Assembly (NCBI GenBank): GCA_003971905.1
Contig: RSEE01000026.1
Location: 620,001 to 684,000, forward strand
Reading direction: 5' to 3'
DNA length: 64,000 bases
DNA from: Moniliella sp. 'wahieum'
Lineage: Eukaryota
Shown here: positions 1 through 64,000 of the stretch, one piece after another
Numbering within the stretch: the stretch's first letter is position 1
Layout of the letters: every line of letters begins with the position of its first letter
Program-made: the position numbers and the translations under genes
Notes under the pieces: model-generated
The model's database searches: none
What the model was told of the DNA's origin: nothing
Seen by the model: only the letters and a program-made list of their open reading frames with translations

Positions 1-668
1 GAGGAGGCTTCGGGCCCAAGCTCGTTAAGCTGGCGAGCGAGGTTGGTCCGCCGCTGGCGGGCATGCAGAATGTCATCCGACTCGAGCGTTTGCTGCAATG
101 GCGTGCTTCTGGGTTTTGCGAGCCTCTTCGAGCGTCTTCACATGGGCCTGGTACAGGTCGCCCTGCAACGCCGAGTGAACGCCAAGCGATCCAGAACGTC
201 TACCAGCACCTCGTCACCCACACCATCGAAGCGAGAAGCAGCATTGTGGGATTGACCGAGCTCGTACGAGGCTTTGGCCAGCGAATGACACTCGCGGAAC
301 AGCGCCTCGTAATCAATGTCGACGCCCTTGAGCGCGCTGTTGTACACGAAGAACGGCCGGTTGAGGTTGAGACGGGGATCGAACTGGGCCAACCCCTGGC
401 GGATGAGGTGGGGGAAGTTGGTGGAGTACGTGCCAGCGGCCAGCGAGCCGAGGTTGTTGTGCTGGGCGTTTTGCTGGTACGGACGCGGCGGGGGCGGGGG
501 GGCGGCGCCGGGGGCAGCGCCGGGGTTGGGCTGCTGCTGTTGATGCTGCTGCTGCGGCGGCGGCGGCTGCTGCTGGCTGGGAGCGGCAAAGCCGTACTGC
601 TGCGCCGCCTGCTGCGCCGCCTGCTGCGCCTTCTCCTTGGCGCGCTCGAACTTGTCGAAGAAGCTCAT
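1..668 (-). CDS. Eisosome Pil1/Lsp1-type BAR-domain protein (3' end runs off the window; frameshifted)
   Basis: ATG at 668 (MSFFDKFERAKEK...), Q/P-rich N-terminus, then LKGVDIDYEALFRECHSLAKASYELGQ...DVLDRLAF, which resembles basidiomycete Pil1-domain proteins. Helical continuation in another frame toward base 1. Confidence 0.55.
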
Positions 669-1573
669 GAGGGGGGCTGAAACGGCGGGGGGGGGGGAGG
701 GCAACAGCGCGGGGAGGCGGAGGCGGGACGAGGGGGCGAGGGACGGGGAGGTTAAGCCTTAAGAGCCGTCGGCCGCCCTCGCCCCGCTCGGCTGCTCTGA
801 CCCCGTGCCCGGATCTGGGCGGGCCGACGCACGTCTCCGCAGCCGCAGCCAGGGGGAGGCAGAGGGGAGTGTGCCGCACTGCGCACGGACACAGGCACTA
901 TGCCAGTGTGCCGCGCCAGTGTGCCTCCGGTGGCCCACCGGCACGCGTCATGTATCGATGATCCCCACGCGGTACCTTTTGGGCCTTAGATCCCCTTGAA
1001 CGTACCTTGAACGTTGAACGAAGCAACCGCAGGGGATCTGCGCTGGGCTTCCACGCAGGCCCTGGGCGTTCGTACAGACGCAGTCCAAGCAACCCGACCA
1101 CATTGTGCTGGATTCAGACCCACCGCTCCCTCTGTCGCTCCCTGCCGCTCCGTGGAGACGCTGGCCCAACGCCCTCCGCGGCAGGCGGCGCATCCTCTGT
1201 TGACGCATCCCGACGCCTGTGTTTTCGCCAGGTAGCAGGGTGAGCTCGACATGTACTTGTCTCCACGAACCCCCTGTTCGTATTCGTCTGCGCCCTGCTC
1301 CTTGCCTCACCCAATCGGTCCTCTGCACCCTCTCCCCCCGTCGAAAAAAGCAGTGCAGGCAATGCGTATACAACGACCGCAACCCTCCTTTTTGCCTTTG
1401 GGCTGATCCATGATCTGCATGATCAATCCGTCCACCGTCCCTATCGATGGTAACATGTAAGAAGTGTCATTCAACTTTAACTGCCCTCTCAGTGGCCTGC
1501 TCCTGCTCAATTCATTCCCTGGCGCTGTTGGTTTTCCGTCTCTATCTTCCCCCTTTCGCCTTCGTTTTACGGC

Positions 1574-1808
1574 TCGCATACCTACGGGCAGGGTCCCGCT
1601 ATCATAAGCCCATATCACCAAAAGGATCACTCTCTTTTCCAGAGCGCCAGGATCGCATACCTACGGGCAGGGTCCCGCTATCATAAGCCCATATCACCAA
1701 AAGGATCACTCTTTTCCAGAGCGCCAGGATCGCATACCTACGGGCAGGGTCCCGCTATCATAAGCCCATATCACCAAAAGGATCACTCTCTTTTCCGAGC
1801 GCCAGGAT
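1574..1808. repeat. Tandem repeat, 3 copies of a ~79-bp unit
   Basis: Unit TCGCATACCTACGGGCAGGGTCCCGCTATCATAAGCCCATATCACCAAAAGGATCACTCTCTTTTCCAGAGCGCCAGGA starts at 1574, 1653 and 1730. Copies differ only by 1-2 nt indels. Confidence 0.95.
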
Positions 1809-2747
1809 GACATCCAAGTTAAGGGAAGTGAAAGTCGTATTCATGTGGTTGGAAAGCATGCGTGTATCAACGAATTCATGGTGGGTTTCAGCGGGCAAGC
1901 TGTGGCCATGGAAAAGAAAAGCGATCCATAATAGAATTCCAGGATGGGAGTTTGAAGCCATTCCTTTTCCCGTGCCCCCCTTGATGGTGTATATGTAGCT
2001 GAAGGGGACATGGAATATGGGGAGAAATGAGAAGAACCACACTTTTGGACCATATATGTGCATAGAAACGTCCAGCAGCTCCTTTACCTTGCCGACGAGG
2101 GGACATTTGAACGGCAATGATTATCGATTAATGACCTACATGCAATCTGCGGAAAGAGATAAATGATGGTAGTAAAGCTGAATGAGCAGATATATGGGTC
2201 TCATTACTGGCGCAAGGGCTATCCTTACTACCGCTGTTATAACGCCCACGTCATCAATATGACGCTGATAATTCTGTTGTATACTCCACAAGTCCTTTCC
2301 CAAGACGACAACACCATCGGTAGCGTGTAACGTTTAGCATAATTGTGGTTACCTTTTCTTGGCAGATTCTTGAGCACCACACTATCCCATCCTGGACAAC
2401 CTTCAAGCTTCAACATACTCTTTCCCTCCCTCCTGCCCCGATCCCCGTACGTTCCCAATTGCGCGCGCGGCGGAGGAGACCATTGCGCCAAGCGCCCCCG
2501 TGCTGATGCGCGATCATATTATAGCCTTTTTTTACTGGCGGTGCCGCCCGCGGGGCAGGGGTTTGGATGGTGAGACGGCCATTCGTGGGAAGCCCTCGCG
2601 GGCGCCATCAGAGCGCGATCGACCAGCATTGGTGCTGCTTGCTGGGAATCCGGGACGGATCCCTCCCCTCCTCTGGGTCTATTGCGACTAGTCCTCCTCT
2701 CTTCTCTTTTGCTTGCCGGCTGCGTCCCACCCTGCTGTGCACCAACC

Positions 2748-5213
2748 ATGCTTACCAACCCCCAAACCTCCATCCGTCTTCGGCGCCAGCGGAGTGGACC
2801 CGCCTCGGGCGCCAAAGAAGGCGGTATCGTTGGTGGACGTTCCAGCGGACTGGCGCCCGCTCTCGGTCGCGACATTGCGCTTGCAAGTCTACCCGCCGAA
2901 CGCGACAGAGGAAAGCCTGATGCGAGCGTTTGCCTCTTGCCATCCCAGCTCGCTCGATTTCCCCCGCCCGTCGGTGGCGAGGCCCAAGTACATTTCCCCA
3001 GCCTGGACCTGGCAGAGCTGGCACTGGCTACGCTTGGCGGTCCGGGACCCGTGCGTGTGGCGCCGCCCCCGGGCGGGATTGGCCGACCGAAAGCGGGGTC
3101 GGAATCGACCGAGTGGCTGACGGCGTGTACAAGGATCTTGTACCCCCTCCCGTCCGAGCTGGAGAGCAAGACGGAGGAACTGTGGGGCATTGTGCGACCT
3201 GCTGGGCCTGTCCGACGATTGGACATACGCAAAGTGCAAGCCAAGATGGCACTGCCGCCGCTACCGGAAGAAAAGGAAGTGTCGCTACGTTCCAACGAAC
3301 GGAGAAAGGCCGTGTTGGTACAATTCCATGCACCTGCGGCGGCCGAGAGACTAAACAAGTTGGTGGCGCAGTGGGCGCGAGAACATGCGCTGCATATTGA
3401 GACGTATCGGTACGAACAATGGACCGAGATGCAGGCTCAACGACGTTCCTCGTCCCGTCCCAGTCCACGGTTAGGCCCGCGCTTGGTGATGATCCAGGCT
3501 CTGCCAACAATGCCGTGCCCGAGACACCCCTCTCTGGCCCCCAACCGCTGTTGGGACCGAGGGAGCACTCACACGAGCCCAAGCACCACCTCTCCCCACC
3601 GTTGCCTGCGCTCAACGAGGATGAACGTGCCATCGATCAGCATCGAGACCTCCTTGCATCGCGGGGGCAATCTCTTAACGGCGGCCAAGACGGTACACAA
3701 TGGAGAAGAACAGGAGACGGCGGCACCCAAGATGTCCTCCTCGTTGTCTCCACTTGTTCCCCAACAGTTCCACCCACCACTATACCGACGGGTAAGCTGA
3801 CGGTCGAGCCGATGGCCGAGCCAGCCAGCTCGAAGTCTCTTCCCCCTCCTGCTCGGGCCGCCAGCCCGTGCCCAACCAAACCAATGGCCAGGTCCCGACC
3901 AAGGTGGGGGCGCCACCGACAACGCGGCAGGGGCACCGTCTACCGATGGGCAGGGTGAAATGGCACAGGACGAGGGACGTGACCCAAGCTCACCTCGATC
4001 TTCTTCCGCCTTAGTGCGGGAAGAAGTGGTGATGGCGCTTCTCGAGCGCAACCTGCGCTCTCTCGCGCATTCTGACCTACCCAACGTAGCTAACAAGACC
4101 GAGATTGATGTTCCGTCCATCCTTGGCTTCTCGCCCCACGCTGAGAGGGCCGAACCTGTTGCGCGCTCTGACCGATGCAGCGTACCTGGCCGAACGGGTG
4201 CGCGCGCTCTCCCGCCGCCTGCCGTACCAACACCAACGCCGCAGACCGGAACGGAAGGGAACGTACGTGTGTCCACATCGGACCGAAAGATGCTACTGAG
4301 CAAGGTCAAAGCTGCATTTCCCTCAGGCTCAGTAGCCCAATGCAACGCCGCGTTTCGGCCCTCATCCTCCTTCCCAAACACGAACGGCGTGTCGTCCTTC
4401 TCTCGCGCCAGCGACTCTATCAGACGCTCACCGAATCGAAGCCCGTCGTCCCTGGGCATTTGGTGCACCGGCGCCACGCGCACCGTCGCACTTGTCCTCC
4501 TCCCTTTCTACTCCCACCGCTGGCGTGGCAGCTGCTTCCGCTTCTGCCTCTGCTTCCACTTCTGCCTCCGCTTCCGTTCCTCCCCAACCTGCTTCCCGTC
4601 CAATGCTCTGTCGAAGGCGAGGAGAAGGAGGCGGGGGCGGAAACGGCGGATCGGGGATGCGTTGGGATTGCCTCACCGGGTCGTCGAGGCGGGGCAGTAC
4701 GAGGGCTGGCTGGGCTGGCGCGTCTGCCAGCGATCGAGGTGGACGGGATGGTGCAGGCGCATCTACTGGATGTGCAGAGGGGCGGTGCCGGGATCCGGGC
4801 TGCGAACGCGGGGGAAACGGTGTGGCTGTCCGACCTGACGCGGCGCTCGGTGGCGGACCAGAAGCAAGTGGTAGGGGAGCGGTTGTTTCCGCTGGTCAAG
4901 ACGGCGTTGGGCGCAGGGGGGCGGGACAAGGGCCGTCGGGCAAGACGAGTTAGTGCGTATCGTATCCGTTCTGATTTGGTTGGACTGGGGGCGGGCAACG
5001 CTGACGCACAGATGGATGGGCGGGTGTGGGGATGGGCTGGGACGGATACAGCGATGGCGCTGCTGGACCATGAAGACACGCGGCGCTGGCGCACTGCTCA
5101 TCGCACTGCCCCTGGTGGTGGCCGAGAAGGCGCGGGCGGTGGGGGCGGAGGGCAAGGCGGGCGGGGGGAGCGCTGAGTGCGGGCGACGTCGAGGGAAAGG
5201 CGAATGTGCTTGA
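2748..5213 (+). CDS. Rrm4-like RNA-binding protein: two degenerate RRMs plus three MLLE/PABC-like domains (multiple frameshifts)
   Basis: Read across frames. RRM1-like LRLQVYPPNATEESLMRAF...VHFPSLDLAELALATL; RRM2-like TRILYPLP...LWGIVRPAGPVRRL...AVLVQFHAPAAAER. MLLE-like LLRALTDAAYLAERVRAL, VSALILLPKHERRVVLLSRQRLYQTLTE, and QKQVVGERLFPLVK...ALLDHEDTR..LLIALPLVVAEKAR. Stop at 5176 or 5213 depending on frame. Confidence 0.7.
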
Positions 5214-5703
5214 GGTGGGGGTGCATTGTAGATTGGACCGCCCACGGGTGCGTTTCTTTTGTCCTGTCCTATATAGTCTGGCTGAGAACCGTTAAGTCGA
5301 TAACCCGCAAATGGCACCAGCCGCTGCATATCTGGATCGATCACTTGAAATGTTCACCGCCCGTGCAACACCCATCACGTGATGGGGCAGAACCCTAGCG
5401 ACACAGGCGGCCATGCAACCTTATTCAGCTCAGCGTAGCCTTAGATCGGAGTCCAACCTGCCCTGGCGCGGCCACCCGCGCGCCCACACACGCCCCGTGC
5501 CGCGCCAACCCTACACGCAGCCCCGTGGATGGCGAGACGCACATCATGCATCATGCATGATGGCGCCTGACCACGCCTCGCCGCCTCGCCGCCTCGCCGC
5601 CTCCGCCGCCACCGCCGCACCCGCCTCGGCTGCCATTCAGCTTCCCACCATCTTCATCGCCACCATCCCCATCCTCCCCATCCCCCTTCTCATCCGCTCT
5701 TCC

Positions 5704-7831
5704 ATGACCGCCCCGAACCGTGCCCGGGAGCGCTCCAACCTGCCCAACTCCTCAGCAGCAGCCACCTCAACCTCGGCCGCGTCCTCTCGCATGGCATCAC
5801 CCCCACCCAGACTCCGCCGCCCACGAGCCACGCCCACTCCACCTCCTTTAGCGCCAGCACAACCAACCTTGCTCTTCCGGCCCCAGCAGCAACTCCCGCC
5901 CGGGCTTTTTCCGCTCCGCCGGATCCCACTTTACCAATCGGGTGCGCAAAATGTCACAACCGGCCGTCGCTTCCACGGGCTCCGCCCCGGCTTCCGCCCC
6001 CGCCATCTCGCCCCCGCCACAGGCCAACCGCTCACGCCGCCGGGTGCCGCCGCTGCGCGTAGCCCCCTCCCACACGTGCCAGCTTACAGCCAAGCCAACG
6101 TTCTGCCGAGATGCCCAATCGGACGGGCAGCGCGGCGCCCGAGAGGTTGCTGCATCCGCATCCGCATCCGCATCCGCATCGGCGCCCGCACCCGCACCTA
6201 CTCCTGCCCCTGCCCCTGCTCCTGCCCCTGCACCTTCTCCTGCTCCTGCCACTGCCTCGAATTTGCCCGAAGCCACGCCGGCAGGCGAGCAGCCCGTACA
6301 CCGCATCCGTCTTGTGCCCCACATTTCCAATGGCCGCTCAGTGGGTTTGATGCGATTGAGCGTGATGTGCGGGAAGGTGCGGCGCCGATCAAGTTTGGTC
6401 GGTTTACCGATCGCTCGGGCGGGGCGGACAATCGCGGAGCCCCCGGTCCCGGTGCGAGAGGCGGAGCGATTCCCAACATCAATGGTGGTCGGGGCCGAAT
6501 AGATCAGAACCGGGCTGCGTTTCGGAGCAAGGTGGTGAGTCGGTCGCATGCCGAGTTATGGTGCGAAGCCGGCGGGCGCGTTTTACCTGCGCGATACCAA
6601 GTCGTCCAGCGGCACGTTTTTGAACCACGTTCGTCTTTCTGCGCCGGGGGTGGAGTCCATTCCGTTTGCCATCAAGGATGGGGATGTGATTCAGTTAGGT
6701 GTGGATTACCAAAGCGGCTCGGAAGAGTCGTTCCGGTGCGTCAAGATGCGTGTCGAGCTCAATCGCGGCTGGCAGCGCCGAGCGAACGAGTTCAACGAAT
6801 GCGTTGCGTCAACTGCGCACGCTCCAAGGTGAACCGGTAGGCGATCAGCCCAAGCCTTCCGAAGAGCCTGGGAAAAAAGTGGTCAAACCTGCCACTGTGA
6901 CCGATTGCTGCATTTGCTTGTTCTCGGTGACCGTGTGCCAATCGCTGTTCATTGCGCCGTGTTCGCACGTGTTCCACTACAAGTGCATCCGTCCGCTGCT
7001 GCAAAAGCATCATCCAGCATTCAGCTGCCCGCTCTGCCGTACCTATGCCGACTTGGAGGCAGACGTGGAGGAGGAAGAGGAGACGGCCGAACTCGAGGCG
7101 GCCCTGAACGCCAGTGTCAAACCTGCGCCTGACGCCCCACCGGCTCCGGCGCCGGCCGCGGTGCCCCCCCGACCCCACCGACCACCTCGGCCGAACCACC
7201 AGCTGCTCCACCCTTGGCGGTGGTTGAGGCCTCGCCTGTGGAAGAGACGACCACCTCGTTCCCTCCTTCGAGCCATGCCCGCAACGCCAGTTTTGCCCCG
7301 ACGATCGCGCCGGTTGGGGTGCCTGTGGTGGTGACCGAGGAGGCCGAGCTTCTTCCGGGCGAACGAATGGAGATGATAGAGGGGGAAGGGGACGCGGCGG
7401 GGGCGGGACGAAACCGGCTCAAGCGTCCAAACGAGGGGGAGACGATGCTGGCAGAGCGAGGCGAGTCGTCGCGAAGGGGCGAGAGTGGCTTCCCCGTCCA
7501 ATTCCACATGCCGCAAGACGAAGAGTTGGAGCCGGCTTTGCCGGATCCCGCGCCGCTCTGGCACCACACCAATCCGTTCTCCTTTGGCTTTGACGAAGAG
7601 ACTGGGGATGTGACGCGAGCCGTGCCGATGAACGTGGGTGGCGGGACGGGGCGCAACCCATTTGCGTCGATGCTGGCCCAGGCCGAGCCGACGTGGGGGC
7701 CGGACGAGCCGTTGGGCCGGATCAATTCGTTTGGCACTCCGTTTGGCGCAAGTCTGGGACAAACGCCTCGGAACGACGTGTTGTTTGCACCGTCGGCAGA
7801 GCAGGGAACAGACACGTTGATGCGGGATTAG
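5704..7831 (+). CDS. DMA1: FHA + RING-H2 E3 ubiquitin ligase, Dma1/Chf family (frameshifted)
   Basis: FHA motifs KFGRF..., FRSKVVSRSHAELW, FYLRDTKSSSGTFLNHVRLS, DGDVIQLGVDY, CVKMRVELNRGWQ. RING CCICLFSVTVCQSLFIAPCSHVFHYKCIRPLL...FSCPLCRTYADLEADVE. Confidence 0.9.
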
Positions 7832-8376
7832 GAACGCCAATGCCGTCTGTTTACCCCCGTCGCCGTCCTGGATTCTATCTACTCCTGCCATGGGCCCAGC
7901 GGGGGGGGCTGTCTGGCTGCGAAGACGCTATCCATTGGCTGACATGCGTGCCCGCTCCTCTCTCTCTCTCTCGGTTGGTGGGTGGGACGGGGGGGCGCGT
8001 GCCTTTGCATGTCGCCGCTGCGTACTGACTGCAATCAATGGAAGCCCGAAAACAAGCGTCTGGTATAGTTGCTGTGCCTGCGGGCTGTCGGGAGAGAGCG
8101 CGGGTGAATATTGGATGGCGGGGTGGCGAGCGGAATGGCGTGGGCGGAAGCTGCGGAACCCCGGCGGCAGGGGTGCTTTAGTGCAGCCCAAAGGTGGGGA
8201 AAAAACCCCAGACGCAGCGCCAAGGCAGCGCTAATATGATCAGGTTGATCTTAATCTTAATCAGGCACGGACCATCATGCATCATGCTCATCCATCGCTG
8301 CCATCGACCATCCATCAGTACATCATCAGCAGCTCATTAATTAAGCTCATTACTCAGTTCCTCAGTAGCCTGCCAC

Positions 8377-9800
8377 ATGGCAGTGCGATCTGTACTGCTC
8401 GCAAAGCTCCTCCCCTCCACCACCGCTTCTCTCGTCGTAGCATGCCCTCGCAAAACGCACCGCTCCGCCCCGCCATCCACCCCAGGCCGGCCTGCGCGCA
8501 AGCGCCCGCCGCCTGCCCACCCCGCGAGCCGCCTCCCCCGCCGCCGCCACCGCGCCCGACCGGCGCGCCAAGCGCCAGCTCGCCGAGCTGGCCCGCGTCC
8601 TGGAAAGCATGCAGTGCCGCAGCGAGGTGGTGTACGAACCGTATCTGTATTCCTTCGAGAAGCACCAGCCGGTCAAGTGTCTCGCCATCCATCCCGAGCC
8701 CCGCTGGGACCTGGTCGTGATGGGCGACAAGGGGGGCACGATCGCGGCCTGGCACCCGCTCCATTCCCATTGGTCCCGCATCCCAACCGAGATGGACGTT
8801 CATCATAATGTCGGCAGCGACAAGTGGGCCAGTGTCACCCAGCTGCACATTGACCCGCTGGCGCAGGAGAATGTGTACTCGTCTGGTATGGACGGTGCGG
8901 TGCGGGTCACGTCGCTCGAAGCCCAGACTAGCAGTCTGGTGTGGCAGTGGGAGAAAGGGTGTACGACAGGCGGAAGAAAGATGATGAATCCATTGGACTT
9001 TGCCTTGCTCCCCTCTGCGTCTTCGTCAACCGCGGCCGCCGCCGCGAACCCACAGCGGACCCGCGAAGCCTATGGGTCGCCACATCCACCGGATCTCTCT
9101 TGCATTTGGACGTGCGCCAACAGCGCGCCCACGGTACGCCACGCCAGTTTCAATTGGCCACCCAAGCCATCACGTCCCTCTCCTTTTCCCCGTCCCATCC
9201 CCACAACTTTGCCACCGGCTCCTTGGACGGGTTTGTGTACCTCTGGGACGCGCGCAGCTGAGCAGCACCAAGCCAGTCAAGTCGGGCAAAGCCGCTGCGG
9301 AGCAACTACAAGCTCAGTGCCTCGCCTACTTGGACCTTGAAAGACCGATCAAAGTCTCGGTCTTAGCCCGCAGGCACCTCGCTCGCCGTAGGACCACATT
9401 AGTGCCTCCCTGCACGTGTTTGATATGGACCTACCTCGGTTGGCTACCGACCCGGTGTACGACCCATTGGACCTGAGCCTTCCTACCAGCTACCACCACA
9501 CCATGCCCACAGAGCCCATGTACAACCCACGTGGCACGGCGCCCCTGCCTGTTCACTGGAACGCCTCGGCCAGCTTGCCCCCCCACTTTGCTTTGGCCAA
9601 CGGCAAGTGCTGCATCGATCTTCGTGGGCCTAACGGCGCTCTGTTGGCCACCGTCGGCGACGAGGAAAGCTTCACCACCAGCCCTGCCTTACAGCCTTGC
9701 ACCCAGGCCGGCCGGGCGCGATGGCCACCGCCACGCGTCCAACCGATGTACGTACTGGACTGCCGATCCGCCTTTCGGAGATTCCGGATCGACCTAGCTA
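8377..9800 (+). CDS. WD40-repeat protein, Cmr1/WDR76 (DNA-damage-binding)-like (frameshifted; end approximate)
   Basis: VKCLAIHPEPRWDLVVMGDKGGTIAAWH, VYSSGMDGAVRVTSL, LWVATSTGSLLHLDVR and ITSLSFSPSHPHNFATGSLDGFVYLWDAR match the blade order of Cmr1/WDR76. Confidence 0.6.
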
Positions 9801-10212
9801 GCCCTCGACCGCGGTACCGGCGCGTCGCTAGACCTATTTTTTTTCAGACCAGAGTACCGCAGCCTCTACCCACGTATCTGTCTCAGGATGAAGGGGGGCG
9901 ACGCGATAAATTGCGTCACTTACGGACACGGGAAAGGAAGGGGTAGGTAGGTATAGGTAGGTGCAACAGGGGTATGAGTGGCAGCGCAGTGAGCAGAATC
10001 TGGCGCGAAGGGGGGGGGGGGGTACCATGGTCTGAGGAAATGTACAAGCAGGGGTATAACCCCATACCATCCCACACACGCACACCACCTGGCGTCGGAC
10101 GTCGTCCGGGGTCGAGCAGGGACGAGTCTGTGCATAGGCCCACATGTTCTGGGGGGGGATGGGCGAGAGGGTTTCCCCCGGGATGAGGTATAGGAGAGTC
10201 CCGGAGCAAGGG

Positions 10213-11496
10213 CTAGTGTATGCGAGAAGAGCAGGAGGCGAGCGAGGCAAGGTGCGACTGTGTCCGGCTCGGCTGGTCAGCGAGCGTATGGGTCAAGGAC
10301 AAGCCTTCTGGGCGCTTGGCGTCGCCTACTCTCTCCCTCCACGAAGAAGGGAAAGAAGCAGCGTGTGGTACGGGTTCGTGAATGGCTTCGTGCACTTGGT
10401 GCAACGCGGCTCCTACCAAGTCCAAACTGCGCGCGAGAGAGGTACTGATGCGGTGGCCGGGCTTGGCAGGGAGCTCGGGCCAGGCGGCTGGGCTAGGCGG
10501 GGGAGGCAGCACGTCCCGCCCTCCCGGTGGCTGCACCTGTGCGCCACCAGACTCCCCAGACGAGTAGAGGGGCCAGTGGGGCTGTGGACCAGGCAGGGAG
10601 GACGAGCTGGCGCGGACTGGGTCTCGACCATCTTGGGTCTGCGCTGGCTTGTCTTGCAGGGTGGGGCGCCACTCTGGCTCGGTTGGCTCGGGCCCCAGGG
10701 CCGAGGTGCGGGGGTAAGGGAAGGACCAGGAGGCCAGCTGGTCACGTTCTGGTCGTGGGGGATCTCTTCGTCGGGCAGTTGGTGTGGGCTGGCAGATGGA
10801 TCAGCGGGAGGGGTTCGATTCGCTTCCTCCTCCTCCGGTTTGCTCTGGACCGTGCGCCGTTCCGCCTGCGACCGGGCGAGGGGGCTGGGATCGGTCCTGG
10901 TGCTGAAGCTGGGCTTCTGGCTAAGCTCGAGGCAGAGGAGGTGAGGTGGTACACCACATGCGCAAGTTCCTCCACTTGGACCGAGTGGGCGTGACTGAGC
11001 GCCTCCAATCCGCTGGGCCTCGAACAGCGCCGCGTTCTGTCCTCGCAATGCCAGTACCTCAGATAGCAGCTCAGAGGACGTGCCCTGGCTCGAGGGCGAC
11101 ACGCCTCGCTTTTCGCGAGCACGATGCGGCGGGGGGAAGGGGCGACGGCGCCCCATGCGGGCGAGAGGATGCCATTGGAGGAAGTGGGGATGGGGGTAGA
11201 GGTGGAGGTGGAGGTGGGGGGGTGCAACGGAGCCCGGTCAATGGGAGGGAGCGTAAGAATGGTTCACCAAGGAGCGTTCTTACGCTAGGGGTCTCGCGAT
11301 CCTTGGGGCGGGTGCTATGGCGTCGGAGATGCGTGCGTGTTTCCAACGGGGACGGATGACACCGCGACCTGCGTCGATCGGTCTGGGGCGCGCTCTGGAT
11401 TGTGGGAACCTCCGAGAAGAGGGCGGGTACTGCGTGCGAAGGAGAGGGGAAGAGAGCGCCGCGAACGGATTCGCGGCGGTGGACAGGAACAGACAA
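10213..11496 (-). CDS. Hypothetical Pro/Ser-rich protein with short helical segments (limits uncertain)
   Basis: Overlapping minus-strand ORFs with protein-like stretches (SSELLSEVLALRGQNAALFEAQR; DLVGAALHQVHEAIHE). No recognised domain. Confidence 0.3.
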
Positions 11497-12383
11497 TTGC
11501 GTTGTGCAAAGCGGGGCGGAGGGGAACCGGCGCGCTGGTGGCCGGTGAGCGGCGCGGCACTGGTGGGGCAGCAGGCCTCGCGCGTCGTGTCACAGACGCT
11601 GGAGGATGCGGCGGGGTAAGGGATCTGCGGGCCTTGGGGGGAAAGGAAAGAGATGAGCGTGTTCCAGCCGATGGGAAAAGCGTCTTCCCGGCCCCGAGGC
11701 GGGGCCAGGCAGGGTAGGCAAAGGGAGAAGATGGTGGCTAATCAGGCGTGGCCCGTGTTGGGGCCAGCAAGCGAGGCAGTAGGGGGTGGGGGTGGGGGTA
11801 GGAGGAGCCAAGTAGCCGGCCGAGGGTGGTGGCCTCGGTACTGAACTCAGTTCGGTGCTCAGGGGGCTCAGTCTTGACTTGAATATTCAGCCGTCCTGCG
11901 ACGATGCCTTTTCTGTGGCTTTATCTCGTGGTTATAGTTTTCCCCCCTGGAACGGACTGGCGTGTGGCGCTCGCCCCTGGAGTGAGCGAGGATTTATTTG
12001 GCAAAAGCAAGCAATCAATTCAATCGATCAATCATCAATTGATCAATGGTTTTTGCCCGCACGACGACTCTGCTGCAGTAGTGGATACGAAGACAGCACC
12101 ACTGACCATGCCGTTATTGATGCCGTTCTCGCCTTGTTTCTCGTCCTCTACCCCCTGGCCTCACGCTTTCACACATCCTCAGCGCCCCCCAGCTTCCATC
12201 TCTCCCTCCAGCCAATAAAAAATCCCAGTGCCAGATCACAACCGCCGCCCTCAACCTCTTCTGAACTGCGCATTATGGCAGCGCCCGGCTTTTCGCCATC
12301 TTCTCAACAACTCGGATAATCAGGATGCATAAACATGCGACGAGAGCGGCCAGTAAGCACACCAACAACAGCAGCCCCGACGC

Positions 12384-14136
12384 TCAGCTCTCGTCCACCT
12401 CGTCTTCACCCGCCTGTTCGTCCTCGCTCTCTGGCTGGGCATCATCTTTTTCCTTGGGCACCGTGTCCGGCCTGCGGTACTCGCCCAGGCGGAGAATGGC
12501 AGCCTGGGGGATGATGCCCTTGGGGTTGAGGTACTCAAAGTCGGTGCCTTGGAACACGTCGATAAAGTTGAGCCACTTGCCAAACTCGTTTTCCTTTTGC
12601 TCGGTTTGGAAGATGTGGTCGTACACAAACCGCTTTTTAAATGCTTCCATCTCCGTCTCGTAGGCATCGAATTGGATCGTGTCCCGCACACCCGTGTCAA
12701 GTTGCTTGATCCGCTCTGCTTTTTCCTCCTCCGAAATGGGCTGGGCTTGAGCAGCACGCTTCTTTTTGGCAATTTGCTGGTTGCCGCTGGTGATGCGGCG
12801 GTTGTAGCCCTCAAAAGAGGGTGCTCGAGCAACAGACCAAGAGCAGGCGCTTTGGGCGTGTGGATCTTGGATGGACCAAAGGTCTCAAGGATAAACGAAG
12901 GAGGCACGTTCATCCGACAAACCAGCACAAGCACTCCGATCATCTTGCGAATCTGGTGCAGCATAAACGACTGACCATGCAGCTTGATGCTCACCCACTC
13001 GGTCCCATTGATCTCCATCGGATCGGACACAGTAAGCTTCTTCATAAACCGCTGGGAAGAGCGATCGGTAAAAGCCTTGTCAACAGTAAAGTTGTGGAAG
13101 TTGTGGCTGCCGGAGTATTGGGCGAACGTGGCCCGGATTCGGGCCAACTGCTCGGCCGGGAGACGCCATTTCTTCTTTTGCTCGGTATCCTCTGAAAAGG
13201 TGTGATCGGTACCTTGCGCTGCCCAGAAGGGGTGATCCAGCACGGCCTCCCACCCGGGTGCGCCCTCGGCCGCCTCGCCGCCTTCTTCACGCATCTTCTC
13301 GGCCATCTGGTACATATGACTCCCGGGCTTGGGGGGGACAAAGACATAGGTGGGCAGGAGATATTCGTACATGCGCGAGTCGCACGAGATGCGTGCATCA
13401 AACGAGTTCTGTACCCGTTTGATGGACCAAATCCGAATGTAGTCGGGCAGCCCTCGTTGGCGCGCTGCACTAGCTCGTGCTCGTCCTTAATCTCAGGACT
13501 CTCTACAATCAGCTTTAAGCTAAGCAGGTTCCCAGCCGCATGAACACCACGGTCAGTGCGCGCGCTGCGCTGCAAATTGACCTTGGTGGGATTAACACTG
13601 TTCAGCGCGCTGATAGCCCCCAACGCACAGAACCGATCAAACAAGTCCCCTTCAATCGTCTTGACACCGGGGTTGATCTGCAAGCCAGAGTAGCCCATGC
13701 CACAATAACCAAACTGCACCGCCACCTTGCGCTTGGGCAGGCGCGCCTCCTTGTCTCCATCCTCGCCTTCTTCGCCCTCAACGCGGCCACCGCGGTCGGT
13801 GCGGAAGTTGCGACCTTGGTTCTTGTCCTTGCGCGTGTCCTTTTTCTCCCCCTCGTCCGTGCGCCCATTGCCATCTCCATCTCCATCGCATCGCCATCGC
13901 CATCGCGATCCGAGGGACCACGGTCACGGCCACGGCCACGACCACGACCACGACCACGGCCCCGGCCATAGCGACTGTCCCTGCCACGGGACGACCGGGC
14001 CCGCTTGGCATCCCGCGGGCCCTCGGGCACGTCGGCAGGCGGAGGCGTCGCGCTTGGTGCCGGCCGACGAGGTCTCCGGGGGCGGCGGCACAGGCTCCGA
14101 GGGAGCGGATGTGGTGGGTGTCGCCGGGCTGTCCAT
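12384..14136 (-). CDS. PUS1: tRNA pseudouridine synthase, TruA family (frameshifted)
   Basis: VAVQFGYCGMGYSGLQINPGVKTIEG, catalytic RSARTDRGVHAAGN, YEYLLP, YSGSHNFHNFT, LHGQSFMLHQIRKMIG, PKAPALGLLLEHP, FEYLNPKGIIP. ATG at 14136 (MDSPATP). Confidence 0.92.
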
Positions 14137-14827
14137 GGCGGGTTGGGGTGGGTGGTGGGCGGGGGGCATCGGAGCGGACAGCGGTGCGAAAAAGCAGGCA
14201 GGTTGAAAAGCAAAATAAAATCAAAAACAAAATAAACCGCTCGGGATAAAATTTCTGTCCTGGCGAGGGCCAGCATTAAGCATTGGCCATTGCATCATGC
14301 ATCATGCATCATGCACCACCCTTACCTGTGATGGCAGCGCACTCTTGGCGTGTGATGTGTTGGTCACGCACATATCACGCGTCTTGGCAGCCCAAAATTG
14401 ACGCGACCAGCCGCCCAAATTGACTCAATGCCCCCTGGCCGTGGCGCGGAGGCTCCCGAGCGGCGCACCAGGCACGGCGCCTGTGCGGGCAGTAGGGTTG
14501 GGGGAGCCGCGGCGCCCATGTGGCCGCATGGGGCCAGTGGCGCTGGGGTCGGCGCGGAGGGCACGGCAGCGACAGCCAGCCACACTGCCCGCGTGCCCCT
14601 CTGCTCGCCGCAGAGCGCGGCGGCGCTGATGCGCTGATGCTTCTCGGCGTCGATCACCGCACGCCTACCGTCGGCTTATATAGCGCATCCCTCCCACGCG
14701 CCCTCAGTAGTGTACGCCCAGCAGCTCCATCCACGGCTACTCCACCACCCCTACCACCACCACCACTACCACCCAGCACCACTACCACCACCCCTCCTCT
14801 ATATTCGAACCCCCCGTCTTCCTGTGC

Positions 14828-16594
14828 ATGCGAATCGCGCAGCTAGCCCTCCTTGCTGGCGCTGGCGTGGCCGTCGCCACGGGCGCCGCCCAGCCGGCCC
14901 GTCGTCCGCATCGGCGGCGCCTGCGCCGCGCGCGTTCAAGCACCCTTGCCAGCAGCTCTTCCTCCATCACATCGGATTATAGTAGGGCCGCCGCATGGTG
15001 CGCCAACGCCAGGCGGCCCGTCCGGGTGACGCGTCGTCCAGCAGAAATGGTGCCGGCAGTGGAACGGGCAGCGGTACCGGCACTGGCACCGACACGGGCG
15101 GGTGCTCATCCTGGTTCGTCCACCACGCGCCCCACTCCTCTGGCGGCGGTGGTGGGGCAACACACGAATGGAGGAAGCACGGGCGAGCACAGCACGTCCA
15201 CTACCCCGCAGTCCAGTGATACTGCCACGAGCACCGGCAGTGGGTCCGGTTCGTCGGGCTCAGGAGAGACAACGTCCTCACCCCCCGACTAGCTCTGGCA
15301 CCAGCACCAGCCCACCGCCTCCTCTTCCTCCTTCTCCTCCTCGGTCAATACGGCATCGTTAGCATCCGCTCGCATGCCAGCCTCATCTCGGCCTCGGCCG
15401 CCTCGGCCCCTCGGCATCGTATGCCTCTGTTTCAGCGGCCTCTGCCTCTGCGGCATCGTATCGGCAGCGTCGGTCTTGTCAGCTTCGTTGGCATCGCAAG
15501 CTTCTGCTTCGCAGGCGTCCCAGTCGTCCGTGGCGGCGTCACTGGCGAGTGTATCGAGTGCCATGGCATCTATCTCTGACGCCTTTCTGCCGCCGTACTC
15601 TCTGCCTCGATCGCGTCGGTGGAGAGCTCCCTTTCGGCACCCGGTCGGCAGCTAGCGTATCTTCCGCTTCGGCCTCCTCGGCATTTTACAAGACGGCGCA
15701 AACCCAAGTGACTATCTTCTCCACTTCCTCTGCCGCTCCTACGGTGCCCCGCGCAAAAACGACGAACCATACGGGGCGATTGTCGGCGGTGCGGGGGGAG
15801 GTTCTGTGGGGGGTTGCTGCTTCTGGCGCGTTGCTGTGGATGTTTTGCACGCATCGCGATCGACAAGACCCAGCGGACATTCGTTGGCCTGAACTCAAGG
15901 GCGGCGAGCACGATTTATCCGGCGCAGCGTTGCAGCCCTTACCTGCTCGCCGTACTGGTGGCGCCGGTTCGACATGGGAGACGACTCGGACAATGAGTTG
16001 GAAGAGGAAGGCGAAGCGAATCAAGCGGCCTATGGTTCTTCCAGTGCAGCAGGAATGGGAGCGGCGACCGAAGGGGGCCGAACTGCTTCTGCTTCGTTTG
16101 GGATGAACAACCAGTACCAACAGTCCGTTCTTCCGACCCCTTTGCGGACCACACTGGACCTACAGGCATGAGTCCAGGAGATTACTATACCTCCCCCACG
16201 TTGGCGACCCCGTCAACTCATCTGCCCAGGAGCCGCACACCACTAGCAGTGCCTGTCGGGCAGTGGCTATGGGGCTGCCGGGGTGGGAGCAGAGATGGGA
16301 GGTGGGTGGCCCCAACGACGACGGTGTACGATCCAATGTACAACCAACCTGCCGCCGGGGATCCATCCTATGGTTCGTCAGCGGGTGGGTATGACCCGAC
16401 GGGGATGGCATATGCTCCTGCCTATCACCCCTCATGACCACAGCAGCAGCAGCAACCGCCTACGACGGATACCAAACTCACTTTATCAGCCGCAATTCTC
16501 CTCGGCCGATGGCCATACCTTCTCCGAGCCGTATGGGCGGGTTTCTTCGGTTACCCCTCCCAGTGGCATGGACCAGTATGGTCGGATGGGGTGA
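14828..16594 (+). CDS. Single-pass Ser/Thr-rich (mucin/Mid2-like) membrane protein (frameshifted)
   Basis: Signal peptide MRIAQLALLAGAGVAVA, long Ser/Thr/Ala-rich tract, hydrophobic VLWGVAASGALLWMF, juxtamembrane IRWPEL...LQPLPARRTGGAG motif, Tyr-rich tail. Confidence 0.65.
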
Positions 16595-17874
16595 TTCTTG
16601 GTCGTCCTCCCGTTCGCTCTCTTGCGTATCTCGATCATCGGCCCTTTGGCTAAATTTCTTTTACTATTCTCTTCCTGCCCTCTGGATGACATGCAGGCAT
16701 ATCATCGTTTTGCGAATGTGCTGTAACCATGGTGAAATCCTCGCTGCACATTGTGTGGACATTGGGTTCTGCATTTCACGAGGAAAGGGAGGGCGGCTTC
16801 TCCGATACTCGATACCTCCTCTCCTCTCTCTCCCCCACTGCACACCCTCTCATCCCAACAAAAGCTGTGGTGTTATCTATGACGCAGGGTGTGTGAGCAG
16901 TGAGCAGTGGCGAGTGGACTTGCTCGGTCTCGGTTACCCCCTATCTACCTCTCATCTTCCACCCACACTCCACCCCTTATACCAAGAACTTTCTTTCCCC
17001 CTTTTTCGACACCCCTCCGTTTCGTCGGGGATGCTGTGGCACGGCCTCACTCATTTTAACGATGCAAAACGATGAGAGCTTCCCCTCCCACAACATCCCC
17101 TTTAATTTCTTCTGCTATTATCTGTATTCCCCCCTTTTTGGTCTTCTACCTATACAGATACGACCTGATTTACGCTGGAATTACGTCTCTCTATTTGTTT
17201 GGTATGAACTAGCGAAGGAGCTGGCTATGTGCAGAAGAAGTAGAAAACAATAACTGTTGCGGTCGATATATAGCTGGGGGGGACTGCGGTTTTGTCGAGT
17301 AGACGTCCCTCCCTCCCAAAGTTTCAATCCCACTCCCAGTGCTCACGCAACTGAGGAGCGAATGAGCGCGCCTTCGAAAGCGCTCAATATTCAGCGACTG
17401 CATCGTCCGGTCAAACACACCTCCTCTTCGCATCTTGCCAACCCGGAAGCGCATGCTCTCGTCGACGCTCTGCTGACGGTGGCGGCGCTGCTGTGTGTAC
17501 GACCGAAATGGCGCTGCAGATGCGCTGCACCGGAACGGAACCGCCGGCGTTAGAAGCGAGTGGACGTGGATCGGATGGATACGCCGCCGCTCCACCCTGG
17601 GTTTCCACCGGCTTCTTGCAATTTCAGATGGCGGACACCAGCCAGCGCCACACGGGGGGAGACTAGCCCGGTGGGATGTGTGATGCATGATGCACCTTCG
17701 CTGGTCGCCGCCGTAGTTGGCTGCGGGCGGATCGAATCCAGGCTAGCGCTAGCCCAAGTCGAGGCGACTCTACTTGGGAACCACCTGGATTCATTCGCAC
17801 GGGGCCATGGCTCTGCTGCTGTTCGCTCGCCTTGGTGGGCGCTGGTAGTCGCCGAACACACAACCCAGTCTAGC

Positions 17875-17880
17875 TATAAA
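17875..17880 (+). promoter_or_regulatory. TATA box upstream of pirin gene
   Basis: TATAAA ~97 nt upstream of ATG 17972, followed by a pyrimidine-rich leader. Confidence 0.5.
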
Positions 17881-17971
17881 TACCCCCCTTTGCACTTGCC
17901 ACCCCGCTTTCTCTCCCATCCCGTCACCCGCCACTCCGTTCTCACACACTTATACATCCCCGTCCCTCGCC

Positions 17972-19001
17972 ATGTCGACTATTGTGGAACCCTCTGCTAC
18001 TGTGGCTACCTCAACCAAAGCCACCAGCCTCCCTCTGGCCCAGCGGGCCAAGGTGGTCGCACGTCGGTGGAACGAGCGTGGCCACGCCGATCACGATTGG
18101 CTCAAGACGTTCCACACGTTCAGCTTTGCGTTCTACTTTGATCCTAGGTACGTCCTTGTCTCCCGCTTGACTGCGCTATCTGTGCGGGTTGCGTCCATGC
18201 TGGCTTGCTGACATTGTTATTGGGTTTTGCGCAGCTTTATGGGATTTTCCAACCTTCGAGTAATCAACGAAGACCGGGTGGCGCCGACGCAGGGCTTTGG
18301 TACCCACCCGCACCGTGAAGCCGAGATTTTCTCCTACGTTATCTCGGGCGAGCTGACGCACAAGGACTCGATGGGCAATGTGGAGGTACTGACGCCGGGA
18401 AGCTTGCAGTTTACCTCGGCTGGCACGGGCATTCGGCACAGCGAGTACAACCGGCATCCTACCAAAGAATGTCACTTTCCAGATCTGGTACACACCCGAC
18501 CAAGCGCGCCTGCCACCGACGTACTACACCAAGTACACCTCATCCGAAGAGAAACGCGACCGGTTGGTCACGCTCATCCGGCCCTACTCGACCTTCTCCC
18601 GGGACGAACAAAGCGTAACGGGGCTCTTACCGCCCGGCCGTGCCATTCCGGCCCACTCGTCGCTCGTCACCCGCGCCACCATCCTCACCCCTGGCCGCAC
18701 GGTGGACCATGTGATTGGGCTGGACACGGACCAGGCCAGTGACCAAGGGACGGAACGATGGCTGTACGTTCATGTGGCGCAAACGTCCGGGTACCAGGAC
18801 CCGGACTTGCCAGCGTCGCAGGTCCAGGTTCCCAAGCAGGCTGGGCTGGTGATCAAGACGGCGACGGGGACCACGACGCTACGGGAAGGCGATGGCGCGT
18901 TCATCAAGGGCACACGGGTTGGCGAGTGCATTGGCTTGGAGAGCGTGGGCGACAAGGATGCCGAGGTGATCTTGTTTGACCTGGCGGCACGTGACGAGTG
19001 A
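17972..19001 (+). CDS. Pirin-family cupin (YhhW-like); intron 18148-18234
   Basis: [76 protein letters not shown]-terminal LREGDGAFI...[14 protein letters not shown]...GCTGAC...CAG intron restores the frame. Confidence 0.92.
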
Positions 19002-20165
19002 GTACCGAGTATCGAGTAGTTGAGTGCAGTCCGAAATCCTTGCTACCCTCTCCCCTTGCGCGGCACACCGCATGGCCATCATGTGCTGCAACCATATCTG
19101 TGGCGCAGGACAGGGACTGACGTTGTGCTTGGTTTGGCCCGTGTAGCTCACGCCTGTAATCTTGTCTTTTCCGTTGTGGCGCAGCGAACGCACGTCTCGA
19201 GCAGAGGTTGGTGGCGTGGTGGGCTGGGCGGTGACACTGCTCCGGTTGGTTCTGGTGGTTGGGCTGCTGCGCTGGGTCTGGTCCAAGCTGTAACATTTTT
19301 CTGTACACTATTATACACTACACTACACTGCACTGCACTGTATTGCCCAACCCTCTGTTGTGCTGTGCACCACAACAAGGCAAAGCAACTTGAATAGAAA
19401 TAGCGATGCTTGCACCTAGTAAAGACGGCCATCTATAGCGGTGGGAACAGCCATCGGCACAGGATATAAAAACGGCTATTAGCAGCGTGCGAGTGAGGTC
19501 CACTCACTCCCCACGGAGCCCCACACGTCGGCAGACGAAGGGCGACAAAGGCCAGGCAGCCGGATGAAATTTCAATGGTCAGTGCAATTTGCAATCCGTC
19601 GCCAGCTGCGGAAGGGGGCTGCGGGCGGAAAGGGGCGCTGGGCGGAACGAGGTGGGGCAGGTGGGGCAGGGGTAGGGTTACGCTGTGCTGGCCCGGGCAA
19701 CCCTAGCACCTTGAGGGAAGGGGCCGAGGGGCGAGAGCAGATCGCAGAGCAGACAGGAGGAGACGAGAGCCGAGAAGAGTGGGCCGAGTACGCACGCGAG
19801 GGGCGTCCGGTGGCGATGGCGTGTGCGCGAGCAGCCTGAAACAGAAGGCGGGATGGGCCGCCCGAGGAGAGAAGAAGAGAAGAGACGCTTTCAATTGGCT
19901 CGACAGCCGACGAGCGACGGACAAGACAACGCAATGGATGATCAGTCACCCACTGCTCATCTCATCGTGCGAGGCTCATTTTGTTCTTCGGCGCGCACGC
20001 TTTGTCCTGTGGGTTGGCCAAGTCTAGTCTTGTCCTTGTCCTTGTTCTTGTGCTTGTCTTGTCCTTGCCATTGCCATCGCCATTGCCATCGCCATCCCCA
20101 CCGCCATCCCCACCGCCATCCCCACCGCCATCCCCATCCCCACCCCATCCCTCCCCCTCACCACC

Positions 20166-22320
20166 ATGGGCGATCGTGAGCTCAACTCCTCCGCATCCGT
20201 CGATGCGTCGGGCTCGGTGCCCGACTCGTCATCGTCCGCCATGCCCCCGCGCGGCCGGGCGCGCCGTTCGCATCATCCAGCGCGACCCATCTGCTTCCAC
20301 CTCCCTCTCCGCCACGCCTTCCTCCACTGTCCCCACCACCGCCAGCAGCAGCCGTACCAGCAGTCGTCGCAACAGTTCCAGCAGCAGTCCTCGGACCGAC
20401 CTGCTTCCGAGCGCACCGAGCGCCGACCAAGAACGTTCCAAGAGCGTGAGGCCGAGTACCAAGCCGCGCGTGCACGCATCTTTGGTGCTGATCCACCCTC
20501 GGCCCCAGCGCCAGCCGGGACAAGCACCGCCTCGACCCCTACGCTGGCCCTGCCTGCCACGGGGGACACTGCGTCTCCTCCTCCTTCCACGTCTACTTCC
20601 ACTTCCACCCCCATTTCCGCCTGCACATCCACATCCACATCCACATCCACCTCTTCACCCCTCCGGCCCTCTCTGGCCCATCTACCCCCTCGGCCTCCCA
20701 CCACGCCCAGCGATGGGAACCGCGGCGGTCACGACGACGTCCTGTCGACCGGTCTCTGCCCCAGCACCTTGGGCCGCCCTCGCACCCGCACCCGCACCCG
20801 CACCCACATCAACACCGGAACCCGCACCACACACCAACACCGCGCCGCACGCGCATCTCACCTACTCGCCTCACCCGCCCCACGCCATCTGCGCTAGCCT
20901 ATGGTCCGTACCGCCCTCAAGGCGCACAACCCATGATGTACTGGCGGGCCGAGATGAGTTATTCGCCAGTGGCGGTGAGCAGCAGCGGGAGGATGGAGTC
21001 CGCCGTTGGCAGCAGGACAGGGGGGAGGTATGTACCCCCCCCTGGCCTACCCGCGCGTACTACTACGCCGGTGCGCCGTACGCGTACCCACTACCTGCGG
21101 GCTCAGGCGCCGGCGTCGGTGCCGCTGCAGGCTACAGTATGGGAAGTACGCTGCCCCCTGCGACGCTGGGCGCCACCGCGGCGGCGGGCGGCGCGTACGC
21201 CCTTCCGGCCCAGATGGCCCAGATGCACCTTTCCCCCCCGCCCGGAGGGGAGGAAAGGGAAAGCGGTGCGAGCCGTACGGGTACCTCTCCCTCCCCTTAC
21301 TCGGCTGGGCCAAGCAGTGCCCAATGGGCCCGCTCCAGTTTCGAGTTCAGCTTCTGCTTCGGCTTCGGCTTCCACTTCGCCCACGGCCTCGACCTCGCCC
21401 TCGCCTTCGGCACCTGGCTGAGGAACTGGACCCAGCTACCACGACGTGTCGCAGCGCGTGGGTATGGACCATGCCCACGCCGCTACTGGTGCTGTGTTGC
21501 GCCCAGCCCGCGGCCTACACGATCCTGCTGCTCCATTGGCGCTCCCTCTGCCTGGACCTGGGCCTGGACTGGACCTGGACCTGGACCTGGACCTGGACCT
21601 GGGACTGGAGCTGGGGCTGGGACTGGTCCTACATCGGCGCTAGCCTACCCCCCACCGGGTACCCCCACGTGGCCCCCGCATACCCTTCCCCGTTGGCGCG
21701 TTCGGAGCGGCCGCCCGCGCCTGTACCAGCGCAAGCCCCTGCGCCCCGCGCGCGACTGCGTCGAAGACCGCTTGCGACGACCGGGAGGGGCGGGGCGAGC
21801 AGCCCGGCGCAGTGGGGGATCGGCAGATACCGATCGTGGGCCAGAGGGCGAGACAGGCTCGGAGCGCGAGTCGGGTCTCGGCGGTCGACCTGCTCGCGCC
21901 GCCCCTGGAACTACCCACTGGTCTGTACTGGTATGGTATGGTATATCTGGTACTGGTACTGGTACTGGTACTGGTACTGGTACTGGTACTGGTACTGGTG
22001 TACTGGTACGGCCAGCGCGTCGCGCCGCGCATGCTCGGCCTCGCTTCTCTCCCCGCTCGACGGACTGGTCATGGCAGCCAAGCCAGTACATGTTCCGCCT
22101 CGGGATCGGGTCAGGCGCGGGCTCAGGATCAGGATCAGGATCAGGATCAGGATCAGGTCTGGGGCGGTCGCGACCGGACTCAAGCTCTGCCTCGCCTATG
22201 CTCCCTCCTGCTGCGCCTGCGCCCTGGTACAGCTCCTTGCGCGCCCTGCGCCGAGCGACGCGCCGATCGCGCCGGTTGTGGCGCCTCGGACGTGACGCGA
22301 TATATGGTATGCGCAGCGGT
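20166..22320 (+). CDS. SUZ-domain low-complexity protein (frameshifted; end uncertain)
   Basis: VRIIQRDPS and RTFQEREAEYQAARARIFG are SUZ-domain signatures. The remainder is Pro/Gly/Ser/Tyr-rich with dipeptide microsatellites. Confidence 0.6.
21949..21999. repeat. (GGTACT)n hexanucleotide microsatellite
   Basis: About 8 tandem GGTACT units. Related (GGACCT)n near 21570-21600 and (GGATCA)n near 22125-22155. Confidence 0.9.
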
Positions 22321-22393
22321 TGAGGATGCACGCGGGCGGGGTACGTCAGGGTCGGATCGGTTTGGATCTCGGCTCTGGCGTGGGACTTGGGCC

Positions 22394-22470
22394 TTGGGAG
22401 TTGGGAGTTGGGCCGTTGTGGGGTGGGGGGTTGGGAGTTGGGAGTTGGGAGTTGGGGGTTGGGGGTTGGG
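22394..22470 (+). repeat. G-rich heptamer repeat (TTGGGAG/TTGGGGG)n
   Basis: ttgggagttgggagttggg...gggggttgggagttgggagttgggagttgggggttgggggttggg. Confidence 0.8.
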
Positions 22471-23479
22471 ACGAAAAAGTGCTAGGACCTAGGCGTAACA
22501 ACGCTCCTCCCCACCCTCCGCGCCGCGTGTGCCTGTGCCTCCTGCTGCGCGGAGGTGCGCTGGGTCCGGGTCCGGCGCAGACTCCAACGCGAGCTCAGCT
22601 TGACACACAGAAAAACCAAAACGCAAAACGGACCCAGTAAGGCATTGAACCCAGGGCCCCTCTCCCCGCTTCGCTCCCCTCCCCTTCCAGTTTCGCTGGG
22701 ATGCCAGTCCCCAACCCATCCCATCTCAATCCACTCCCACTCCACTCCCACTCCCACTCCCATCTCAATCTCAACTCCATCTCAACCCAATCCAATTGGC
22801 TATTTGCAATCTACCTGTCCCCCCCCCCCGCCTGCCCACAGTACTGCATGCCTTATTCGAGCGGGGAAAGCGGCGGGTGCGAATCTTCCTGCCTGGGTAT
22901 GGATCGGAGATGGAATGGAAATAGGCACGCATTGCATGGTAGGATCGCGCCGATGCCCCACAGCCTGACTGAGTACTGACGTCCGGCCTGCCGGTGGGCA
23001 AGCCACGCCAAGGAATGAACGAAAATGAAAGAACGCTAGAACACTAGAACACTAGAAAAAGGGACAGTGGGTGCGTGGAAACGAATGGAACGAATGGAAC
23101 GAATGGGAATTATTTGCCTTTGTGAGTACGGCACTAGCCGCCTTGACCATGAGAAGAGACCGGGGGAGATGGGCGGGGGGGGGGAACAGCATAGCATAGA
23201 GCATAGTGGCGGCAAGGGATAGGACAGGACAGGACAGGACGGGGACGGGGACGGGACGGGACAGGATAGGCGCAGGAGAAGCGCACAAGATGGTCCCAGG
23301 TACGAGACAGGACGCAAGAGGAAGAGGGACATGCAGACACCGTCTTGTCTCCATCCTACCCTTGCCGCGCGGGGGGGAAGAGGGGAAAGAGAGCTAGGGG
23401 AGAGAGGGTACGAGTACGGTACGGGTACGGGTGAAGCACGTGAGCCAATGTGCGTGGGGGGGGAGAGGGGGGGCGTTTT

Positions 23480-25328
23480 TCACAAGCGGCGGAACTCCAG
23501 TACTGCCGAATGGCGTCGTCCAAATCTTTGGTGGTCGACCGTCTCTTGGGGCAAGCCCATGGAGCGCATAAACAGCACGCCCTGTTGCAATTCGGATTTT
23601 TGGCGTGCCTCGTCCCAGGCCAGTTCCTTGGCCATGATAGCCACCACGCGCGGCAAGGCTGCCGTGGCCGCGTCCACGTCGAGGAAGGAGAGGCGGGACC
23701 GCCGGGCCAAAAAGTCAGTGGCTGTCTGGGCATACTCGTTGCGGCACGCATATGCCACCTCGGCTTCGGTCACGGGGAAGTGCGGGTCGAGGCGGGACCG
23801 TTGCGGGCCGATTTGCCATCGGCGCAGTTCGCCCGACGAGCGCGCCTGCAGGCAATCAGCCGAGGCTTGCTCCAGCAACGTAAATGCGCGATCGCCATAG
23901 TTTTGCGCTAGGTACCGCGCCACGTCGGTATCAATGTTGTAGCGTTGGATCAGGTTGACGTAGAGGGTAGGATGCCACAGGTGGCGCCGAGCAAGCGCGT
24001 GTTTTCAGTCGCGCACGGCGCGGCTTTGGACGCCAAGCCGTACTCGCTCACGGCCCGGTCGACCGTTTGCTGTGCCATTTCGCGGTACGTGGTCCACTTG
24101 CCCCCGGCAATCGTGAGCAAGCCCGAAGGGGAGACGTTGATCATATGGTTGCGCACCAGCGACTGGGTATCTGCCGCGTCTGGGTCCTTGACCAACGGTC
24201 GCAAGCCTTTCCATGCCGAACGCACATGCTCGCGCGACAACTCGTACTCGGGCGCAATGTACTTGCGCACCTCGCCCAAAATAAACCCGATCTCCTCCTC
24301 GCTCGGCACGGGGTTCTGTTCAATCGGGTCCGGGTGGTCGGTGGTACCGGCAATGGTTTGGCCCTGCCAGGGCAAAAAGAAGATCACGCGTCCATCGCTG
24401 GTACGTGCGTCGAGCAAGCCCCGACCACGCGGACTAAAGTAGTCCGGCAGGGTAATGTGTACCCCGGAAGCGGGCTGCACAATCTCTGCTGTCGATGGTG
24501 CGTCCAGTTGGCGGATCGCGTCGGAAAACGGTCCGGTGGCATTGATCACGCCCTTGCACTTGATGTCCCATTCCTCGCCGGTAAACCGGTCGCGCACGCG
24601 CACGCCACGCACTTGGTCCTCTTCTTTGCCCGGTACAGCGGTCTTGTGCACGGCAACCACCTCGGTGTGGTTGGCGGCGACCGCACCATGGTGGATCGCC
24701 GTCAGCGCAATCATCACGTTCATCCGCGCATCGTTTTGCTGGCCATCGTAGTACACCACCGAGCCTGTCAGGCCGTCGTCCTTGAGCAGCGGCCAGGCCT
24801 CGAGCGTCGCCTTGCGCGTCAACACATACGATCCCGACATGTTTTGCGAGCCGGCGAGCAGGTCGTACATCTTCATCCCGGCGAAAAAGTAGGGGATTTG
24901 CCACCAGGTGTACACGGGCAACATGATCGGCAGCGGATCCGACAGGTAAGGCGCAATCTTGAGGAAAATGCGACGCTCATGCAACGCTTCACGCACCATC
25001 TTGTACTGGTCATAGTCCAAGTTGAACACGGCCTTTTCCAAGTACCGCACGCCGCCGTGGACCAGCTTGGTCGACTTGGAGCTGGTGCCCGAGGCGAAAT
25101 CGTCGCGCTCTACCAGGGCGACTTTGAGACCGCGCGTGACTGCATCGAGCAAGACCCCGGTCCCGGTCGCGCCGCCACCAATGACCACCAGGTCGTACTC
25201 GTCCGACTCGTCGCCCGGGACAAACGTCTTGCCCTTCTTGAGCGCATCGAGCATCTCGGCCCGCGACGGCGCCCGCCAATCGATGGGCTGGCCGAACGGC
25301 ACAGAGTCGAGTCAGCAGGCAGGCAGAT

Positions 25329-25362
<34 letters not shown>

Positions 25363-25649
25363 CAAGCAGCAGAAAAAGAAAAAGAAAGAGAAAAGGAAGG
25401 GGAACAGGGACGTACGGCGGTCTCGTCATGGGGGCCCTCGCGGTCATGGGGGGCGGCAAAGACGACGGCGAGGGTGGCGGTGCCGACGGCAGCAAAGAGG
25501 AGTTTGTTGACGAGCGGGTTGCCTGCCTTGGGCTGGGGGGGGCGGGGCGGGGGCGAGGGCGCGGCCGAGGCGTAGGTGCGGGCGAGGGGCAGGCGCGGTG
25601 GGGCGCGGACGCGGGCGCGGGCAGCCTGGGAGAAGAGGCGGGAGGACAT
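23480..25649 (-). CDS. GUT2: Mitochondrial FAD-dependent glycerol-3-phosphate dehydrogenase; intron 25288-25415 (end approximate)
   Basis: Presequence MSSRLFSQAARAR; YDLVVIGGGATGTG, ERDDFASGTSSKSTKLVHGGVRYLEKA, YYDGQQNDARMN, INATGPFSD, LLTIAGGKWTTYREMA, DFLARRSRLSFLD. Confidence 0.95.
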
Positions 25650-27799
25650 GCCGGCGGGGGTGGGGAGGCAGAGGAGGAGGAGGAGGAGAAGGCGAAAGAG
25701 AAGACGGAAGCAGCAAGGCAGGCCAGCAGGCAGAGGCAGAGCTTATAGGGGCGGTGGGCGTGCGAGCGGCGGCTGAGATGGGCGGGCGGAGGCCTGCGAG
25801 CAGCAGACGGGGGCTGTGCAGCCGCCGCCGCATCCCCGATCCCCGATCACCCGTTGCGCATTGCGCATTGCTGAGCCTCAGCGCTCAGGGCTCAGCCTGA
25901 GTGCTCCGCCACTGGCGCCGTGCCCCGCGGCTGCCCTGGCCCCCGCGTGCGCCCCCGCGCCCCACCCGGCACGCACCGACCGCGCCTGCTCGTTGCGGGG
26001 ATGCGCTGTTCAGGCTGAGGCCCATGCACACATGCCCCCGTGCTGCGTCCGCCCGTGGCCAGCGCAGGCCAGCGCGTCTTGTTCGTTACTAATCCCTCTA
26101 ATCGCCGCCGCCACCCACCAGCCCCCCCGCATTCGCCAGCCCCCTCCTCGTCTCCCGCTCGCCCCATCCGCCCAACGCACACAGCCACTGTCGCTAGTCC
26201 GTAGCTATAGTCACGCCTCCTGCCTCCTGCGTCCTGCCATGCCCCCAGGTGGCGCTGGCTGTGGCCGCGCCCATGGCCTCCCCTAGCTCGGCCATCGGCG
26301 CGTCTCCTGTCTCTGTCTTGCGCGGGAAGCTTCCTCCCATGTCCCAGGTGGGCAGCCCCCTAAGCACACGCGCCGCCCAGCCTCAGCCGAAGCATGCGGC
26401 ATGCCAGCAGCCACCTCACGCCTGCCTCGGAGATGCTCGATGTGTGATGTGTGATGCAATGCCGGGCGCACTGCGGAGCACAGTGTCTCGCCCCCGCCGG
26501 CGGCGCCGCGGCCCAGACACGCTCCCCCAGCAGCCCCCCGCACGCCCGCGCCGCGTGTTGCCGGGCGCCTGCGTTCCCACCGCTGTGGCCTGTGGGGGCA
26601 CGACGCAGTGCGCCTCCAGCGCCGTGTGACGTGTGGTGTGCGCATCGCACCACGTAACATGGAACACGATGAACGTACGTTGAACATGCACATTGAGCAC
26701 GTTGAGCGCTGAGCCTCAGCGCCTCAGCGCCTCAGTTAAGCGCAAGCGCTGAGAGTGTTACACGGTACGGCACGGAGGCGTTCCGGCGCTCCAGCGCTCC
26801 CACGCTTGTGTAGGCGCTGCGCCTGCCTCGGTCTCCGCCTCGGCTTGGAGGCGGCCGGAGGGGCTGGCGCTGCTGGGGAACGCAGGGAGCCGGTACTGGG
26901 CACCGATCGTGCGGCCGCTCGCCTCTCTCAAAACGCAGTCTTGCTTCAGCTGAAGCTGAAGGCTGAGAGGCTCAGCTTCTCTCTCATCTCCGCTTGAAGC
27001 TTGAGCGAGCCGCTGGTTGTGACAGACATGTGACCGATGACTCGGTCATCGAGTCATCGGTCATCGGTCATCCCTGGGTATCGAGTATCCGCGCGTCGTT
27101 GCTGCCTGTTCCTCAGGTGATGCAAACCATCTTGCGCGTAAGCCTGGTTGATTAATGATTAATGATTTCGCTCATCTCGGCCGGTGCGCGGCACACAACC
27201 TATATTTCCGGGGCTCCCGACCAACTCCCAGGGGTTACCGGTTACCATAGTTCACTACGACCTGGGCCAGCGCTAAGCAAAATGCACATTCAACGTTCAA
27301 CAGCGTAAGAAAGAATCATGATGCGATCCCACATGTCATGCATCAACATGGACAGGGAACGCACAACAGGGGTATGGGGGCAAACGCTTCGCTTGACAAA
27401 AAAGATAGACAAGTGCCTCCTCCAACCGCCCCGGGACAGCTGAAGGCAAAAAGGCCGTTGCAGTCCGGGTGTACGTCAAGGGCAAATGAAAAAACAAACA
27501 AAAACACATCAAGGAACAGGGTGATTGTCCTGCACAACAAAGTGGGCAAAGAAGAGTAGCAAGTCCATGAGTGGCACAGTTGCCTGAGAATGGGTGGCAC
27601 AGGGTGGTGGGTAGGAAGGATGAGGAAGGACGAGGAAACCAATGGAAAGGAAAGGGAATCAGGTGAAAGGAGAGGAACGGAGAGGAAAGGAGAGGAGAAA
27701 GGAAGAAACGATGGATTGGGAATAATGAGGTTCAGTTCCAAACTGTACGCTGTTGATGATCCTGTTGATGATCGCAATCAACCTAGGCAAGTGGGCCCT

Positions 27800-29076
27800 T
27801 CAAGAAGCACACCCACATGTTAAAATTCTCATGAGAAGCGACGCGTGGTGTGAAGAATCGCCGACTGCGACGGGTGGGGGGAGGGGTGCGGATCCGGGTG
27901 CGGTCTGGGTTTTGGAAAATTGCGCATCGAGCATCGGGCCATCGGGCAAAGCAAGCCTGGTGGCCGTTGGGCCAGCATCGGGGGGTAGAGCGTGATCGCC
28001 AGCGCGTCGGCCGCGAGAACGTGGGTCGTGGAAAGGTTGGTCCTCCGAAAGATGGGTGATCCGCGCCATGGACCGAGGCTGGTGGAGGGATAGGTGATAC
28101 CGGTACGGGTGCGGGTGCTGGAGCAGTGGCAGGAGGCGCATGAGACGAAGAGGGACCATTTGTACTCAGGGCCCATCCAATCATACTGCTCATCTTCCAC
28201 CTCGCCTTGGTTCCTCAGTACTTGGCAAACAGTTCTCGCAAGAAATCGTAGTCGGGCTCTTCATCAAACCCGAGTTTGCGACGTAGTTGAGGTAGATGGC
28301 AAATTCCTCCGGGTAACCTTCGCACAGGTCCCGAATCGGTGTCGTTTGCTTCTTCTCTCCAATCTTTTCGTACCGTTGTTTGTGGGTGTTGGCCTTGAGA
28401 CCCTGCCAGGGGAGCGCACCACGGAGAAAGTACATGAAAACATGACCCAAGGACTCTAGGTCGTCCGTCGTGACTGTTCACGACCCAAGTGCGTGTTGAT
28501 GGACATGTAGCGTGCAGTACCAGAAAGGGACTTGCGCTCCCGGTACGGAATGTGTACCTTGGTCTTGGGGTCGCGGGTAGAGTTTGGCCATGCCAAGGTC
28601 GATAATGTGGACGACGTTGGCGTGACGGGTGCCAGGTCGGCCGATGAGAAAGTTGTCAGGCTTCACGTCGCGGTAGATAAGATTCTTTTCGTGGACCGTC
28701 TGAATCCGTGTGATCATCTGACGCGCCGTCATGCATACTGTTTTGACCGAGAAGCGGCGACCACACATGTCAAACAGATCTTCCAGCGATGGGCCGAGCA
28801 GGTCAATAACAAGAATGTTGTGCATGCCCTCCTGGCCAAAGTAGTAGACTTGAGGCACCCCAAGGCAGTTGGACAAGATCTTATACGAGCGGTACTCGTC
28901 CGCGCTGGGGTGCTTCACTCTTACGCGGCTCGAACTTGATGGCGACCGTCTGGCTGTTGAGCAAGTTGGTGCCCTCGTATGACACCAAACGAGCCTTCGC
29001 CGATCCTCGGTCCAACACGGTAGTGGACCCCGACAACGGAGGACGTGGATCCCGAGTAGGCTGCATGCGATGCCAT
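27800..29076 (-). CDS. Casein kinase I, Yck/CK1-gamma type (frameshifted)
   Basis: [108 protein letters not shown]-terminal ILTCGCAS*. Confidence 0.93.
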
Positions 29077-30058
29077 GCGGGGCAAGACGAGGGAGGGAAG
29101 CCGAGGCGATTGGTATACGGGGAGGCGGGGGAGAGGGATAGAGGAAGGGGGGGAGGTGGAGAGGAGAGGGTGAGGGTAGAGAGGAGTGGGTGGTGATGGC
29201 AGAGGTGGTAGCAGAGGTGGTGGCGGAGGTGGCGGCAGGAGGAGTTGAAGCATGGAGCACCGCCAGGACACGCCCCCCACCGCGCTGTTGCCAGCCAAAA
29301 ACTAACTCAACCCAACGTGCAACGGGTCTCCTAGTCATTCATTGGTCACGCATGTCCATCACCACCTTGTCACGCTGTCACCCTGTCGCCGACAAGCCAA
29401 TCGCCACCGATCGGCTCGACGCCACGTGGCCACTCTGGCTTCCCCCGCACTGGCCAACCTCGGTGCGCGTCCCTCGCTCCGGCCCACGTTCCGAGCCTGC
29501 CCTCCCTCGTTCCGCTCTCAGATATTCAGATCTCATCGACATCTCAGATCATCGATCACATGCAACCGATCATCGATCTCAGCGCCCCGGCGCTCTCAGC
29601 TTCAAGCTTCAACGTTTCAACAGCAGCATCATCGCTCGTCACGCGTCACGCGTCACTGCTCTCACGCGCCCCCGCCTCGCTTCTACCTATTCCTCTACCT
29701 GCACAGCACACACACGTCGGCCTTCTCCCGAGTCATGTCCAAACCTTATCCATCGGCTGCCAGAACAGAGGGTATGGTGATCTCAACTGAACCAACCGCC
29801 TCCTCGGGAAGCATCACCACCGCTATGCCCAGCCCGTCTTTCCTGTACTCATTTACTGTACTGGAGATAGCATCGGCGTGGCGACGGGTCCTCTATATGT
29901 AGGAACAGAGCAGGCGGCCATGACTCACACCTCTCCAGAGCGGTCGAGTCGACGCATTAATATTGGTATAGCGATAAAAAAGGGACAGCGCCCACGCGCA
30001 CCTGGCAAGAGTCTTCACGCACGAGTACGCATCTTGACGTCGACAGTGGCCGAGGCAC

Positions 30059-30737
30059 TTAGTTGATGAACTGCGACGCGAGCGAGCCGAGGCCACCAGC
30101 CTCGTTTGCAGCTGCAAGTCCATCCGAGTTAGTATCATGGACAAAATAGAAACCCAAGAGAAAAGAGAAAAGAGAAAAGAGAAAACAAGAAGCGTACCTT
30201 CTGCTTCATGACCATCTTCATGACGTACTCGCCAGCTTGCTGGACCGCCTGGTTCTTAGATGCCTCCGAGATGAGGCCTTGAGCCTGCTTCGACTCAAAG
30301 ATGTCCGACGCATGCGACATGGCGACACACCCATCAACTTGGACTGGAGATCGCCGCCTTGTTGGTTGTTACCGCTGTTGCCGCTGTTGCTGTTGCCGAG
30401 AACAGACTGGATGGCCTGGACGGCGGCCGAAGCACCAATCTGGTTCGAGTTGACCTGCTGGTTGCCCTGGACAGCAGCATGGGCATCCTTCATCTCGCCC
30501 GCGCTCGGGTGGTCGCCCTGGGCAATCTGGTCATGGTTCGACAAAGCGACGAAGCAATGGCACTGAACTGGCTGGCATCCGTGTTGCCATTCTGGTGGTT
30601 GGCCGCCGCATTGACGAGGTTGCCCAGGTTAAAGCCACCAGCCGAGCCACCCTGGCTCTGCTGGCCCTGCTGGCCCTGTTGGCCTTGCTGGCCTTGCTGC
30701 TGCACGAAGGACGAGCGGCGTTGACGAGGTTCTCCAT
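30059..30737 (-). CDS. Beta-flanking-protein family small Gln/Gly/Asn-rich protein; intron 30112-30197
   Basis: QIGASAAVQAIQSVLG...LQSKLMG..AMSHASDIFE...KNQAVQQAGEYVMKM, last exon GGLGSLASQFIN*. Resembles basidiomycete beta-flanking proteins. GTACGC...TACTAAC...CAG intron. Confidence 0.7.
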
Positions 30738-31288
30738 GGTAAACGGGGAGGTGGCGTGAGGGGAGGGAAACGACCGGGGTGCGGCGGCTTGGCGGCCCTT
30801 TTAAGGCTACGACGAGAACGAATGGCTGGGTCCTTCTCAGTCGATTTGGCCAGGGCGGCGCCGGGGCAGGTGCTGTGAGCTGCCTGTTGCCCAGGGTCCG
30901 CGCTTCCAAGGCCAAGGGGCAGGGCTGGTGCGTGAGTGCAAGCGTGCACAGCCTCCCTGATGCAGAGAGTGCGCACAGACCTCCACACACTGCCCCCTGG
31001 CCATAGGCTGTGCTCCAATGTTTGTAGACGCCACGTAGCCGCTGCTGCTTCGGCACAGACTGCCCCTGTGCCTACCTTCCAATCGCTGCTGCGTCCGAGC
31101 AGTGAGAACAGTGCTAGCCACCAGAACGCCCCGGTGCCGCGCCAAATAACGCATCACACACCGCCTGCCACACTGCCCGTGTACGAGCGATGCCCCAATC
31201 ACCATAGTGGAGCAGCCGAACGCAGCTGAACGCCGCTGAATATGCTGAATGTACCGCCTGGACGTGCGCACTAAGTACTAAATGCTGG

Positions 31289-31352
31289 TCACCGGTCATC
31301 GATCACTAGTCACTAGCTAGTAAGTCACTAGTCACTAGTCACTCAGTACTCA
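31289..31352. repeat. Mixed heptamer array TCA+palindromic tetramer
   Basis: TCA CCGG TCA TCGA TCA CTAG TCA CTAG ... TCA CTAG TCA CTAG TCA C TCA GTAC TCA. Confidence 0.9.
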
Positions 31353-32690
31353 CTATCACTAACCCCCGGGCACTCTCTTCCACCCACCCACCACCAACAC
31401 GGCGCGCTCCTTTGTCCTTCCAATGCCCTCCCTCTTGGTGTCTGCATGTGCTCGCGCTTGAAATCAGGCGCCCGGGCGCTGATAGCGCTGATAGCTATGA
31501 ATATATGAATCAGCAACAAGTGCATTCGGGCACTTGCAAATTGCATGAGGCTCCTGAGGCTCTCAGGGACAAGAGTGTTTTTACAGTCTGTGAACTTCAA
31601 GCTTCAAGCTTCACTAGCTTCACTGTTCGGTCAGACTCTTGTTGAATGGGTAGATTTTGGCTTGGCGTGGGTATTGCGCGCACGTGTACGTCCCCATCAG
31701 TAATGTAGTCCTCTCACCGTGGGTTCGCCCACGGTTCGCCGGATGATCGATGATCTCAGAGGGAGACCCAAGAATGTGAGTGGTGAATCTCTGGAGCAGA
31801 GTAGACCAATGCAATGGCGATGGTGGTGGGTGGGATGTCGGCGAAGCCTGAGTCGCTCAGGCCCAGGTCGATGCCTCATGCATAGGATGCAGCACACACC
31901 TCTGCCCCCGTGTGTAAACTGCTGCTCAAAAGCAAGGTTCTGTGACCTAAGAATACAGGGGTGTGCCTTTGGGCGGCGTCTACGATCGAAGATCGAGACC
32001 TGGGCGTGTGACGTCATAGCAAGGATGGACGCTGGGCAAGCGCGGGCGCCTGGGCAGGCTAGGCAGGGCAGGTAGGTGCAGGCCGTGGGTACTGCCCCTA
32101 CGTTGGCATCAAACGGAAGGCGGTGCGCTGCTGGTGGGGACAAGGGGGGCGAGCGGGGGCAGGGAGGGCGGATGACATGGACATACGATACGTGCGAGGC
32201 AGTTTTGCCTGGGATGTATGGCCACTGCGGCAGCCCCGCAGCAGGGCGCCAGTGTAGTGGCTCTTTCCCCAAGGCTTTGGGTGTGGTGGGGTTGGATGCG
32301 GGGGAGCCAAGACACTCGCTAAACGACGTGCATCGCACAGAGCCCAACCAGTCCAGCCCCCCCTCTATTGTCGTCCTGCCCCTCTCGCCTCGACCTCATC
32401 CCCTGCTCTTTTCCCCGCAGCACCCGATTCGCACCCGTGCCTGTTTCGTCACTCGGTCCCAGACGCCCCGTCGGCCCCCACCGGCCCTCTTTTCGCAGGG
32501 GAGCCCCAGCGCACAGCACGCCCACACACCCCAAGTTCACGACCATTGCGCCAATAATACCGCACCCCCTCCCTGCACATAGCCACCCTATATCCATAGC
32601 CCAGAGCCCTGTCTGCGTCAACGTTCACCACAGTCCCTGCCCACGCCTCCCCACTCTGATCGGCCTCCTCTGCCTCCTGCCTTCACCTTG

Positions 32691-34411
32691 ATGGAACCTG
32701 CGCCCCCTCCGCCTCTGTCCTCGGCATACAGCACACATCCCGCCCCTTTACCCGCCTGGACCGGTCTCCCCTCCCCGCCCAGTCCTGGTGCTTGCCCCCG
32801 CGCGGCATGCTCTTCGCCCTTTCTGAGGATGCCTGTCTCCATCAACAACCGCTTACCAATGCCACCGAACCCAACACCTTCAGCCCCCGATCTTCCCGCC
32901 TTCCCTCTGACGTGCCTCCCCACGTACCCACTGGCATATCGTCTCCTGTGTCTCCTGTCTCCAGAGATGGGAATGGCCATCGACCCCGCCTGCCCTCCCT
33001 CAGCGACCTGGGAGCCCCTTGGCCCGATCCAAATCCAAGGCCGTTTCCCTTGCCCGTCCACCCTCCCGACACTGCGACCGCACACCTTCCCGCCCCTCTG
33101 CCCCTCTGCCCGGCCATTGTCATGCCCATAACAGCGACCTTGTCAGCGGAGAACCCCCAGGCCGCTTGCTACGTGGGTCCCAACCAATCGGGCCTGGACG
33201 AGGGGCTCAGGTTCCTGTTCTGACGGAGAATCCGAGCGCCCCGAGCGATCCCCCGACTTGCCTTCTCCCTGCGCCTGCGCCTGTACTCCACTCCACCTGG
33301 CCCAGGCAACCGCGGCTCCAACGCCCTCGCTCTGAATCAGTGGGAAATGGAAAGAGGATGGGAGAATGGGAGTGGTTCCCCGCTTGATGCGTCCGAGCCC
33401 GCGGCTGCTCCTGGCCCTGCCCATCAGCAGTCTAAGCGCAAGCGCGGCCCGAGCCAGCCTGGCGCCCATCCGCATCTGTCCTGGCCCTCGCCCTACTCCG
33501 GCTCCGGCCCAGCGCCAGGTCCTACGGGACAAGGCGAGGCGAGGAGTGGAATGGATGCAGCTCAGGCGGACGAAACTCTTACCTCTTCCTCTTACGGTTG
33601 GACAAGGTCCTTTGTCACGAGGACGAACGCGCTTCGCTCCCAGGTACCAGCGAAGTTCAATTCGGACTTGCTTCCTGGGCGCCGAGGGCGAGGCGGTATC
33701 GCTTGGCCTTGGACCTGGCCCAGATCACACCAGCGGTACAACAAGGACGGGTACCGGCGCAGGTAGCCCAGGCTCTGTACCAGAGCCAAGTGTGTCCCCA
33801 GGAATGGAACAGCCGCATCTCACCCAGTTGCGCAACGAAGTCTTGTCGGGCACCCGGCCGGACCTGGCACGTCATTACCTCGCCAAGATCGTGGCGATGA
33901 AGGTGGACGAGCAGCAGGAGAAGGAAGGGGAAGCACAGGCGCAAGATCAAGCGCAAGCTGAGAACGGGGCAAGTAAACGGTTGACGGCCGCACAACGAAA
34001 GGCCAACCATTTGGCCTCCGAGTCCAAACGCAGATCCAACATTCGTAGAGGGTACCAAGGCTTGGTGAGTCGTGTCCCTTGTCTCCGTGATAAGATCGAT
34101 GGTGACGTTAAGGTGGGCATCGCGAACGAGGTCAACTACTTGGTTCAATGTACGCTTGTCCTCTCTCCCTCTTCTCGCTTCCTCTCCTGCTAGGTATATC
34201 CTGCCAGAACTGGGCAAAGAACAGGAACTGACATTCTATGCACGCGGGGGGTTGGTGTATGTGGATAGCCTTGGCCTACATGCGTTCTCAGGTGGAAAAG
34301 CACACGTTTCTTCTTGCTCGTCGGGAGCACCTTCAACTATGTCTTGGTCAACTGTATGGGGTGGACTTGCGAGCAAAAAGTATTCCCTGTGACGCTTCCT
34401 TGGGCCAGTAG
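32691..34411 (+). CDS. bHLH transcription factor (Ino4/Mlx-like); intron 34150-34268; start uncertain
   Basis: KRLTAAQRKANHLASESKRRSNIRRGYQGLVSRVPCL basic/helix 1. Splicing GTACGC...ACTGAC...TAG gives VNYLVQSLAYMRSQVEKHTFLLARREHLQ (helix 2/zipper), stop at 34409-34411. Confidence 0.75.
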
Positions 34412-36661
34412 GTTTGAGGATTGGCGAGAGAAATTGGCATTCCATCCCTGCGCCTCTCTGGCCTTCCTACTCTGCCGATGTTCCTTTCTCTTCCGCGGAG
34501 GTCCGTGACATGTGACACCGGATGCACGCCGTACCACAGAGGTATGCCCCTATGAGACGCTCCTTGGCTGCCAAGTCGAGCACGCTTTGCTGCCCAACCC
34601 AAGTCGGGCAAGCTCAGTCCTTGGTCCAACTCGAACCTGGCTTTGGGGTGGCCGCTATCGCCCGATACCTCGATCTTGGTTTTGGAACAGCGCAAGGCAA
34701 AGAACCAGGGCGGATGGGTGTGCCCGCAACGCCTAGTGCCTAATGCATCATGTGCATAATGTATCTGGGGATGGACGTGCCGGAGGCTCAGGCCTGACGC
34801 CCACAACATATAACATGCAATATGTAGGATGTAACATGTAGCACTCAGCACTCGCTATTCTCTCTTCCTTGCCACACTCCTCTTTGTGGCCTGGCGCTGT
34901 CGAGTGCGTCTCTGACACGGCTGGGAACATTCAGTCTCTAGGTGGTTGCACGACGTGGAAAAAATGAGGAAGCTGTGGGACCTGTGAGGCTCAGGCCTGA
35001 TGTCACGTGTCATGCATCATGGGGTTCCCCACGGCGGCCTGCGTGTCGTCTGGCGTGGATGGACAGCAAGCGGGGTGGTAGTGGTGTGCATCTGGTCCGG
35101 CTCGCGCCACGCGCCACGCGACGGAGGGGCTCGCATGATGCATGATGTGTGATGCATGATGGATGGTCGGGAGATTCTGGAGATGCAATCGCGCTGCGTT
35201 CGGCGGTCGGTAGGGATTGGGACGTCGATGGCGTGGATACGGTGCGGCCGGACCGGGGACTGGTATAGGTATAGGCTCCTGGAGCAGACGCAAACGACGC
35301 AAGAAACAGGGAGTGGGATGGGTATGAAAGGTGCGCGTTGCATCAGGCCCAGGAATCAGTTACTCAGTTACTACTAGTTGTTACTCAGGTGAGGACGGTG
35401 AGAGTACTCTGACTCTCAGGACTGAGCCAGCACTCAGCACTCGAGCCGGACTCAGCAGTACTCACTCACTCAGTACTCCATGGAGCCGACTTGCTGCGCA
35501 TCATTTGATGGATGGCACGGTCGATGGTCGATGGCTGGTTACGATTCTAATATGGTTGACGACGCTTGGCCTCTTGCTTTGCTCGGGGGCAGGTACCCTG
35601 GGGCATTCATACCATGTCGATCCATGTCCGTCGACGATCGTCCACCTCGTCGGCCCAGAGCCGATATTGTCAGCGCATTCAAGAACGGTGCCAGTGAGCG
35701 TTGAGAGCATGCTCACAACTCAGCCACTCGCCTCAGCCGCAACGCCGCCGCATCTCGCCGGTGCTGTGCATGGGGGGGACGAAACAGGACGGAACTGGCC
35801 GGGGGGGCGGAAGGTGCGGATGCGCGGACGAGCAGAGCCAGAGCAACCGGAGCAGGTCAGATCTCAGAGCAGGTCAGAGCAGGACAGGGCGCGGTGCAAA
35901 AGGCCGCTTCAGCATGCAGTGCTGCAGCAGCGCTCCAGCACAGCGCGCCTGCGCTGCGCCAGTGGTGGGTGGGTGTAGCAGATCCCCGTGATCAATGTTC
36001 GCTGTGGCCCCGTGCGTGGGTGGCAATGGACGATCGGTGGCCAAGCGTACTGCCGGTCTGCCCCGCCACTACCCACTAGCCACTACCATGGAATTCCGAG
36101 CACCCTGGTGTCAGATGCATGTCAGAGAGGTCGCTCCCATCGGGCATCACATGCATCACCCATCCCATCGCCATGCATCATCCTCCACATCGTCCACCAC
36201 GACGGCACAGGTGCCTGGACGTGGTCGCACTGTGCATGCATCCTGCTGCCTGCGGCATGCAACCCTTGCAGCGCCAGTCCACTCTGCTCCGACGGCCCAA
36301 TGGGCGGTGTGCCACGCCGGTGGCCACTTGCTGCCCCCACCCTTTACGGCCGGCGTGGCGTCCGCCAAGCGCTGCACAACCGCCCAGTTCCCGCCGCCCT
36401 CTGACCACACTGGCCCGCCCACTCACACTGCCCTTGTGCCACATCCTCGTGTTCAGGCGCTCACGAGCTCTCACTCCTGCCTCACTAGCGTCGCCTGGGC
36501 GCCGCGTTGGGCCTGCGCTTATAGCGTGTAGCTGCTGCCTAGCGCAAGTAGCCGACCCCCTTCGCCGCTTTCTTGCTCAACCACCACCACCGTCGTACGC
36601 GCTCCCCTACCTTCCTCCCCACACACTCGTTTCCCACCCACCACACTCTTTACCAGCAGCC

Positions 36662-37319
36662 ATGCGTTTCACCTTCCTTTTCGCCGCTCTCGCCGCCGCG
36701 CGGCCGTGTTCGCCAGCACCTCGCCGACCAGATCGGCACCATCCCGGCTTTCCTCCAGCTGCAGCACCAGGCCTTTGAAGGCACCTCGATGCCTCCCAGC
36801 GCAACCGAGTTTGCCCAGCTTGCCACCCAGATCCACAACCGGAACTCCAAGTCGCTTTCTTCCTGACTGGCTCACGGACAGGCCAAGCAACTGGTGCAAG
36901 ACCTGCTCAACGATCCTTTACCACCGTCAAGCATTGAGGCTAAGCTCTCGGCTCGTGCGGGCATTGAAGACGAGCTGGCCAGCGACAGATCACTGCGTCT
37001 GGGGCCGCCAAGGAGATTGGGCTGGTGCCGTCGTTCATTCTGCTCAACCAGGAGGCCTCCAAGCCCGATGCGTCGCCCGCGGCGGTCGAGGCGCTTGTTC
37101 AACAAGGTCTTACCATGCTTTCCAGGGGTACAAGAAGGGTTCTCTCAAGGTCCTCCTCGGCACCGACACGAAGGGCACTGAGTTTTGTGGCCAAGATTGT
37201 TCGTGCCAAGTCGGAGGCCAAGACGCCCTCGGCCCGCAACGTCAAGCCTGCTTTCTCTCTCCAACGACTCGGCGCGCCAAGCCCGCCGCGCCTACCTTGC
37301 TCGTCGTCGTGCAATCTAA
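36662..37319 (+). CDS. Putative secreted protein with two internal repeats (frameshifted)
   Basis: Signal peptide MRFTFLFAALAAA..; repeats ADQIGTIPAFLQLQHQA and AKEIGLVPSFILLNQEA; basic C-terminus ARRAYLARRRAI*. Confidence 0.6.
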
Positions 37320-38463
37320 GGCATCCCCCATTTGTCTCGTGAACACTTTACTCTCCCCTCTCCTGATCCCTGATCCCTGATCTCGGATTTCGGATCTCGG
37401 ATCTCGGATCTCGGATCTCCTCATGGCCCCTGTTTCAACGGTCGAATCACTCTTTTTTTGCACATCGTTTGCTTGCGTTACCTCTGGGAAGTTATCTTGG
37501 TTTGCATATTTTGCCACCATGTTTTCTCTTTCTTTCCCTCCCCTTCTGGTTCTCGCTGGAGGTGGATTTTCGTCTTTGGTTTTGGGGCTCCTGTATTCGC
37601 TTTCGCTTGCTACTTGCCTATCAATTCCTGGGATCGTTTTGCGATGCATTGCCTTGCCCCCCCTTTTGGTCACCTCTAAGGTCACTCGGGTCACTACGGC
37701 GTGGTTGGCTCACTGGTACGCGCTGGGAACGTTACATGCTGGGATGGTCAATAGTCAATGGTCATGCATCATGCCCGTAGCCCCCGCCGCCCTAACCTGG
37801 GTTTCTTTCTTGGCGCTGGTTAGTTGGTTCTGCGGGATTCTAAGATCTCAGAATCTCATATCTCATATCTCATTCTTTTCCAACACAGGAGGCCCGAAGA
37901 TTCTCCAGGCTGCAACCGAAACTCCTCCACTTACTCGTGGACACAGTGTACACATTCATCAACTATACCACCGTGAACGTTTAGTTGAACTTCAACCGGC
38001 AGTTGTCCTCTGGTTCGTCTCGCCCAGGCCCCAGCGCGCTGGAGTACTAGCTGTACTACGTCTCTTGCGGCCTTGTGAGGTGCTTGGAATTTGGACCGTG
38101 GCCGATAGAAGAGCCGCTCGGGTCAGTTGCAAGTTGACCAATGAAATGAGACGCGAATGACGCTCATTGGCCTAGGTCATCCGGCCATTGCATTCAGATC
38201 GCCCTGGATGAAGCTTGAAGTTATTCTCCTCTGTGACGCCACACTGGCGTAGTGGCGCCGGTAGCCCCCCAAGTCCGGAACCTTCTGGTTTGTTCCGTGC
38301 AATATTCCTTCCTGGCGGGGAGGAACCTTCTCTAGCCTCTGTAGCTCATGTGCAATGCAATACACTACCAATTGCCTGCTCTCTGGTCTATAACATCCTC
38401 GGATTGATTGAAGCTCTGAGCGTTGTTACATGTTATCCATTGCACTTGGAGGTTCGGAAGCGA

Positions 38464-38505
38464 TGATCGATGAACGTTGAACGTTGAACGTTGAACGTTG
38501 AACGT
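38464..38505. repeat. Heptamer array TGA-TCGA-(TGA-ACGT)5
   Basis: tgatcgatgaacgttgaacgttgaacgttgaacgttgaacgt. Confidence 0.95.
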
Positions 38506-38798
38506 ATTCCTATCAAGAGAAGTATGACACCACCCTAGGCTCCAACTGAAGTTCTTCGCCCGTGTGGTGACCAGTGAACACACCAATTCGATGATTCCGG
38601 ATGACCGGTGACCACCGATTGACCACCGATGATTAGAAAGAATCAATTAATTTAATCCAAGCTTTTCCGCTCAGCGCGTTCCGCCCACGTTTCCGACGGG
38701 CAGGGCAGCGCGAAGGTTTTTTCTCGTCCGGGGGGCATTGGGCATTCTCTCTCTCTCTTCTCACCTACCCCCAAACCAACCGGTGCACTTTCCTGATC

Positions 38799-39314
38799 AT
38801 GTTCGGTGCTCTTCGTTCTGCTGCGACCAAGACGGGTGCTTCTGCGCTGGGAGCTTCGCGTGCGCTCTCCACCTCGGCTGCTGCCCAGGACTTTTCGCGC
38901 TTGTCGATCATCGGCCGGATGGCGGGCATTGGGCCGGTGCGCCAGACGGCGAACGGGGTCGACGTGATCTCGTACACGGTTGCCTCTCAAGATCCTGGAT
39001 CGGGGCAAGCTCCTACGACCACCTTCCACCGTATCCGCGCCTTGGGCGAAAGCAACATCAAGCGCGTCTCGTCCGTTCAAAGGGTGACATTGTCTACGTC
39101 GAGGCCGACTTGTCCATCCAGCGCCCTCCTGGCGCCCAAGACGACGTCCCCGGCCGCATCTTTACCAACCACCGTACGTACCCAGGTTTCTTTTCCTTTC
39201 CTTTTTTCTGCCTTGCTTTCTCCTTCCTGCCATGGGATGAACACGCACCTGACCCTTCTTCTGTTCTAAGGATTCCTCTCGGTTGTTAAGCCCGGCTCCG
39301 AATCCCAAGACTAA
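38799..39314 (+). CDS. RIM1: Mitochondrial single-stranded DNA-binding protein; intron 39174-39270
   Basis: Presequence ...RALSTSAAAQDFSRLSIIGR, YTVAS...TTFHRI, KGDIVYVEADL (SSB OB fold). Splicing gives NHRFLSVVKPGSESQD*. Confidence 0.85.
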
Positions 39315-41097
39315 GCGGGTATGGCCGGATTAGTCGGCGTTCAACGTTGAGCGTTCACTTTGCTGCACTGCATGTGAGTGTTTTGGAAAATCAATTCCTA
39401 TGCGTTTTAGACTTTTTCTGGTGCATATTCCTAGGATTGAGGATGGGAGGGAAGAGGATTTGGCGAGCTAGGGCTGCCGAGGAAAAGAGGTACAGGGGGC
39501 GATGGATTGCAAGGGGATACAAGGGTTGGAAGAAGGAACCAGAAAGGCCACAGCAGAGCAGCAAGAACGCCAGTGACAGATTCCCCACTCACCGGGCCAA
39601 CAACGGGGGGCGGGGGTCAGAATCGTGTGGGATTCAAGTTGAGGGTACGTTGACTCAAGTTGAACTCAACACTCAATGTTCATCTCAAGTAAATCACGCG
39701 CACTGTACCACATAACGCGCATTCCCACCCCTCGAACGTCCCGTTCTTGAATCCAAGCCGAAAGGGCTGCTTCAGCCCACACCGGAAACACATGATAAAG
39801 GCGATGTTGGGCTGCGGGCAATTTAAGGAGACGCGTGGGGGGATGGAGAACGATGAGCACGACTGCAGTCGACGCAGGGACGATGTGCCTCAGCCTCATC
39901 GATGAGGGAACTGAACGAAAAGCAGCGCACGTACCTCCTCGGACGACATTGTTTCTCAGAAGAAAAAGCAACAAAAGTTGGTTAGGAAGTGAGGCCTGCA
40001 ACGGCGGGTAGAGCTACGCGGCAAAGAAGCGGGGCGGCAGGGAGTATAAGGTGGAGGTGGGGGGGGTGCACGGGTAGATATGCCATGCAGGTGGGTGTAA
40101 TAGGCTGGTGTTGGACAAGCCAACGGCGAGTGGACACTGCTGCCGCTACCTAGATCATCAGTACCTAGTAACTTAAAGTGGACGCGTATATGTTCCAACA
40201 GTGGGGGACGAGGAGGCGCAAGAGGTAGATGGAAAAAGGTATGTTATGTAAGCACGCTGGCTCAAGGTTTCCCTGGGCTGAGCGAGCCTCAGCGCCACCT
40301 GAGGCCTCAGCGATGGACCGGTCAGTACTCAGTGGTCGGTGGTCAGCTGACAAAAGAGAGGCTGGGGCCTGCTGAGGCGCTCAGACCACCACCAGCTGCT
40401 TGGCAAAACTCAGTTATAGCGCTTCCAACCACCTCCACTTGGCTGATTGAACGTCGGTGGTAAGACTACGGGAGGAGAGGATTGAATATTGACGTTTGAC
40501 TATTGAGGCTGAGCTCGGCGTTCGGCCGAAGCCTGCCCTGTCGGCGCAAAAGCGGCGAGGGACATTGGTCAGCATGCGTGCACGGGACCGGCGGGGGGCA
40601 CACTGCCGCCTCGGCCGGGCTCGATACCCCGCATACATACCCCGTCCCATCATGTGATGTGCCCACTGCTCGCATCCATATCCGTATCCCATCCCCATCC
40701 CCATCCCCATCCCCATCCCAGCTTACTCTGGACTGTACAACCGTAAGTGGGCCGGTGGATGCGGTCGATGGATTGATGGCTAATCCCCGAAGCCAAGCAG
40801 ACCCACTGCCTCAGGCATCCATAGTCTTGCGGCCTGCCGGTGGTGGCAAGCAAACGCAAAGCCAAGAGCCAAAGCCAAACGTCATTTTATTAAGTTGCTT
40901 TAAATTCTTCGAACGGCGTTCTCGGCGTCTGGTTAGCCGAAGCACCACCAAATATATAATTGCCACACGCCGCTTTTGGTGTCCTTGGCACCCCCTGATT
41001 GCATCGCACCCTCTTACAACGCCACCACATCCCCCCCTCCCTGCTGTTGCATACGCCCACTTACGACCACGACCCATCCACGATAACGAGTTACGAC

Positions 41098-42136
41098 ATG
41101 TCCTCCCAACGACCTCCCGATGTTCACCAGCCCACCGAACGCTCCCCGCTCTTACCCGCAGAAACGCCTCTGCCAGCTGCCGCCCTGGTGACCAACATGG
41201 ACATCGAAGCCGATCCTGCTTCCGCCATTTCACTTGCGTCTTCAACCTCGTCCAGCTCCCAATCGCCTCTGATCCACAAAGAGACCATTCGGGATTGGAT
41301 CATCGGATTGTCTGATGGTCTGACGGTACGTTTTTTTAACCCCTCTCTCCATCCTTGCTTTCACACCCATACTAAGCGCCCCTTACACCGTACTGACAAC
41401 CGACGGCTTCCCCCCCGTTCTGTGCGTAGGTCCCTTTTGCCCTGACTGCCGGTCTCTCCTCTGTTGGTTCCTCCAAGCTGGTCGTCGTGGCTGGCCTGGC
41501 GGAACTGACGTCCGGAGCGATCAGCATGGCCCTCGGCGGCTTTCTTTCTGCCCAAGCGGAGAAAGAATTTTACGACAACGCCGTACAAAGTACGACGCTT
41601 CGCCTGGCAGGCTCCGACGCCGAACAAGCCAAATTGGAAGTGACGGAGCTACTTGCCGAGTACGGGATCAGCGAGTCGGTTGCCCACTCGGCTTGCAGCT
41701 GCACCATGCCTCTTTGCCCAGCCCACCTCCCAGTCCAGGAGGGCAGAATACGAATAAGCTGCAAGGTGAAAAGCAAGCCCCCAGTGGATTGGTACGTCTG
41801 CTACTTCATTTAGGCCAAGGACTGGAACCCGTTTCTACCGAGCGCTCGCTCCAGTCAGGCTTCAACATTGGCTTGGGCTACGTGTTGGGCGGTTTGGTGC
41901 CCTTGGTTCCGTATTTTTTATTGGAAACCACCTTGGCGGGATTGCTCGCCTCCACCGCCCTCACCTTTGTCGCGCTGGTCCTGTTTGGTCTGGTCAAGCA
42001 TCGCGTTACAGGCGGCGCTCACAATGCCGGCGCCTACGCTTGGTCCGCACTGACCACCTTAGCTGTCGGAGGCGCGGCAGCTGCCTCGTCCTGGCTCATT
42101 GTGCGCTGGGTCGAAGGACCCGACGCGGACCTATAA
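41098..42136 (+). CDS. CCC1: Vacuolar iron/manganese transporter, VIT1/CCC1 family; intron 41326-41429
   Basis: IRDWIIGLSDGLT|VPFALTAGLSS, AGLAELTSGAISMALGGFLSA, IGLGYVLGGLVPLVPYF, LVLFGLVK, TLAVGGAAAASS. Confidence 0.9.
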
Positions 42137-42863
42137 CCTTAGGGGGACAAAATCGAACATCTTCTCTCTTGTATCCTGCACATACCTGGGGGATGTTCCG
42201 CTTTGTGTCACCTTGGACACTTGGTCTTTTTTCGGCGTCTCCTACCTGCCCTCCGAGTCTCACCTTTGCTTGTTTCAGGGGGAGCGTGACCCTCGTCAGC
42301 TTAACGCTCACCTGAGCGTTCAGCCTCTTCTATTCTTGGTTGCTGAATGTGCACATGATCGATGATCGTGTGGACCTCTGCCTTCCTCCCGTCCCACCAC
42401 ATTTTTACTACTGTGTTGGGCTCTACAGGACGCATGCTCCGACGACTTTGCCTGCTCCTCCTCGAACCTTGGCTGTTATTTTCCCTGCCCTCATTACGAA
42501 CGCCATCGAACATTTTGATCACGAATACACTCGATACACATGCTCCTCTTGCTTACCACCATAGCATGAACATTAGGTTGATGTCAGGTTGGCTCGTTAT
42601 GGTGCCTCAACCTGAGCTCGCCTAGACGTTCATAAGAGCTAGGGCTGGCAAATGGTTACACGGTCGTGAGTGCGCACACGTGGGTGTAAGACCTTCGCCA
42701 TCTATCTACGTCTCGCAAGGACGTTGCAGTCATTCATTGGGACCAGAGCCCGCTGCCAGTGTGAGTGGTGGGAGAAGCATCCTCCACGTCTGGGAGCACA
42801 ACGAAGGAATAGAAAGACAAGCGCGAGTCCAGGTTGCAAAAGTGAAACGCCGCCGTAGCGTAA

Positions 42864-44443
<1,580 letters not shown>

Positions 44444-45081
44444 GCTGCAAGCAGACGTGCGGATGGTGGCGGAGCAGAGAAGGTTGCGCACGGGCGCCGC
44501 TGGGCCCCGTCCGCTCAGCCGCGGCTGGGATCGGCGAACGCCGGAAGCCACGGGGGGCACGGGAGCACTCGGTGCAAGTGCGCTGGCCACGTAAGCATCT
44601 GTGACGCGCAGAGGGCGAGGAAATTATTCTGTCTCAAACCGCGTGGTAGGGTTGCGCGCTGGCCAGCGACGCGAGGGGCGGGGGGCCAGCGACGCCCACA
44701 ACCCAACACAACGGGGTTGTGAGTGCGCGTGGGCCCAACGCAGCCCAACACGCTGCCCACGGCTACTCGCGTCTGGCCCCCCGACGCTTCCCATCCCCAC
44801 CCGGCGTCCCCTCGAGCGCCCTGCCAGCAAGGCCGAGACCATCCATGTCGATCAGTTAACGTTCAACTTGTGAACGTTGAATGTTGAAGCGCGTCGACCT
44901 AATCGATGATCCTGCCTTCGCACCCCCGTCCCTAGCACACTATCTTGGCTCCATCCGACGACCAAGCAGGCACACTCGCAGTGCCGAGTGGCATGCCGCA
45001 TGCCGGCGAGAGGCAGGTGGGGGATGCAGATGATAGTTGGACGGGTAGTCAGATACAGATGGAATGAAGAGAAGGTGTGTG

Positions 45082-47588
45082 CTAGTGGGACTCGATGCTC
45101 ATCGACTCTAGGTCCAGGCTCGAGGACCAGTCCGGCAAGGGCTTGGCCGGCACAGCAGCCGGAATGGCCACGGGCGACGAATGGGTAGAGGAACGGTCTT
45201 GTTCCGGCCCAGAACCCTCGTCTCGTCGTCCGCCTCTTCGTCCTCGCTGTCTTCCGGGGCTACCTCAGCCCACTCAGATACAATGGATCAATGTATCGCC
45301 CCGACTTGGGCAAACGGAACGGGTCAAAGGGGAAGAACGCATCGCTCAGGCCCATTGAAGCGGTCTCCTTCGAACCCTTGTCGGCGTCGCGCGTAGCCAC
45401 ACGCTTGTTGGCTTCAATGATCGAAAAGCAGTAGAAAAAGCCCGAGTACTGGGCCACATGGGCAAATTGCTGCACAATCGCTGGGGCACAGTAGCGCAGC
45501 GGGTTAAGCGACGAGGTGACTGCCCGCGTCAGCACACCCAAACAGGGCACCCAGGCCCGATCGTCCATCTCCGTCCGTGGCGGCGGGTACCGCCCACGAT
45601 CGAACCCACAGAGGACATGCTGAAAGCTGCCTGGATCGGGGCTGCCAATGCCCGATCGAAGGCTGGCACCATAGCTCTCCTCGCCGGTACGCAGGTCACG
45701 CCAACGGAAACAAAAGATGTAAAATGCTGCCTGGGAGACAGAGTAGAAAGGATGGTGCGCCGGGGAACCTGGTGCTGCCTCAAACAGAGGTGTTCCAGGC
45801 ATCGAAGCGTCCGCTAGATGGCCCTCGAGGAAAGCACACAAGTTGGTCATCACATCGCGACAGATGGGTGCATGAACAAACTTGGCGCGTGATACAAACG
45901 ATGCCGTGTAGGAGGCCGCAGCGAGGCGAATGATGGGTGGCTCGTCTTTGGTATCAGGCCCGGCGGTCGCCCAGTGCAACGCGGTCGACAACAGCGAGCC
46001 GAGAACAAATCGACATAGTCGGCATCGAGCGAGGTGAACCAGAAGAGCAAAAATTGCACGTGACGGACTTGAAGGTGGGGAGGATGGAGCGGTTAAAGAC
46101 AGACATGAGGGAGGCAAACAGATTGTGCCGGGATCACGAGCGCCCGTGTGCGCTTGTCGGTTGGCTTGCTGACCCAAGGACGAGTTGAGTCGATTAATAT
46201 GGTCCAAAAGTACCTTCATCACCGAGTCCAGCTGGTCCACTTGCGCACCCGTACAATCGACTTGGCAGCGGTTGCTTCATCGTCGTCTTCCTCTTCGGCG
46301 CTGTCATCCGAAGAGATTTGCTCATCCCCTCCAAGATCGTCCTCGTCATCGTCCCCATCGTCGTCGTCATCAGTATCAACCTGGTCGATCCCTTGGTCCA
46401 AGGGATCGTCTTCATCGTCCGACCCAAACGCCGCCCCAGCTTCGTCCTCTAACTCGTCCAGTTCCACCTGAATCTCCACATCCGTCTGCAGCGCCCGCCC
46501 AATCACCAGTTGAGCACCGAGTCGGACATCTCGGGGCAGTACTCGCACACACGAAAGCATTACGAATGTAAACCAATTGAACCATCGCTGACTCGCGCTT
46601 GGGGGGGAAGTATTTGCGCAACATGGCCTCGAGCGAAAAGTAAGAGTAGGCAACGGCCAAAAGGCGGCGTAAGAGGCCATGCGTACGATCGTACATTAAA
46701 CGGCGGGTCGCCATGCCTTGCGGGCCAGCCGCGTCGGACCCGGTGGTGCGGGCCAAATCAGCCAAGGCAAGCGCACGCCAATCGGTGCGGAACGAAAGCG
46801 TCTTGACGGCTCGCTTGAGCACAGGGTGCAGCCACTCACCCCGTGCCGAAACAAGATGATAAACAAAATTGACCCACACTCGCACAAAGGACTCGCTCAT
46901 CGTGGTCCAAGGAAGAAGGAGAATGTTGTCTACCAGGGCAGCATGACTCGAGTCCAACTTGGAAACCTGCTCCGACAACGCAACAAGCCAAGACTGCAGT
47001 GTTGATGGCGAAGCCATAAAAGAAGACGATACAGCTGAACGCCCGACGCGCCATCCTCGTCGTCCGCCTCCGCGGGCATGGCAATGGCAAACGCAGCCGT
47101 CAACTCATTGTACTGCGTCAGGTTGCCCTAGACAGCAAATGCAGCGCGTCAGCACAGGATGCACAAATCCACAAAGAAATGGTACTCACAACAGCCTTTT
47201 GTTCCAGGGCATTGGTGACAAACTTGAACATACCCTGCTTGAGGCGCTCGCCGCTCAGGGCGGACTTGTGTGGCTGTGGGGGCATCTGGAACGAGGGAGG
47301 AGGCGCCTGGGACGACGGAGGCGGCACAAGCGGTGGAGGGGATACCTTCCCCCGCTTGCGCAGAGGGGCGATCGCCTGGAGCGAAGCCGAGAGGCTCGAT
47401 GGCTCGATCGCGGGCGGAGGGGATGTGCGAGGCAGACCGGAGACGCGTATTGGGACGGGGCTGGAGCGGGCGGTGGCGGTCGGGGTGGCGTCGCTCGTGC
47501 CGCTGCGCTCGTCGGCGGAGGGGACGAAGGGCTGGAGCGCAACGGCCGACGTGGCCACACGGGGCCGCGTGCGCTTCGTCCCAGCCAT
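45082..47588 (-). CDS. RRN3: RNA polymerase I transcription initiation factor; intron 47128-47189 (frameshifted)
   Basis: WLVALSEQVSKLD..HAALVDNILLLPW, YFPPKRE, DVEIQVELDELED, VQFLLFW, RLAAASYTASFVSRAKFV, FYSVSQAAFYIFCFRWRDL, LNPLRYCAPAIVQQFA, FFPFDPFRLPKS. Confidence 0.92.
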
Positions 47589-47874
47589 GGTGTGCTGGTG
47601 CTGGGTGGGGGGCGGGGGGCGGGTGGGCGGTGGTGTGCTTTGCGGGCAGAAAAAAAAAAACGCGTCACGTGGTCTGCGGGCGGAACGCAACGCAACGCAA
47701 CCAACGTTCAATCTTTCAATGCGCCATGTCCACCTCGTCTGGCGTGGCATTTGAAATTGGAGGAAGCACACCACGCTGACATAAGCGTCTCGCCGCTTCT
47801 TCCCCTTCGTCTTCCTCGCAAGCACCCCGTCGAGCGAGCGCACCGCACGCCGTCCGGCAGAACAACCACCCACG
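47589..47874. promoter_or_regulatory. Short divergent (bidirectional) promoter RRN3/MRP7
   Basis: ~286 bp between divergent ATGs. Contains a poly(dA) tract followed by ACGCGTCACGTG (MCB-like + E-box) near 47649-47672. Confidence 0.5.
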
Positions 47875-48619
47875 ATGGTCCTCGGACGTTTTGCTGCCCG
47901 CCTCCCCGTCCTGGCTGCTACGTCGGCAAACGCAGCCCACGCGGCGCGCGCACACGTGTCCGCTCGTGCGGCTGTCTCGGCGTCGCTGCTGGGCAGCCAC
48001 TCCTCCGTTCTCCCGGCCTTCCGCTTGGGCTGCCATCCAGGTCCGTAACTCGACCAAGCACGCCTCGGGTCACACCCGCAACGGCCGCAGCTCAGGCGGC
48101 AAGCGTCTCGGCCCCAAGAAGCTGGAGGTGTGTACCCGTTTCTCTTGCTGTGTGGTGTGCCGGCCTCAGCTAACCCTTTCTCCCGCGCGCTTCGCTAGGC
48201 TCCAAGGTTCGTGCTCAGAACATTCTCATCCGCCAGCGCGGAACCAAGTGGCACGCTGGTGAGAACGTTTCCTGTGGGCGGGACCACACGCTCAACGCCA
48301 AGGTCCCTGGTTATGTCCACTTTTACATTGGTGCCTCGGAACGCAAGACGGACCGTGAGAACCGGGCCAGGAAGCGTGCCTACCTCTTCCTCGGTCGCAC
48401 CAAGCATGAGGGTGAAAACATCCCTCGCCTCGCCACACTCCCCGTTCGCAACATCTACCACACCCTTCCGCGCAAGCGTTCTCATCCTGTCTCGCGCCAC
48501 ACTTACCGGCGTTACATGGGCGTGACGCTGAGCCGTGAGCAATCGCTCCCGTGCTCAAGGGCGAGAACTCGCCTCGTCTGCTCAATTACGCACGCGTCGC
48601 CGTGCGCAAGTCAGACTAG
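47875..48619 (+). CDS. MRP7: Mitochondrial ribosomal protein bL27m; intron 48128-48198 (frameshifted)
   Basis: [72 protein letters not shown]. Intron with GCTAAC branch point. Confidence 0.85.
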
Positions 48620-49025
48620 CGGGGCTCTTCCGTGATGCATGTCTCAATGGGATCCAAACCGATCTATGCTCTCCTGAAGCCGAAAGTTGCCTTAGCCCAC
48701 ACAGTCGTGCGACCAGTCTGCGCCTCGCTTCACACAGTGGAGTCCTGGACTGTCTCCGTGCAGTACCACCATTGGACATTTTTTTGACAGTACAATGCAA
48801 CCGCATTGTATTCCATCCACCCGAAAAAGGGAGGCGGTGGGATGTGAAGCTGCCCAGCCAACGCCCCCCACTCTTTACATTAGATCTCGGAAGAGAAGGT
48901 GTAGCAGAGCCAACATTTAAAAGACAGGACGCTACAACAGAGCGGAAGGAACTCCGGAGCATGTTCTAACTGCCTTTCCGCCCATTGGGCGTTGCCCCGC
49001 TCCTTTCGACTCCACCTGGGGCCCC

Positions 49026-49681
49026 ATGCTCGTTCCCGCCTGCACCAGCAGGATGAGCGTGGCGGCGTCGCGTGCGGCATGCCGCATGGGCTCACGCGCT
49101 CGCCTACGGTTGTTCGCCACCATGACCGCCCCATTGCCTCGTGTCTCATCTTTGCCAGAACATCGACCTGAGACGGTACTTGTTCCACCGACGCTTCTTG
49201 GTTCGGTGGACCTCATCGCCTCGGCCCATCGCGGGCAAGGCGTGATGTTCCTTCGGGCTCCCCTTGGAGCGCTTGCCTGGGATCCAACTTGTTTCAGCCC
49301 TATACCCTGCTCAGTGGAAGCGGAGCAACCACCCGCCCTCCTCCACCAGCTTCTTGGTCCTGACACTACGCCGGTCGCTCGGACCGAGAGGGTTGTGGTC
49401 AAGGCCAAGAGCGAATTTGTGACACACCTCGCGTCTCAGTTCTCCTGGGAGCGGGCGGTGCATGAGGCATCCCTCCGGCTAGGCACCACGTTGAGATCCA
49501 ATCAGAGGATTCAAATTCAGCCGATGCGGGCATGGTCAATACTTTGCTTCCTCCAGGGCACGAGGTGCGGATGTGGCTTGATTCGACCCGTCGAAAGCGC
49601 AAGTCCAAAATGCGGAAACATAAGCACCGCAAGTTACTCAAAAAGATGCGTGCACGTAAAATCAGACAGGGCCGTGTCTAA
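49026..49681 (+). CDS. COX24: Mitochondrial ribosomal protein mS38 / Cox24 (DUF1713) (frameshifted)
   Basis: C-terminal DSTRRKRKSKMRKHKHRKLLKKMRARKIRQGRV* at 49580-49681; Arg-rich N-terminal presequence. Confidence 0.75.
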
Positions 49682-50850
49682 AGTCCAAAACAAGTTGATG
49701 GCGCCCTGGCGAGGTTCATGCATTGTTTACGGATCGTGTCGATCATGCAGCGGAGAGTTTGGATAAAGACACGTTGGACCTCGCCCTCCACCTCCGTATG
49801 TACGTTTAACGCGAGCGGTACCAAATTTGAGAGCGGGGCTCGTGGACCTCGGTGGGAACTTGCTTGGGAGATGCGGATTATCGGCGGTCGTGGATTCGGA
49901 TAAGATGTGCAAACTGGGGCAGGGCATTCATCGCATTGCCCTTCAGTAAAGCTAGTGAAGACGCCTCTTACTATCCTGACTGTACTGTACTCAGACCAAT
50001 TGCTTCGCAACCTGCTTCTTCGATCCGTGCAGTTCTACCAGGCTATCAAGTTGTGGGCGATGTGCTGGTCGAGATTAACGCTTTCCTCTCCATGGAGTTT
50101 CGATAAAGGGGGGGGGGACGAGAACACTCCCAACAGGATAAAAAGGGCGGGTACTTTGACGTGCTCATGAAGCTATCTGACGCGGACGCGCTTGACGGGT
50201 CGGTCACACACACATACCCACCGGCCGTGCATATTGCCCTGTTCTAGATCTTCCTTGAAGCTTGAATTGACACTTGACTCCTTTGTGTCTCTCTCCTTCT
50301 CAGATCAGATCTCATGCGTTGATTTATCGTGTGATTGTTTCTCCTTCCCCTCTGGTATATACGGCACCACTCAATGCAGCTGAATATACCGTCGGCATCC
50401 AAAGCAATATCGCTTCTTCACTACCCCTGATTGGGGGATGCACATGTCCCTTCTAGGCAGGTATAGTGCGTAGCACGTGCATGCACGATGCACCCAAGAG
50501 GTCATCGATTCTCTTGCCATCACTTTTGTTTTTGCCCTCACATGTCACATGCTCACATGTCCATGTCACACAGAGTGCAAGTGGAGTCTGACGATCTGAC
50601 GCCATCGCTGAAGCACAACATATTCTTGTCTTGCACCAGCACCCAACCCAAGGTGGGCGCGTTGCAGCTGTGCGGGACCCACAGCGTTCATTTGCGCTCC
50701 ATCAGGAACGCCCACATGTTATCATCGTTCAACAATGATTAAAGAACCGGCTGCAGAGAAAGAAGAGGAGAACGTGGCGGCGCACAGAAGGGTGGGGACC
50801 AGCTGTAGATATAGTCAGCTACAGGTAGTATGGCATCTGTCTGCATCAGG

Positions 50851-50913
50851 GGAGCATTCGGAGAGCATTCGGAGCATTCGGAACATTCGGGGCATTCGGG
50901 GCATTCGGAGCAT
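50851..50913. repeat. 9-bp minisatellite (GRRCATTCG)n
   Basis: ggagcattcg gagagcattc ggagcattcg gaacattcgg ggcattcggg gcattcggag cat. Confidence 0.85.
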
Positions 50914-51656
50914 CATTGTTCACAAGAATGTAGAGAGGCAGGTTACGCAGGGAGGGACCGTGGTATACAAAGAATGCCATGGCTGGATCGTATATACTGG
51001 AAAGTGTTGGTGCACGAGAGGAAACCGTAACGCCCACGGTACGCCTCAAGGAGAGAAGAAGTTTTCCTGTTTCTTTTGTTCGAGCAATTGGACTTCGACA
51101 AGAATTAAGAACACCAGCAAAAGTGCCACGGATGCATTTTCCTTACCATGTAACAGGCAACAGCTATTCTTTCCTTTGGCGGCGATGGTGATGGTGATGA
51201 TGAGACGCGCGAATACTATGCCACCAAAACGGCTATCAAAAACAAGATGTTTGAGCACTGGAAAGAACTTACTGACGAGTACATTGCATCATTTACTATC
51301 ATTAATTGCACACTGATGCACTCAGTCTGATGCATCTGATGGCGCCTCGTGGGACTGAAGGGGAGACAGTGTAACAGTCGGAGCTATAAAACGAGGGAGG
51401 AAACAGAAGGCATCGGGCAGAGAACAGAGAACAGAGAACAGAGAACAGAAGGAAAAGGAAAGGGAAGAGCGAAACACAGGATGCAGAATTGGAAATTTGA
51501 AGCCAGCTTATAGTATTTAGTCATTTGGTGACAGAGAGACTTGCCTGAGGCCTGAGGCTCAGGCCTGAAGCCCTGAGCCTGACCGAGCGCCGACGGCCGC
51601 TCTGTATACCATTTTTGCCATGGTCGCGCCGCATCATGGCACTACCCCCACGTGCT

Positions 51657-51738
51657 ATATATACGCAACAGCAGCCCCTCCCCACAAAGGAAATATATAC
51701 CCCAACAGCAGCCCTTCCCCACAGAGGAAATATACCCC
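51657..51738. repeat. ~37-bp tandem duplication (2 copies + partial)
   Basis: CAACAGCAGCCC(C/T)TCCCCACA(A/G)AGGAAATATA at 51666 and 51703. Confidence 0.85.
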
Positions 51739-52412
51739 TACCTCTCCGTCAGTGATCAAGTGATGGCCAGTTGCTACACGACGGGGTGACTGGTGTGACT
51801 ATTGTTAGATGAATTGTTTGCAAGGCCACCAGAACGACTGATCCTGACCGCGCATGGGACTGTCCCAGGAACAGTTTTGGGTTCATTGATTAATGACGGC
51901 GAGAGGGAATCGAATAATCGCTCCCCGGTAAGGCCGGTAACCCGTGCCCCTGGAACCTGCTTCTTTTCGACTCTGATCCGCGCGCCTGACGATTGACATG
52001 AATCTTGGTGGGTTGGTACGAACTTGCCCACAGCATACGATGCCATATGAGCGAGCCGGGCGGGGGCAGCCTTTCTCCGTGGCCTGTGCATTAAAGTTCT
52101 TTGGGGGGTTGCAGCTGAGAAACAAACGCTATTAATACTACAATCAAAAGCTAAACATCCAACACGCTCAACGTTTGTTCTGTTTTGCTGATGGTCCGGA
52201 TGGTGCAACCTCTATCTGGGTCTCGTTTATATATACGGGAAGCGACGGATGAGTACTCAGACTGAGTCTCGTTTGTTTGGCATGGTATGGCACAGTCGGT
52301 CGCTCTCTCTACCTGCCCCACAATCCAGGTCCACACTTTGCCGACACCATTTCTGGGGGTTGGCGAAACACGTTGAACGTTGAGCGCTTGAGCCCCTGGG
52401 ACATGAAACTCC

Positions 52413-52438
52413 TCAAGCTTCAAGCTTCAAGCTTCAAG
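52413..52438. repeat. Heptamer array (TCA-AGCT)3-TCA-AG
   Basis: tcaagcttcaagcttcaagcttcaag. Confidence 0.9.
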
Positions 52439-53985
52439 CACCGAAGCTTGAACAAGTTTTTCGGGACGAATTAATTGGTTCACATGTGGGGATCCCATGT
52501 CCCGTGTCCCATCTCTCCGATCTCGTATCTGAGTCTCAGATCTCAGATGTCTCTCGTGGTGTACCTGTGGGTACAGTCCAATGGCGGCCGTCGGGGGAAA
52601 CGATTGGAGCAAGGGGGCAGTGTCACGTGTGCCAAGCGCGGAAATGAAACGTGAAAAATGAAAAGCGATCAACGGTTGGAGGTTAGACGGTTTAACGTTT
52701 AACATTGAAAAGGGCATCCAACGGAGCCGCTAGCGACTCAACTGAACTGGTGCTGGCTGAGTGCTGGGTACTGGTACTGCATGCTGCGCATTACCTAAGG
52801 TGCCTGCTTGGAAGGGCGGGTGGGTCGTGTGCCAGGTATGGTGGAGGGTACTACAGCCTCGAAGTATATAGTGCGGCGCAACAATGGGTACTGGGTGTGC
52901 AGCACATGCCTCCCCACACGACCATCCCCACATGTTGCCAAGAAGGCTTGTGGGGGGTTGGGTGCAGAGTGCTGAGGCGCTCAGGCGAGCCACTCAGGCC
53001 GCGGATGTGATGGCATTCTGAAGGTGATACGGGTGACATGGAACCTGTGGGGCACGACGGCAGGAGGGCAGCCGGCGTGGGCGCGCGGGACAGTGTCGGG
53101 ACGCAGCTTGGCAGCCGGCAGCTCTGCGCGAGCAGAAGCGAGGCAGGGCGAGTGTCGATCATTTGCGGATCATCCATCCTCCATCCTCTACCTCTCCTCC
53201 ACCTTACCCCGGCTGGCCTGTGTACGCACACGATCGGCTGCCGATCTGGATGAACGACCGAACGGCCTGTCAACATGTCAACGTCCCTCTGCCCCTTGAA
53301 GCTTCAAGCTTCACGCGCTTCACGCACCGCCGGGCCTGCTGCCTCGTCTCCCCCACAGCCAGGCACAGTTCGCGCGTCTTCCCGCACACCGCATACACAG
53401 CCCCCGTCGGAGCACCCACCCAGTCTGACCATTCATCGATATCCCATCTCGCGGCACAACCGGTTTGCAGGCCCGATAGCAGAAACGGGAAAGAGTGACC
53501 CGGTGACGCCAGTCGGTGTTTGTCCTTGGCCTCCTCCTCACTTGCTGCGCGACTGAGTGCTGAGCGCCAGGGACGAGGTGAGCCAGGTGTGTGATGATAA
53601 CCGCTCAGCTTGAGCGCTGAGCCGACGCTCTCACCATTCACATATCGGCCAGCGAGGGCGCCAGCAGGCCCACCAGAGCGCAACCCACTCTACTCTTCCC
53701 ACAGTTTTCATGCCTCCTTCTGCCGATGCCGATTGCGCCACGACCCAAACATTTGAATCGTAGGCATCTCTGCCGTCGATATCTGTGACGTGTGGCCGTG
53801 GAGACTTCTATCTCTCAGCTGGTGGTCACCCCCTCACCTTTTCTGGCTCATCCCACCATCCCCTCCTTGTCCCCGAACCCACCATATAGGCTACCTACCG
53901 TCACGGGTTGCCTTGCACTTTCTTTTCTTTCAACCACACACTCGTTTTGTCTCGCCAAGCTCTCATCGTCTTCAGTGTGTGCACC

Positions 53986-55055
53986 ATGAAGCTCCGTGGC
54001 TACTATTGGATTGTGCCCGCTATGGCGGCCATGTGGTGGTTCATCTGCCTTGTTGGCCTCCTCGCTATCTGGGCAACGACTGGCCACGACCATTTCAGTG
54101 GCACGGCCGTCGTCGATGGTGAGCTCCGGACCAAGTACACCAAATCGGTGTACATTTCTGACATTGGGTACGTTTTTTCTCCCTTGGTTCTGTTCTGCTT
54201 TCAACCCCTCTCTCTCCCCATTCGAATTCGCGTCAGGAGCGGTAATGCTGACAACCCGTTTTGCGTCCAGTGCTGAGCACCAACACTTCTTCATCCGGCT
54301 TCTGCGTCCTGACGGCCTCATTTTACATTATGACCGTTCTTATTGAGCGTCACTTGCGTCACGAGCGTCACATCCCGGGCAGTCTTCACATGCGGACGAG
54401 TTGGTACGACTCGATCTCTCTTCTGTGTGCCGTGGTGGGATCGGTGGGGTTGATCATGCTCAGTATCTTCAACACATTTGCCCATGGCACCATCCACTGG
54501 TCCATGACGGCTACGTTTATTATGGGAGCGCTCTTGTCGGTTCTGTTCCAGACGATCATGCTCTTTGACCTGTCCAAATCCCACGACCACGTTGCCGCTG
54601 CCGCTAAACAACTCTTGTACCCTGCGGTGCTCAAACTAATCATCTTTATCCTCGCCATCATTGTGGCCGTTGCGTTTGCCACGCTTTACATGTCCTGCCG
54701 TGGCGAGCGCTTCTTTGAAAAGGGCGAGGTGTGCAATACGCGGATTAGTGCCGCGGCAGGATGCGAGTGGACAATTGCCTTCTTGTTGGTTGTCTACCTG
54801 TTGACGTACGTGTACGACTTTTGGCCTGCGCGCAAGGACTCGGAGACGGTCGCTGCCGAAGGCTGGACGTCCAAGGACGGTTACGCCAGGCCAAGTGAAT
54901 TTGGCAAACCCTACCACGCCAATTCCAGCTACTACCTCCTCCCGAGCCGTCGGTCGAGTACCAATCGGTCGTCATTCCCGACCTGCCTAAAGAATCGGCA
55001 TCTTACGTTTCTCGCTACTCGCCCCGCTCGGGCGACGATGCGAAAATTCTCATGA
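53986..55055 (+). CDS. SFK1: Frag1/DRAM/Sfk1-family multi-pass membrane protein; intron 54168-54270 (end approximate)
   Basis: WWFICLVGLLAIW...VYISDIG|AEHQHFFI, ERHLRH, GLIMLSIFNTFAHGTIHWS, AAAGCEWTIAF...YLLTYVYDFWPA. Confidence 0.85.
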
Positions 55056-56672
55056 GCCCTAGCGACACGGCCTTGACAACCCCTCCTTTGTCGTGTCTGA
55101 TTCCCAGGCCGCACTCAAACGTCCCGCGTACCCTTCCCCTCTCGGCCAGTAGTAGCCTCCTCCCGTCCCTGGGGCTCCATTGTGGCCCCTGATGCGCACG
55201 AGGGTACCCCTCTCCAATGCCATTGACTGTCATTGCCTTTCTTGACATCCTCCCGCCTCTTACCCTCTTTGGATTACTCTCTCACCAACACTCGACAACC
55301 CTCGACTCTCGACAACACTCGATTCTCCCTCTCGCCCTCTCCTTCTCCAACTGCTTTCTACACTTGACCTGCTACTGCCCTCCAGGCGCCACACTCCCAC
55401 CTCGTATTGTACACTCGACACTTTGCTCGTTCCGTGTGCGCAGGCGCACTACCCCCACACGGCCTTGACGGCCTCGTCGAGAGTGTCCCCCTGCGGGCTT
55501 GGTTGCCAGGTATATTGACACTACATTACGTTCTGTCCCCCCTCTTCAATTATACGTTCAGACACACTGATGGCTTTGTTTGGCTCGCGTGTAATCATCA
55601 GTGGCATAGCGTATCATCGCTCGGTAGCCTTAGCTGTGGGGGTGTTAGCAGCCGCGTGTCCGTCGTGTGGCTGGCTATCATTAATCATTGCTCTTTCCAC
55701 TGCTCAGGGCTGTTCCGAGTGTGTGTACTTAGGAACAGACACTTCTTTTTCCCAGCTGTACCTGTACGGCACAGCATGTGGTGCCTCCTTGTTAGTAGGC
55801 CTCAACACAGGCGGCCCCCTCTCTCCCGTATTCCCTGTACGTCCTGCGTCTTCTGTCTTTGTCTCCGGTGGCTGCGTTTGCCGGTACCTTGGGGCACGCA
55901 CCGGCTCCAATTCTCGCCTCTCCTTTGGCTCTGGTCCGCTGTAACATGTAAGTTGAACTGATGCTGGGGTTGGGGTTGGGTGTGGCATGTGAGGACGCAG
56001 TGGCGCGGAGAGTATGTGAGTAGGGTATAACCATCGCTGACCCAGTTTGGGGGTGGCAGCCGAGATGGGGACGGATGGCTGGGGTGTGTGCCTGGCGGCG
56101 TCCGCTGGCGAGTGCCTGGTGGGCATGCGCGGCTGCTCCCTTTCCTCGGCATAGGCAGCTGCGCTGGCCTGCGCAGGCAGGCTGGGTTTGCGTTTGGATT
56201 CATCGTGGCTGCCCTGCGCACGCACAGCCCAGCGCACCTCAGCACTCAACGTACTCAGCCTGAGCTGAGCCTTGCATGCGGCCGCCCGGCACGCGCCTCT
56301 GTCTCCCAGCCGCCCCAGGCCGCGCCCGGCAGCAGCCCCACACTGCCCCCGTGCGGCCCCCGCCTGCGCATGCGCCCTACATCCGTGTGCGGCCTGCGCG
56401 GCCCCGCCCCGTGCAGGGTGCGTGATTAATTCGTGATGTCCTGCTTCCTCCCCTCCCGCCCGCGCGCACCGCCCTCCAGCGCTCGCCTCCCGCCATCCGC
56501 ACCGCGTCCCGCCCCCGGTCTCAGATCGCGCCCGCCCCCCCCACCATCTCCCGCGCCCCCTCCGCCCCGCCCGGCGCCGCCCCTCCCAGCTCCGCCCGCG
56601 CCCACCACCTCCTCGCGCGAGTGCGAGTGCGAGCGACCGAGGGAGCGAGCGCGCCCGGAGCCCACCGCCACC

Positions 56673-59600
56673 ATGCCCACCGCCCTCCCCCCTTCCTCTC
56701 CGCCGCGCCCCTCGGCGCCGCCCACCCCGCCAAGGTCACCTTGTCGTCCACGCCACCATCCACGAGGTCGCCGACGTCCCCGTCCTTGCTGGCCAGTGCT
56801 CTCTCAGCTGGCGCCTCCCGCCCCACTCCCTCGCCAACGCCGCCCCGCCGCCCTCCTCGCCCTGCCCTCCTCCCATCCGCCGCCCCGCCCCTGCCCGCCG
56901 ATGCTGCGCCTCTTGCTACCCCCACCCCTCCCCCTCCCCCCGGCCCAGCGCCAGCAGCTCTCGCTCCGCGTCTCCGCAGGCCACCCCCCAAGCCAGCGCC
57001 CCGCGCAACCCGCGCCGTGAATCGCTTTCTGACGTCCTTCCCGCGCCGCGCCCCGGCCACCTTTCCACCCCCGTCCGCTCAGCCCGCCTCTGCTCCCCGT
57101 AGTGGGCCCGCCTGCGACTTCGAATTCGCTGCCTCCTCCCGCTCTGCCGTCTCCCCCAGCTCCCCTCTCGCTGCCTGCCTCCTCCCGGCCCCGTACAAGG
57201 AGTGGCAAGAGCGTGCGGAGCGCACACGTGGCCACCGCTCACCCCCCTTTCCACTGCCCCTCCTCCTCTCCCTGCCCACTCTCTGTCGCGATTGAACACG
57301 AATGGCAACCAGGCGCCTATCCGGCCCTCGGAGAGTAGGGGCATACCCCAGGGGCAACGGTCCGCCCACGTGGCCCGTTCGAACGCACGCTGATTTTGCC
57401 GTTCGTGTGACCCATCCGCCCCGCGGAGCACTGACAAGGCTGGATCCGCCAAGGCGGCTCCTGGGACGCGTCTCACTCTCGGTTGCGCCGTAACGTCCAC
57501 CTCCACCCCGGGGCGGGAGGAGGATGCGCGTTCGACCTCCGTCCGTTCGGCCGCTTGGTCCACCGGCGCATCGCTTTCCCACGTTGGAAACGGCCAACGC
57601 AACGAACGGCTTGTTTGCCGCGCCTGAGGACGTGCCGGGCGAACTGGACACGAGCATGCTCCATCTCGTTGTCACCCAGCACATCCCGCAAGATTCCGGT
57701 CGGACCGAACAAGAGGTCTTGGCCATGCGATATCAACTTGGCCGAGTATGCGCCGCCGGCACCCAAACCTTCCTCCTCCTCCTCCTCCATAGTCACCTCA
57801 CCGCGCATAGCCTCCACCCACCCAAATCCAAGCCTTCCGATACACGCACCGATACCCGCAAATTTCTCTTGGCCGCTGGCAAAACCAACGCTCTGTTGAG
57901 GGTCACCTTGACGATTCGCCGGGTAGGCGGAGGCAGTGGCGCCGGAGGCGGATACTCCCTGCCGCCCATCTCGACCGGAATCCCGGTCGCCATGTGGCGC
58001 TCGCCCAACCCGTCACTGCCCAGGGCGCGGTCCAAGGCAAGCACCATCGCTTCGGCTCGCTTGGCGATCCGACAGGGACGCCGTCCGGATCGGGACCCGG
58101 TTCGGTCTCGGCCTCGGCTACGGGAACGGGAACGCACACGCTCGATGGCTCGGATACAGCTTCGTCCCACTCGTTTGGCGCTGGGTCTGGGTCGATGTTC
58201 TTTCTCGTCCGCCCTCGGCCCGCACCGCACCTGCCCTCTCGCGCTCCCGCTCGGCACTCGTCCTTCCGCCCGCACGCGCACACGACCCACAACCGCCGGA
58301 TCGAGCCAGGAAGAAGAAGCTACCAAGGGCGGCGGCTACTCCTATTCCCCTTCGATGCAGAGCGGAGGCGGAGCTGGGCCCAGCACTAGTCCTCACCCTT
58401 TGCCCACCACAAATTTGCCTGGAACCAGCTCGTTTCACCCGAACGGGTACGGTTTCTTTGACTTGGGTCCTGATCCGGCGGCGGCGGTGACGCCATCTCG
58501 GTAGTGGACCAAATTTTTGCCCAGACCTTGCCGATGCCCGCCGGGACCGCGCAGCACCCGACGCTGGGCTGGCAATGAGGCCCGACCACATCTTGATCTG
58601 GAAGGCGCTTCGTCTCCTCGACCCATTCTCATGCCCAGGCCCAGGTCCATGCCCGTGCCCATGCCCAGCCATGCGCGTACCCATGCACAGCTCCATCTGT
58701 CTTCTTCTCCGCATGCTATCGCTACCGCTACAGCGACCAGTGCACGACCACCCGCTTCTGCTTCCGCTTCCGCTTCCTCCTCCTCTCCTTGCTCTTCCTC
58801 ATCCCACTCGTCCCCACGAACGATGGCCAAGTCCTTCCCCACGACCGAATCGATCGCTGAGCTGGAAGAGGTGCCTTCCAATACACCCACCACTCGCAGA
58901 TGGCCCCCACCGATTGGCCTCGGCTTGTCCCCTAGTACCTCCACCCTGCGTACCCGAACCCCAAGCGAGACCCAATCCCAACGTCAAGGCCAATCCCATC
59001 CCAATCCCAATCCAAAACCAAGGCCAAAACCAGAATGGCCAACCGAGTCCAACAGCACGCACGCCGCGCCTACTCCCCGCGTCGCAGCATCAGTCCCAGT
59101 CCCAGTTCCAGGTCGGCGGGGGACGGGCACCAAGGCGACGGTGTACCTGCCTCGCCACGCTCGTTCACGCTTTCTACCACCTCCTTCCCTCTCCCTGCTT
59201 CTGCGTCGCATCTGCGTCTGCGACCGCTTCGTCCCGCGACTCGGCCAGCACGCATTCCCAACCTCCCAGCGCATTTCGTCGTCCGTCAGTGCGTAGCACA
59301 CGTACTGTGCCGGCACTCTTGTCGCACACCCAAGCCTCCCCTACTCCATCAGCTCCATTAGCCCCATCATCCCCATCATCCCCATCAACCCCTTCGGCCC
59401 CATCAGCCCCATCAGCGCCAACGGCGCCAACGAGCCCTGCACGTCCGCCCTCGCTCCTGTCCATCCGAGCGGACGTCCCCGCCCCCACCCCGCGAGCACG
59501 GCGACCGTCCGGGTCGTCGCTCCTGCGTCTGTGGCGGCCCAAACGCTCGCCCCGGCCTAGTGTACGCGTAACTCCCCCCTCGGACTTCGAGGCGGACTCG

Positions 59601-59978
59601 ACGGGCGTGCGTGCAGGTGCAAGTGCAAGTGCGGGTGCGGGTGGTGATACTTTGGTAGAGGTGAGTGGGCAGGGCCCGGTGCCGGGGTCGGGTGCGGGTT
59701 CGGGGGCAGGGGCAGGGACGGGGCCTCCCCCTCGGGTGGAGCACGGTTTCGGCGGTGGTCCAAGCTGGTACGGCAGCCGGGTCGATTGGTGTGCCTCGAC
59801 GAGAGACGTTGTTGGCTGTGCACACGCACGCACATACGCCTCCTCGTCCAGGCTTGCCTCGATCACTTTCCTCCCCCGTTGTGCATCCCCATGCCCATGC
59901 TCATCCGCAGACGGCCGCCCCGTCGTGAGCGTACTCTTCAGTGCAAGCCCTTGTGCTGGGCACTTGAGGGTGGGTTAG
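56673..59978 (+). CDS. NT-C2 (EEIG1/EHBP1-type) domain protein with long Pro/Ser-rich regions (frameshifted)
   Basis: LDTSMLHLVVTQ...INLAEYA and TRKFLLAAGKTNALLRVTLTIRRVGG match the NT-C2 C-terminal strands. Both limits approximate. Confidence 0.6.
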
Positions 59979-61277
59979 GGGGATTGGGAAGGGGGTTCCC
60001 GTTTCCCGTTTCCCCTTGGTTCATCTTCTCCTTTCTGTCGTACTTTTTTGTCCCGGCCTTGTTCTGCTGTTGTACTACTTGCTTTGTTCGCCTTTGGCCA
60101 GAAGGATGTGGTAGTGGTGGTAGGGGTGGATGGTGGTGGTAGGGGTGAGGGGGTTCAGCCACCGTTACCGCGTTACCCTCAGATCGGCCTCGTTCCCTCC
60201 CTCCCTCCCCATCCTTCGCATCTCGGATTTTGAATCTTGTACATCTTGTACATCTTGGGCATCTTGTGCATGTTGGGCATCTTGGGCTTTGGATCTTGGA
60301 TCTCTGGGTCTTTTGGATCTTGGATCTTGCATATGGTTGCACGCTACCCCCCCCCCACTCTACCCCGCCTCTCTCCTGCTCGGGAGGAAACCAAGCTCAC
60401 TCTGGATCTCGCATTTTCTTTTTTTTCTCTTTCGTACCGGGTACCCTCATCTGAACCCTTCCCCTTCCCTTTCCCCCCCCTCTTCATCGCCCTCCTTCCT
60501 TCGCTCATATACTCCTTTGCTCCTCCGCTCCTCGCTCCTTTGCTCCTTTTCCCCATCGATCGTATCCATCCTCTCATCATTCCATCGTCCCATCTCCCAT
60601 CGTTCTATTGTCCCTTCGTTCCATCGTTCCATCGTTTTATCGTTCCATCGTTTCTCTCTCCCGGCATGGTTTCGCTTCGCTTCCAGTGCGTCTTATATCA
60701 TCGACTACCGCGCCGCCACCGCCGCCGCCCTACCTACACGTGTGCCTCTTGCTTCTTACAAAGTGCAGATCGGGTGAGCGTGGTAGAGAGAGAGAGAGAG
60801 CGAGAGAGAGTGTGTGTATGACTGTTACTGCAGTGGCGAGATCAGTACTCAGTCTTGGCGGCTTGAATTGGAGTAGGAGTGGTGCGTACCGACGTGGAAC
60901 TGGGGAGACAAAAGGCCAGAGCAGCGACCTGCCTGGGCCCTGCTTAGCTTCGGGCCGCTTGGGGGCCTGGGGGCCTGGGGCGCAGGCCACCGCACCAGAA
61001 CAGTGTCACGTGTGGCGAGCCGGCTGGGCGCGCTGGTGTGGCGCGCGGGCCAGCAGCAGGCAGCAGCCCACTCCCGGCCGCCCCCGCGTGAGGCGCCATG
61101 GGTGATGCGCTCCCCGCACGGGGCCACATGCCCGCCCAGCCCTGCACGGGGGCTGCGTGGGCTGTCGCATCACTATCACACCATCACGCATCACGCATCC
61201 CAGCACTTTAGCTCGGCCAGATGTTACCGCCGCGGCCGTCCGTCTCTCCACCACGCGCCAGCGCCCCGCCCCCCGCC

Positions 61278-62673
61278 ATGGCTGCTGTCGCTCCCTCGCC
61301 GCCTGTGCCCTCCCGCCACAGCATCACCCCGCCCTTGACCGTGGGCGAGAACGGGACGGCGGAGGCTGTCGTGCGCAATGGCAATGGCAATGGCATGCCC
61401 TCTGCCGCGTCTGCCGCCCCGGCCTCGAGCCACCACCACACGCTTTCCAACGGCACCGACCCCCGCTCTGACAAGCCCAAGAAGGACCGCTCTGACCCGA
61501 GCGCCCACGATGCCAAGGACAAAGATAAGGACAAAGATAAGGACAAGGACAAGGACAAGGAGAAGGACAAGGATGCCAGCAGCCGCGCTGCTGTGCGCAT
61601 TGCTGTGCCCCACTTGCCCTCGGCCCGCGTGGCCCAGGCACCAGCGCCGAGCATGTACTGGTCTCGCTCCCCTGTCCATGGTGTCGCGCCACGCCGGCCG
61701 TTCCGCGCGCACAGTGCTACGTTGGGAGACGAGACAGTGTACGTGTTTGGCGGGTGCGATTCGAAAGGCTGTTTCCGCGAGCTGTGGACGTTTGATACCG
61801 AGACCATGTGTTGGTCCCGCCCGCGCGTGGCCGGCGAGGTACCAACCCCGCGCCGTGCCCATTCTGCCTGCATGATTGACCATACGCTCTACATCTTTGC
61901 CGGTGGAGATGGTCCGCACTACTTTAACGATCTCTATGTCTTGGACACGCTCTCTCTCTCTGGTCCAAGCCCCAGCCGGGTGTTCAGGTTTTGGGCACGC
62001 CTCCTTCGCCCCGTCGTGCTCATACGGCCAATGCGTGGAACGGCCAGATGATCGTATTTGGCGGTGGCAATGGGGTGGGGGCGCTGAACGACGTGTACAG
62101 CCTTGTTCCCGTCTCCTCCGACCCGGCGCCCGAGGGCGAAGGCACCGACAAGCAGGTCCAGCAGACCGTACTGCAATGGTCCAAATGGGAGTGCACGGGT
62201 AAGGCGCCCGCCGGACGCGGCTACCACACTGCCAACATTGTGGACGACAAGTTGATCGTGATTGGTGGCTCGGACGGCCACATGAGCTTCAACGACATTC
62301 ACATTCTTCAGCTCGATACCAAGGTCTGGTACCAAATCAAGACGGACGAAGTGCACTACCGTCTTGGCCACACTGCCACCCAAGTCGGCTCGTACCTGTT
62401 TGTCATCGGCGGCCATGACAGCAAGTCCTACACCACCGAGATCTTGAGTCTCAACCTGGTCAACTTGCAATGGGAAAAGCGCAAGGCATATGGCGCTCCA
62501 CCATCCGGTCGCGGGTACCACCAAACTTGGCTCCGCGACTCTCGCCTCTTTGTCCATGGTGGGTTCGATGGTAAGGACGTGTACGGGGACATGTGGTACC
62601 TTGATTTGGCTGCCTCGGCTTACCTCCGCCCCAAATCACCTCCTTTACTATTGAGCTCGAGGAGGAGCAGTAA
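61278..62673 (+). CDS. Kelch-repeat beta-propeller protein
   Basis: RAHSAT...VYVFGG, RRAHSAC...LYIFAGG, RRAHTA...MIVFGGG, RGYHTA...LIVIGG, RLGHTAT...LFVIGG, RGYHQT...LFVHGG; (DK)n tract. Ends LPQITSFTIELEEEQ* after a frameshift. Confidence 0.9.
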
Positions 62674-63256
62674 CTAGTAACCACTTAACGTGACATCCAT
62701 ACTCTCGCCCACTCCGTGGCCTTTCCTCGGTATCTCGTGCGCGCCTTTTTTCCCTGGATCGTACGGGCACCACCGCGCTGCCTCCTTGGACCACTCCCCT
62801 CTCCTCTGTTGACCTCCTATTGCTCTGTAGTAGGCCCTAGCCTGGTTTTCCCCGTACAGGCTCCCCGCGGGTAGGGCTCTTTCTCTCTCAATCTCATCGA
62901 TATGACCCTCCCTATCGTACTGCTCAATGCATCTGAAGGCAGACCAAGGACCAGACGGGCGTAGCCTTAGGCCTCCGAGGCCTTGCTCCCCCCTACCACC
63001 TTCTCTCAGTGTACTAGCTCATGCATCAACAGACGTGAGCCAATGGGCCCAGCTAGGTGCCTTGGCGCCTCCAGGAAGGTACCCATGCCGTAGACAGGTG
63101 GTACGCGTCCCTCGCGCCACAGGGGTAGTAGATCAGGTGCTCAGGTGCATTGCTGTCTCGCGTAGAGATGATTCGCTAGCTTAGACTCGACACAGGAGCC
63201 CAACGTCCCCTGCGGGTCCACGGCGCGTCGCAGGTCGGAGCACCTACGATGCGAGC

Positions 63257-63612
63257 TTAGTGCTCCGCCTTGGGCGCCAAGCGAGCTAAGGTAAGGTATC
63301 CCAAAAGTAAAGTCAGTTTTCATCGGGGGTCATCGAGTCATCGAGCGTCATCAACATCGATCCTCCATCCACGTTCCACCTTGCGCAGAACAAAAAGCAC
63401 ACTGCTGGGTCTACAGCGAGGCAGAGGGGATCAACAGGTTCACGGAACGTACCCCATGGGTTCTTGGGGTCCTTGAGTGCCTCGGGGGTGTTGCTGCCCT
63501 TGTCCTGGGTGTTCTTGATCAAGTAGCCCACCACGCCCGTAGCCAAGATGAAGGGGAAGAGGGGCTTGACGATGGGCGTGGAGTAGACGCGGAAACCAAG
63601 GAACGTCGACAT
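63257..63612 (-). CDS. ATP18: Mitochondrial ATP synthase subunit j (i); intron 63286-63452
   Basis: MSTFLGFRVYSTPIVKPLFPFILATGVVGYLI...SNTPEALKDPKNPW; spliced (GTACGT...ACTGAC...TAG) to ARLAPKAEH*. Confidence 0.9.
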
Positions 63613-64000
63613 GGTCAAGATCAGCTCGACACAACAAGACAAGGCGTGGGGGGTAGGCAATTGGGCAGAGCCAACGAGGGAGTCCACACGCGCTCAAGCC
63701 CTTCTCCCGCTTCCTCTCGCCTTGACTTGACCAGACAGAAGCGGCTGTCCGCTCCGTTTCCAAGCCCTGCGCCGGAAGCCGGAAGCTGCGAGAGGCTACA
63801 CTGCCCCCCTCCCGCCTCTTACGCAGCGGGGCGACACTGGCCCCCTTCGCGCTGGACGCGTCCGCTGGCACCGTGGCGCCCCGACAGACCCCGTCCCTAG
63901 TGCATGATGCTCCCGACGCGTGATAGCTACGTAATGCAAGTGAAATTGCACCGGTGGCTTGTAGGGTTCGGCGCGGCACGTGCATACGACCCAAATCGCA

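Follow-up and report, generated by a model that had tools for sequence, protein, structure and literature searches.

Flank-templated 7-bp insertions at TNA sites in the Moniliella sp. 'wahieum' genome: possible excision footprints of a cut-and-paste DNA transposon

Transib elements leave target-site duplications (TSDs) of 5 bp, and PIF/Harbinger and IS5-type elements insert at TNA or TWA, the same trinucleotide as that described here. PIF/Harbinger TSDs comprise 3 bp, and Basidiomycota have families with 7-bp TSDs, namely hAT7 and Kyakuja (PMC12730594, partial text). Flank hairpins are made by MULE, hAT, Transib, and RAG (PMC5499845, partial text). Fungal Pso2 cuts hairpins open 3' of the apex, with a preference for the position 2 nt away, and yeast requires it for repairing Ac/Ds excision hairpins (PMC3299998, partial text). 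Artemis opens them mainly at +2, which results in 4-nt 3' overhangs, and is described in the available part of the source as having 5'-3' but no 3'-5' exonuclease activity (PMC2175297). A small number of footprint types predominate in Candida albicans (PMC5873905, PMC3299998, partial texts), and mPing has been reported to excise precisely (PMC4561436, partial text), with varying rates being quoted (PMC4423477).

We analyzed a 64-kb stretch of Moniliella sp. 'wahieum' DNA, referred to here as the window. An earlier note on this DNA had described intergenic heptamers in which T(C/G)A (TSA) alternates with self-complementary tetramers, and the strings it quoted are real, being present at 16 of 16 cited places. 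T(C/G)A-N4-T(C/G)A occurs 131 times, with a palindromic N4 in 74 of the 131 cases, compared to a background palindromic 4-mer share of 6.2%. Relative to 200 dinucleotide-preserving shuffles, TNA followed by any N4 and the same TNA was found 123 times vs 28.9, and TNA with a 4-bp palindrome and the same TNA 71 times vs 1.8 (maximum 5), which confirms within the window the enrichment that the earlier note had predicted. The 12-mer TNAxy·y'x'·TNAxy was found 80 times vs 0.26 (maximum 3) in the same number of shuffles, and these matches, taken on both strands, correspond to 48 loci. This 12-mer, not TSA with a free tetramer, is the true unit. It comprises a 5-bp direct duplication and a 2-nt joint that is the inverted complement of the last 2 nt of the duplication, that is, even-centered P nucleotides. 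The principal sites, referred to as scars, are listed below in window coordinates.

1008..62680, either strand: canonical scar TNAxy·y'x'·TNAxy, 48 loci (80 hits) across the non-coding parts, from the pattern search and shuffles
26.7-27.3, 29.5-29.7, 31.2-31.8, 34.5-35.9, 37.7-38.6, and 50.2-53.6 kb: densest scar regions, from binned counts
14291..14315, plus strand: (TGCATCA)x3.6 array with fully palindromic heptamer units CA-TCA-TG
27045..27058, plus strand: example of the 6-bp-duplication variant, G-TCATC-GA-G-TCATC
27149..27167, plus strand: TGATT-AA-TGATT-AA-TGATT, two scars
29637..29655, plus strand: CGTCA-CG-CGTCA-CG-CGTCA, two mirror-type scars
31235..31250, plus strand: example of the 7-bp-duplication variant, GC-TGA-AT·AT·GC-TGA-AT
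31270..31352, plus strand: multi-hit hotspot with ACTAA-GT-ACTAA, GGTCA-CC-GGTCA, TCACT-AG-TCACT (several times), and ACTCA-GT-ACTCA
31595..31625, plus strand: CTTCA-AG-CTTCA-AG-CTTCA, then a 7-bp-duplication variant CTTCACT-AG-CTTCACT
34788..34797, strand not assigned: 10-bp palindrome TCAGG|CCTGA, one of 11 palindromes of the form TNAxy|y'x'TN'A
38462..38503, plus strand: model array GA-TGA-TC-GA-TGA-AC-(GT-TGA-AC)x4
52413..52438, plus strand: TCAAG-(CT-TCAAG)x3, three like scars with repeated AAGCTT palindromes

The middle base of TNA in the events (n=65) was A in 4, C in 28, G in 28, and T in 5 cases, which matches the composition of all TNA sites; the motif is therefore TNA, not TSA. Thus, of the trinucleotide that had been regarded as fixed, T and A are indeed invariant, but the base between them is free, and neither N nor the four positions flanking TNA show any base preference. 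The N4 was palindromic in 37/62 cases for TCA, 26/48 for TGA, 4/6 for TTA, and 4/7 for TAA, compared to 0-20% for the remaining 60 trinucleotides. Similarly, perfect 12-mers occurred at a rate of 19.4 per 1000 TNA sites vs 0.1-0.7 for CNG, GNC, ANT, T-only, or A-only sites. The target is both strict and symmetric.

Palindromic tetramers in use number 15 of 16, TATA being the sole absentee, in agreement with the earlier estimate of at least 13. The tetramer varies between sites, as that note had stated, but it is not free: in 60 of the 71 direct cases it follows the flank, in that the 2 nt downstream of the second TNA are repeated as its first half or the 2 nt upstream of the first TNA as its second half. 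Copying of one half from the flank is what makes the tetramer palindromic. The remaining 11 direct cases and some junctions (e.g., at 31296) lie outside this simple rule, which fails for the junction GGTCA-TCGA-TCACT in the hotspot at 31270..31352. When TNAxy-NN-TNAxy cases were considered (n=113), the 2-nt filler matched the 2 nt before it in reverse complement in 80, compared to a chance expectation of 1 in 16, and the minority (33) were plain heptamer duplications lacking the inverted dinucleotide. Products templated by the right flank only and by the left flank only were about equally frequent (21 vs 19). The array at 38462..38503 derives from a single original site, GA-TGA-AC, with one left-flank-templated scar (GA to TC) and four right-flank-templated scars (AC to GT). 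Copies of the 12-mer with one mismatch were over-represented (63 in total, at 15 per 1000 vs about 4), which shows that the events accumulated over time and then decayed.

With TNA placed 2 nt from the junction, duplicated lengths (k) of 4, 5, 6, and 7 bp were found 11, 80, 11, and 7 times, respectively, and lengths of 8-11 bp were found 0 times in the whole window. The mode is 5 bp and the ceiling 7 bp; the 6-bp variant is represented by 10 loci and the 7-bp variant by 6 loci, none being longer, and the distance of 2 nt between TNA and the junction is constant throughout. The upstream flank served as the template for the additional bases of the 6- and 7-bp variants in 11/12 and 7/10 cases, respectively. 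The P tract is nearly always exactly 2 nt long, and the start of the other copy is variable. Products with a P tract of 1 nt (P=1) numbered 7 vs about 6 in the background, and those with none (P=0) 12 vs about 19. The 11 palindromes of the form TNAxy|y'x'TN'A are possibly scars with long P tracts. The palindrome at 34788..34797 sits within a 15-mer that recurs three times.

The scars avoid coding DNA, as had been noted for the arrays. Of the 48 loci, only 1, located at the stop of an open reading frame (ORF), fell in sequence that is coding-like or supported by Pfam, vs 11.7 expected from TNA density. The underlying map, derived from codon usage (14.4 kb flagged, 16.4 kb with Pfam-supported ORFs added), is crude and does not resolve introns, promoters, and 3' regions from one another. 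For comparison, the 12-mer was matched 7 times in 80 other eukaryote-like loci totalling 653,097 bases, vs 80 times in the 64 kb of the window, and none of these other loci, basidiomycete-like ones included, displayed the signature. These 80 metagenome loci serve as controls, not relatives: G3PDH protein identity does not exceed 64% for the long loci, and those that come closer (67-74% identity) are short and mostly coding. The signature is thus a property of the Moniliella sp. 'wahieum' genome, not of DNA generally.

We propose that the scars are excision footprints of a cut-and-paste DNA transposon, or of a small group of them, none of which lies within the window, and we give this reading about an even chance. 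The earlier suggestion of a scar left by a hairpin-forming nuclease or transposase agrees with the anatomy, a capped direct duplication with 2 flank-templated P nucleotides, from which the transposon, the hairpins, and the hairpin-opening nuclease are all inferred. A putative 7-bp target duplication is suggested by the limit at k=7 and the mode at 7-2=5. The transposase would insert at a symmetric target, nnTNAnn, with a 7-nt stagger, placing the element between two copies of abTNAxy. Excision would then turn both flanks into perfectly symmetric hairpins, as by RAG, Transib, and Mutator-like elements, and a host nuclease of the Pso2/Artemis type would nick every hairpin 2 nt 3' of its tip. One flank would thereby end in a 4-nt 3' overhang, xy·y'x', and the 5' strand of the other would start at T, its ab having moved into its own overhang. 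During end joining, the intact 3' overhang would be ligated to the recessed 5' end and the other overhang discarded, giving abTNAxy·y'x'·TNAxy or the mirror product abTNA·b'a'·abTNAxy, each with a net gain of 7 bp.

Opening of both hairpins at +2 is expected to give the observed mode, since 5 equals 7 minus 2. Fill-in of 1-2 nt on the other overhang would produce the 6- and 7-bp duplications, and loss of 1 nt from the 5' end the 4-bp duplication. A P tract fixed at 2 nt, combined with a variable 5' end, agrees with the chemistry described for Artemis (PMC2175297, partial text). A unit that is already palindromic (y'x'TNAxy) would yield cohesive overhangs, and repeated events, perhaps with slippage, could extend it into homogeneous heptamer arrays; as cohesive overhangs predict, fully palindromic targets are over-represented, at 8 of 41 two-unit loci vs 1 in 16 (about 2.6) expected. 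The genome is poor in transposable elements (PMC5751038), which is no contradiction because cut-and-paste transposition leaves scars without raising copy number.

Several observations weigh against the transposon. A Pfam scan of 206 window ORFs (57 of at least 200 aa and 149 of 125-199 aa) gave host genes only and no transposase domain. Repeats of at least 30 nt in the window were confined to low-complexity families and a single 77-bp tandem repeat, and a window-wide search for direct repeats of 3-9 bp beside inverted termini found nothing convincing. In the best pair, TCTCAGA with the 10-bp inverted TCATCGATCA at 29542 and 31754 (2205 bp apart), the 'termini' are common TCGA-type scars (5 exact copies) with no other match, and no transposase ORF lies between them. 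We know of no described family with a strict TNA at the center of a 7-bp TSD. With the two hairpins opened in the same way, products with P=1 and P=0 should equal those with k=6 and k=7 in frequency, which was not observed, and the explanation offered for this asymmetry of the P tract is ad hoc. Furthermore, the window holds about 75 scarred sites, older mutated copies being extra, in roughly 40 kb of non-coding DNA; this density and the uniformity of the scars are far above those of rice scars, 8 of 94 of which were perfect and most of which showed deletions or filler (PMC4423477).

Other scar geometries were also considered and rejected. For PIF/Harbinger, the target motif agrees, but a duplication of 3 bp only fails, with 2 nt beyond TNA included in 60/71 cases; such an origin is unfit because a 3-bp duplication cannot supply these 2 nt (scars span 5-7 bp). 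A 3-bp duplication with 2 nt contributed by each element end is ruled out by the tetramer following the flank. A 5-bp, Transib-like duplication predicts k=3, which was found at background level (7/191). The 8-bp hAT-type footprint with complemented junction bases gave 2 hits, about chance, and a scar retaining both overhangs (filler y'x'b'a'ab) was absent among the 6-nt fillers.

A process independent of transposons, which we regard as possible though rather doubtful, might yield the same 7-bp insertion, either through a genome-encoded enzyme that acts specifically at TNA (a nuclease or a domesticated transposase) or through an error of replication or repair. In the latter form, related to the fold-back template switching at TSA suggested earlier and retained here as a weaker rival, a growing strand would copy TNAxy, reverse direction for 2 nt with the complementary strand or a displaced one as template, re-anneal at the quasi-palindromic TNA, and recopy, creating a miniature duplication-inversion-duplication. 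Such processes would account for a window that contains no element, and the density and uniformity of the events resemble an intrinsic mutational signature more. The background is also prone to duplication, short tandem duplications of all periods in the range 5-10 being very abundant in the window, and TNA pairs with its own reverse complement save for the center, which could aid re-annealing. In yeast, replication-based duplication/inversion/duplication has been linked to FEN1/rad27 loss, but the events recorded in the available part of that source span about 150 bp with 30-bp spacers (PMC13334657). Template switching leaves the exact 2-nt inverted tract and the 7-bp ceiling unexplained, as well as the requirement for T..A, given that C..G or G..C would pair better, and the variants with k=6 and k=7 copy upstream bases that lack homology for re-annealing. 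A lone nuclease cut cannot both duplicate 5-7 bp and add P nucleotides, whereas staggered insertion with hairpin ends can. We consider it unlikely that, with no transposon involved, an enzyme (e.g., a domesticated hairpin-forming transposase) or an odd repair pathway repeatedly opens TNA in open non-coding chromatin and reseals it with a stereotyped +7 insertion.

Slippage of heptamer microsatellites, selected as binding sites of a dimeric factor with TCA/TGA half-sites, is in our view very improbable. Arrays do reach 5 units, and slippage probably changes the unit number once two copies exist, so that the earlier dismissal of slippage is correct for the founding events but need not extend to array enlargement. 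However, 55 of 65 arrays have two copies only, and 33 of 41 two-unit loci are 12-mers (5+2+5), not whole 14-bp duplications. Units are confined to TNA with a flank-derived palindrome instead of any unit sequence, and plain heptamer duplications make up only 33/113 cases. The binding code proposed in the earlier note is not supported, given a tetramer set by the 2 neighboring nucleotides of each site, with 15 tetramers in use, a free N, and insertions that decay by mutation with age; binding-site arrays would call for a flank-independent recognition sequence, which is lacking, and N, x, and y track background composition. We regard the heptamer 'grammar' as most probably a mutational record and not as a binding code. 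The arrays were read from assembled sequence. A sequencing, assembly, or polishing artefact is hardly credible for events that are flank-dependent, TNA-specific, and coding-averse (1/48), with mutated older copies, and no error of base calling or assembly that is known to us behaves in this way.

If the transposon reading is true, the scars alone reveal the target (nnTNAnn), the 7-nt stagger, and the symmetric flank hairpins of an unseen element, together with the host repair step of +2 opening followed by end joining. A conservative cut-and-paste element could then be a leading source of insertions and intergenic heptamer minisatellites in a compact, transposon-poor basidiomycete genome. If no transposon is responsible, the pattern records an as yet undescribed mutational process that acts at specific sites; an enzyme or repair pathway of this kind would be a mutator intrinsic to the fungus, making insertions at a specific sequence and thereby generating heptamer arrays and 6-bp palindromes within promoters. 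Many 6-bp palindromes (A-NNNN-T) and tracts of variable length in likely promoters owe their origin to the units, which may hence influence regulatory evolution and be useful as strain markers. A literature search returned no description of a genome-wide uniform footprint pattern like this, nor of a Ustilago maydis counterpart.

Among known systems, the small inverted triplications of FEN1/rad27 share the direct-inverted-direct order of the scars, but they measure about 150 bp and contain spacers, and the available text mentions no sequence-specific site (PMC13334657). MULE duplications of 8-10 bp differ from the 7 bp proposed here, and Muta1 excision in yeast is >90% precise, unlike that proposed for these scars; its flank hairpin is symmetric, as would be the case here, with an 86-nt product formed from a 43-bp flank (PMC5499845, partial text). 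Among the cut-and-paste lineages described from Basidiomycota, hAT7 (rusts) and Kyakuja (KDZ group, Laccaria) are those with duplications of the proposed length, 7 bp; the available part of the source reports neither from Ustilaginomycotina (PMC12730594), and the window holds no copy. V(D)J coding joints (RAG/Artemis) are alike in the symmetric hairpin, the +2 opening, the 4-nt self-complementary 3' overhang, and the 2-nt P tract, with an opener described in the available text as free of 3'-5' trimming (PMC2175297). They involve no target-site duplication and usually lose nucleotides, whereas the scars show a direct duplication and a highly uniform product. hAT scars have 8-bp duplications and, at the center, the complement of the single base adjoining the element (PMC5873905, partial text), in contrast to the even-centered scars described here, with an implied 7 bp and TNA in the middle. 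As in this window, Ac/Ds (hAT) footprints in yeasts and plants keep two copies of the target duplication with short P insertions at the joint, and their repair combines a Pso2-type hairpin opener with end joining, the same pathway as that proposed here (PMC5873905, PMC3299998, partial texts).

The palindromic heptamer pattern noticed earlier is confirmed and sharpened by our counts. All strings quoted in the earlier note, in which TCA or TGA alternates with a self-complementary tetramer, are present at their cited places. Among the 131 T(C/G)A-N4-T(C/G)A strings in the window, N4 is palindromic in 74, compared with a background share of 6.2% for palindromic tetramers, and 15 of the 16 possible palindromic tetramers occur, in agreement with the earlier estimate of at least 13. 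The enrichment also holds against 200 dinucleotide-preserving shuffles, the null model that the note had proposed: palindromic N4 between two copies of the same TNA was found 71 times versus 1.8 in shuffles (maximum 5). It is restricted to T-N-A trinucleotides (37/62 for TCA, 26/48 for TGA, 4/6 for TTA, and 4/7 for TAA), the share for all trinucleotides pooled being 201/2237. The proposed T(C/G)A motif stands with regard to T and A, whereas the makeup of its middle base matches the background (A4 C28 G28 T5 in 65 arrays versus 0.12/0.38/0.38/0.12 at all TNA sites); the preference for C or G is therefore a composition effect, and the motif is TNA. No constraint was found at any flanking position of the 65 arrays.

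Of the 71 direct cases, 60 have a tetramer half that repeats the flanking two nucleotides (the two nucleotides after the second TNA equal the first half, or the two before the first TNA equal the second half; right only in 21, left only in 19, both in 20), so the true unit is a 12-mer, TNAxy·y'x'·TNAxy, in which 5 bp are directly duplicated and the two copies are linked by the reverse complement of their final two nucleotides. In a scan of all combinations of the length of the direct duplication (k) and of the inverted tract at the junction (p), (5,2) was outstanding, with 148 matches versus 11.35 expected; the TNA-restricted 12-mer gave 80 matches (0.26 in shuffles) at 48 separate loci. The rate of perfect 12-mers is 19.4 per 1000 TNA sites, compared with 0.19 for CNG, 0.09 for GNC, 0.71 for ANT, 0.71 for sites with T or A only, and 0.47 for sites with neither; both T and A are required. 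The inverted tract derives from the xy side: NN is y'x' in 80 of 113 TNAxy-NN-TNAxy strings, and the mirror filler (reverse complement of TN) appears in 3 of the 33 non-P fillers, and in only one of these is it distinct from the plain-tandem filler.

With TNA fixed two nucleotides from the junction, p = 2, and the start of the second copy allowed to shift, 11 matches were found for k = 4, 80 for k = 5, 11 (10 loci) for k = 6, 7 (6 loci) for k = 7, and none in the window for k = 8-11; the 4 matches at k = 12 are all arrays. The extra bases equal the sequence upstream of the first copy in 11/12 cases for k = 6 and 7/10 for k = 7 and are thus templated, not random. No enrichment was seen for junctions whose inverted tract is 0 or 1 nt long (12 and 7 cases versus backgrounds of about 19 and 6). 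Complete 14-mers, y'x'TNAxy·y'x'TNAxy, which imply a target that was already palindromic, make up 8 of the 41 two-unit loci, where 1 in 16, about 2.6, was expected. On both strands, 55 arrays comprise two units, 7 three, 2 four, and 1 five, the following among them:

38462-38503, array, GA-TGA-TC-GA-TGA-AC-(GT-TGA-AC)x4

This array records one left-flank-templated and four right-flank-templated events from a single original GA-TGA-AC.

Since a capped direct duplication points to staggered transposon insertion and an even-centred inverted flank copy to an opened hairpin, the scar of a hairpin-forming transposase is the best reading of these units, one in which we place middling confidence. The earlier note had offered such a scar alongside a binding code; the flank-templated P tract and a duplication of at most 7 bp favor the former, and the flank-set tetramer and free middle base speak against the latter. 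An element would insert at abTNAxy (ab, the two nucleotides before TNA) with a 7-nt stagger, and its excision would turn both flanks into symmetric hairpins. A nick 2 nt 3' of each hairpin tip would leave one flank ending in ...TNAxy·y'x'-3', while the top strand of the other would begin at TNAxy, its ab having moved into the other 3' overhang. Ligation of the retained overhang to that 5' end would produce a change of +7 and k = 7-2 = 5. With the retained overhang coming from either flank, mirror forms would arise in equal numbers; values of 6 and 7 for k would follow from fill-in of 1-2 nt on the remnant of the other overhang, a value of 4 would follow from removal of one nucleotide at the 5' end, and no k above 7 would be formed. 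A palindromic target would give cohesive overhangs, hence the 14-mer excess and easier array growth. A 5-bp target duplication was rejected, as it predicts k = 3, which is not enriched.

Suitable hairpin-processing activities have been described. Yeast Pso2 is reported to be needed for Ac/Ds excision-site repair and to open hairpins 3' of the apex, with a preference for a distance of 2 nt (PMC3299998). Artemis is described as opening them mainly at +2, leaving 4-nt 3' overhangs, and as a 5'-3' exonuclease with no 3'-5' activity (PMC2175297); this polarity, together with the +2 opening, would suit a P tract of constant length next to a 5' end that varies. Hairpins on the flanks are reported for hAT, Transib, RAG, and MULE Muta1, those of Muta1 being symmetric at gel resolution (PMC5499845). 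The 2-nt tract, however, varies less than the position at which the other copy starts, a poor fit to the scheme, and the simple rule fails for 11 of the 71 direct cases and for some junctions, e.g., GGTCA-TCGA-TCACT at 31296.

Several other joints were observed. The filler y'x'xy, by which direct, inverted, and direct copies of the flank dinucleotide follow one another, and which the simple hairpin scheme does not predict, occurs in TGAGT-ACGT-TGAGT, TTACC-GGCC-TTACC, and TGATG-CATG-TGATG (at about 56257, 51940, and 36158, respectively, in minus-strand coordinates). Among the 82 ten-base palindromes, 11 have the form TNAxy|y'x'TN'A (about 3 expected) and could represent scars with extended P tracts. 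Joints with k = 7 and p = 2 number 20 in total versus 0.35 expected; those lacking a central TNA (15391, 21209, 30658, 30683, 59417, 60234, and 61401), several with a GG|CC joint, may represent a second source of the same joint kind, e.g., an element with a 9-bp duplication. The 15-mer GAGGCTCAGGCCTGA, containing overlapping odd and even palindromes (TGAG-G-CTCA and TCAGG|CCTGA), has exact copies at 34783-34797, 34986-35000, and 51554-51568 (0.02 expected), which show no likeness outside the 15 nt; the third sits within a CCTGAGG-type heptamer array.

The window has a G+C content of 60.4%, and its ORFs include Pfam-supported host genes for RRN3, mitochondrial glycerol-3-phosphate dehydrogenase, a protein kinase, VIT1, Kelch repeats, ribosomal L27, pirin, and ATP synthase subunit j. 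The closest named relative of the dehydrogenase is from Jaminaea rosea (71% identity), and two further proteins show 88-90%. These identities point to a basidiomycete, probably close to the Microstromatales in the Ustilaginomycotina. Around relatives of this enzyme, 80 metagenome-contig loci (653,097 bases) contain 7 canonical 12-mers, 4 of them in one A+T-rich locus, and none of the 33 control loci of at least 6 kb approaches the density of the window. Arrays had not been noticed in coding exons, and only 1 of the 48 scar loci, at an ORF's stop, lies in coding-like or Pfam-supported sequence, versus 11.7 expected from TNA density; the coding map covers 16.4 kb and is crude. Insertions of 7 bp would be selected against in exons regardless. 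Long stretches without a Pfam-supported ORF (29400-41300 and 49800-53800) contain most scars, e.g., 16 loci within 30-40 kb. One-mismatch 12-mers (63) reach 15.3 per 1000 TNA sites versus 3-5 for other site classes, and two-mismatch forms 31 versus about 21 per 1000; events have thus built up over time, with subsequent decay.

We infer, rather than observe, the transposon behind the scars: Pfam searches of ORFs, repeats, and a search for target duplications with inverted termini revealed no candidate in the 64-kb window. This agrees with a transposon-independent process, a site-specific nuclease or a double template switch, as does the general richness of the window in short tandem duplications, and replication-born direct-inverted-direct structures are on record (PMC13334657); such a process is possible but less probable, as it gives no reason why the tract is exactly 2 nt, why duplications end at 7 bp, why the extra bases copy the upstream sequence, and why T and A are needed. 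Slippage plus selection for binding sites and an assembly artefact are both very improbable; neither fits well with the dependence on the flank, the unconstrained middle base, the decay of older copies, or the avoidance of coding DNA.

A general short-duplication tendency exists alongside the TNA-specific class. Tandem repeats of all periods are unusually numerous (273 TRF rows with a score of at least 30), exact tandem duplication runs being about equally frequent for periods 5 to 10. A 77-bp unit in three tandem copies, two identical, at 1553-1808 is unrelated to the heptamer scars. The ORF at 19942-22323 (+; 793 codons, no Pfam match) is full of 6-, 12-, and 18-bp repeats, including (ACTGGT)x15 at 21917-22009, whose predicted product is a Thr-Gly dipeptide repeat. 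Two 17-mers, TCT(C/G)AGA followed by TCATCGATCA, lie in inverted orientation 2.2 kb apart (29542-29558 and 31744-31760) and allow a reading in which the direct repeat is the 7-bp TCTCAGA, with TCA at its centre, and the inverted termini are 10 bp long; no transposase ORF was found between them, and the TCATCGATCA "termini" are a common scar type with 5 exact copies in the window.

Returning to the transposase reading, Ustilaginomycotina genomes have been described as compact with few repeats (PMC5751038), which does not contradict it, because conservative cut-and-paste would leave scars without copy gain. Counting against it, the scars (about 75 TNA-anchored in 64 kb) are denser and more uniform than rice excision scars, of which 8/94 were perfect and the others carried deletions or filler (PMC4423477). 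A classic hAT element is unlikely: its scars are described as having at their centre the complement of the one base adjoining the element (PMC5873905), and this pattern, combined with an 8-bp duplication, is at chance in the window (2 matches). PIF/Harbinger elements share the TNA target, but their duplication of just 3 bp leaves no source for the xy bases. In Basidiomycota, hAT7 (rusts) and Kyakuja (Laccaria) are reported as families with duplications of 7 bp, the length that the scars imply (PMC12730594). In the literature searched, no description was found of this target, of the implied 7-bp geometry, or of scars this uniform and dense enough to shape a genome; transposon footprints with P nucleotides are, as a kind of event, already known.

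Follow-up and report, generated by a model that had tools for sequence, protein, structure and literature searches.

Palindromic 7-bp units at T-N-A sites copy their flanking dinucleotides and may be transposon excision scars in a basidiomycete genome

The window analysed here, a stretch of 64 kb, has a G+C content of about 60%, is rich in short tandem repeats and carries long open reading frames (ORFs) for ordinary eukaryotic proteins. Among these proteins are a tRNA pseudouridine synthase, the mitochondrial glycerol-3-phosphate dehydrogenase, a protein kinase, RRN3, VIT1, Frag1, Kelch proteins, a RING finger protein and pirin. Relatives of the dehydrogenase ORF (23950-25302, minus strand) reach 88-90% identity; the nearest named one, from Jaminaea rosea, stands at 71% (one protein), and other basidiomycetes come next. 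Judged by sequence, the window is nuclear DNA of a basidiomycete, probably a yeast-like one from the Ustilaginomycotina. The tandem repeats include a 77-bp unit at 1574-1808 (3.0 copies, 96% matches), which is unrelated to the 7-bp units described below, and an imperfect TGGGAGT/TGGGACT heptamer array at 22381-22472 with about 13 non-palindromic copies, an ordinary G-rich minisatellite that we mention for contrast.

A pattern that spans the whole window, with a unit made up of a T-N-A trinucleotide, a 4-bp palindrome and the same T-N-A again at a period of 7, reaches its local peak in the array at 31289-31352. This array reads GG/TCA-CCGG-TCA-TCGA-TCA-CTAG-TCA/CT, then CTAGCTAGTAAG, then TCA-CTAG-TCA-CTAG-TCA-C-TCA-GTAC-TCA, with slashes setting off the flanking dinucleotides here and below. 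The sequence-only reading had singled out this site as several different palindromes strung on one TCA register, and the string was confirmed as TCA-CCGG-TCA-TCGA-TCA-CTAG-TCA-CTAG-(CTAGTAAG)-TCA-CTAG-TCA-CTAG-TCA-C-TCA-GTAC-TCA. The in-register arrangement of the units held up as well, but the true register proved to be T-N-A rather than TCA, with palindromic cores in 37 of 62 TCA frames, 26 of 48 TGA frames, 4 of 6 TTA frames and 4 of 7 TAA frames. Switches from one core to another in the same register had also been listed at 38464, 29602, 31597, 40318 and 53297; the sequences there are as described, except that the register slips at 29602, 31597 and 53297, where the last 'core' is 5-6 nt long.

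Across the whole window, T-N-A pairs 7 bp apart (any N) enclosed a 4-bp palindrome in 88 of 170 cases, compared with a simulated mean of 4.4 of 64.3 and a maximum of 10 in thirty third-order Markov simulations. When the same N was required on both sides, 71 of 123 cores were palindromic, and identical N predominated over complementary N, for which 11 of 21 frames held a palindrome. T-N-A frames alone showed the excess, the best other trinucleotide being GTA (3 of 15), and the effect was specific to a core of 4 nt, as palindromes were found in 24/89, 4/116, 4/95 and 0/99 of the cores of 2, 6, 8 and 10 nt, respectively. Same-N T-N-A pairs numbered 123 at distance 7 versus 19-57 at each other distance from 3 to 21, and from the counts at neighbouring distances we estimated that about 31 of the 123 same-N frames are background. 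The units formed 73 chains in the 64 kb, 63 of them single (10 bp), 7 double, 2 triple and 1 with five units, and 15 of the 16 possible 4-bp palindromes were present among the cores. Long ORFs were avoided: stop-to-stop ORFs of at least 200 aa held 11 of the 71 same-N units, leaving 60 outside, though such ORFs cover 61% of the window. The non-ORF DNA, about 25 kb, thus carried 58 same-N chains.

As a control we used 80 other eukaryotic loci, mostly fungal and amounting to 635 kb, which were fetched from metagenomes via the dehydrogenase. There, 32 of 503 same-N frames were palindromic; this 6.4% equals the 1 in 16 expected by chance, indicating that the pattern belongs to the lineage of the window and not to fungal DNA generally. 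With a best protein identity of 74%, these loci are too distant for intergenic alignment, and their use was limited to that of a negative control. In the window itself, 23 of the 52 non-palindromic same-N frames had a core one substitution from a palindrome, which is 44% versus about 40% for random non-palindromic 4-mers. Since one-substitution cores stand at the background level, intermediates of decay are close to absent. Eight of the 52 frames were plain non-palindromic tandem duplications of a 7-mer at T-N-A.

Each palindrome is, as a rule, made of the two bases next to the T-N-A frame together with their reverse complement. With a unit written as ab-TNA-XYY'X'-TNA-cd, XY equalled cd in 21 of the 71 same-N units and Y'X' equalled ab in 19, while both agreements held in 20 units and neither in 11. 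The rule fitted 60 of these 71 units, versus 11.8 on average and at most 22 in 2000 permutations of the flanks among units, and 40 of the 50 singletons, versus 8.2 (maximum 17) with shuffled flanks. Period-7 identity continued to the left of the chains in 36 and 33 of 58 cases at positions -1 and -2 and fell to 17 of 58 at -3; on the right it held in 38 and 37 of 58 at the first two positions and then in 21. Because the identity ends sharply 2 nt beyond the T-N-A, the unit is a 7-mer and not a repeat of random phase. In the 10 multi-unit chains the outer flanks, taken as rc(ab)+ab or cd+rc(cd) (rc, reverse complement), predicted 24 of 25 cores, and the 15 adjacent core pairs in arrays comprised 12 with the same core and 3 with different cores.

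These counts bear on what the sequence-only reading had made of the array. Its argument that one palindrome is not turned into another through point mutation agrees with the same-N frames, in which half-palindromic cores, one substitution away from symmetry, are not as common as palindromic ones (23 versus 71), and each unit does look like one discrete 7-bp event, as it had supposed. A symmetry-enforcing step had also been postulated; a symmetry-making step is what the data support, acting through copying templated by the flank (60 of 71 units) rather than through correction of existing units. Likewise, of the proposed tape-like record the discrete events remain. The cores are set by the two outer flanks (24 of 25), and being copied from these they fix the content of the 'tape' without any independent information.

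The rule can be followed through individual arrays. At 31289-31352, the left flank GG gives CCGG as rc(GG)+GG, the right flank CT gives CTAG as CT+rc(CT), and the AC that precedes GTAC (31343) gives this core as rc(AC)+AC; TCGA at 31296 is the sole core of this array outside the rule and belongs to the 11 of 71 units that break it. Just upstream, the single unit AC/TAA-GTAC-TAA (31272-31281) has the core rc(AC)+AC. The fit is exact in the five-unit array GA/TGA-TCGA-TGA-(ACGT-TGA)x4/AC (38464-38501), in which TCGA is rc(GA)+GA and the four ACGT cores are AC+rc(AC), and in the three-unit array TCA-(AGCT-TCA)x3/AG (52413-52436) all cores are AG+rc(AG) from the right flank. At 31597-31624, CT/TCA-AGCT-TCA-AGCT-TCA, with AGCT as rc(CT)+CT, is followed by CTTCACT+AG+CTTCACT; here, from 31609, the 7-mer CTTCACT is doubled around the 2-nt spacer AG, the reverse complement of the end of the 7-mer. 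The same architecture recurs at 53297-53324, where CT/TGA-AGCT-TCA-AGCT-TCA is followed by CTTCACG+CG+CTTCACG, the duplication of CTTCACG starting at 53309 with the 2-nt palindromic filler CG. One non-coding stretch (29526-29655) holds a cluster of units, namely TCA-GATC-TCA, TCA-TCGA-TCA, CT/TCA-AGCT-TCA and CG/TCA-CGCG-TCA-CGCG-TCA. Further examples are the single unit TCA-GTAC-TCA/GT (40322-40331), with the core GT+rc(GT), and the two-unit arrays CA/TCA-TGCA-TCA-TGCA-TGA/TG (5544-5560, within a long ORF-like frame), CA/TCA-TGCA-TCA-TGCA-TCA/TG (14295-14311) and TGA-TTAA-TGA-TTAA-TGA/TT (27149-27165).

The preference for T-N-A also emerged from a search that did not presuppose it. Strings of the form S5 + rc(last 2 of S5) + S5 gave 148 matches; S5 was T.A.. 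in 80 of them, with 11 for the next pattern, and the first T was present in 80 of 83 cases. Whole nnTNAnn 7-mers were directly repeated, with a gap of 0, in 28 cases. They were repeated with a gap of 1 in 7 cases, the filler being the complement of a flank base in 6, and with a gap of 2 in 9 cases, the filler being the reverse complement of a flank dinucleotide in 6. Simulated sequences contained at most 0.2 nnTNAnn repeats per class, and 0.05 for gaps 0-2.

Several other short motifs were noted. Perfect 10-bp palindromes in TCA..TGA frames (11 palindromic of 21) form a minority class that the flank rule does not explain. To this class belongs the 15-mer GAGGCTCAGGCCTGA, which has three exact copies (34783-34797, 34986-35000 and 51554-51568) and contains the perfect 10-bp palindrome TCAGGCCTGA; with up to 3 mismatches it gave 12 matches versus 3.4 expected. 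As the surroundings of its copies do not align, it is a short stand-alone motif, which the rule likewise leaves unexplained. Non-coding segments at 25877-25896, 26713-26735, 40290-40375 and 51540-51600 are rich in short repeats that contain CTCAG/CTGAG, such as GCCTCAGC in 2.9 copies and CTCAGCG in 2.9 copies, which may represent a second family of short motifs or a favoured context of the T-N-A process. Just upstream of the array at 31289-31352, a period-10 repeat of GCAGCTGAAC (2.9 copies, 31212-31240) keeps TGA in register around non-palindromic fillers. TTGCGCA at 25854-25871 (2.6 copies) is the 6-bp palindrome TGCGCA plus one base, with a period of 7 and centred on A-N-T, an exception to the T-N-A rule.

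We consider it fairly probable that the units were left behind as footprints by the excision of a cut-and-paste DNA transposon with T-N-A as its target and a target site duplication (TSD) of 7 bp, nnTNAnn. Insertion would take place at a target cut with a 7-bp stagger around T-N-A and would duplicate it, both 7-mer copies would stay when the element excises, and the broken flanks would pass through hairpins. Where a hairpin opens 2 nt off its tip, the final two bases of the flank would be extended by their reverse complement (P nucleotides), so that each flank would end in four self-complementary nucleotides, cd d'c' on the left and b'a' ab on the right. End joining would usually keep the palindromic 4-nt tail of one side and trim the matching 2 nt opposite, which would give ab-TNA-cd-d'c'-TNA-cd or, in mirror image, ab-TNA-b'a'-ab-TNA-cd. 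Either product is 7 bp longer than the original site and has a 4-bp palindrome between two identical T-N-A. Judged from the unit counts, this 'add 2, trim 2' outcome is the dominant one. A tail kept untrimmed would leave the forms with 1-2 nt between two 7-mers, and plain retention of both copies would leave the 7-mer tandem duplications. Hairpins of this kind have precedents, as PMC5499845 describes hAT, Transib and MULE transposases as well as RAG as forming hairpins on flanking DNA, with footprints left by end joining.

Every such event would recreate T-N-A sites, one of them inside a perfectly symmetric 7-mer, and through these sites re-use (or slippage) would extend scars into arrays. Arrays can thus grow by further events at the recreated sites, presumably through repeated visits of the enzyme, and for the arrays with identical neighbouring cores (12 of 15 pairs) slippage may be an alternative route of growth. 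A strict rule allows only two core types per array, which matches the data except for TCGA. The segment GA/TGA-ACGT-ACGT-TGA/AC at 26670-26686 is the only case of two adjoining 4-bp palindromes between identical T-N-A. Its ACGT fits the right flank, and the left-flank tail would be TCGA; as this expected tail is absent, the segment is a misfit to a form in which both hairpin tails are kept, and it is possibly a duplicated right-flank core.

Other geometries of the break were tried and rejected. A Transib-like 5-bp duplication (TNAnn plus 2 P nucleotides) would arrive at an identical principal product, but it accounts neither for the whole 7-mers with 1-2 complementary fillers nor for the scarcity of fillers copied from the T-N-A end (12 cases, nearly all ambiguous). 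A 3-bp TNA duplication combined with 2+2 bases from transposon ends is ruled out by the flank rule and the 7-mer repeats. Decayed perfect 14-mers cannot lie behind the one-sided flanks, as the cores have hardly decayed and each flank matches in about half of the units.

We searched the window for the element itself. Among its 150 longest stop-to-stop ORFs (at least 155 aa), Pfam returned housekeeping domains only and no transposase domain, a hAT domain included. A search of the window for terminal inverted repeats bounded by duplications of 3, 5 or 7 bp that include T-N-A likewise turned up no element; the matches obtained were array-to-array coincidences. A TAA-flanked segment of 949 bp at 50076-51030 has 12-bp imperfect inverted ends and lies in the part of the window with the lowest GC (0.51), a resemblance that by estimate is within chance. 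As neither a transposase nor an intact element is present in the window, the transposon itself is something we infer. The break-maker would be a transposase, most likely hAT-like, for example of the basidiomycete hAT7 lineage. An enzyme that forms hairpins, from a hAT7-like element that is still alive or has been domesticated, might even be at work today and cut promoter T-N-A sites repeatedly, so that the scars would not be relics, a version to which we give a small chance.

Any 7-bp staggered break with hairpin or turn-around ends yields the same sequence rule, and such breaks could also stem from an endogenous, non-mobile activity, a domesticated transposase or another nuclease, which would make 7-bp staggered breaks at T-N-A, to be filled in with a 2-nt turn-around or a hairpin, at sites that a transposon never occupied. 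Since an enzyme of this kind would leave identical marks, we keep it as the main rival; the absence of element and transposase from the 64 kb and the very high density of the same-N chains (58 in the roughly 25 kb outside ORFs) speak in its favour. It is nevertheless unlikely in our view, as we know of no endogenous process that produces 7-bp staggered, hairpin-ended breaks at T-N-A, and in the portion of PMC5499845 available to us flank hairpins are documented for transposases and RAG only. Replication slippage could have grown the units as 7-bp microsatellites, their palindromy being restored by hairpin-templated (quasi-palindrome) correction, in line with the 12 of 15 identical adjacent core pairs, the abundance of short tandem repeats in the window and the plain 7-mer tandem duplications at T-N-A among the non-palindromic frames (8 of 52). 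However, the repeat continues into one flank alone in 32 of 50 singletons (17 right, 15 left), and the commonest total extension past the T-N-A frames is 2 nt (20 of 58 same-N chains), from which it follows that most units fall short of a full 7-bp duplication. Moreover, the boundaries of the repeats are phase-locked to T-N-A +/- 2, and one-substitution cores show no excess (23 of 52). A template switch or inverted copy predicts TCA..TGA, whereas 71 same-N palindromic units were seen versus 11 with complementary N. A 6-bp palindrome is too short for self-folding. On these grounds slippage with correction appears quite improbable.

Known footprint chemistry offers a further route to a 4-bp palindrome between direct repeats. 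PIF/Harbinger-type excision would combine a 3-bp T-N-A duplication with two bases from each inverted terminal repeat, and both the use of T-N-A, a known kind of 3-bp target for this superfamily, and the standing of the flanking T-N-A as direct repeats agree with it. Such footprints would have cores that are constant within a family, but the cores track their local flanks (60 of 71) and take 15 of the 16 possible palindromes, and the duplicated segment measures 7 bp, not 3, which makes this origin highly improbable. Selection could instead have gathered cis-regulatory palindromes, as sites of dimeric factors, in promoters. The concentration of the units outside long ORFs would suit this, and we take the ACGT and TGCA cores to resemble known factor sites. 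Nearly all palindromes occur, however, and the neighbouring dinucleotide dictates the core; selection also leaves the identical T-N-A pairs and the 7-mer duplications with complementary fillers unaccounted for, and we find hardly any room for it as the source of the units.

Footprints left by transposon excision are familiar from several superfamilies, with which the scars proposed here can be compared. The canonical Tc1/mariner footprint consists of TA, bases of the element end and TA again. It shares with the units a duplicated target around a short, often palindromic insert, but its insert is constant and comes from the transposon ends, whereas in the window it is the host flank that supplies the insert, which differs from flank to flank. 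With hAT footprints (Ac/Ds and Hermes), as set out in PMC5873905 and PMC5499845, the units share the retention of both copies of the target duplication, a palindromic filler that is the reverse complement of the bases at the break, and slight one-side trimming with few favoured outcomes. The TSD deduced for the window is 7 bp with a central T-N-A, unlike the 8 bp of hAT elements, nTnnnnAn or nnnTAnnn (PMC10512250), and in contrast to hAT footprints the window scars are chained in arrays, are dominated by a single outcome (add 2, trim 2) and are accompanied by no element in the window.

Seven-base-pair duplications have been reported in basidiomycetes. PMC12730594 describes hAT7 families of Puccinia and Melampsora with a 7-bp TSD, a length that is also made by Kyakuja from Laccaria. 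The likeness to hAT7 consists of a basidiomycete host, a TSD of 7 bp (deduced from the scars in our case) and a superfamily with flank hairpins. The hosts named there belong to Pucciniomycotina and Agaricomycotina, whereas the window is Ustilaginomycotina-like, and no transposase homologous to those of hAT7 or Kyakuja was found in the window. In Ustilago maydis, '10-bp repeats' have been called footprints of transposable elements, a view for which PMC4081816 cites Laurie et al. 2012 and Schirawski et al. 2010. These repeats are found in a related subphylum and, going by their description and not by motif, are similarly numerous, small and intergenic, with the same proposed origin; their stated length of 10 bp is exactly that of TNA+4+TNA. 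In the literature searched, to which most subscription journals do not belong, we found no statement of the TNA-N4-TNA motif or of the flank rule and no match to strings of the TCANNNNTCA type, and the motif is absent from PMC8120014, PMC5106213 and PMC9603552. Most likely, the units add one more fungal lineage to those with hairpin-type excision footprints, marks of a familiar kind that are here unusually dense and regular.

If the excision reading is correct, the window would document, densely and in a natural setting, how a transposon was excised and hairpin ends were joined in a basidiomycete, with dozens of events per 64 kb and, by extrapolation, on the order of 10^4 per fungal-sized genome. 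The scars would then yield both the target consensus (nnTNAnn) and the spectrum of repair outcomes without experiment, and a stretch that holds no copy of the transposon would still have been heavily shaped by it. The units bring palindromic 6-mers into promoters and may thereby supply regulatory variation and strain markers. For the small intergenic repeats of smut fungi, a simple and testable rule would be on offer. Should the less likely version with an active enzyme be true, a single enzyme would have written about 2-3% of the non-coding DNA and more than one tenth of the T-N-A sites there. Each 7-bp addition would then be an orderable, lineage-specific mark that creates new palindromic protein-binding sites, and the '10-bp repeats' of smut fungi would also be explained by one precise rule.
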